A stretch of DNA of 37,936 nt from a virus (IMGVR_UViG_3300037479_000242:1-37936), one strand, 5' to 3'. Shown: positions 1 through 37,936, counted from the first letter of the stretch. Notes: generated from the sequence alone by a model not told the origin. A program made the numbers and translations.

Positions 1-197
1 TAGGCCCATGCGGGAGTGGAGAATACGGCGAGAGCAAGACACATCATTGAGGCATGTGTTGTTGCTCTGCGACACAGATTCTCACCCCATATGATCAAGA
101 GCACGCCAATTGCCGCTGTCGTTGATACGTGCCACGCAACAAGCATCACACCAATGATGCCAATGCAAATGCCGATTGTCATGAGATAATATCGCAT
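1..197 (-). CDS. small hydrophobic membrane protein (possible holin-like); reaches the window edge
   Basis: Not in the ORF track. ATG at 197 follows an AGAGGTG RBS. Translation MRYYLMTIGICIGIIGVMLVAWHVSTTAAIGVLLIIWGENLCRRATTHASMMCLALAVFSTPAWA has 2-3 hydrophobic segments. It lies downstream of the tail genes. Confidence 0.55.
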   Translation of the reverse strand, partial: MRYYLMTIGICIGIIGVMLVAWHVSTTAAIGVLLIIWGENLCRRATTHASMMCLALAVFSTPAWA

Positions 198-216
198 TGT
201 GCTTCACCTCTCTGCC

Positions 217-2298
217 TTAATTTACAGATCGGCTTATCTCATACCACGAAGTACCATCGAAAACCAGTTGTAGGACGGTATCATCTGCGCTCGTAAAGGT
301 GCCGGATAGATCTACGGAATTCGCAACATGGGTATTGTCATCAGTCACGGTGACCAGGGCGTCGGCGAAAATCAATGTGAGTAGCTGTCCGTTGGTGGCG
401 CCCGTAATTGTTGCAATCGTGTTGCTACCTGCATCGCCGGTGATCGTCATTACGTTTGAGCTGACGGCAAAGGTGGTCGCACCAGCCCCGAGAGTTAAGT
501 TGGCATTGCGCGTGCCGATTGGACCTTTCGTCGATACCGCCCCAGACTTGTTGAGCATGATAAGATCATTCAAGCCGAGCGCCGCGTAATCGATTTTGAA
601 CTGATCTGAGTCGGAATTGTCCACACCTACGAAAAACTGCTCCTGACCGCGGAACTCAATTGTTGTATCTCCTGGGCCGTCCTGCTCAATGATTATCGCA
701 GCAGCAGTATCTGTGTTGTTCTCGTAAACATGCATGTTTGTCTCGGGGCTGGCTGTGCCAACACCGAGGCGGTTATTTGTGAGGTCGAGCGAAACAATAT
801 CACCAGCAACACCAGCCACTTCGTAGACGTGTGCTTTGTTGCCATCGACAACAATGCGCAAATCCTTTGCTGAAGCCGTCGAATCGATGAGGTCAATCTG
901 TGGCGCAGTGCTGGTAAGCGCTACCACTCCAGCCTCAGTTGCAGAGAGAATTTCTGTTCCGGCACCATCCAGCACTGAGAGCTTGTTAGTACCATCATTG
1001 TTCGCATCAATTTCAATAATGAAATCACTGTCACTATCAAGCTTTGTACCGCTCCCTCCACTGAGGAAACAGTTACCGCTGGTACAATCACCAACAGCAG
1101 TGATGTCGCCTCCGCTATCCTGCTGGGTAAGGTCGCGCCACGCTGTGCCGTCATAGTAATAGAGATTGCCGTCATCATCGTCGGCGTAAAGGTGACCCTC
1201 CGTTGCTGTGGGCGCAGCGCCGCTTTGAGCGGGAATCTCAACTGTGCGATTACTTTTTGCCGCAAAGGCTTTGGTCAATGTGAACGAGCTGCCTGGCGTG
1301 AGGCTTGTATTCGCATATAGTGTAACTTCACCGCTGGCAGCACTCATCAGGCTGGCTGTCGTTGCCTTTGCAATCCAGCTTGTGCCATTCCAGGCAGCAC
1401 CACCTGATACAATTGCCTGACTGGAAGTTGTAGACACAAGGAAACCGCCGTCATCGGCATCGGCAGTACCGAATCGTAGTTGCGTATTGGCTGCTGCTAC
1501 ATCGAGCTGATAATCAGCACCCGTATGACCAATCGCCCACCGGCCGGCATTGTTGATTCGGCCAGCGGACAGCATTGAAGCTGCTTCCCCGTTTGGTCTA
1601 ACTCGAAACTCTAAATAGCCGCCCTGAGTGGGACCAACATGAGCTGCCTGGAGCTGCGCAAGCATTGCACCTGAAGCACCATCGGTAAACCCTAGACGCA
1701 CTGGCGTTCCATCTGCACCATTGGTGGATAGCAACTGTTGCACTGTGGCGTAATTGCCAGCACTGATATCTGCTTCCATCTGAAATGCAGTCTGTGCACC
1801 GCCGAGCGTGCCGCCATTCACATGAACCACCTGGCTGCATGTAGCCCTGTTGATGGCAATACAGTTATTGCTACCATCGATAAATAACATTGATGATTGA
1901 TCGTTGGTTTCAATGCGGGTGTTAGTAGGTAACCCATCGTCATTCAGAACGACCTCGTTTGTACCACCACCATTATTATTTTTGTCGGCTTGCAACTTCA
2001 GATTTGTGTCGCTGGCTAACTCCGTACCTGTGCCACCAGTCTTGAAACATGCACCGCTTGCGCAGTCACCGACATCTGTGATGTCACCTGCACCAGCAAC
2101 ACCGGTAATGTTTACAGGCGCTAGATTGTTCGCATCCTCGAAACACAGACAATCACCTGACACAAACGAATCTGCAGCAGTGCCTGTATTACGTAAACCT
2201 ACGCGATTGTTGAGTTTTACCTCGGCGGCGCTCGCACAGAGGCAACCGAACAACACTAACACTATGGTGTTACGCAGTAGGAGCAATCGCTTTCTCAT
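217..2298 (-). CDS. tail fibre/adhesin-like beta-rich protein with N-terminal signal peptide
   Basis: Likely start is ATG 2298 (MRKRLLLLRNTIVLVLFGCLCASAA/EVKL), which avoids a long overlap with the upstream gene. It is Gly/Thr/Asp-rich with fibre-type motifs (NNRLGVGTASP, GRWAIG, EGHLYADDDDGNLYYYDGTAW, LQLVFDGTSWYEISR) and is the last large gene of the tail module. Confidence 0.75.
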   Translation of the reverse strand: MRKRLLLLRNTIVLVLFGCLCASAAEVKLNNRVGLRNTGTAADSFVSGDCLCFEDANNLAPVNITGVAGAGDITDVGDCASGACFKTGGTGTELASDTNLKLQADKNNNGGGTNEVVLNDDGLPTNTRIETNDQSSMLFIDGSNNCIAINRATCSQVVHVNGGTLGGAQTAFQMEADISAGNYATVQQLLSTNGADGTPVRLGFTDGASGAMLAQLQAAHVGPTQGGYLEFRVRPNGEAASMLSAGRINNAGRWAIGHTGADYQLDVAAANTQLRFGTADADDGGFLVSTTSSQAIVSGGAAWNGTSWIAKATTASLMSAASGEVTLYANTSLTPGSSFTLTKAFAAKSNRTVEIPAQSGAAPTATEGHLYADDDDGNLYYYDGTAWRDLTQQDSGGDITAVGDCTSGNCFLSGGSGTKLDSDSDFIIEIDANNDGTNKLSVLDGAGTEILSATEAGVVALTSTAPQIDLIDSTASAKDLRIVVDGNKAHVYEVAGVAGDIVSLDLTNNRLGVGTASPETNMHVYENNTDTAAAIIIEQDGPGDTTIEFRGQEQFFVGVDNSDSDQFKIDYAALGLNDLIMLNKSGAVSTKGPIGTRNANLTLGAGATTFAVSSNVMTITGDAGSNTIATITGATNGQLLTLIFADALVTVTDDNTHVANSVDLSGTFTSADDTVLQLVFDGTSWYEISRSVN

Positions 2299-5200
2299 AA
2301 TGCGCGGTGATCTTGATCTGCCCAGTGTTACCAACATTAAATATACCTCCTCCGTCCGCCGTGACAATGAAATCAACCGCACTCGCACCGGCACGGAGCA
2401 TATCGAAATTGTTGTCGGTGTCCTCAACCGTTGTGCCGAGTGCGGTTGATTTGCCATTTGCAAACGCATCGGTGGCCCCACTGACACCCAGAGACCACGT
2501 ACCGGCACCACCGGTAATCGTTATGCTAGCGGTGATGATCCGAGCTGTTACGTGTTTCAGTTTCGCACCTGCTGGCAGAACTGCCGTGGCAGTAAGCGTA
2601 CTGGTCCCGCTATTGGCGGTAACTGTAACGGTATTGTGCGCATGCTGAGTACCATGCTCCCGTTCCCCAGGTGCCAAAATGGTATCATGTCCAGCCTGTC
2701 GCATCTCGGTGAAAAAGCCCGTGAATGTAAAGGGTTTCCATCGTGATGGTCGGCGCGTCATCGGATCAACGGGCTCAAATTGCGCTGCATCGAACGAATA
2801 CGTGCCATCGGCCAGATCTAGGACGATGTATGGAAATGCAAAGGCGGTGCGTGTGCCGGCCGGAGGACCAGGCAGATTCGACAAGATTGGTGCGCGAACG
2901 ATAATGTAATATCGTCGCCATCCTAATCCGTTGATGTCCTGAATGGGCGCTTGGCGTCGTGTGGCCGCCGATGAGGATGCTACCAAGCCACCGGTCTCAT
3001 TAAACCACTCCACAATCAACCGAAAGCCTTTGTGAATACTGGCATAAATTGACCAGATATATGTCTGGTCCTCAACGATGCTGATGACACCTCGGTTCGT
3101 CGTCGAGTTGGCGGCAGCGAGTTTCGGTAAGCCTGACCCGATTGTTGTACCGCTGGTAGTGACACTCATGTACCAGCCGCCAATTGCGTTTTTGTCTTCC
3201 GTCGTGTTGAGCGCCGTGATCACACCACTCCCGTTGAATACGGTCCAAAACGGCAGGATTACGGTGTCCGTACCGCTTGGTGCCCCGGCACGCTTGAGCT
3301 GCATAGAGAAATCTGGATGGGGTATAAGATTGTGGGGCGAACCAATAGATGGTCGTTCCACAATGCTCGTAACGTCCGGGTCAGCAATCGTGCTTACATT
3401 GGTTGAATAGATATCCGCATTGTATCCCTCCACAACAAATCGATAGCGTGTAAGGGTCTCATCGATTTCTATGACGCGCTTGTCAGCATCGACAATCGTG
3501 AGTGATGTACCGTCTGCACCTGAATCAACGACCTTCAAGCGAATCAAGTCACCAAGGCTGACGTTCCGACCTTCCATGCCGGTTTCAAATGCATGCTTGT
3601 CATCCGCACGCTTCATGCGTTGCGCTCGATAGTAGAGCCATAATTTTGCCTCGTAGTGTATGCTAGCATTCGCCGGAGAACTATCGTCCCCTGCGCCAGA
3701 GGGGCCAGTTGGGTTTGGTCGTAACCATGGTGATTGCACAAACCTTTGCTCTCCGACTGAGAGCACGGGCATATCTATCTCGTCTTCGTACGCTTGCGGC
3801 TTGAAACGTGCTTCAGCACCATGCTGACGCCCCATCGCGCTATACTGCAAGATCAGACTATCGATTGCATCGGATAGTGCGGTGGTGACCGGCCCCGTGT
3901 AGGTTCCGGGCACGATGTTGTTCCAGTAACCATCATTGAGTCCGAACGTGACCACGGATGCTGCTGCTGCGCTATCAACAGTGATCTCCCATTCGTTGCT
4001 CGCATTCATCGATAGGCGTGCGCCACGAAATGCGAGAATTTCGAGAAGTACGTCAGCAAGACGGCGGAACTGACGATCACCGCCAAGCACACCACGCACG
4101 GCGGTGTTCATGCCGACATCGGAGAACGCTGTCTTCGCTGCTGTGAAGCTCGTTGTGTTCGTTGTTTTGCCTACCGACCACACAGGATCATTCAGAAGAT
4201 CCTCAATGACGTTCGCAGGATTACCTTGCACGGTGCCGGCAATTTGAAGCAGAACCTGTCCTGCTTGGCCGGGGGTGAATAGACGCACGGTTGTCACGCC
4301 TTGATTGGAAGCATCCGCGCCGGTAACTGTGTAACGGCTATCTTCGACGTAAAATTCAGAGGCGATTTCAAGCGTATTAATGGGACTTGCCAGAATGGCG
4401 TCAGCAAGCGTAACCGTAGTCGTCGGCGCTACGTACGACACGACGGTGATCACGCTGTAGGAATACACCGTTGCACCGGCAGACTTTGCGCGCACGGGAC
4501 GACCGACGTCGTAAACATTGTCGTGGCGGCCCGCTTCAGTGAAACTGCTCGCCGTTGCATATGTCGCATCGCTGCGTGTTTCCCAGCTCGCAGCGAGTTC
4601 GAGACCGGGCTGGTCTGGATTGATATCCAGCCATACCTTTTTCACTCGGGTACCATTCAGGCCCGCGAGAAAATCGTCGCCTCCAGGATTTAAAGCATTC
4701 CATACCCCATTGCTACCAACATCAGTTGATACAAAAGGCGGTGACAGAACGGCGTCGTTACCGAAGCCAATGGGAATCGGGGCGCCGATGTCGGTCGGAT
4801 CAGGGAAATCAGCACCATTGACACGAATCGTGGGCACCAGGGTGTCGAGTACCGATGCTTGGGCAGATGTAATCGCAAAACTGATTTCTCCTGGAGCAGG
4901 CAGCGCTTGCTTGATGACACCTACGAAACGCGAAACAAGCTCATGCGTTGTCCGATCGTAACGCCAGAGTTTGCAGGCCACATTGCGCCATTCCGACGCG
5001 GGATTGTACGGTTTTGCGGATGATTCGGTCGGATTGGCCAGTTGCACAACGAAATCAGCTGCAAGATCGATTGCAGCACCGTAGGTTGCTGGCTCCAGGC
5101 TCACGCGACGTACGAGATGAATCTGTTCGGGTCGACGGATGCGTCCAGCGTAGAATGCGCCTAGGACGTCCTCATCAACGTATTCATTGAGGTCCATTGA

Positions 5201-5968
5201 TGCGGAACGCACTGTTCCGCCACCATGATAGACGTCGAAGAGCCATGCTGGTTCGTAATGTGTTCGTTCGGGCACCAGTCGTGCCATGATAGCTGGGTGA
5301 TCCGTCTTGGTCTCACTGCCGACTGTAAATGCCTTTGCACCTGGCTTGACGACAATGCCACCGACCTTGCCACTCACGTAATCGGGCTCTGGTGAGTGAT
5401 TGCCGCGAAGCGGCCAGTAGACGAGTAAGTTTCCTGGGCGAAACTGGTCCGCCGCCATTCCCTGCTGAAGTTGATTCATCTCGTCATCAGAGAGAGCCGC
5501 GGACCAGATCGCAATTTCGGCGATTGCGCCGGCGACATAGCCCGAGCCGCCTGCACTACCAACGTACGTATCACCGCTGTTATTGCCGGTGGTAAAGGTA
5601 ATCGCGCTGTTGATGACCGTTTTCGTACGATTGAGCCATCGCGACCATTCAGCCCCAGCGCCCTGGTACCGGTATGCACACCAAGCGCCGTTCGTCACGT
5701 GCGTAGAGCTAAGTGCAATTGCTGAACCGGTATTTGGATCAGTACCTGTGAATCCGGTAGCAACGAAATCGAGCGAATCGCCCACTGCCTCCCAACGCAC
5801 AGCGAGGGCGTTTGCCGTATGACCGCTCAGCAACAGGGTCTTGCCTACCTGGTTGAGATCGGCCGGCTTGAACCAGAACGAAATGGTAAACGGCCCAGGT
5901 GTTTGATTCAAAAATACGGTAGATGCGAGCGTGCTTTGAGAATCAACGCCATTATACAGACGCGCCAT
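2270..5968 (-). CDS. tail tip/hub protein with N-terminal LamG (ConA-like) domain and C-terminal carbohydrate-binding-like domain
   Basis: 1232 aa. LamG motifs FTISFWFKP and GAIAEIAIWSAALS; hub-like NPANVIEDLL; CBM-like NLIPHPDFS...FDAAQFE. Located after the TMP and Dit genes. Confidence 0.8.
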   Translation of the reverse strand: MARLYNGVDSQSTLASTVFLNQTPGPFTISFWFKPADLNQVGKTLLLSGHTANALAVRWEAVGDSLDFVATGFTGTDPNTGSAIALSSTHVTNGAWCAYRYQGAGAEWSRWLNRTKTVINSAITFTTGNNSGDTYVGSAGGSGYVAGAIAEIAIWSAALSDDEMNQLQQGMAADQFRPGNLLVYWPLRGNHSPEPDYVSGKVGGIVVKPGAKAFTVGSETKTDHPAIMARLVPERTHYEPAWLFDVYHGGGTVRSASMDLNEYVDEDVLGAFYAGRIRRPEQIHLVRRVSLEPATYGAAIDLAADFVVQLANPTESSAKPYNPASEWRNVACKLWRYDRTTHELVSRFVGVIKQALPAPGEISFAITSAQASVLDTLVPTIRVNGADFPDPTDIGAPIPIGFGNDAVLSPPFVSTDVGSNGVWNALNPGGDDFLAGLNGTRVKKVWLDINPDQPGLELAASWETRSDATYATASSFTEAGRHDNVYDVGRPVRAKSAGATVYSYSVITVVSYVAPTTTVTLADAILASPINTLEIASEFYVEDSRYTVTGADASNQGVTTVRLFTPGQAGQVLLQIAGTVQGNPANVIEDLLNDPVWSVGKTTNTTSFTAAKTAFSDVGMNTAVRGVLGGDRQFRRLADVLLEILAFRGARLSMNASNEWEITVDSAAAASVVTFGLNDGYWNNIVPGTYTGPVTTALSDAIDSLILQYSAMGRQHGAEARFKPQAYEDEIDMPVLSVGEQRFVQSPWLRPNPTGPSGAGDDSSPANASIHYEAKLWLYYRAQRMKRADDKHAFETGMEGRNVSLGDLIRLKVVDSGADGTSLTIVDADKRVIEIDETLTRYRFVVEGYNADIYSTNVSTIADPDVTSIVERPSIGSPHNLIPHPDFSMQLKRAGAPSGTDTVILPFWTVFNGSGVITALNTTEDKNAIGGWYMSVTTSGTTIGSGLPKLAAANSTTNRGVISIVEDQTYIWSIYASIHKGFRLIVEWFNETGGLVASSSAATRRQAPIQDINGLGWRRYYIIVRAPILSNLPGPPAGTRTAFAFPYIVLDLADGTYSFDAAQFEPVDPMTRRPSRWKPFTFTGFFTEMRQAGHDTILAPGEREHGTQHAHNTVTVTANSGTSTLTATAVLPAGAKLKHVTARIITASITITGGAGTWSLGVSGATDAFANGKSTALGTTVEDTDNNFDMLRAGASAVDFIVTADGGGIFNVGNTGQIKITAHYEKAIAPTA

Positions 5969-6175
5969 CTACTCGACACCGATCAGCCAGTTGCGAATCA
6001 GTACGCCTATGATTGACCAACCGAGCACTGTGCCGGGCACTAGCATGTACCAAATCAGAATTATCCAGCGCCGTTCCATCTTATAGCCGGGACAGAGCTG
6101 TTCCAAGCAGCGAGGGCAGTGCATTGAGCCGCGCGGTAAGCGACAGGCATGCTTTGTACAATATGCGCGGATCAT
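5969..6175 (-). CDS. small Cys/His (Zn-finger-like) membrane protein
   Basis: CTKH...HCPRCLEQLC followed by a hydrophobic segment. It fills the gap exactly, with an ATGA overlap upstream and abutting the next start. Confidence 0.6.
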   Translation of the reverse strand: MIRAYCTKHACRLPRGSMHCPRCLEQLCPGYKMERRWIILIWYMLVPGTVLGWSIIGVLIRNWLIGVE

Positions 6176-6408
6176 GCGAACTCAGCGGGAATACGGAAGG
6201 GTAGTGGAACTGTACAGCGAACAAGGCCGATTAGTTTCCCATCAATACGCACTGCATATGCGTTCCAATGCGCTACCCAGGACAGATGCACGCTGGCCGG
6301 TCGTATTCGTCCACTCGCTATATCATTGCAGCGTTCCTCAATGCATCGTGGACAGTGCTTCAGCAATCGGGCGAATGCCCCGTGTTTCTCGCAACAATTG
6401 ATGTTCAT
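6172..6408 (-). CDS. small Cys/His (Zn-finger-like) protein
   Basis: CCEKH...HCPRCIEERC; tightly packed in the operon; N-terminus resembles that of 5969..6175. Confidence 0.6.
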   Translation of the reverse strand: MNINCCEKHGAFARLLKHCPRCIEERCNDIASGRIRPASVHLSWVAHWNAYAVRIDGKLIGLVRCTVPLPFRIPAEFA

Positions 6409-6414
6409 GGTGAA

Positions 6415-7236
6415 TCAGTTTGCCTGTCGCAGCAGCATGCCACTGTATGCTCCAGCATTTGGTGCAATCCGACGCCACGTAATATCCGCAGCGAGGGTTA
6501 CTACGTAGACCTCGTAGCTGTTTCCATCGTTCAGATAGAGAACGCCAAATCGATGTCGAAATGATCGACCAATGTCCATGAACGTCGATTCAAAAGCTGA
6601 CCGCTGCGCATTGGAATGCAGAGCTATCCGAACATAGCTGTTGCCTTGACGAATCGGATCAATGAAAGATCCAACCTCATTGTCTACGCCAGGCACAACC
6701 GGCGTAAATTCAACAGGGAACCCGGGATTCAGTGAATAACCGCCACTTACCCATGTTGTATATGTGGAATTGAGAGCAATGAGGGAACCGACCTCCATAA
6801 CACTCTGCCCATCGGTTGTCGTTCCCGTGTTCGCAAAAATGCCCAAATAGCGAGTTTGGGTTGAGCCGAGAGCCTGCTGGATAGGAGTCAGATCGTACCA
6901 GAGTTTGTAACGACCATCCCTCGGATCCTGACTCACTGTAACGTTTGTCTGGCCAGTGGTGCCTCCTGAAAATGTTGCCGAGGTTGAGAGCTTGATCGTA
7001 ACTGCCGTCAGATTGATACGATCGATTACCAGAACATGGTCGGTCCAGGTGCGCAGAGCGCCGACATCGAGAGCGCAGTATGTTGTACCACTGACCAAAC
7101 TTGTCGATTTCCAACTGCGAAATGGCTTCGTCCACTGCACTAAGCGCGACGCGGGAAAATTGCTGTTCTCATTGAGCGCATAGGCCGTTGCTGACAGCAC
7201 ATCATCAGTGTCTGCTGTAATAAAGTTGCCCATCAC
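6415..7236 (-). CDS. distal tail protein (Dit)-like/minor tail protein
   Basis: 273 aa, beta-rich, immediately downstream of the tape measure gene with an overlap. Positional call. Confidence 0.6.
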   Translation of the reverse strand: MMGNFITADTDDVLSATAYALNENSNFPASRLVQWTKPFRSWKSTSLVSGTTYCALDVGALRTWTDHVLVIDRINLTAVTIKLSTSATFSGGTTGQTNVTVSQDPRDGRYKLWYDLTPIQQALGSTQTRYLGIFANTGTTTDGQSVMEVGSLIALNSTYTTWVSGGYSLNPGFPVEFTPVVPGVDNEVGSFIDPIRQGNSYVRIALHSNAQRSAFESTFMDIGRSFRHRFGVLYLNDGNSYEVYVVTLAADITWRRIAPNAGAYSGMLLRQAN

Positions 7237-10200
7237 ATCGTGACCACGATATCACGCACTGCGGCACGTCCGGCGGGACTACGAAGCGCGGTCAGAACAA
7301 CGGCCTCAATATCTTCGCGTTCTGTTGCTGCACCACCATCGATGATTACGCGAATCTCTCCGCCACCATTACCGCCGCCCGCCTCACGAAGTGCGCGCGT
7401 GTTATCGCGCACAGCAGCAGTGTTCTCAGCTGTCACGGTCGAATTGCGATCAAGATTATCATTCTGTACGGTGGCTAACTCGCGTATATCTGCAGCCGAT
7501 TCTTCCGCGATTGTTATTCCAGATGCCATCGCAGAACGTGCGGCGCGCGAACCGGGAGCAAACTGACTACCGAAGGAGGCAATCTCAAAACCTAATTCTG
7601 CGCGGCGTTGGAGCAATTCAAGACGACGGCGAGGATCGAGATTTGGATCTTCAAGCTCTCTATCAATTTCGGCAAGCCGCCGATTCAGTTCACGGCCTTG
7701 CTGGGCTGGTGTCATCGCGCGAAGGCGAAGGTCTACAATGCGTTCCTCGATCGAGCTTGCCGCATCGAGCGCAGCAATAGCAACCTCAAGATCACGAATG
7801 AGAGAGGCGATATCAATCCCACCGCGCTCGGTGAAATTCTTGAGTACGAAGCCGGCAACATCAATTGCATCTGGTAAATCATCACGGAAAAGATCCACAA
7901 GACCCTCAACGCCAGCCATGAGAAACTCTTGTTCGATCTCATTTTCAAGATACAGTCTATTCAGTTCCTGGAATCCGCCGATCATATCGAGCCCGATCGA
8001 CTCCGCAAGCTGGAGCATCTGGCGGCGGGCTTCTTCTGCGCTCACGCCGAGTGCGATGATATTGTTCGTGAGCGCAGAAACAATGGCTCGTGTATCCTTC
8101 TCCCTACCGGCACCGAGTACGGCCCCAAGACCAAAGATTCCGCCGCCTAGCGCAAGCTCTTCAATGCCGGGACGAATCTGTTCGAGTGCAGGTAAAAACT
8201 CTGGACGTCGTTGCCCAACGAGTTGCAGATTCGGTTCATTTGAGAAACCACCAAGAAACGCAGCCAGCTCAGGAGTCGCTGGCAATTCAAAAAACGGCAC
8301 ACGTATGCCAGACCGGCCGCCACCCTCCGTAAAGCGCTGCCGCGGCAATCCTGCTTCTTCAAGTAATTCGCTCAAGCCCTTCTTGATGCGAGTTCCGCGC
8401 GTCGGTATCTGGCCGATTCCGAAAACGCCTTCAAAACCAAGAAGGTCGCTTATAAGTCTAACAATCTCGGATTTGCCAAGCGTTAGAATCCCGGTGCTGA
8501 CACGTGCGGCAGTGCCCTCAAGGCCCAATAATTCATTGACAATGAGCGATCCAATTCCCCCCCCGCCAAGCAATGTTGCTGCAACGGCGGCCGTTACATT
8601 TTGTTGCAGCGCATAATCTCTACCGATGCGCGCCCCGATCGAAAGACCGCTTTGCAACGCCAGTGCTCCTGCCGCAATTGCGAGTCCAACGGGTCCACCA
8701 GCCGCAATTGCGCCTGTTGCCCCAACTGGCACACCGCCAGCTTCACCTGGCAGAAATGCCTGCCCTGGTCCTGGAGGACCAACGAATCCGGGCGGTAGAA
8801 GAGTAGTGATGTTCGCTGCTCCGCTTGCTTGACCACTCACTCGCGAGAAGAGCGTGGTGAAGAAGTTTCCAATATTCGCGGTACTGATGCTCGTATCGCC
8901 CTCCATCCGCGTAAGGGTCCCGCCCCATACCTCTTCGAGGACGCTTGCTGCACCACGAAAAACGCCAGGCAGTTTGACCGAGAAGTTCTCGGTTATCATC
9001 AGATCAAAAGCATTTTTCTTTGCCTCGGCGCGAATCAGGCCACCAATAAACTCATCCAGACCACGTTGTACCACACCCTTCAGCAAATCCCCGGGTGAAT
9101 CGAAATCTCTTGCGCGGCGCAGAATCTCAATGAACGATTCGCCAAAATCGACGGTAACCTGTTGTGCTTTGCGCGCTTCGATTGCCGCCTGTTCGAATTC
9201 GCGGCGAAGGGCGGCAGCTTGGCCGGCCGAACCCTGGATAAGCGTGGCCTGCTGGCGGAGTGCATCTTGCTGAGCAGTGAGCGCGGCGAGCTCGCCAGCG
9301 GTGATGTCCTTACGCTGTTTTTCCACCTCGAGACGTGCGATCTCTTGTTGAAGCAGAGAAACCTGTAAAGCATCAATCTCCTGCGCCATCATGAGCTGTT
9401 CAGCCTGCGATGCATTACTGTTCTGGGCGATCGCAAGCTGGCGCTCCGCAACCTCCAGGGCTGCACGTCGGCGAATCAGCTCCGCTTCAGCATGCCCAGC
9501 AGCATCACGGGCAGCGCGTTCGGCGGCCTGTTTGGCTTCCTTATCTGCATTTGCGGTATCTGCCAACGCTTTTGCCAGTGCTCGCTGAGTAGCAAGAGCA
9601 TCCGCACCTCTATGCCTAGCTGCACGAGCGATTTCATCAGCCACTGAAATGGCAGGTAATGATTGCTGTTCGGATGCCATCGACACGCCTATCTCGGCTT
9701 CCGGCATGAATGTGGCACCCTCACCTCGTTGTACACGTGCGAAGGCGCCAGGTGTCAATACGCGTGCCCTGGCCTGCTGAAGACGCAGCTCTGGCTCAAG
9801 GCCAACTAGCGCACCAACACCTGCCCCTAGCGCAATACCCTCAGGACGGCGCGTGACTATACCGCCCACAAGGGCACCAGCGAGTGTAGTACGCAGTGCC
9901 TCGGGCAGACTGTTCCACGCATCGATAATGCTTTTTACATGAGATGCTATTGATGCTAGCGCAGATGCAAATGTCGTTGTCGCAGTAGCAGCGCGCGTAA
10001 TCCAGTCGGCTAGCTCAGTAGCGATCAGTTGCTGATTCGCATCAGCCCAATCGAGCATTCGGTTCGCCACACGTTCAACATCATCGATCAACTCTGCGGC
10101 CAGCAGGTTGGCCGTTCCCTGCACTCGCTGCTGAATGCGGTGCAATGTGTCGTTCACAATCTCTGCGCGTTGGGCAAAATCAGTGGAAAACACCTGTCCC

Positions 10201-10853
10201 GTGCGCCGAGCCTCTTCCATGAGTGTACGCAGTTCGTCGCTACCGTTAGCGATGAATGTCGCCATCTCGCGCGACGTACGACCAAGCAGGGTGAATCGTG
10301 CTGTGGTCTTTTCCGCACTATCAGGTAGTTGCTCCAATGCATCGATCGTATCGAAAAACACGTCTACGAGCGGCCGCATTGCACCAGTATTGGTATCGAT
10401 AACCTGAACCTTCAGTGCTTCAAAAATTGCTGCCTGTTTGGTTGTTTGATCTTGAGCTTCGGCCATCTGACGACCGAAAAACTCCAAGCCCTTGCCCACA
10501 GTTGCGATGCTCGTACCGGCTAACTGCGCTGCGGGCGCAAGGGCGCTCAGCGTTTCGACATTCACACCAACGGCGCGGGATAGTTTGATCAGATCATCAG
10601 CACGCCGGGCCGTATCTGCAAAAGCAAACTCGTAAGCGCGTCCAACACCACGCGCGATACGTTCGGCCAGATCGAGCGCCTGATTGAGCGCCACTACAGT
10701 GCCACGAAAACCCGTGAATGCGGAGGTGCTTCGAGTGGCCGCGCGCTCTGCCTGCGCACCCAGCTCGGCGAGTTTATTGCCAGCCATATCGACGACGCGG
10801 ACCGTGCCGGCGTCGTCGATTACAAAACGTATACGCACCTCTCGTTCAGCCAT
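7233..10853 (-). CDS. tail tape measure protein
   Basis: About 1206 aa, Ala/Leu/Glu-rich helical and coiled-coil sequence; TMP-type N-terminus (MAEREVRIRF...DDLIKLSRAVGVNVETLSAL); follows the tail chaperones. Confidence 0.92.
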   Translation of the reverse strand: MAEREVRIRFVIDDAGTVRVVDMAGNKLAELGAQAERAATRSTSAFTGFRGTVVALNQALDLAERIARGVGRAYEFAFADTARRADDLIKLSRAVGVNVETLSALAPAAQLAGTSIATVGKGLEFFGRQMAEAQDQTTKQAAIFEALKVQVIDTNTGAMRPLVDVFFDTIDALEQLPDSAEKTTARFTLLGRTSREMATFIANGSDELRTLMEEARRTGQVFSTDFAQRAEIVNDTLHRIQQRVQGTANLLAAELIDDVERVANRMLDWADANQQLIATELADWITRAATATTTFASALASIASHVKSIIDAWNSLPEALRTTLAGALVGGIVTRRPEGIALGAGVGALVGLEPELRLQQARARVLTPGAFARVQRGEGATFMPEAEIGVSMASEQQSLPAISVADEIARAARHRGADALATQRALAKALADTANADKEAKQAAERAARDAAGHAEAELIRRRAALEVAERQLAIAQNSNASQAEQLMMAQEIDALQVSLLQQEIARLEVEKQRKDITAGELAALTAQQDALRQQATLIQGSAGQAAALRREFEQAAIEARKAQQVTVDFGESFIEILRRARDFDSPGDLLKGVVQRGLDEFIGGLIRAEAKKNAFDLMITENFSVKLPGVFRGAASVLEEVWGGTLTRMEGDTSISTANIGNFFTTLFSRVSGQASGAANITTLLPPGFVGPPGPGQAFLPGEAGGVPVGATGAIAAGGPVGLAIAAGALALQSGLSIGARIGRDYALQQNVTAAVAATLLGGGGIGSLIVNELLGLEGTAARVSTGILTLGKSEIVRLISDLLGFEGVFGIGQIPTRGTRIKKGLSELLEEAGLPRQRFTEGGGRSGIRVPFFELPATPELAAFLGGFSNEPNLQLVGQRRPEFLPALEQIRPGIEELALGGGIFGLGAVLGAGREKDTRAIVSALTNNIIALGVSAEEARRQMLQLAESIGLDMIGGFQELNRLYLENEIEQEFLMAGVEGLVDLFRDDLPDAIDVAGFVLKNFTERGGIDIASLIRDLEVAIAALDAASSIEERIVDLRLRAMTPAQQGRELNRRLAEIDRELEDPNLDPRRRLELLQRRAELGFEIASFGSQFAPGSRAARSAMASGITIAEESAADIRELATVQNDNLDRNSTVTAENTAAVRDNTRALREAGGGNGGGEIRVIIDGGAATEREDIEAVVLTALRSPAGRAAVRDIVVTM

Positions 10854-11221
10854 CACTATTTACGTCAGCATCAATAGCGCGCCGATTTTTCTCGGCACGA
10901 ATCATGAGCATAGCCTCTTGCGCACGAAGCCTATCGTCGCTAGCGAAGGCGCCAGCCTCGATCGCGCTTCCGAAAGCCGACCAATCAACATCCCACACCT
11001 CCACCTCTTGCTTGTTCTCATCCAACGTCAGCTCGCCTCGGCAGCAGAGTGACCAGAGTCGCCACATGCGCCATTCCCATTCGCCGAAACGAAGAAGAAA
11101 ACATGTCGGACGACATTTCTCCTCTGGCTTCCAACCATAGATGCCCTGTGCGCATTCCTCACAAGTCTTCGGTGTGCAGGGGTCAGTTAGGTGTCGTACT
11201 AGCCGGCGCAGGTTTTTTTTT
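10846..11221 (-). CDS. tail assembly chaperone, -1 frameshift extension (lambda gpGT-like)
   Basis: The -1 frame is open without stops from the A9 run at 11213-11221 (KNLRRLVRHLTDPCTPKTCEEC...WEWRMWRLWSL) through the tracked ORF 10846..11067. Confidence 0.8.
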
Positions 11222-11702
11222 CTGCCTCTTCGCGCGCACGCTTGGCGTCCTTGAGACGCGCAGATATCTCATCGATGAGCCGCGAGAATTGCGCTGGATA
11301 CGCGCGCAACCACAGATACTCGGGTAGAGTATGGCGCTTTCCGGTTGTTGGGTCAGTCCATACCGCCTGATCATGGTCGCATCGTATCTCGCCACTACCG
11401 TTGACCAGAGGCTCAAGGTCGACCACTTCATCTGAACCAACAGGCAATGGTGCCAGCTCAGTAATGATATCTGCCGTAAGACCAGACCACGTTTCGATTT
11501 GGTGGCGGATGGTCAGAGCAAGAAGCCGATCACCATCGACCTTCGTTTCATACTCCCCCGTACGCGGATTCCAAAGCTTGCTGGAGGCTTGTTGCACGAG
11601 ACGTTGAAGCTCAGCACGCGATGATTCGCGCACGGTGACAACGAAGGTATCGCAAATGGGGACGGCTACTGTGTCAAACGTCTGACGGGGAACGAGCTTC
11701 AT
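11199..11702 (-). CDS. tail assembly chaperone (lambda gpG-like)
   Basis: ATG 11702 follows a GGAG RBS. It lies between the tube and TMP genes and ends GAA AAA AAA ACC (slippery run). Confidence 0.8.
   Translation of the reverse strand: MKLVPRQTFDTVAVPICDTFVVTVRESSRAELQRLVQQASSKLWNPRTGEYETKVDGDRLLALTIRHQIETWSGLTADIITELAPLPVGSDEVVDLEPLVNGSGEIRCDHDQAVWTDPTTGKRHTLPEYLWLRAYPAQFSRLIDEISARLKDAKRAREEAEKKTCAG
11212..11221 (-). other. programmed -1 ribosomal frameshift slippery site (A9 run, A-AAA-AAA)
   Basis: Minus strand reads GAA AAA AAA ACC; a -1 shift joins the chaperone to the downstream ORF, the classical arrangement before a TMP. Confidence 0.8.
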
Positions 11703-11794
11703 GGCGTAGTCTCCATGCGCTCGTTCGGCACAGGTTGCCTCGGGCTTGGCATCGTGTCGTCCTGGTGATGCGCGCCCGGAGGACACTCTGACTA

Positions 11795-12178
11795 CTACTG
11801 ATCGTCATTCGTTCTTTGCCGCTTCGTTGCGGCTGCTCGCTGCAGCTTATCTAGCTCATCAATTGAGACTACCAACAATGCATCTAAGACCTTGGGCTTG
11901 CTGCGTAGCTCATTATTGATGCCTTGACGGTCGCCATCAGACACATCAGACCTAGTGAGTTTGCGTATCAACTCAGCTCGCTCTTCTGCGAGCCTGCGAT
12001 TGTACTCCTGCACCTCTGGGGCTTCATTGTCCAGTTTCACGTAAGCCACCTTGCTTTCAGGACGCGCATTGAATGCAACAACGATACCCGGAAATACAAG
12101 TACGTCATCCGGTTGGGCAAGTCGCCATTGCTTTTCGCCAAGCCACGCAAGGCTTACTTTCCGTCCAAGCTCAACCAT
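11795..12178 (-). CDS. hypothetical protein (charged, partly coiled-coil)
   Basis: ORF within the tail operon. Start taken at MVELG (12178), overlapping the upstream stop; the ORF track starts at 12193. Confidence 0.65.
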   Translation of the reverse strand: MVELGRKVSLAWLGEKQWRLAQPDDVLVFPGIVVAFNARPESKVAYVKLDNEAPEVQEYNRRLAEERAELIRKLTRSDVSDGDRQGINNELRSKPKVLDALLVVSIDELDKLQRAAATKRQRTNDDQ

Positions 12179-12389
12179 GCTTGAGTCTCCCATGCCGATC
12201 CCGTTTTGTTTCGGATACGAAACATGCGCCGCATATGCGGCACTCGTAGGTTCGAGCGGTTACCATTGGGCGAAAGAGCCCCATCTTCCGATAGGGCGCG
12301 TCTCGCATCTCATCAAAATGCTCGATCACCTCACCCTCAGACAAATTGCGATCGAGATAGCCCACATCGATATGCGCTTCGTGCCGCAT
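12171..12389 (-). CDS. small protein with a classical C2H2 zinc finger
   Basis: The ATG overlaps the tube gene stop (TGATG). C-terminal YECRICGACFVSETKRDRHGRLKH fits C-x2-C-x12-H-x4-H. Confidence 0.7.
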   Translation of the reverse strand: MRHEAHIDVGYLDRNLSEGEVIEHFDEMRDAPYRKMGLFRPMVTARTYECRICGACFVSETKRDRHGRLKHG

Positions 12390-13405
12390 CACGCACCCAT
12401 CGTGATAGACCATTCGGATTCGGCTGTAACATTTTGGAGCTTATACTGAAGCATAAAGTCTCGAATGCCTCCATTGTCCCGAATGTTTGGTTGAATGAGC
12501 TGCGCCGTAGGATAACTGAAGGCAATCGCGTTCGTACCGCTACTGTGCGTCCAACTGATATTGTGCGTCGTCGGGCCGGAGGAGAGCCAGTCTGTGAACC
12601 ATTCATCGTAGGTGATTACAGTAGACGCATGATGATTGACAGCCAGCACGAGTTCCAGAGTAGGGTTGCGATCAATAACAATGGCCGCTTCAAAGCCGGT
12701 CGCATCGTTCGCATTTTCTATTCGGATGATCTGTACGCCGAAATCGTGCGTAAACGAACGGAATACAAAGGCAGTTAACGCACTACCATTGTTAATCGTT
12801 GGTAACGTTAGTCCTAGGAATGGCTGTGCGCGTTTGGTACCACCAGTCCAGCCATTGAACAGGGTTCCCACGGCAACCGGCGCGACGTAGAGACCTTGCA
12901 TGCGGAAATCGGCTTGAATACCTCCACGCGGATTGCCTGATAGAATACAGTTGCCAATGGCTCCGGGGACCTTGTGGACATGGGCGCTGTGATTCACATA
13001 AACCGTCGCTGATTCCAGAGCCGCAATGGTGGACGGTTTATATACAATCTGAGCCGGTGGTCCAACCAGAGTTGTGCTTGTGCAGGCACACGCTGACAGC
13101 AATGCATCAAGTGCTGCGAAGCCATTGACACCAATGCTGCCATTCACACCGCTCGTTTCTAACAATGTGCGGAAGGTCAGATCAACCCAACGCATGGCGA
13201 TGATGTCGCTTTGACGAGTGAAACTCGAGGAGTGCGGTCTGAATTCGAAACGCTCGGCATTCGGCTGCGCCACCACCGCAGAGTCATAAGTTTTGATATC
13301 ATCTGTCCCGCCCACTGGTAGGGAATCGGTACCATACGTAGTTTCGAGTTTCGCCATGACGGGAGCAATGCGACTTCGCGATACGGTAAAATTCGCGGTT
13401 GGCAT
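12389..13405 (-). CDS. major tail tube protein
   Basis: 338 aa with a strong AAGGAGGTG RBS, tube-type N-terminus (AKLETTYGTDSLP) and expected position. Confidence 0.85.
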   Translation of the reverse strand: MPTANFTVSRSRIAPVMAKLETTYGTDSLPVGGTDDIKTYDSAVVAQPNAERFEFRPHSSSFTRQSDIIAMRWVDLTFRTLLETSGVNGSIGVNGFAALDALLSACACTSTTLVGPPAQIVYKPSTIAALESATVYVNHSAHVHKVPGAIGNCILSGNPRGGIQADFRMQGLYVAPVAVGTLFNGWTGGTKRAQPFLGLTLPTINNGSALTAFVFRSFTHDFGVQIIRIENANDATGFEAAIVIDRNPTLELVLAVNHHASTVITYDEWFTDWLSSGPTTHNISWTHSSGTNAIAFSYPTAQLIQPNIRDNGGIRDFMLQYKLQNVTAESEWSITMGA

Positions 13406-13419
13406 TCGTCACACCTCCT

Positions 13420-13896
13420 TCAGCCAATTTGCTGCGTTGTTGGATCGAGCCAGTGCTCGATGTGCGTAAGCGCAAACTCAATCACTACGGCCCCAGTATT
13501 TCCTGCACGCTCAGCAAGCTCGACGATACGCTGACGCCGGGGAAGCCATTGAAAGCTGAGGCCAGTTTGTGCCGGGTCGCGCACATCCTGATCCTGCATG
13601 AAATAACGTCTAACATCAGCACCTAGCCTATGCCCCTGGCGTTCCAATGATGCGTCACCATGCGGTTCGTAGCGGTAGACAACCAAAACCAGGAGCTGCG
13701 TTTCCACCTCCGTCTCTGCCGTGCCGAGCATTGCGTAGTCCTCTGCGCGTAGTCGGACATACGCAAACGGCACATGCGGGTTGTCGTATTCGATCGGCCG
13801 GTCAAACTCAGCACCACGGAGCCAGGGAATTGTTTTGAGCACATCAAGTGCACGCTCGGCAATCTGCAAAATGATCGGATTCGGTAATTCGGCCAT
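13420..13896 (-). CDS. tail terminator/completion protein
   Basis: 158 aa directly upstream of the tube gene; PFAYV motif. Positional call. Confidence 0.7.
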   Translation of the reverse strand: MAELPNPIILQIAERALDVLKTIPWLRGAEFDRPIEYDNPHVPFAYVRLRAEDYAMLGTAETEVETQLLVLVVYRYEPHGDASLERQGHRLGADVRRYFMQDQDVRDPAQTGLSFQWLPRRQRIVELAERAGNTGAVVIEFALTHIEHWLDPTTQQIG

Positions 13897-13897
13897 T

Positions 13898-14500
13898 TCA
13901 TCTCAGAATCCGCTCGCTCGTTTCGGCGATACGCTCAATCAGCTCGGGCTCAAAGCGCTGCCGGGCCGGTTCAAGTGCCGGACGCGCCGGCACAGTTACA
14001 GATTTTACCAGCTTAAATAGTGCCACAACTTCATCTCCGCGACGTTGCATCAGATAAAGGTTGCCGTCGTCGGTTTCGTGAAAAAAGGTGTCCTCGAAGT
14101 CGCGCGCCGTGCCACGTGGCACGCCCGCCTCGGTAAGTGCATCAGGTAGCGGAATCGTGAGCCAGTCAGCCTCGCGTGGTTCGATCGTTGCACCAAACTC
14201 CTGGGTGAGCGCATATTCCAGTACCTTCTCTTCGGGACGAATGAGGCCAACATCGAGAATGACGTTATCGGCGCTGAGCGTGACCTCGTGTGTATAGCTT
14301 CGTGCCAGAGCACCTGTGCGACGCCGCGTTGCGGTGTCCGTCGTCTGAGAAGCACTGCGGTGTTCTCGCACAATGTACTCCACCGCCTCCGCGCCAAGCG
14401 CATCCGCAACCTGCGCCTGTGCATCACGTAAGCGTTGCCGTGCGCCACGCAGATCCGCAACTAGAAGCAGTAGCTCATCTGTATCGAATGACACTTTCAT
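13898..14500 (-). CDS. neck/tail completion protein (HK97 gp10 or virion morphogenesis-like)
   Basis: Motifs RRTGALARS, YALTQEFG, WLTIPL, SVTVPARPALEPA. Confidence 0.8.
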   Translation of the reverse strand: MKVSFDTDELLLLVADLRGARQRLRDAQAQVADALGAEAVEYIVREHRSASQTTDTATRRRTGALARSYTHEVTLSADNVILDVGLIRPEEKVLEYALTQEFGATIEPREADWLTIPLPDALTEAGVPRGTARDFEDTFFHETDDGNLYLMQRRGDEVVALFKLVKSVTVPARPALEPARQRFEPELIERIAETSERILR

Positions 14501-14928
14501 AGATAATCGAACATGGCCCGTTTGAAGTCCGTAGCTGCGCGGTCGGTGTCATCCTCTTCACTCTGTTTGTCGGAAAGCGAGATACCACCAGCGTAGACAC
14601 CCGCGCCCGTCTCCGTTGCTGCGTCCCGCATCAGATTGCGAGCAAGCGCCATGTAGTGCTCGAACAGATGCGATAGTGCTTTGGTGATGTTGCCGTCGGT
14701 TGATGTCGTCACGCGCCGAGCAAAGCGCGCGGCGATTGCAGCCGCCACCTTCGCAGCCGCAGACCGCACTGCCCCTTCGACCGCAACCGCCGCGTCAATG
14801 TCTTCGTCGGATACCAATCTGTCCGTAGAGTCTACGTCACCAACGAGAAAACGTACGTGATCCTTGTCACTTAATGCCGGATCGCCGCTGTACGTCCAAT
14901 GTCCGACGATCTCCCATTGCCCCTGCAT
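14497..14928 (-). CDS. head-tail adaptor/connector
   Basis: WTYSGDP...VRFLVGD...LVSDEDI helical adaptor-type motif; GAGG RBS. Confidence 0.75.
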   Translation of the reverse strand: MQGQWEIVGHWTYSGDPALSDKDHVRFLVGDVDSTDRLVSDEDIDAAVAVEGAVRSAAAKVAAAIAARFARRVTTSTDGNITKALSHLFEHYMALARNLMRDAATETGAGVYAGGISLSDKQSEEDDTDRAATDFKRAMFDYL

Positions 14929-14937
14929 GCGAACGCC

Positions 14938-16011
14938 TCAGTCTGCACAGAACGTTACGCACGTCACCTTCGTTGTGGCGTAGACGGTACACTCGATCAT
15001 GTCACCAGCATCCTCGCATGTGGTGCCCACGGCATTGATTGTTGTCACCGTCGTCACGCCGGCAGCCCCAGCCGTGACGGTGAGAGCCTGTGTTGTGTGT
15101 CCGGTGGTGACATGGAAGACCTTTTTGCTGCCAATGTCCTGGGCATCCAACGCCGCATCGTCGCCGAAATCGACGTCGACCGCATTCGCAGAGGTATCTA
15201 CACTCCACCAGCTCGCAGCCTGGATATTTGCCTTCGTCAAATTCACATCCGCTGCGGAGAGAGCAGCACCGTTTGTACGTCGCACATGCGGAAATGTAGC
15301 GATGCCCGCTGCGGTCACGGACCAGTTATCGTCGGTGATACTCACTGTTGTATCCGTTGCATCGCCGATGGTGATCGTGTCCGCATCGGCATTGCTACCA
15401 ATTGTCACGGTATCGCATGCTGCCGCGTTACAGATACTGACGCTTGTTGCATTTGTGTTTCCGATGTTCACGGCAGCTGCACCGCCAGCATCAAGACCAA
15501 GCGCTGCAGCACCTCCGCTCTGCACGGTCAATGCAGCCGTGGCATCGTTATCTGAAGCAGTAAGCGTAACAGTGCCTGCATCGTTACGTGTGAAATCAAA
15601 CGTCGCGTCGGTCCCCGCATTCAATGACTCGCTATTCTCCAGCGTTAAGCCAGACGTCGCGGCGATTGTAACGGTATCTGCTGCCGACCCTAGCGTCAGT
15701 GTTGCATTACCACCTGGATCAACAGTCATTGCCGCCGTGGCATCATTATCCGAACTTGTAAGCGTGACTGCTCCAGCATTATTGCGAGTGAAATCGAAGG
15801 TTGCATCCGTATCCGTATTCAACGATTCGCTATTGGCCAGCGTGATACCACCAGTGCCGCTCATCGTGACACCACCAGCAATACTGATTGTTGAACCAGA
15901 CGGTACGGTCAGCTTATCGGAAAATACATGCTCGCCACGGTGGCGTTGAAGAGCGTAAGCAGTTGCACCGAATGCGACGATTATTGCTACCAACACCAGG
16001 AATTTGCGCAT
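14938..16011 (-). CDS. head fibre/decoration-like beta-repeat protein with signal peptide
   Basis: GGGAG RBS; MRKFLVLVAIIVAFGATAYA/ signal peptide; Thr/Ala/Asp-rich; internal duplication; 6 Cys; located between the capsid and adaptor genes. Confidence 0.75.
   Translation of the reverse strand: MRKFLVLVAIIVAFGATAYALQRHRGEHVFSDKLTVPSGSTISIAGGVTMSGTGGITLANSESLNTDTDATFDFTRNNAGAVTLTSSDNDATAAMTVDPGGNATLTLGSAADTVTIAATSGLTLENSESLNAGTDATFDFTRNDAGTVTLTASDNDATAALTVQSGGAAALGLDAGGAAAVNIGNTNATSVSICNAAACDTVTIGSNADADTITIGDATDTTVSITDDNWSVTAAGIATFPHVRRTNGAALSAADVNLTKANIQAASWWSVDTSANAVDVDFGDDAALDAQDIGSKKVFHVTTGHTTQALTVTAGAAGVTTVTTINAVGTTCEDAGDMIECTVYATTKVTCVTFCAD
15495..15846 (-). repeat. intragenic tandem duplication, 198-bp (66-aa) period
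   Basis: TLANSESLNTDTDATFDFTRNNAGAVTLTSSDNDATAAMTV versus TLENSESLNAGTDATFDFTRNDAGTVTLTASDNDATAALTV. Confidence 0.85.
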
Positions 16012-16021
16012 CGCAATCTCC

Positions 16022-16240
16022 CTATTGGCTCAACTGTGTTGCCTCGACATAGTTGTGCCGCACGAATGCGTCGGGATACTGCACCTCGACACCGTAAACG
16101 AGTCGTTCGGTTGCGTTACCCTTTTCATCGCGAGTGATTACCGACGTAGCTTTCACAACAGTGCCAGGAACTTTCTCTCTGACTCGCTGGCCCTGAAACT
16201 GCACCAACGAACCGATCTTGAACTCAGGCTTGAGTGCCAT
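16022..16240 (-). CDS. hypothetical small beta-barrel-like protein
   Basis: ATG 16240 (MALKPEFKIGSLVQF) follows a GAGGA RBS; SH3/KOW-like pattern. Confidence 0.65.
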   Translation of the reverse strand: MALKPEFKIGSLVQFQGQRVREKVPGTVVKATSVITRDEKGNATERLVYGVEVQYPDAFVRHNYVEATQLSQ

Positions 16241-16412
16241 GCTGCTGTCCTCTTCGTCGCTTGTCGGTCTCTGGTATGTAGCGAATGTAGCGCTGATCAA
16301 TCAGCTTCTCGCGATTGCGCCACGTATTTGCACGATGCGTATCCACGACGTCACCCGGTTTCAACGACGGCTGTTTATCCGCTTCAAACGCTTTAAGAAC
16401 TACGTACGGCAT
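16224..16412 (-). CDS. small capsid-adjacent hypothetical protein
   Basis: TGATG overlap with the MCP stop. MPYVVLKAF...LKPGDVVD resembles small proteins commonly found after MCP genes. Confidence 0.65.
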   Translation of the reverse strand: MPYVVLKAFEADKQPSLKPGDVVDTHRANTWRNREKLIDQRYIRYIPETDKRRRGQQHGTQA

Positions 16413-17362
16413 CAGGTCGTAGCCTCATTGAAGAAATAGCCGAGGTCGGGCGCGACAATCTTGTTATCCAACGCAAGCTCGCCCTCGATACGGTCTGCCG
16501 CAAGGTTCTCCATGCGAAACCGTTTGATTCTCAGCCCGTCAGTAGAACCAAGCAGACCACGCCATACGAATGTGTAGCCAGCGCTTGGCGCCAAGAGACC
16601 CGGTGATGGCTGCACAAAGCAAAGCAACGCATCTTGCGAATCAATGCCGAATGACATCGCCGCCGTCTCGCCCTCCACATTGGTAGCCTTTACGGACATG
16701 GCGACTTTCAGCATATCAACGCCGAGCACGCGAGCGATCATATCCTCGCTGATAGACTCCGCGGTCGTGTGTTTGTAGCGATCAACGATGTCCGGATGAT
16801 GTTTGAGATAGCGAAACACATCATAGCCACATACCAGCATGTTCGGCAGGAAGCCCGTGTTCAACAGGATGGTGCGCTTGCCGGTTTCGATATCGGTGAT
16901 TGGATCACTAGTACCATAGGCGCTCCATAGGTTGGCAGGAGTCACATCAGTATCCCAGACGCCGGTAGCAAACGCATCAGACTGGAATTGCGCTTCACGA
17001 CGTACCAAAAGACGTTGCGTCACAAATTGCGTCGCATCGCGATCAGGATTCAGTGGCGAATCCGTGTTGGCGCGTGTCTGATCTCCGACGTCTTTGTGAA
17101 TCGCAAACACGTCACATGAGTATGTGGCAGTCGAAAGCCCGTAGCCTGAACCAACAGATTCTGTGCTATCGGCTCGCACCTTCGCTTCGTCACGGAACCA
17201 GTCGTTCTTGGTATACGTGAAGTATTTGTCCGTTTGCTTTTCAACCGCTACGATCGGGAATACCTGTGTCGCGATGAATTGCGACTGGGACTGCAAATAC
17301 GCAACGCTGATATTCGTCAATACCGCATCCACATGGACATCACTACTCGTTGGTTGAGGCAT
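16412..17362 (-). CDS. major capsid protein (major capsid E-like, HK97 fold)
   Basis: 316 aa with AAGGAGGAG RBS; VDAVLTNISVAY...FIATQVFP, SDPITDI, LKHHPDI and DLGYFF motifs. Confidence 0.92.
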   Translation of the reverse strand: MPQPTSSDVHVDAVLTNISVAYLQSQSQFIATQVFPIVAVEKQTDKYFTYTKNDWFRDEAKVRADSTESVGSGYGLSTATYSCDVFAIHKDVGDQTRANTDSPLNPDRDATQFVTQRLLVRREAQFQSDAFATGVWDTDVTPANLWSAYGTSDPITDIETGKRTILLNTGFLPNMLVCGYDVFRYLKHHPDIVDRYKHTTAESISEDMIARVLGVDMLKVAMSVKATNVEGETAAMSFGIDSQDALLCFVQPSPGLLAPSAGYTFVWRGLLGSTDGLRIKRFRMENLAADRIEGELALDNKIVAPDLGYFFNEATT

Positions 17363-17385
17363 GGTTGTCTCCTCCTTCTAGCCGA

Positions 17386-17778
17386 TTACCTTGCTCGATG
17401 CGGATTCGCGCAGTTTACCAGTGCCGTAGCAAGACCTGCCGCCGCAGTACTAGCGATCAGCACCTGACCAGTGACGTATTCGGTTGTATCGATACCCGGC
17501 GTTTTGGCGTCGGCTTGACCATCAGCGCTGGTGCCAATCAGATCGCCGATCGTGAGGGCAGCATCGGACGACACCTTGGTCATGCCGTAGACCAAGATTT
17601 CGGCCGCTTTGCCAAGAGCGTTCGGTTTGTTCTGGAGCACACCAACCGGCACATCTGTTGCTCCGGTGCACGTCGTCGCGCGACCGTTTGAGTCGAGTTT
17701 CATGAAATAGTACTGCTTGGCAGATAGATCTTCAGCAGCTTCCAAGGTGATACAGAAACTAGGTTGCTCAACAGCCAT
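17386..17778 (-). CDS. capsid cement/decoration protein (DUF2190-like)
   Basis: EAAEDL...VGVLQNKP...IGDLIGTSADGQA; strong RBS; directly upstream of the MCP gene. Confidence 0.8.
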   Translation of the reverse strand: MAVEQPSFCITLEAAEDLSAKQYYFMKLDSNGRATTCTGATDVPVGVLQNKPNALGKAAEILVYGMTKVSSDAALTIGDLIGTSADGQADAKTPGIDTTEYVTGQVLIASTAAAGLATALVNCANPHRAR

Positions 17779-17793
17779 TTCCTTTCTCCTCCC

Positions 17794-18915
17794 TCAGATG
17801 CGACGTCGCTGTTCCGACACATAGCGCTCATACAGCTCCGGGCGCTCGCTAGCGATTTTGGTAACCGCCTCGGCATGTGTCCTCGCGAGTTTTTTGCTGA
17901 CGTGCTCGGTGGCCAGCTTATTGATCTCATCGATGGCACTGGTAGCGGTTGCTTCACCCGGAACTCCGCGTTCCTTGAACAGATCAGACTGTTGCAACTG
18001 CGCTTCGGCTGCTTTCAGAACGCGCTCGATCTCCGCATAGTCGCTTTCGGATGGTGCACATTCGGCGAGCCGTTTTAGCACAAGACCGAACTCATCGGCC
18101 TTGACTGGAAGTGCCTTGAACGTCTGCGCTTTTGCGACATACTCAGCGGTGAGCCTCTTGTCGCGTTCGGCTTTCGCCGCCTCTTCAGCATCCCGCGCAC
18201 GCTTCTCGGTCTCCTCGATGCGCTTGCGCACCGGCTCCGGAAGCGCCTTCCACGCCTCTTCCTCCGGCGTATCCTTGCTCTTCGCGGATTCAAGTTCTTT
18301 CACCCGCTTGTCCAGAGCCGTGGCTTTTGTCTCAGCATCGCTGGCGCGCTTGTCAATAGTTTGCGCCCATCCCAAGATGGCCGTTTTCACTGCGTCGTCG
18401 AGCTTTGCTGCCTCTTCTGGCAAAGTCAGAGTCGGCTTGTTGTCGTCCTTCTTGCTCATTTGCTCCTCCTCTTCGTCGTCCACTTCTTCCATGAGATGAA
18501 CGAGCTTCGAGACTACTTCCTTGAGTGCACTCAGCCGCGAGCCGGCCATTTTCCGACCGATCTTTTCAGTGTTCGTGACGTCCTCATGATCTGCCAGCCA
18601 GCGGCGGGCTTCGGTTGCTGAGAATTTCTCCTTGTCGAAAATCAGCGCCTGTATTTTGAAACCGCCGCCCGTTTCAGTAGGCCCACCGGTCGCTTTGACA
18701 CCATCAGTCAACTCAATTGTACGAATACGCACAAAGTCTCCGGGATCACGTACTCGATAACGAAAGCTGTTCTCTGTCTCGTCCCAGCCACCCTTGGCAA
18801 CATCCTCACGCCGCTTTGCAATCAGAATATCCGCCGCTTCGTTAGCACCAGCATCCACCAGACCAAGCGATTTGATCGATTTAACCCATATGCGCGTAAG
18901 CGGTTTGGTACTCAT
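17794..18915 (-). CDS. capsid scaffolding protein
   Basis: TGATG coupling. N-terminal SLGLVDAGANEAADILIAKR, then a long charged coiled coil ending RPELYERY. Confidence 0.8.
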   Translation of the reverse strand: MSTKPLTRIWVKSIKSLGLVDAGANEAADILIAKRREDVAKGGWDETENSFRYRVRDPGDFVRIRTIELTDGVKATGGPTETGGGFKIQALIFDKEKFSATEARRWLADHEDVTNTEKIGRKMAGSRLSALKEVVSKLVHLMEEVDDEEEEQMSKKDDNKPTLTLPEEAAKLDDAVKTAILGWAQTIDKRASDAETKATALDKRVKELESAKSKDTPEEEAWKALPEPVRKRIEETEKRARDAEEAAKAERDKRLTAEYVAKAQTFKALPVKADEFGLVLKRLAECAPSESDYAEIERVLKAAEAQLQQSDLFKERGVPGEATATSAIDEINKLATEHVSKKLARTHAEAVTKIASERPELYERYVSEQRRRI

Positions 18916-19421
18916 CAAGCAGCCTCTGGCACCTGCTCACGAACCACGCTCATAACGAGGGACAATTGCCTGCGCTTGCCATTGCGGACATCGCTCCAGA
19001 GTTGATTGCCGCGTGGTGTGTCAGGAATACGAATCACTGCCAAAGCACCGATCGGCAACACGCCTTTGGCATTGAGCACTTCAATAAGATCCGGGGTAAA
19101 AACGATTCCACCAACGACCTTCGCAACATCGAAATCGACGTGCATATCATCTGCACCGGCAGAAGCAGAACCGAGGAAATCATAAAATTTATCCTCGAAC
19201 GCCCTCAGCGCTTCTGGCGTATCGATTATGTCACCACCCGTATCTACTGGTGTTCGTCGCCCGTCAGGATGCAGCCTTATGCCACCAGAATCACGCGCAA
19301 GCGTGCCATCTGGTTTACGCGCTACATACGCCCAACCGATCACGAGGCGTCGATCACCACTATCAATGACCTTGGCCACATCGATAGTGTATCGAACATC
19401 CTCTTGACACTGCTCAGTCAC
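18915..19421 (-). CDS. XkdF-like prohead serine protease
   Basis: GTG after GGGAGGTG. RRLVIGWA, GDII, DDMH and LWSDVRNGKRRQLS match the XkdF-like pattern. Confidence 0.8.
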   Translation of the reverse strand: MTEQCQEDVRYTIDVAKVIDSGDRRLVIGWAYVARKPDGTLARDSGGIRLHPDGRRTPVDTGGDIIDTPEALRAFEDKFYDFLGSASAGADDMHVDFDVAKVVGGIVFTPDLIEVLNAKGVLPIGALAVIRIPDTPRGNQLWSDVRNGKRRQLSLVMSVVREQVPEAA

Positions 19422-19444
19422 GTAAAACGCACCTCCCGTACCAT

Positions 19445-19487
19445 AAACAAAAAGAGCGGGGCCCGGTTACCCGGACGCCGCCCTTTT
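19445..19487 (-). terminator. intrinsic terminator in the leader of the head operon
   Basis: Minus strand AAAAGGGCGGCGTCCGG-GTAA-CCGGGCCCCGCTCTTTTTGTTT: GC stem, GNRA loop and U-tract. Confidence 0.65.
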
Positions 19488-19520
19488 CGCGGTACAAGCG
19501 CCACTACCAATGTGAGGCGT

Positions 19521-19549
19521 CGTCTACATCAATTTGACAATGCTGTCAA
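19521..19549 (-). promoter_or_regulatory. putative leftward sigma70 promoter for the head/tail operon
   Basis: TTGACA-17 nt-TAGACG. The -35 lies within the palindrome TTGACA-ATGC-TGTCAA (19534-19549). Confidence 0.5.
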
Positions 19550-19620
19550 TACAAGCGGAGTTTGCCGCCGCGCCAGATTCGACGGTAGTCCCTTCGACAT
19601 GTCTTGCCGAAGTGTCCACA

Positions 19621-19664
19621 TGAGACAGTCCGTGAGACAGTCCGTGAGACAGTCCGTGAGACAG
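19621..19664. repeat. 12-bp tandem repeat (TGAGACAGTCCG)x3 + TGAGACAG
   Basis: Directly visible; intergenic between divergent transcription units. Confidence 0.95.
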
Positions 19665-19692
19665 AAAAATGAAGGCCCATGCCGCTTTTTTC

Positions 19693-19720
19693 TTGCTTTG
19701 CTAAGCGGCTTTGCTAGACT
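19693..19720 (+). promoter_or_regulatory. rightward promoter (extended -10) for a leaderless HNH transcript
   Basis: TTGCTT-16 nt-TAGACT with TGn. The ATG begins 7 nt after the -10 and there is no SD. Confidence 0.55.
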
Positions 19721-19726
19721 CTGATT

Positions 19727-20170
19727 ATGACGAAGAGCCAAACACGAAAAAGCAAAGCGCAGGGAATGAATTGGATCCGCCCCGCGAAGCGGCTCGCGAT
19801 ATACATGCGCGACGGGCTTGCATGCGCGTACTGCGGCGGGACGATCGAGGACGGCTGCGTCCTCACCCTCGATCACATTACCCCCCTGTCGCGCCGCGGC
19901 TCGAACAACGAGCGCAACCTCGTCACTGCATGCCTGCGCTGCAACAGCTCGCGCGGCAATCGCGGGCTGGAGGCATTCTGTCGCGCTGCTGCAGCGTACC
20001 TGAACCACGGCGTGCGGCCAGCAAAAATCATCAATTTCGTCCGCACGACCAGCCGCCGGCGGCTTGACCTGGCCGCCGCAAAAGCATTGATTGCGCGGCG
20101 CGGTGGATTTGTCGCCGCATGCCGCACGGCAGCCGGACTGAAAGCTGGGCCGGCAGGGAGAGAAGGATGA
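19727..20170 (+). CDS. HNH endonuclease
   Basis: RDGLACAYCG...LTLDHITPLSRRGSNNERNLVTACLRCN. Confidence 0.9.
   Translation: MTKSQTRKSKAQGMNWIRPAKRLAIYMRDGLACAYCGGTIEDGCVLTLDHITPLSRRGSNNERNLVTACLRCNSSRGNRGLEAFCRAAAAYLNHGVRPAKIINFVRTTSRRRLDLAAAKALIARRGGFVAACRTAAGLKAGPAGREG
20128..20154 (+). repeat. 27-bp direct repeat, copy 1 (GGCAGCCGGACTGAAAGCTGGGCCGGC)
   Basis: Identical to 31623-31649; both copies are followed by an AGGGAGAG RBS and ATGAA. Confidence 0.95.
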
Positions 20171-20313
20171 AAATCGAGGACGCAGAGGAGCGGTGGGAAA
20201 GTTGTGACCTCCCCGAAGACGGGGAGGATCACGTTGCGTGCTGCACATGCGGCACGCATATCCCGGTGGACGAAGCCAGCGAGCAGGGGCTTTGTCGCGA
20301 ATGCGAGCCCTGA
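20167..20313 (+). CDS. small acidic zinc-finger protein
   Basis: ATGA overlap with the HNH gene and GGGAG RBS; CCTCG...LCREC. Confidence 0.6.
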   Translation: MKIEDAEERWESCDLPEDGEDHVACCTCGTHIPVDEASEQGLCRECEP

Positions 20314-20430
20314 CTGCGCGGTGGGAGTGTTGAGGCAATCCCCTACACTGCTGGCCGTCTGGAAGAGCCCCTGGGGCGCGGTGCTCGGCGCCGAGGCGCG
20401 CGCATCACGAAGATAATCGAAGAAGCTCTC

Positions 20431-20589
20431 GTGATTCCATCTACCTGCCCCACCCACGGCCGCCCTCTGATCTGCCCCGCGTGCATCGGGGCCAAGGGCG
20501 GCAAGGTAAAGTCAAACCGCAAAACGCGGGCGGTCCGACGCAACGCGAAGCGACCACGGAAGCGGCAGACAAAAGGAGAGCAGCAATGA
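20431..20589 (+). CDS. small basic protein with CxxH...CxxC and KGG-type tail
   Basis: Not in the ORF track (52 aa, GTG start): MIPSTCPTHGRPLICPACIGAKGGKVKSNRKTRAVRRNAKRPRKRQTKGEQQ. The start is uncertain. Confidence 0.55.
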   Translation: MIPSTCPTHGRPLICPACIGAKGGKVKSNRKTRAVRRNAKRPRKRQTKGEQQ

Positions 20590-20593
20590 AGAA
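20558..20593 (+). repeat. 36-bp direct repeat, copy 1 (RBS + start)
   Basis: GGAAGCGGCAGACAAAAGGAGAGCAGCAATGAAGAA, 1 mismatch to 21453-21488. Confidence 0.9.
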
Positions 20594-20646
20594 AGAGCTC
20601 ATGCGCTATCAGGCAAGATAAGCGCCGGGTTCGTGAAGGAGGAGAC

Positions 20647-21450
20647 ATGAACAACACGGCAATCAACTGGACGCAATACACCTGGAACCCAGCCTCAGGC
20701 TGCGAGGTGATCACCGAGGGCTGTAAATATTGCTACGCAAAAACCCTCGCAGAAAACCGACGTGGCACACCGGCATTCCCTAACGGCTTCGACCTCACGA
20801 TTCGACCGCATAAGCTCAACGAGCCGCTGAAGCTCAAGCGGCCGAGCCTGATCTTCGTCAACTCGATGAGCGACCTCTTCTGGGAGAAACTCCCGGAGGA
20901 CTACCGCGACCAGATCATCGACGTCATCGAAGCCACCCCGCAGCATCAGTACCAAGTGCTGACGAAGCGCCCGGAACGAATGCTCGCCTATTCGCAGCGC
21001 CGGAAGCTGCCGCCGAACTTCTGGGCCGGCGCAACCATCGAATCGAACCGGCATGCTGGTCGCGCAGACTTGCTTCGGCAGATCGCTGTGCCGATCCGAT
21101 TCATCAGCGCGGAACCGATTCTCGACGACCTTACCCAGCTCGACCTTGCCGGCATTCAATGGCTCATAACGGGCGGGGAGAGCGGGCTGCACTTGCGCGA
21201 TGCTTCAATCCGCGCTCGACGTGGGCTAGCTGAGCCAATCAACGGCAAGTGGCAACCACGCAGTGATCGATATCATTGGATCACGCAGCTTGTCGACGCA
21301 ACACGCCTGAGCGGCACCGCCATGTGGCACAAACAATGGGGGGGCCCTACGCCCCACTCGGCAGGTCGGCTGGTGGACGGTCGGACGTGGGATGAGATGC
21401 CAACAACACCGCTGCCCAGTACATCACAGACCCTCGCAACGGTGACCTGA
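20647..21450 (+). CDS. phage Gp37/Gp68 family protein (DUF5131, radical-SAM-like)
   Basis: INWTQYTWNPASGCEVITEGCKYCYA, IFVNSMSDLF, YQVLTKRPER, FISAEP, WLITGGESG, KQWGG, GRTWDEMP. Confidence 0.93.
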   Translation: MNNTAINWTQYTWNPASGCEVITEGCKYCYAKTLAENRRGTPAFPNGFDLTIRPHKLNEPLKLKRPSLIFVNSMSDLFWEKLPEDYRDQIIDVIEATPQHQYQVLTKRPERMLAYSQRRKLPPNFWAGATIESNRHAGRADLLRQIAVPIRFISAEPILDDLTQLDLAGIQWLITGGESGLHLRDASIRARRGLAEPINGKWQPRSDRYHWITQLVDATRLSGTAMWHKQWGGPTPHSAGRLVDGRTWDEMPTTPLPSTSQTLATVT

Positions 21451-21452
21451 CT

Positions 21453-21488
21453 GGAAGCGGCAGAAAAAAGGAGAGCAGCAATGAAGAA
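21453..21488 (+). repeat. 36-bp direct repeat, copy 2
   Basis: GGAAGCGGCAGAAAAAAGGAGAGCAGCAATGAAGAA. Confidence 0.9.
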
Positions 21489-21876
21489 GACGCAAGTCGA
21501 AATCGGTGCTACATACATCGCCAAGGTCAGCGGCATGAGGGCCTTGTCCATTCGTCAGCCTTGGGGCTCCCTAATTGTGAAGGGCTACAAGGATGTTGAA
21601 AACCGCACCTGGCGTACGAGTTATCGAGGGCCACTACTCATTCATGCCGCATTGCGGTTGGACCCTAAGGGTTTCGAATTCGCGCACAGTCTCGGAATTG
21701 ATATTCTGCCCGAGGATTGCCCGCGCGGCGGGATCATCGGTATGGCCGAGCTTGTTGACTGCGTTACTCACCACCCCTCGGCGTGGTGGCGTGGTCCGTT
21801 CGCATTCGTCCTTGCCAACGTTGAACAATTACCCTTCAGGCCGCTCCGAGGTCGTTTGGGTATTTTTCCCGCATGA
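21481..21876 (+). CDS. ASCH domain protein
   Basis: ALSIRQPW...GYKDVENRTWRTSYRGPLLIHA...GGIIG...RGRLGIF. Confidence 0.92.
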   Translation: MKKTQVEIGATYIAKVSGMRALSIRQPWGSLIVKGYKDVENRTWRTSYRGPLLIHAALRLDPKGFEFAHSLGIDILPEDCPRGGIIGMAELVDCVTHHPSAWWRGPFAFVLANVEQLPFRPLRGRLGIFPA

Positions 21877-22332
21877 ACTGCAACAACGTTTATTGCCGTA
21901 CCAGAAATCGCCACAATGACCGCAGTGGTGAACCCTGCAACGTGTTGCTAGCCCGCTTGCCGCCACCGAGAGTAAATTAAAACTTGGCACGCTAGGTACA
22001 CCCAAGTCAACATTGGAGCGTACCACAATGTCAACACGCCCAGCGAACTCCGCCAACAAGGCCCGCATGGGCTGCGGGTCACTGACCGAGTACCAGGCGT
22101 GTACGACCAAAAAGCCTACATGGTCGCACTCGATCAACCAATCCACGCAACGCTCGATACCGCGTGGCCACTTCCCACCACTTAGATCAATTGCGTAGCG
22201 TAGTTCGGGAATGGCGTCCATTGTAGCCATCATTAAGCCTGCACCAGTGGCTAGCAACATGCCCTTTCCGTGCCGTCCATAATCGATGACGGGAACCTGA
22301 TGCATGCGAATTATTTGCTCTGCTGAGATCAC
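21829..22332 (-). CDS. hypothetical protein with C-terminal Zn ribbon
   Basis: GTG 22332 just after the ABC-GNAT stop; CGHC...CSSC; convergent overlap with ASCH. Confidence 0.55.
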   Translation of the reverse strand: MISAEQIIRMHQVPVIDYGRHGKGMLLATGAGLMMATMDAIPELRYAIDLSGGKWPRGIERCVDWLIECDHVGFLVVHAWYSVSDPQPMRALLAEFAGRVDIVVRSNVDLGVPSVPSFNLLSVAASGLATRCRVHHCGHCGDFWYGNKRCCSSCGKNTQTTSERPEG

Positions 22333-22342
22333 GTGTGATCGA

Positions 22343-23455
22343 TCACGCCGTGAAACTAAGTGCAGCGGCTTTGTCCTCCCAGGGCGGACCAATGTATTCC
22401 CAGGATGATGTCAAGCGGTTGAACGCATGGGCTATCCGTCGACTACCCCCGTCCATTCCAGCTAATCCCATCGCGCGGCGCATTCTCCAAAGTTCCGGAT
22501 GCCGTTTGCGGTATGCAATAAACGACGGATGCGACGTGGTGTTGATTACGCGGCATCCCGTTGCCCGATACGCACCGGCAATAGTCTCAACAAGGACATT
22601 CCCAATCCCCAAACCCTGAAAGTCTGGCAGGACCACCGTTCGAGTGGCCCTCCGAATCCGGTGGTGCGTATGACCCACAAATGCCAGCCAGGCAGAAAAC
22701 GCAACGGGCCGATTCTCAATCCATGCACAGTAACAGTGTGCACTTCGGTTCAACCTTCCGCTTAAATAATGATGGTGTGCGAAAAGTTTCCACGACGAAT
22801 AATGCACTCGTGCAATTTCGAGTTTGATGGGAGGCCGTCCTTGAAGGGACCTCCAAACGAACTGCTGGTCTGGTAACCGGTAGACCCAATCGGGTTGCAG
22901 CCACTCTTCAATGTCTTCATGACACGTTATCGCAATTAGTTTTTGGCCGCGTCGTCTTACCACTTTTGCAATCGCAAAACTCCCTATCCGTGCAACCTGC
23001 CGATCCACAACGCTAGTAAACTCGTCCACTACCGCAAGCTCCGGCAGCTCCGCAAGCAAGCGCGCCATTGTGACACGAAACTGTTCTCCGTAACTCAATA
23101 CACTATACGGCCGCAGCCACGAAGGTGGGCTTGAAAATCCCACCGCACTAAGAAGTGCCACGATGTCCTTAATGGATAGCGTGGCAGGAAATGCATCAAC
23201 GATACTGCGGTCGGTCGGCCAATCGAACTGTCTATCCATAAGATCTGGCCATACTCGGCGAGCGATCGTGGTTTTGCCACTGCCTGATGGACCCACGATC
23301 AGTCCAACATTCCACGGCTTCTCCTCCAGCGGCAGATTCACGGTCCACCTTAACTCTACACGGTCGGCCGGCGGAACATCAAACATTCCCTCTAGTTGAA
23401 TAACTCGTGCCGTACGAATGATTGGACTCCCAATCACGATATCAACGCTCGGCAT
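22343..23455 (-). CDS. ABC-type ATPase fused to GNAT acetyltransferase (predicted DNA-modification enzyme)
   Basis: Walker A GPSGSGKT, signature LSYGEQFR, Walker B VVDEF, H-loop ITCH; GNAT motif A RTVVLPDFQGLGIG; no transmembrane segments. Confidence 0.88.
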   Translation of the reverse strand: MPSVDIVIGSPIIRTARVIQLEGMFDVPPADRVELRWTVNLPLEEKPWNVGLIVGPSGSGKTTIARRVWPDLMDRQFDWPTDRSIVDAFPATLSIKDIVALLSAVGFSSPPSWLRPYSVLSYGEQFRVTMARLLAELPELAVVDEFTSVVDRQVARIGSFAIAKVVRRRGQKLIAITCHEDIEEWLQPDWVYRLPDQQFVWRSLQGRPPIKLEIARVHYSSWKLFAHHHYLSGRLNRSAHCYCAWIENRPVAFSAWLAFVGHTHHRIRRATRTVVLPDFQGLGIGNVLVETIAGAYRATGCRVINTTSHPSFIAYRKRHPELWRMRRAMGLAGMDGGSRRIAHAFNRLTSSWEYIGPPWEDKAAALSFTA

Positions 23456-23967
23456 ACGAACCCTTCCACCGACAATCGCTCAATCAATCGCAACTGTTCG
23501 GTTTCACTGATACAGGTTACAACAACAAGAAATTGTGATGTCGGTTCAGATACTTGCCGCGCATCCACAGGAAACATTTGCCCCAGCAATGTTTTCACTT
23601 CAGCGGCATCAAATATCCCGTCCAGACTCACCAGTTTCAGCTCCTTCAACACATTCAGATCCCACTCTGCCAACTCCGCCGTCCGGTTATCGTACAGAGC
23701 AAGCCGCGTCTTCTGCTCCGGCGTCAGCCCGGTTCGTCGAACAGCGACGATCTCCTTGCCGTCAGTCTCGATGACACGTACACGCTCGATGCCAGCTGCG
23801 CTCGCCGCCTCAATGGTCGCATTGCCCGCTAGCACAGTGCCGTTTTCGTCGATTACGATGGAGCGCGCTGCGCCAACCTCGCGCAACGCTTGCTCAATCA
23901 TGCCGATATTGCGAGGCGTGTGTTTTCTCGCGTTCTTTGAATCGGGCTTCAGGTTGGTAAGCTTCAT
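23434..23967 (-). CDS. ParB-like N-terminal domain protein
   Basis: LKPDSKNARKH, SIVIDENGTVLAGN, LALYDNRTAELAEWD; ATG at 23967. Confidence 0.85.
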   Translation of the reverse strand: MKLTNLKPDSKNARKHTPRNIGMIEQALREVGAARSIVIDENGTVLAGNATIEAASAAGIERVRVIETDGKEIVAVRRTGLTPEQKTRLALYDNRTAELAEWDLNVLKELKLVSLDGIFDAAEVKTLLGQMFPVDARQVSEPTSQFLVVVTCISETEQLRLIERLSVEGFVCRALIS

Positions 23968-24001
23968 GCAGTTTGCACTATCGACCAAGCGCAATATGTC
24001 A

Positions 24002-24208
24002 TCAGAATGGAGGCTCAGCAATTCGCTTAACACCCAGCTGTTCACGAAAATCCGCAAACACCTTGCCCCCCTCATTGCAGCGAAAGCTCAACTCAAAGGC
24101 TGACGTATTCTCCAAGCGGTCCTCGATTTCAATGATCCATTGGAGCATTACTGATGCGCGTCTGCCAAGGGTATGGGCATGTCCATCGAGAACGACTGTG
24201 GCAATCAT
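24002..24208 (-). CDS. hypothetical protein
   Basis: ATGA overlap with the minor head gene stop; GAGAGG RBS. Confidence 0.55.
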   Translation of the reverse strand: MIATVVLDGHAHTLGRRASVMLQWIIEIEDRLENTSAFELSFRCNEGGKVFADFREQLGVKRIAEPPF

Positions 24209-25068
24209 GCCGCCTCTCGTCTGCCCTGTGGTCGCAACACCACTACACACCGACACGATGGATGCAACGGTGGCTCAGCATCGTCGGGAAATGATTCGTC
24301 CATACCGACCTCAACGCCATCAAGCTGCGCGCAATCCTCATCGGTGGCAGAGTCATTGACAGCAATCCACACGCGCGTTGCCTCATCACGCTCAAACAAG
24401 CCCTGGTCGGCCGCCTGTTCCCATGCTTCACGAATTCCCGCATTACCAGCAATCGATGCCTCGGTGCGTGCAATCATGAGCGCGCGCACTTGAATCAGCT
24501 CCCGTGCATAGCGTGCCAATCGTGCATCGATTGTTGATTGCGCTATTCCCTGTGCTGCCAACTCTGCACCGCGGTTCATGACCGCTCGGGCATGAGGCTC
24601 CGTTAAACCAACGAGCGGTTTGATTAGCCGGGCCGTACGGACAGCCGCAAGACCCTGACGCTGCGCTTCAACGAGAACATGCCGCACACCCTCCCGCGTA
24701 CCATTACTGATGTTTGTGATTCGTTCTCCTCCGGCCCGCTCGAGGAATGCCAACGCACGCCTGTCGGTGATACTGAAAGAGGCATCAAACGGCAACAATC
24801 GCGCCGCTGCCCGTCCTGATTCTTCATATACGTCGCGCACATTGCGTACGAACTGATCCCGCAATACCGGTTCGGCAATCTCCTCCCAGGGCACGGCGCG
24901 CGCCGCGTCAGCAAGATCGCCTTCGAGAAGCGCGCGCTGCACCTCGGCCGTGCTCACCGCCTGTCGTGTTCGCGCAATGGCGGTAAGCACCGCGCGGCGT
25001 AGTTCGGGTTCCGCGCGCGTTGCAATGCGATGCACAGCGCGCCACTGACGTTCACGCGGGAGCGCCAT
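24205..25068 (-). CDS. minor head protein (Mu gpF/SPP1 gp7 family)
   Basis: RALMIARTEA, CAQLDG, PPLHPSCRC; downstream of the portal gene. Confidence 0.9.
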   Translation of the reverse strand: MALPRERQWRAVHRIATRAEPELRRAVLTAIARTRQAVSTAEVQRALLEGDLADAARAVPWEEIAEPVLRDQFVRNVRDVYEESGRAAARLLPFDASFSITDRRALAFLERAGGERITNISNGTREGVRHVLVEAQRQGLAAVRTARLIKPLVGLTEPHARAVMNRGAELAAQGIAQSTIDARLARYARELIQVRALMIARTEASIAGNAGIREAWEQAADQGLFERDEATRVWIAVNDSATDEDCAQLDGVEVGMDESFPDDAEPPLHPSCRCVVVLRPQGRREAA

Positions 25069-25255
25069 CGTTCCAACATGTGAGACGCACTACACGACGC
25101 GATATCAAATACGGTTCAAGCGCAGCCGACTCTTGTAGCGCAACCGCGCATGAGGCCTTGTCTGCAAACGGACCGACGGCCGTGAAACGGACGCCGTCAT
25201 GGGCGACGGACAAAAATCCGAACCACCACGCCATCATCCCAATGCACCATTTCAT
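25052..25255 (-). CDS. small hypothetical protein, possibly exported
   Basis: GAGGAGG RBS and ATGA overlap with the portal stop; hydrophobic N-terminus; GPF...C...C. Confidence 0.6.
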   Translation of the reverse strand: MKWCIGMMAWWFGFLSVAHDGVRFTAVGPFADKASCAVALQESAALEPYLISRRVVRLTCWNDGAPA

Positions 25256-26640
25256 AGGCGCCCTCCTCGCAACTCAGCACGAATCATGCGGGCTAACGGC
25301 TGACGTTTTCCCACTTCTCCCTCTCCCTCATCCTGCTCGATCGGTAGACCTGCGTATCCGAGTAACCGATTGAGCAACGGACCCTCCATAAAGAGAGGCG
25401 ACAGCGCATTAGCGTTAGCAAGCGCGGTGATGTATTGCCCTAACTCTTGTAAATTCGGTGTCTCGATATCGCCCCGCTTGAGGGTTGGCATGGCGGTCAC
25501 ATTAAGCCCGTTCAGTCGGATCAGGCGCGGAATCGCATGTCGATTGAACGTCGCCAACAACGCATCGTAATAGCCGGCCAGCGCCAATGCAAATACCGAC
25601 GTGCGGGCTGACACGAGTGCAAACGAACCAACGTTCTCGTGTCCGAGGAACAGGAAATCCGCGAACATGCTCATTGCCATCTCACGCGATAGCCGAGTGA
25701 TCGTAGCTTGAATGTCTGAGCGACCACGACCCGGAGACGTTAGCAACGATAGATCGAACAGAAGCTGCCCACTGTCCGGATCCCGATCACTCGGGATAAG
25801 TGCACATTCCTGCTCATCACGTTTGAGATTGCGTCCCATCCTGCGAAGTGCATCGCGCGTCGCCGCCTTTTCACCGGTTGCGGAATCTGAAAGCACATCT
25901 GCCGGCGCACGAAGCACGGGCAGGCCAGTTAGGTCTCTATCGGTGCCAATGACCTCGATCTCGCGTAGGCGACGCACGAAAAAATAATTGATGAAAGCAT
26001 TGCGAAGAATCGAACGGCCTTCGGGGTTGCCACGATTTGCCTGCGTGCGGAATAGCAGTGCGCGCTCGATGGGGATGAAACGCAAAACATAATCCGGTGC
26101 CGGACGCTGCCACATGCCCTGCACCCCGCCCGTATCGTCTAACTCCCAGCGATCGAGAGATTCCTGCGCACGCGGTGCGAATTTCCGCCACCCAATCAAC
26201 CCGTCGTTGTAACGTGAATTGCGAGTTGGATCGCGGCTCTCACCCTCACGCCGCTTGTAGACGATCTCTGAATAATCCCACCCAAACGGTAAGAACGTGA
26301 GCCATTCGGACAACGTGTCGGACCAAGTCAGACTCATATCATCGAGGGCTGTAGTCACGAGCATCTTGGCGCGCTCATCGTCCTGTGTACTGCCGCTCGT
26401 TTCGACCCAGACAGAGACGCGGCGCATATATTGCAGAATAGTTTGCCCAGCGGCGCCGATAATCGGATCGTTGTCCCACATCTCGCGAAACATTTTGCGG
26501 CCGCGCTCGTCACGCAGCTCGCGCAGAAACTCCTGCGTCACGCGGCCCTGCCAGTGCTCCAGGCCCGAGGCACCGATTTCCGTAAATGGGTTAGGGGGCG
26601 TTGGTTGTTGCTTCAATGCGCGTACCTTGCCGTTACTCAC
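25252..26640 (-). CDS. portal protein (DUF935/Mu gp29-like)
   Basis: GTG 26640 follows AAAGGAGGTG. Motifs FGWDYSEIVYK, NPEGRSILR, GSFAL, NRHAIPRLIRLN. Confidence 0.9.
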   Translation of the reverse strand: MSNGKVRALKQQPTPPNPFTEIGASGLEHWQGRVTQEFLRELRDERGRKMFREMWDNDPIIGAAGQTILQYMRRVSVWVETSGSTQDDERAKMLVTTALDDMSLTWSDTLSEWLTFLPFGWDYSEIVYKRREGESRDPTRNSRYNDGLIGWRKFAPRAQESLDRWELDDTGGVQGMWQRPAPDYVLRFIPIERALLFRTQANRGNPEGRSILRNAFINYFFVRRLREIEVIGTDRDLTGLPVLRAPADVLSDSATGEKAATRDALRRMGRNLKRDEQECALIPSDRDPDSGQLLFDLSLLTSPGRGRSDIQATITRLSREMAMSMFADFLFLGHENVGSFALVSARTSVFALALAGYYDALLATFNRHAIPRLIRLNGLNVTAMPTLKRGDIETPNLQELGQYITALANANALSPLFMEGPLLNRLLGYAGLPIEQDEGEGEVGKRQPLARMIRAELRGGRL

Positions 26641-27080
26641 GTCGTCACCTCCTTTCTCAATGTGAATGTGCCGGCCGCTAGGCGCCACACGCGACTATCC
26701 GATGTACGGGTGATCTCCAGGTCCCATATTATACGCAGCCATCCCGTATATGCAGCAGTGTGTGTGGCCGTCCGTACAATCGTGATATTCGGCGCAATAG
26801 CCGCCAGCGTTATGCCATCACTGTTGGAAAGCGATATTACTGTGCTCGCGCTGGTAAATGTTTGTCTCGCCTTAAGCACAGCGGTGTATCCGGTGCTAAG
26901 ATCCAGCACGGCTTGCGTTTCGTCTTTCCACGTGATTGGCAGCGCAAGCGTAGCGCCTTGCGTGATCGGAATATCACCGAGCCATGCGGCAATTAGCGTT
27001 GGTGTGAATGTTTGAATTGTCACACCGTCGGCCGTCCACTCAATCCGAGATTCAAGACTTTGAGCTTTCTCGTAGGACAT
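26637..27080 (-). CDS. BppU-N-like Ig-fold virion/adaptor protein
   Basis: ATG 27080 (TAATG overlap). ITQGAT...LDLSTGYTAVLKAR...WDLEI...VWRLAAGTFTLRKEVT is a pattern common in phage tail adaptors. Confidence 0.7.
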   Translation of the reverse strand: MSYEKAQSLESRIEWTADGVTIQTFTPTLIAAWLGDIPITQGATLALPITWKDETQAVLDLSTGYTAVLKARQTFTSASTVISLSNSDGITLAAIAPNITIVRTATHTAAYTGWLRIIWDLEITRTSDSRVWRLAAGTFTLRKEVTT

Positions 27081-27490
27081 TATGGCCACCGGGGAATCTC
27101 GAACACCTTTGCTCGCACTAGAATCACCACATCGCACCTGGGTTTGTTGCCATCGTTGTCTGTCGCTGTGATCGTCACAACGTAGTTGTTCCCGTTCCGC
27201 GTCGTGCCCGGGTCCACGGTGAAATCCACGTTCGGGGTGGTCACCTGTGGTCCGTTGGTGATGAGGGCCGCTGGATTGCCGTCCGTCTGTGGCCCACTGA
27301 TTTTCGTCACCGATGCTGTCGCAGTCGATACGGTGCGACCCGGGAACGAACAGCCGAGGGTTTCCTTTTCGTTTGGTTGCAGTACCCAAACCAAATCTGC
27401 CCCTCCCACGTGCGGCGGTGGTCGTTCTTGCGCTTCCCCGATCGACGACCACCATGCCAAGAAAAGACAGGCAAGCAGATTCAATTTCAT
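27080..27490 (-). CDS. beta-sandwich (fibre-adaptor-like) protein with signal peptide
   Basis: ATGA overlap; MKLNLLACLFLAWWSSIGEA/QERPP; GNNYVVTITATD; 2 Cys in the mature part. Confidence 0.7.
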   Translation of the reverse strand: MKLNLLACLFLAWWSSIGEAQERPPPHVGGADLVWVLQPNEKETLGCSFPGRTVSTATASVTKISGPQTDGNPAALITNGPQVTTPNVDFTVDPGTTRNGNNYVVTITATDNDGNKPRCDVVILVRAKVFEIPRWP

Positions 27491-28296
27491 GGAATCACGG
27501 CTCTCTCTGGTTTCGACCGTATAGCACGATCGGGCTTGGCAATACCACCACGTGGTGGTTTCAAAATCATCGTGCGTTTGGCTGGTTTGCCAACGGTCGG
27601 CGTTGCAGTTGGTGTCGGTGTGATTGTTGGCGTTGAGCTTACAGTAAAGGTCTGCGTTGGTGTATGCGTGATTGTTGGCGTAGGCGTTGGCGTGGGACCG
27701 TCGTGACAGATTGCAATCTGCATGAGGTCCACCGAGCACGTAGCCTGCGTGCCGGTCAGGTTGTGCACCGCGAGTGCGGCCCCGAAACCAGCCGTGTTGA
27801 CCACGCTCAGCGACCCGACAGGACTGCAGGTGACCGCGTTGCACCATGGCGCGCCACACACATCCTGAAATGTGTTGACCACGTCGCCAGCATCAGCAAT
27901 CCACAATTCGCCGTCCGACAAATCACAGGCAGCATTATCACTGACAATCCCACTGATGACCGGAAACACCTCCTCCACGACGCAGTTGGCTCCGGCAGCA
28001 TTGCCTTCAATGCGCACTTCCGCCCAAGATATCAACGTTCCGTTCGGAATAGCGAAACCGAAGCTGGTACATTTCAGCCACTCTGAGTTATCGTTAGTGA
28101 GAACAACCTGCGCATAGAGATTATCACTGACCGTCGCATTTGAGGTGCTCGTCCACTCCGGATTGGTGCCCGTGTTACCATTGTCATTCACGCAAGTGCC
28201 CGCAGAACGCACCTCGAGCGTTTGCATGCACGTAAGTGCTGCTGCCCTCGATGTCACGAGTAGCAGCAGCGCAAGATGGCGACACAGGCTCTTCAC
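27487..28296 (-). CDS. exported Cys-rich beta-sandwich protein with Pro/Thr-rich linker
   Basis: GTGA overlap with the terL stop (alternative ATG 28308); (M)KSLCRHLALLLLVTSRAAA/LTC; 10 Cys in the mature part; PTPTPTITHTPT linker at about 27595-27696; basic tail. Confidence 0.75.
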   Translation of the reverse strand: MKSLCRHLALLLLVTSRAAALTCMQTLEVRSAGTCVNDNGNTGTNPEWTSTSNATVSDNLYAQVVLTNDNSEWLKCTSFGFAIPNGTLISWAEVRIEGNAAGANCVVEEVFPVISGIVSDNAACDLSDGELWIADAGDVVNTFQDVCGAPWCNAVTCSPVGSLSVVNTAGFGAALAVHNLTGTQATCSVDLMQIAICHDGPTPTPTPTITHTPTQTFTVSSTPTITPTPTATPTVGKPAKRTMILKPPRGGIAKPDRAIRSKPERAVIP

Positions 28297-29846
28297 GTCA
28301 CTCGCCATGGGCTCGGGCGCGCTCCGCCGGTATCGAACGAACCCAAAGTCACGGTAGATTGCGGACGAAGCATCAGCTTTGTAAGCAACCATACCAGTGC
28401 GTCCATCCGGTTCGGCGATGGACCACCGGGCTCCCAACTACACATCTCGTCCTCGAGGAGTGGAAAGTGCCCGACGTGATGCACCATGCCCCGCTCGTAC
28501 AGGGCCGCGATCGGCTCAGCGCGGATTTGTTTCCCCCGCGAAGCAGCTACCTCTTCGTATGCAACAGCGTTGCCGCCCGGGACGGTCCGAATCGTATTTT
28601 GGACCATGTCGCCGCCGAAATTTCGCTCAGCCCAAACACGATCAGCTTTCACAAGTCCATACGTGCTCACAACCTGCGCACCCCATTGTGCTGGTGAACC
28701 GCGCAATGAATCGTCGCGGGTGACAAAGGCGTGCAGCTCAGCCTTCCCCTGGCAAGCGCACAGCGCAACGCCACCCGCGACGATACCGCACTCGGTCACG
28801 CCACCCGGTGGATCAACACCAACACCGGCACGAACAAATTCGGGCGCTTCGGTTCTTCGGCCAGTCTCAATCACCGCACGCGTCCACAGGGCATTGGCAG
28901 ACACATCGACCGCGTGTTGCATTTCACGCAGAAACGCAAGACGTCCATACGTGGACATATAATTCTCGCATGCGGCTATGTCCTGACCGCCCCATGTGGG
29001 GGTGCCGCCTGTTATTCTGTAACGTGTTACACCGTCCTCCTCGATACGTTCGTATTCAAGGTCGCAAATTGCGGGCTCTATCGAAATCGGTAAATGATCG
29101 AGTAGCAGATCACCGCTGCCCCGCAGGAGCATGGACGCTATCGAGCCCGCATGGACGAGGTTCTGCAAAAACGCCACGGCGCAATCGGGTGAGCCGGTCG
29201 GTAGCACAGAATCGGTGATTGAGTGCAATTTACGATCGACGATACGCGCCGTATCGTGCCGGTCGTCAACGTCCTCCATCACAATCAAATCAGGACGGTA
29301 GTTGTCGATCTTCACACCGCGAGCAGCCGCATCGAGACCAAATGATGCTACCGCAAAGCCGATCGCTGTACGTAATTCCTGACGCCGCCAGCCACGCGAG
29401 TGTCCATATTGATTCAGTGCTCGTTCGATACCCAGGCGGCCGAGGATCCGTTCGATATTGATCACGCGGCGATCGGCTTGCTCCTGCGAGCCTGAAACGA
29501 ACAGTACGAAGCGTCGACTCAGAGCATGGCACAAATAGCCGCAGGCAATCTCGGCCGAGGTCGATTTTCCACCGCCACGCGGCCAAATTCCGACGTAGGG
29601 GCGAGGCCGTACACCACGACGCAAAGAGCAGACCCAGCTCCACAACTCCTCATGGCGCGGTGCCAAGGGAAACGAGACGTACTCGGGAAAGTATCGAGCG
29701 AGCCACGGACGCCATGCCGGAGGCTCACCCCGTTGATGTTTGTCTCTGTCGAACGCTGGCTGGCGCAAACGCCGGGCCATCGACAGAAGCAGCGACTGTC
29801 TCAAGCTCGATCCCGATGCGTTCGAGGATGTCTCGGTCACTGACAT
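28293..29846 (-). CDS. terL: terminase large subunit
   Basis: Walker A PRGGGKS, Walker B LIVMEDVDD, nuclease motifs GVGVDP, AERNFGG and SPNRMDALVW. The start may be ATG 29780. Confidence 0.93.
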   Translation of the reverse strand: MSVTETSSNASGSSLRQSLLLSMARRLRQPAFDRDKHQRGEPPAWRPWLARYFPEYVSFPLAPRHEELWSWVCSLRRGVRPRPYVGIWPRGGGKSTSAEIACGYLCHALSRRFVLFVSGSQEQADRRVINIERILGRLGIERALNQYGHSRGWRRQELRTAIGFAVASFGLDAAARGVKIDNYRPDLIVMEDVDDRHDTARIVDRKLHSITDSVLPTGSPDCAVAFLQNLVHAGSIASMLLRGSGDLLLDHLPISIEPAICDLEYERIEEDGVTRYRITGGTPTWGGQDIAACENYMSTYGRLAFLREMQHAVDVSANALWTRAVIETGRRTEAPEFVRAGVGVDPPGGVTECGIVAGGVALCACQGKAELHAFVTRDDSLRGSPAQWGAQVVSTYGLVKADRVWAERNFGGDMVQNTIRTVPGGNAVAYEEVAASRGKQIRAEPIAALYERGMVHHVGHFPLLEDEMCSWEPGGPSPNRMDALVWLLTKLMLRPQSTVTLGSFDTGGARPSPWRVT

Positions 29847-30489
29847 GTCTGCGGATTATCTCCTCTATGCGGCGAAACGCAATGATTGCCTCACTAGCTG
29901 CGATGTATTGCTGGTCCTGGAGCATGCGTTTAGCCTCGGAGTCGCAGAGTTTACGCCGCTGATCGATTAGCTGCAGGAGGCGCACCTGTCGTGCCTCCTC
30001 GGCTGCGCCGCCCTGGATGCATTTCGCGTGCTCGCTGAGAGCTAAGGCGAGGGTGACTGGATCCTTCTGTTGCCGTGCGGATTCAACACGCTCCCAGGTC
30101 GAACGTAGAGTAGACCAGCTCAGAGCATCGAGATTTAGGCTCGCACAAATCTCGTGAATCAGCGCATCGATGAGAGCTATTTCATCACGTAGCGACCCCA
30201 GCTCTGGATCTACTCGCGCTAGTTCGTAGCGTGACAATAATTGACCCCGCAGTGAGCGTACATAGCGGCCAGTTTTATACGCATAATGCGCAATGCCACG
30301 AGGTACCCATCCCCCGTGCCGATAGCAAGCATCCGAATCCTGTGCCGGCCAGCGTCTGCAGGGAACCCATACCCCGTTGGTACGACGGCGAGTGCGGTGT
30401 GCACCGCAACGCTCGTGGATCTGACCACACAACTCACACGGTTCTTGTCGCCGCCGCGTTGTCGGTGGCGGTATTTCGCGTCTGGGCAT
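29725..30489 (-). CDS. probable terminase small subunit (HGGxSTG-like N-terminal Cys/His motif)
   Basis: RCGA...PCRR...CYRHGG...YKTGRY, then helical sequence; directly upstream of terL. Confidence 0.7.
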   Translation of the reverse strand: MPRREIPPPTTRRRQEPCELCGQIHERCGAHRTRRRTNGVWVPCRRWPAQDSDACYRHGGWVPRGIAHYAYKTGRYVRSLRGQLLSRYELARVDPELGSLRDEIALIDALIHEICASLNLDALSWSTLRSTWERVESARQQKDPVTLALALSEHAKCIQGGAAEEARQVRLLQLIDQRRKLCDSEAKRMLQDQQYIAASEAIIAFRRIEEIIRRHVSDRDILERIGIELETVAASVDGPAFAPASVRQRQTSTG

Positions 30490-30569
30490 GGTATTGGTCG
30501 TTTACCATGATTGTTTTTAGAACACCACCACCCGAAGTGTTTCGTTGCGCTACGTCGCCCCCTCGGCAT

Positions 30570-30593
30570 CAGCCGACGCCGGAGCGGGCTGCG
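30570..30593 (+). repeat. 24-bp direct repeat, copy 1
   Basis: CAGCCGACGCCGGAGCGGGCTGCG, 1 mismatch to 31445-31468. Confidence 0.85.
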
Positions 30594-30639
30594 CGGCCTT
30601 GCTCGGAGGAAGCCTGGAAGCGCAAGCCACAGACGGCCT

Positions 30640-31375
30640 CTATCGCGTGCGCGCGGTCCTCCCATACCACCGCGAGGACGCATGAGCCGAGATCGCGTGC
30701 GGGTGCTCATACGTCGGGTTGCGCGCCCCCGTCGTGTACGACGTCCTGCCGTGCGCGATCTGGACAGCGAACTCCACCGGATCGTCACCGGTCTTGTCCG
30801 AGGCGGGGAAGAAGCCGTTGTAGTTGCCATCGGCGTTCGACGGCTCGGAGAACGTCCAGAAGTCCCGGTCGTTCGATCGCGTGACAACGGTCGCACCCTG
30901 GACGGGCCTGACGCTCGCGTCGGTGATCCTGCCGCGCAGCCGGTAGGAGAGCAGGACGACACTCGGTGCCGGGGCACCGTCTGCACGTACAGCGCGGCCG
31001 GTCACGACGACCGAGCCATTTCCGCCACGTGCGGTCCGGATGTCGGTGATCCGGTATCCGACCGTGATGCCGCTCCTTGCCCGGAGCGCGGCGGCCCGCT
31101 CTGCCTGCGTGAGAGCACGGCCATTGATGCGAGCGCGGCTCACGTCGACGACGCGAACCGGGTGCCGCCGCGCGAGGGTCGAGTCGACCGGGTAGACGAA
31201 CCCTCCGTCGTCGTCGGTCAGACGCGGCAACTCGTAGCGGTCGACCGCGATTCTGGCGCCCGCTACCGGCTGCCCGCCGAGGAGCAGGCGGCCCCGCACG
31301 TCACGCAGGTTCGACGTGTCCGGGTTCCAGAGCGTCAAGGGCACGGCGCCGCCTCGGATGACGATTCTCGAACGG
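30640..31375 (-). pseudogene. GC-rich fragment of a cellular-type protein (carboxypeptidase-regulatory-like beta-sandwich domains)
   Basis: Protein-like open frame (VRGRLLLGGQPVAGARI...LRGRITDASVRPVQGATVV...SNADGNY) with no convincing start or RBS. About 70% GC in a counted 60-nt line versus about 55% in a tail gene line. Boundaries are approximate. Confidence 0.55.
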
Positions 31376-31444
31376 ACGCCTTCCTGGGCGCGCCCATGCG
31401 GTGCCGCAGCCGCGGCGTCAGCAGAGAGGGAGTCCCCACCGCGC

Positions 31445-31468
31445 CAGCCGACGCCAGAGCGGGCTGCG
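31445..31468 (+). repeat. 24-bp direct repeat, copy 2
   Basis: CAGCCGACGCCAGAGCGGGCTGCG, within a CCGACGCC...GGCGTCGG hairpin. Confidence 0.85.
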
Positions 31469-31513
31469 GCGTCGGTACCTGCGGCATCAGGAAACGGTAC
31501 ACTTGTATCTCCG

Positions 31514-31545
31514 TGAGACACAAAATGAGACAGACCATGAGACAC
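31514..31545. repeat. 12-bp-periodic TGAGACA array (3 copies)
   Basis: TGAGACACAAAA TGAGACAGACCA TGAGACAC; same core and period as 19621-19664. Confidence 0.9.
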
Positions 31546-31573
31546 AAATCTGCAAGGCAGTGCCAAAAATATG

Positions 31574-31602
31574 TTGACATGCGTGCCGGCGCGTAGTATA
31601 TT
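31574..31602 (+). promoter_or_regulatory. strong sigma70-type promoter
   Basis: TTGACA-17 nt-TATATT; the ATG at 31609 is 7 nt downstream. Confidence 0.8.
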
Positions 31603-31622
31603 CACAGCATGACATACGAGAA

Positions 31623-31649
31623 GGCAGCCGGACTGAAAGCTGGGCCGGC
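31623..31649 (+). repeat. 27-bp direct repeat, copy 2
   Basis: Identical to 20128-20154. Confidence 0.95.
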
Positions 31650-31662
31650 GCAGGGAGAGCAG

Positions 31663-32711
31663 ATGAACAAGAGGATCTGGATCCTCGGGGCCCCCGACCC
31701 CGAGATGTCGGAGATCGAGGCCCTGCTGCGGGAGCAGAGCGAGACGGTGGCATACGCCACCGTCGACGGGGTGCGGGTACACCCAGGCAACGCGTACCGG
31801 GCAGATTGCCCGGCCGTGCTCCAGGCTGGCGGCCTGCCCGCCAGCGGCGACGGCATAACGGTCGTCGCCGTTGAGTGCGACTGGGACCACGCATTTGAAT
31901 CGACCTGCGCGGTGGTGGTCCGGGTGGACCACCACCGCCCCGGCGACCCCGGCTACGGCCGGGCGGCTGCCGATTACCTGCCCGGATCTTCGATCGGGCA
32001 GGTAATCGCCCTGCTCGTGCGAGCAGGGCGCCTTGGAGACGTAACGACCCGCACGCCGTTAGGCGTGCGGTGGAAGTTTGAGCCGAGGGCGGAAATAGCC
32101 CCCGGGCTGGCGGTGCCAGCCCACTGGCGGATCAACGCGCCAGTGGATCTCACTTCTTCGACGGCCGACGCCGCTGTCGAGGCGACGTACGTGGTCCCTG
32201 GCCGCCTGGCAATGGTCGCGGCAGCCGACCACTGCCTGGCGGCCGCCTACGCAGGCAAGTGTCCGGGCGTGGATCCAGAGGAGCTGAAACTTGGCGCGCC
32301 GAGTCACGCGCCAAGTTTCAGCGGCGCCCGGTCGGCGACGTGCTCGCCGACGTCGAAGCGGCGCGGGTGATCCTCCGCACTGCGCCGCGAGTAGCGGGCA
32401 ATATCGCTGGCTATGCAGGGGACCAGGTCTGCGCGAAGTGCCTCCGTCACGCATGTGACGGAGGCGATTGTTTCGTCGCCCCGCGTGACCTTCGGGGCCG
32501 CGATGTGCCCGAGCTGCCCGAGGCGGCAGCTCGGGAGGGGATCGCGTTTCTCGCGACGGTGCGAGAGCGCGACGGTCGCGAGAAGGTGGTGCTGCAGGCA
32601 GCACCACCCGAGTTGATCGCCGCCTTCCTCCGGGGCGACATCTGCCCCGAATTGGTAGACCGTTACGGCGACCCCGCCAGGGGATTCGCCGGTGGGTACG
32701 AGAGGGGATAG
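31663..32711 (+). pseudogene. DHH/NrN-like phosphoesterase, frameshifted near 32287 (mutation or sequencing error)
   Basis: ATG 31663 after AGGGAGAG (in-frame ATG also at 31609). Motifs LGAPDPEMSEI, VEC, VDHH, SSIGQV, VAAADH. Protein-like sequence continues in the 32259..32711 frame (WRAESRAKFQ...YGDPARGFAGGY); adding one A at AAA 32287-32289 gives a 349-aa ORF. Confidence 0.7.
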
Positions 32712-32921
32712 CATGCTCCCGAGCCCCTGTTGACGGCGACCCCATCGCCGGAGCGCCCGCTGCAGTTCTGTGTCGCGCGGTTCCAGACGCCGCGCGGGGA
32801 GATCCACGCACGCGCCTTGGTCTCCCAGGCGGGGGGCGGGTGCAACCCGTTCGTCCCTGTCCCCTCGGGCGGCGCCGGCTGATTTGTGCTCGCTGGGCCC
32901 ACTCGATCAGGCCGCGCAAAC

Positions 32922-32957
32922 TCCGCGCCGCGTGCGAGCATCACCACGCGGCGCGGA
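32922..32957. terminator. perfect 13-bp inverted repeat between convergent genes
   Basis: TCCGCGCCGCGTG-10 nt-CACGCGGCGCGGA. There is no U-tract, so terminator function is inferred. Confidence 0.5.
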
Positions 32958-33019
32958 TCCGGCGCTTGATTTCGCGCTGGACATAGAGCCCGTCGGGGCC
33001 TGCCCGAACACCAAAGGGT

Positions 33020-33349
33020 TTAGCCAGTCTTCGTTGTCCGCCCGAGGTTCGGGCGGCGACGTGGTGCGTTCGTCAACGACATTGTCATCACAAACGCTCT
33101 ACGCACACCAGCGGCATCGAAACCCAGAGCCTCGCAGCAGGCATCGAACGAGAGCCCGCCCGTACCGTCGTTCATCCATGCCAGCGCTTCCTCACGAAGT
33201 TGCTCGCCTTCACGCTGATTCGCGTAGCGCGCGCGTACATCGCGTATCGCCAGCAAGAGCATCTCTGCGCACAGTCTCTGCTCGGGTGTCCAGATGCTCC
33301 GCTTTGCGGTGGCCAGTAGGCGCAACCGAACACGATCACCCTGGTTCAT
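33020..33349 (-). CDS. small helical putative transcription regulator
   Basis: PEQRLCAEMLLLAIRD...ALAWM...LSFDACCEALGFD; last gene of the replication operon, a position typical of late regulators. Confidence 0.65.
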   Translation of the reverse strand: MNQGDRVRLRLLATAKRSIWTPEQRLCAEMLLLAIRDVRARYANQREGEQLREEALAWMNDGTGGLSFDACCEALGFDAAGVRRAFVMTMSLTNAPRRRPNLGRTTKTG

Positions 33350-34350
33350 ATCTCATTCAGCTTCCTATCTCCGAGAAAGCGCTCGACCTTTTCGCGGAAC
33401 CACTGATGCTCGCGCATCCACCTTTCAACCCACATGCGCCATGTGCCAACTTCGTTCTCTGTTTTCGCTCGGTGCTCCTCAGGCGTCAGATAGACGCACG
33501 GCCAGTCTGGATCATCGGGATGCCATAGCCCTGTCTCAACCCACTGGCCCTCACCATTTTGCACACGCTTGCGGATCTTGTGGCTGCGCGGAATAGCATG
33601 ATCGCGCTGCAGCGGATACCAAGCGCCCGACTCGATCGACCGGCACCGACCTGCCAGAATGTCGTCGAGCAATTGCCGCTCGAGGGCCGTCTTCCGGTCG
33701 CTGGGAGACCGACCGAGCAGTGTTGTTTCGGGTACGAAACCAGCGAGAAAATCCGCTGCCAACATGTGTAGAACCTCATCATCAGTCGGGAAAGGTTTCC
33801 CGAGCTGGTGGCGGATGGCATTCTCGACCTGCAACAACAACCTGTGCGTGTCTGCGCTCACAAGTCTGCTGTAAGTGCGCAACCCGCTCGTCTCATGGTG
33901 CTCCTCTGGATGTGCCTCACGCGCCGCCTGGCGCATTTGCGCATCAGAGCGACGGGAACGGGCGATTTCGTATGCTTTGGCATCTCCGGCCCTCTCCGCG
34001 ATTTTGAAGGCGTCGTAGGCCCTCCAGGCGCTAACAGCAAGCCATTTAGTGCGCTCCTCGGCGTTGCGCTTCAATAATTCCCGTGCTACATACTGGAGGC
34101 GGGACACGCTAGAGCGGTCAAGCCCATCAAGATTCTTCGCTGCCCATTCGGCAATCGAGCTTGCTTCAGGATGCACGGCTTCGCGCCCCATGCGCTCCAG
34201 GAGCAAGCCCGTCATCCAGCCAAGCCGCTTGGAGCCGTACCAGCCCCAGCGCAGCATGTCAGCTAGGTCGGCCGGGCGCATCGCAGCAACTTGCGCCACA
34301 ATGTCCATATCGGGTTTCGTTGGGGAAATGATGGCTACGGGGTCAAACAT
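33346..34350 (-). CDS. hypothetical protein with helical N-terminus and HNH-like C-terminus
   Basis: LQRDHAIPRSH...CVYLTPEEHRAKT resembles a degenerate HNH motif; operon-coupled. Confidence 0.65.
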   Translation of the reverse strand: MFDPVAIISPTKPDMDIVAQVAAMRPADLADMLRWGWYGSKRLGWMTGLLLERMGREAVHPEASSIAEWAAKNLDGLDRSSVSRLQYVARELLKRNAEERTKWLAVSAWRAYDAFKIAERAGDAKAYEIARSRRSDAQMRQAAREAHPEEHHETSGLRTYSRLVSADTHRLLLQVENAIRHQLGKPFPTDDEVLHMLAADFLAGFVPETTLLGRSPSDRKTALERQLLDDILAGRCRSIESGAWYPLQRDHAIPRSHKIRKRVQNGEGQWVETGLWHPDDPDWPCVYLTPEEHRAKTENEVGTWRMWVERWMREHQWFREKVERFLGDRKLNEI

Positions 34351-34353
34351 CAC

Positions 34354-34749
34354 TCATCTCGATTCCATTTTGCGTGATCGCTCACGTACCTTCGTGATGA
34401 GTCGCTCAACATCGGCACGCATTCTGCGCAGCAATTCAGGATCCGGCACCTCGGCCTTCTCGGCTTCGCGCTGCCGAATGGCGTCGCGTTGGTTACGCTC
34501 CCTGTCCAGTTCATCTCGCACTTCATCAACCGCGCGACGAAAGGCCGCTAGGCTCGGCCACTCTTCCCGAAGAGCCATGCGCCGGGCTGCGATCTTACCC
34601 GTATCCACAGTTGGGCAGATAGAAGCAAGTGCACAAACCCACTCCTCGACCGCGTCAGGCTCAAACTTAATCCGCGGTAGGTAATGCCGCTCAATGGAGC
34701 TGAATATCTCAAGCGCTCCTGTCCGGTCAACCCGCTCTCGCTTTCGCAT
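34354..34749 (-). CDS. hypothetical replication-associated protein
   Basis: Directly downstream of the initiator; WPSLAAFR motif like helicase-loader-associated phage proteins. The start is uncertain. Confidence 0.55.
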   Translation of the reverse strand: MRKRERVDRTGALEIFSSIERHYLPRIKFEPDAVEEWVCALASICPTVDTGKIAARRMALREEWPSLAAFRRAVDEVRDELDRERNQRDAIRQREAEKAEVPDPELLRRMRADVERLITKVRERSRKMESR

Positions 34750-35719
34750 CCTCCTCTGCCTTCCATTTTGCCAGAAGTTTCGCATCTCGCTCGCGCCGCT
34801 CGCGAGTCCTGCGCTCCGCAGCTGATTCGTCCGGTACGGGTCCCGTGAATTTGCCCTTCGGTTGCCAGCCGGTCGGCGCAATCCATGCGTTCGGCTTTTC
34901 AGCAAACGCCCTCAGCGATACCCAGCGCAACGAGGTCGTCTCCAGGTAATACGTCAGCCGATGACACAGCTCGTTATAACCAACAGCATCACGAATTGGC
35001 GAGAGCAAAGTCTCAGCATCTTCTGCACGTGTAAAATTTCCCCCTGTATAGCGATGGTAGATCCCTTGCAGCTCCAATAGCCAAGATGGGATCTTGTTTC
35101 GTGGGCGAAACACCGGCCCCGCTTGGGCTGTTGAACGAAAACGTGGCGCCGCTTTCCGCTCCTTTGGCGGCGGCTTTCCGGTGCCTTCAGGATGGCAAAC
35201 CAAACAGATGCAACCAGGGCGGTGTTCGGGGCGGCGTTCTTGTGATGATGCGGATGAATCTTCAAAAAACGGAGAGGATACTTTACTTGTTGATACTTTA
35301 ATTGAGGATACTTCATGAGGGATTTGCGCCACCTCACAATTCAGAGTTGCGCCATCAACAAAATCAGAGTTGTGCGTTGGCGCAACTCCAAATTGATCAA
35401 TTTTAAGGTCCGCAATGCTGGATTTACAGCCTTGTGGGCATCGCCAATCAGCAACAAATTGGTATACGTTCGTATACCCTAATCCACGGCGGGTCACTTC
35501 AATCAAACCCAGCTCACGCAGAGTTGTAACCGCTCTGCTGATTGCCTCTGGGCGGCAACCAAGCAGTTTCCCAAGCGCTTCCCCTGATGGCCAGCAGCAA
35601 TCGGATTTCTGCCAAAACCGCTCAAGAAGTAGATACAGCCTTAGAGCCGTTTCAGTGACGTGGGAGCAGAGAAATACAGACTCTTCGACGGTTGCATAAT
35701 GTCGCTTATAGCGCCCCAT
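34727..35719 (-). CDS. phage replication initiator (N-terminal winged HTH)
   Basis: GGGAG RBS; ALRLYLLL...CWPSGEALGKLLGC...ISRAVTTLRELGLI...NVY; central repeat-containing linker. Confidence 0.82.
   Translation of the reverse strand: MGRYKRHYATVEESVFLCSHVTETALRLYLLLERFWQKSDCCWPSGEALGKLLGCRPEAISRAVTTLRELGLIEVTRRGLGYTNVYQFVADWRCPQGCKSSIADLKIDQFGVAPTHNSDFVDGATLNCEVAQIPHEVSSIKVSTSKVSSPFFEDSSASSQERRPEHRPGCICLVCHPEGTGKPPPKERKAAPRFRSTAQAGPVFRPRNKIPSWLLELQGIYHRYTGGNFTRAEDAETLLSPIRDAVGYNELCHRLTYYLETTSLRWVSLRAFAEKPNAWIAPTGWQPKGKFTGPVPDESAAERRTRERRERDAKLLAKWKAEEDAKARAG
35277..35388. repeat. iteron-like repeats (putative origin) within the initiator gene
   Basis: GATACTT x3 at a 15-bp period; TTGCGCCA-N10-CAGAG x2 at a 23-bp period (35324-35369); inverted TGGCGCAACTC (35378-35388); AT-richer context. 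Confidence 0.65.
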
Positions 35720-35971
35720 GATTTAGCATCTCCCATCAAAATACACCGGGCTCGCCCCGCGCCATATCGAGACCGGCGCACCACGTTTGGACCTGCATCC
35801 GGTGCTGTGTGCTCGCCGCTCCGCTCGGCGGAAGGGGCACGGGCACGCCGGTTCTCGGCGTGCCCGCTACGCCGCGCCCGAGGAGGGTTTTGCTCGCCAA
35901 CCAATGCGCGGCGGTCTTCGAGTTTCAACGTGGCGAGCATGATCCTGCGCCTACCACAACGAAGCGGCGTC

Positions 35972-36015
35972 TGTCAAGAACTTTCTTGACACATGCACAC
36001 CAGTAAGTATATATG
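35972..36015 (+). promoter_or_regulatory. palindromic back-to-back -35 elements with rightward promoter
   Basis: TGTCAAGA-ACTT-TCTTGACA (35972-35991), followed by an AT-rich TATATATG -10 region. Confidence 0.65.
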
Positions 36016-36021
36016 ATACGC

Positions 36022-36213
36022 ATGGAGATTCTCACGATCCAAGAAGTCGCGGCGCGGGGAGGGCACGCTCGCGCCGCCCGCATGACTGCTGAGGAGCGCT
36101 CCGCAAGCGCTTCTCACGCAGCCAAGGCCCGGTGGGCTCGCTACGTAGCACCGTCGAAGCCCCCGAAAGGGCCAAAACGCCGTCCAGGCCGCCCGCGTAA
36201 ACCGGCGATCTAG
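36022..36213 (+). CDS. small basic nucleic-acid-binding-like protein (GGxARA...ARW family) with AT-hook-like tail
   Basis: RGGHARAARMTAEERSASASHAAKARW and RRPGRPRK; start at 36022 or 36013. Confidence 0.75.
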   Translation: MEILTIQEVAARGGHARAARMTAEERSASASHAAKARWARYVAPSKPPKGPKRRPGRPRKPAI

Positions 36214-36253
36214 CAGGCATTTTGCACTATTTGCGGTTCGGTGCAGAAAAGTC

Positions 36254-36284
36254 TTGACATGCGTACTAGCGCGGAGTATGTAAT
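36254..36284 (+). promoter_or_regulatory. sigma70-type promoter, paralogous to 31574-31602
   Basis: TTGACATGCGTACTAGCGCGGAGTATGTAAT versus TTGACATGCGTGCCGGCGCGTAGTATATT. Confidence 0.7.
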
Positions 36285-36288
36285 GTGC

Positions 36289-37936
36289 ATGGATGCAATG
36301 GAGGCGGTCACCCGCGCGGTTCTTTTCCTCGCCAACCGATGCGACGGGGCGCGGACCGAGGATGGGTACGGATACAACAAGTACGACGCGCCGTGGGGAC
36401 GCGCCGCCGCCGAGAAAATCCAGGCGGGGCATGCGGTCGACCCCGTCTACGCGCTGAAAGTCTGCACGAAATATCGCGGGCAGCTTGCGCGCGGCGGGAT
36501 TGAGCTCCCGTCCCTGGAGACGGTGCAGCTCGAGGTAGCCGAGAGGCGCGCGGCTGAAAAAGCGGCGAACCCCGACGCGCGTGGCGTCGAGGTCAGCCGC
36601 GTTGGCGATACCATCCGCGTCCGGTTCCCCTACGACGCGGCTAAGGTCGAGATCGCACGCGGCCTGCCCGGCCGGCGATGGGACGGTGCGGCAAAGGCGT
36701 GGTGCGTGCCGGTGTCGTCGCTTGATGCCGTGTTTGCCGCGTTCCCCGGCGCAAAGCCCACCGCCGAACTCGCCGCAGAGATCCAGGCGAAGCGCGACGC
36801 TGAAACGGCTGCAGAGCGTGCCCGCTGTGCGCAGATTGCGGCCGACCTCGCAGCATACGAGGCCACAAAGCCGGCCGGCCTGTACGAGCACCAGGACGCC
36901 GGTATTCGCTGGCTCATCGAGACGCGGCGCGCGATTCTCGCCGACGACATGGGCCTCGGCAAGACCCGGCAGGCTCTCGCCGCCGCGAAGGTGCTCGGAT
37001 ACAAGATCATTGTAGTCGCGCCAGCCGGGCTGCGGATCAACTGGCTTCGTGAGGCGGAGGCGGTCGATACTCAGATAGAAATTTTTTCCTGGGCGAAGGT
37101 GCCCGACGCTCCCGACTGCGATTTCACATTGATTGCGGATGAGGCTCATTACGCGCAGAGCCTCAAGGCAGCGCGCACGAAACGGATTCTCGCGCTCGCC
37201 AAGTCCGCGAAGGCAGTCTATTTGCTCACCGGCACACCGATCAAAAACGGCCGGCCCGCGAACCTGTTCCCCCTGCTGGTTGCCGTTGGACATCGACTCG
37301 CGAAGGACCGCCGGCACTTCGACCTCCACTTCTGCGCTGCGCATGCAACGCGGTGGACACAGTGGGACGTAACCGGAGCGGCTCATCTGGATGAGTTGCA
37401 TCGGGAACTGACCGACGTCGTGCTCCGCCGCATGACGGACGAGGTGCTTGATTTGCCCGAGTTGACCCGCGTGATCGAGAAGGCCGAATTGTCCGACGAA
37501 GCGCAGGCATTGTACAATACGAAATTGCACGAGATGCAGGCTGAGTATCGCCGTCGTAAGGTTGCGGGTGAAATAAAAGACCGTGGGGACGCGATCGTTC
37601 TACTCAACCAGCTCCGTCACGCCGGTTCGCTGGCAAAGGTCGAGTACGCGGTAGAGAAGGCAGAGGAAGTCATTGAGCAGGGTGGGCAAGTGGTGCTGTT
37701 CACTGCGTTCCTGGATTCCGCAGCGCGTATCGCTGAGGCTCTGAATGCTGGACGCATTACGGGCGAAGAGAACGCAGAGCAGCGACAAGTGGCGATTGAC
37801 GCTTTCCAGGCCGGTAAGATTCGCGCAATGGTCTGCACGCTCGGAGCCGGAAACGTCGGTATCACGCTGACGGCGGGTCGGTGCGTCATCCTGGTTGACA
37901 GACCATGGACGCCGGGCGATGCGATTCAGGCAGAGA
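36289..37936 (+). CDS. SNF2-family helicase with HARP-like domain (3' truncated by the window)
   Basis: Not in the ORF track because it has no stop. Motifs CDGARTEDGYGYNKYD, FPYD...RRWDGAAKAWCVP, ILADDMGLGKT, IADEAHY, LTGTPIKNGRP, GITLT...WTPGDAIQAE. Confidence 0.92.
   Translation, partial: MDAMEAVTRAVLFLANRCDGARTEDGYGYNKYDAPWGRAAAEKIQAGHAVDPVYALKVCTKYRGQLARGGIELPSLETVQLEVAERRAAEKAANPDARGVEVSRVGDTIRVRFPYDAAKVEIARGLPGRRWDGAAKAWCVPVSSLDAVFAAFPGAKPTAELAAEIQAKRDAETAAERARCAQIAADLAAYEATKPAGLYEHQDAGIRWLIETRRAILADDMGLGKTRQALAAAKVLGYKIIVVAPAGLRINWLREAEAVDTQIEIFSWAKVPDAPDCDFTLIADEAHYAQSLKAARTKRILALAKSAKAVYLLTGTPIKNGRPANLFPLLVAVGHRLAKDRRHFDLHFCAAHATRWTQWDVTGAAHLDELHRELTDVVLRRMTDEVLDLPELTRVIEKAELSDEAQALYNTKLHEMQAEYRRRKVAGEIKDRGDAIVLLNQLRHAGSLAKVEYAVEKAEEVIEQGGQVVLFTAFLDSAARIAEALNAGRITGEENAEQRQVAIDAFQAGKIRAMVCTLGAGNVGITLTAGRCVILVDRPWTPGDAIQAE

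Follow-up and report, generated by a model that had tools for sequence, protein, structure and literature searches.

Sec-type leaders and paired cysteines on putative outer virion proteins of a long-tailed phage

Four genes in the morphogenesis cluster of a long-tailed phage encode proteins that begin with classical leaders and carry paired cysteines, and this combination is a real and conserved feature. The four genes likely encode the outer, host-contacting parts of the particle, namely a head spike, a neck-collar adhesin with an Ig adaptor, and a tail fibre. These parts have known virion folds, and what is new is the route of export. The accepted view is that tailed phages assemble their particles entirely in the cytoplasm, and a search of the literature (mostly open-access, at the level of titles and abstract openings) returned no description of Sec-exported structural appendages of tailed phages. 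The reading that we consider probable is that the four proteins are Sec-exported, disulfide-bonded virion appendages, and that lysis is when they dock on the finished particle.

The window, by which we mean the whole stretch of DNA that was analyzed, is a whole virus record of 37,936 bases in which a terminal repeat is absent and an ORF is truncated at the left end. Lysis genes may be located beyond the contig, which is incomplete at either end, and none was recognized when 51 ORFs were scanned with Pfam. The minus strand, which carries all of the genes described below, holds a long-tailed-phage morphogenesis cluster comprised of terminase, portal, a gpF-like head protein, major capsid protein, adaptor, neck, tape measure and a tail-tip protein. 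Genes without a leader include those for the terminase large subunit (28293..29846), the portal (25252..26688), a small head gene (17386..17778), the major capsid protein (16412..17362; phrog_1005, E 2e-87) and the 1232-aa tail-tip protein (2270..5968), which has a LamG-like N-terminus. The leader-bearing genes are g217 (217..2298, 693 aa), g14938 (14938..16011, 357 aa), g27080 (27080..27490) and g27487 (27487..28308), the last with a start at either GTG 28296 or ATG 28308.

Leaders were recognized with a home-made heuristic, not a trained predictor, that was fixed before the controls were inspected and that calls for a 9-residue uncharged core with a mean hydropathy of at least 2.0, a non-negative n-region and a small-x-small site. 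Exactly four of 25 window morphogenesis genes pass this rule, these being g217, g14938, g27080 and g27487, and by the same rule all four have a basic n-region, a hydrophobic core and a small-x-small site. Control loci were 80 with a related capsid, kept out of 538 matches; the rule is passed by 4 of 234 distinct core-protein homologues from 80 related loci and by 1 of 58 distinct post-capsid genes from the 80 loci with a related capsid. The original prediction that these four ORFs begin with n/h/c-type leaders is borne out, and its mature cysteine counts of 8, 6, 2 and 10 for g217, g14938, g27080 and g27487 are correct. In contrast, a 67-aa ORF at 25052..25255 that had been put forward as a possible fifth exported protein fails the leader rule, which leaves that proposal unsupported.

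The predicted leaders comprise 24-25 aa in g217 (MRKRLLLLRNTIVLVLFGCLCASA(A)/EVKL) and 20 aa in both g14938 (MRKFLVLVAIIVAFGATAYA/LQRH, 15952-16011) and g27080 (MKLNLLACLFLAWWSSIGEA/QERPP), with that of g27487 ending ...RHLALLLLVTSRAAA/LTCM. A concern attached to the original prediction was that the true starts could lie downstream of the hydrophobic segments. For g14938 there is no such start before codon 50, as the ATG is preceded by AGGGAG and the next start past the hydrophobic core is at that codon. In g27080, codon 33 is an internal TTG preceded by GGAGG, and a signal-less isoform of this protein is thus possible. The start of g27487 overlaps the upstream stop codon (GTGA) and that of g27080 does likewise (ATGA). 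For g217, the start lies within the last part of the tail gene and has no clear ribosome site; a database call puts this start at V13, which is still upstream of the hydrophobic core. Residues 16-19 of g217 read LFGC, which is a loose lipobox only.

Comparison of its relatives gives good support to export and disulfide bonding of g14938, in line with what had been predicted. A leader is present in 51 of 51 matches of a first search, query included, and these leaders keep their charge, hydrophobicity and small-x-small end but not their sequence. A profile search expanded the family to 180 proteins, with the best 150 of 267 used; 156 of the 180 have a leader, and the leaderless members are mostly N-terminal-fragment-like with two resembling near-threshold leaders. 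A strict lipobox, the mark of lipoprotein morons, occurs in only 3 of the 180 (again with the best 150 of 267 in the family), g14938 not being among them.

The cysteines of g14938 are arranged as C332-C355 and C341-C351 in the knob (about 14941-15294) and C194-C199 in the shaft. Among 56 knob sequences, uncorrected for relatedness, the C332/C355 pair is complete in 34, missing in 21 and reduced to one cysteine in 1, while the C341/C351 pair is complete in 45, missing in 11 and never reduced to one. The cysteines of the family knob are thus gained or lost pairwise in 55 of 56 and 56 of 56 cases, a count that excludes four of the 60 proteins in the knob list (P0088, P0157, P0166 and P0182) that have a different tip domain. 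The mature cysteine count is even in 110 of 120 leader-bearing family members shorter than 700 aa, three of which have none, whereas signal-less head-slot proteins have an odd count, one cysteine, in 14 of 21.

An AlphaFold monomer of g14938 is confident in the knob only, with the shaft at pLDDT 50-70, and it places C341 and C351 on the two adjacent last strands. The g14938 profile has no sequence match among solved structures. Structurally, the knob is most like that of the Pa223 capsid spike (Z 10.0, rmsd 3.0, 99 aligned; Foldseek E 7e-5; 12% identity), with domains of T4 gp9/gp10 and CBA120 TSP4 next at Z 7.0-8.7. According to the available text of its description, the Pa223 spike is a trimer whose residues 2-41 fix it to the capsid (10.1101/2025.06.11.659172). 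The Pa223 spike gp52 (PDB 9NY6) and g14938 are alike in knob fold, in the order of an N-terminal anchor (putative in g14938), beta shaft and knob, and probably in head location, to which the gene slot points in the case of g14938. However, gp52 is modelled from residue 2 while g14938 instead has a leader and paired cysteines, and the words "signal" and "disulfide" are absent from the available Pa223 spike text (10.1101/2025.06.11.659172).

Assignment of g14938 to the head also draws on its relatives. In L150/L151 (one phage), L082 and L083 the family is represented inside a phage head module, and in L081 a family gene closes a podovirus-like module. Related phages have signal-less, cysteine-poor counterparts in the same head slot, and in phrog_673 the domain of the small head gene is joined to the knob that such signal-less proteins carry. 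Of 50 leader-bearing knob proteins, three (P0011, P0013 and P0077) have the N-terminal motif known from signal-less post-capsid proteins directly after the cleavage site; g14938 itself has no significant score for this capsid-anchor motif. Profile comparison of the exported with the signal-less knob is weak (E 0.034, with 1 of 60 shuffles as high), and a second such comparison gave a probability of 10%. No cultured phage matched g14938 or g27080 by tblastn, and IMG/VR scans with g14938 alone and with portal returned no loci.

The g14938 shaft repeat (CNSAACD) is common to large secreted proteins of cellular genomes. Twenty-three of the 36 cellular loci with this repeat are titled Patescibacteria or subgroups and 12 are proteobacterial, and no phage core gene was found beside the cellular shaft-repeat loci. 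Additionally, 14 of 17 viral or metagenome shaft-repeat loci that were inspected have large proteins in a cell-like context, and the other window proteins have no match in L084-L148. The giant secreted Patescibacteria fibres (L113-L148) resemble g14938 in the CNSAACD shaft repeat, leaders and cysteine pairs, but differ in being mostly many hundreds to 4400 aa in length and in having a cellular gene context. We use "giant secreted Patescibacteria surface fibres" as a label for an undescribed family.

The neck cassette lies between the terminase and portal genes. Here g27487 is built from a 10-cysteine beta-sandwich domain, a Pro-Thr linker and a basic C-terminal tail with four short repeats (27490-27600), and a signal-less homologue of its domain, with one cysteine, is found at the N-terminal end of a virion gene product in MW202473 (pairwise E 1e-14). 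The model of g27080, which has two mature cysteines, is an Ig sandwich. Its nearest neighbours in the Atlas are Gp77 clusters (TM 0.63/0.82), and in the PDB the GP4 fibre-tail adaptor 8jou_B is at rank 5 among generic Ig matches (TM by target length 0.71). At the sequence level, neither g27080 nor its homologue matches PF23148 (Pfam Gp77) at E<=1, BLAST of g27080 against GP4 gp77 gives no significant match, and 42 protein-search candidates include no g27080 homologue. By its collar-type Ig fold g27080 resembles the Ig-like neck collars, such as GP4 gp77 (8JOU, PF23148) and the Bas63 collar-whisker, as these are described in the accessible parts of two studies (PMC13730344, PMC12609058).

The third member of the cassette, g26637 (26637..27080), has neither leader nor cysteine and matches phrog_1084 (E 1.6e-11). 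It aligns with KPP25 ORF087, the 197-aa counterpart of A1002 collar gp33 (25% over 84 aa, pairwise E 4.5e-6), and the homology is to adaptor-binding domain I of gp33 from A1002/KPP25 as given in the accessible text (PMC13730344); a PDB-wide search reached only E 0.4. This gene had been described as BppU-like and as a possible docking adaptor, of which the first is better replaced by a collar family assignment. As a signal-less neck-collar homologue g26637 fits a docking role, and it may serve as a cytoplasmic docking ring that binds the exported proteins. As far as the accessible texts go, the A1002 collar gp33 rings the head-tail adaptor and collars provide fibre attachment sites in DEV and GP4 (PMC13730344), and the rope protein and Ig collar of GP4 are interlocked (PMC12609058). 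A1002 gp41, which the virion map shows without its first ~30 residues, was also considered as a signal-peptide protein and was rejected as its KPP25 counterpart is without one.

A similar cassette is found in G001, a distant phage whose capsid and portal are 41% and 46% identical to those of the window. Its gene order before terS is an exported PT-linker adhesin, an exported Ig protein and a signal-less collar, which is the window order, and G001 also keeps an exported head protein. The adhesin (1296 aa) has a leader, 22 cysteines, PT linkers and, at its C-terminus, a tail of PRVL-type repeats; the g27487 domain gives no alignment with it, so that leader, PT linker and tail type are the only common features. 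The signal-less collar of G001 matches g26637 (E 1e-9) and its leader-bearing Ig protein matches g27080 (E 7e-14). Retention of signal peptides and cysteine pairs in homologues, which was suggested as a check, is seen for both features in g14938, while for g27080 the homologue keeps the leader but differs in its cysteine positions. This homologue has no start past its leader within 60 codons.

By eye, the C-terminal repeats of g27487 resemble an RTLVV segment close to the C-terminus of a 325-aa GP4 protein presumed to be the rope. By analogy, the g27487 repeat tail may be a rope, with the exported pair meeting the cytoplasmic collar at the neck. Complex prediction with g26637, mature g27080 and the g27487 tail gave 0.00 in two runs, which were without folded controls and are neutral on binding. 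Leaders are absent from all proteins tested in these systems, nine of GP4 and the collar, rope and beads of KPP25, whereas here the Ig protein and the rope-bearing adhesin are leader-bearing. Export and disulfide bonding of g27487 are suggested by the window sequence and by one partial homologue.

At the tail end of the cluster, g217 has eight mature cysteines in four close pairs, a duplicated GDITxVGDCxSGxCF module and a fibre-tip C-terminus. Its last 124 residues (570-693) match the phrog_33904 tail fibre (E 8e-11), and its likeness to the ReqiPepy6/Poco6 tail fibre is 36-38%. There is only one partial homologue, which has a leader and the same GDITxVGDCxxGxCF pair, and no homologue occurs in G001-G003. 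As with g27487, it is this partial homologue together with the window sequence that points to export and disulfide bonding of g217, for which the tail-tip protein is a candidate binding site. The earlier claim that all four proteins are exported and oxidatively folded is well supported for g14938, and for g27080 the leader is kept in its one homologue.

Leaders on virion proteins are known from filamentous phage, where pIII and pVIII have Sec leaders and pIII is disulfide-bonded in the periplasm. However, pIII and pVIII stay membrane-anchored and assemble during extrusion, while the core of the window phage is a cytoplasmic HK97-type head, portal and tail. Another likeness is provided by gp091-gp094 of Cellulophaga phage phi10:1 (GenBank KC821618), which are annotated as structural from MS/MS and of which 4 of 4 pass the leader rule. 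By comparison, none of 10 core structural proteins of phi10:1 that were tested pass and gp096 fails too, while a pectate lyase that adjoins gp091-gp094 passes. Like the window proteins, gp091-gp094 are tail-end structural proteins with classical leaders from a long-tailed phage, in this case a cultured one; unlike them they have 0-2 cysteines and are confined to the tail, and the likeness is without demonstrated homology. Detection of these proteins by MS/MS could reflect co-purification. Disulfides are also described in the neck, collar and fibre hubs of the Milano, Bas63 and crAss001 virions, mainly as inter-subunit bonds between core proteins in the accessible passages (PMC10491603, PMC12609058, PMC10172136), and the Milano and crAss001 passages make no mention of a signal peptide (PMC10491603, PMC10172136). 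Thus, disulfides alone need no export.

The proposed mechanism would begin with late co-expression of the four genes with the head and tail genes, a timing suggested by the observed gene order and by the overlaps at stop codons. From the conserved leaders it is predicted that export by Sec and cleavage by signal peptidase would come next, and from the cysteine covariation seen in the g14938 family that disulfides would then form. Fold, slot and homologues together suggest how each part could dock. The freed N-terminus of g14938 would dock on the capsid, presumably on the major capsid protein; g27487 would dock via its C-terminal repeats on the Ig domain of g27080; the g27487-g27080 pair would dock on the neck beside the signal-less collar g26637; and g217 would dock on the tail tip. 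Mixing of compartments by lysis would set the docking moment. Fibres and decorations can join finished particles late, as P22 tailspikes do. In its broadest form, the model has periplasm-made disulfide modules (head spike, neck adhesin and tail fibre) clicking onto capsid, collar ring and tail tip at lysis, with a pool shared with bacterial surface fibres, as a second, extracytoplasmic branch of morphogenesis; we regard this broad form as evenly balanced between right and wrong.

Several observations count against the appendage reading, these being the shaft repeat in cellular proteins, the generic Ig fold of g27080, the weak knob profile and the non-significant anchor-motif score of g14938. 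The original prediction had left addition to the virion and display on the infected cell side by side; slot, fold and cultured precedent favour addition. Display on or around the infected or lysogenic cell, where the proteins would act as adhesins, receptor blockers or in superinfection exclusion, having been captured from bacterial surface fibres and simply housed in late operons, is unlikely. It is consistent with a shaft repeat that is common to giant secreted proteins of Patescibacteria and other cells, but it fits poorly with related phages having a signal-less head protein in the same slot and with virion folds at each slot. Similarly, g27487 and the G001 protein are built like adhesins with PT linkers, which would suit a cell surface, yet the cassette adjoins a signal-less collar in two lineages. 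The lipoproteins in the g14938 family can be cited on either side, since they exist but number only 3 of 180 by strict lipobox (best 150 of 267 in the family). Archaeal viruses have secreted sheath-like proteins that, in the accessible text, are proposed to act on the host envelope (PMC11576556), while the structural annotation of phi10:1 points to the particle.

It is quite improbable that the exported proteins are set free by lysis and then serve, unattached to the particle, as decoys, matrix modifiers or tethers. Both the capsid-anchor motif behind the leader in three homologues and the conserved coupling with the collar gene argue for attachment, against which can be set the flavophage lyase-domain proteins with signal peptides that are described in accessible text (PMC8776804). 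A further alternative is completion of the particle at the membrane or on passage through it, by non-lytic egress or membrane-associated assembly, with exported parts added there before release. This would accord with the lack of a recognized lysis gene, but such genes may lie beyond the cut ends of the contig and all of the core genes are ordinary and signal-less, and we consider it very improbable. Finally, the leaders might not be export signals but uncleaved hydrophobic anchors or products of mis-called starts. The internal TTG of g27080 does align by eye with the GP4 gp77 start; however, conservation of leader properties over sequence in 51 of 51 g14938 matches, the leader of the G001 homologue of g27080 with no start in the 60 codons past it, and the tracking of cysteine pairing with the leader all argue against this explanation, to which we give hardly any credence.

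If the outer parts of such phages do mature through the Sec and disulfide pathway, then lysis would be the last step of assembly, and the infectious particle would first be completed outside of the cytoplasm. Host export and Dsb genes would then be phage-dependency factors, and phages would gain disulfide-stabilized adhesins that are swappable with bacterial surface fibres. The late-docking idea is testable now in cultured phi10:1. Additionally, if this holds true, annotation rules that drop signal-bearing genes as non-structural would miss the receptor-binding proteins of many uncultured phages.

Several further features of the window and of related phage loci were recorded. The head module is split between gpF and the protease region by a non-structural block (19500-24260) that carries an HNH nuclease, DUF5131 and ASCH on the plus strand and, on the minus strand, an ABC-ATPase/GNAT fusion and an ORF that looks ParB-like by eye. 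Near-identical sequence, recognized from similar ORF starts and ends, occurs in opposite orientations at ~19620-19720 and 31510-31670, and GC content climbs to 0.62-0.70 in the region 30500-33000. Flanked by tail genes, a pair of short ORFs at 5969-6408 is rich in Cys and carries HCPRC motifs; neither gave a match in Pfam or PHROG. Behind g217, the leader-bearing tail-fibre-like gene, lies a minus strand ORF (1-197) that is truncated by the contig end. Its product is very hydrophobic with final residues that resemble another signal-peptide end, and could be a holin-like protein or an additional exported protein.

In three other phages the exported knob gene, a homolog of the putative head spike gene g14938, is followed by a gene for a signal-less protein of ~135-145 aa (L082:9129-9542, L083:661-1068 and L150:10355-10792), a counterpart of which is absent from the window. 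The short knob homologs P0075, P0105, P0107, P0152 and P0079 share a different, helical mature N-terminus ('RLxIAFxD') that is perhaps a second type of capsid anchor. Downstream of the tail-terminator gene, in the neck-tail region, freshwater phages of the same capsid family (L008, L010-L012 and others) encode a separate protein of ~170-200 aa that bears a signal and contains Cys.

Finally, the leader-bearing Ig-fold gene g27080 contains an internal TTG at codon 33 (27392-27394) that is preceded by GGAGG and, on visual comparison, falls where GP4 gp77 begins. A dual start is thus possible, which would yield both an exported and a cytoplasmic form of this protein.
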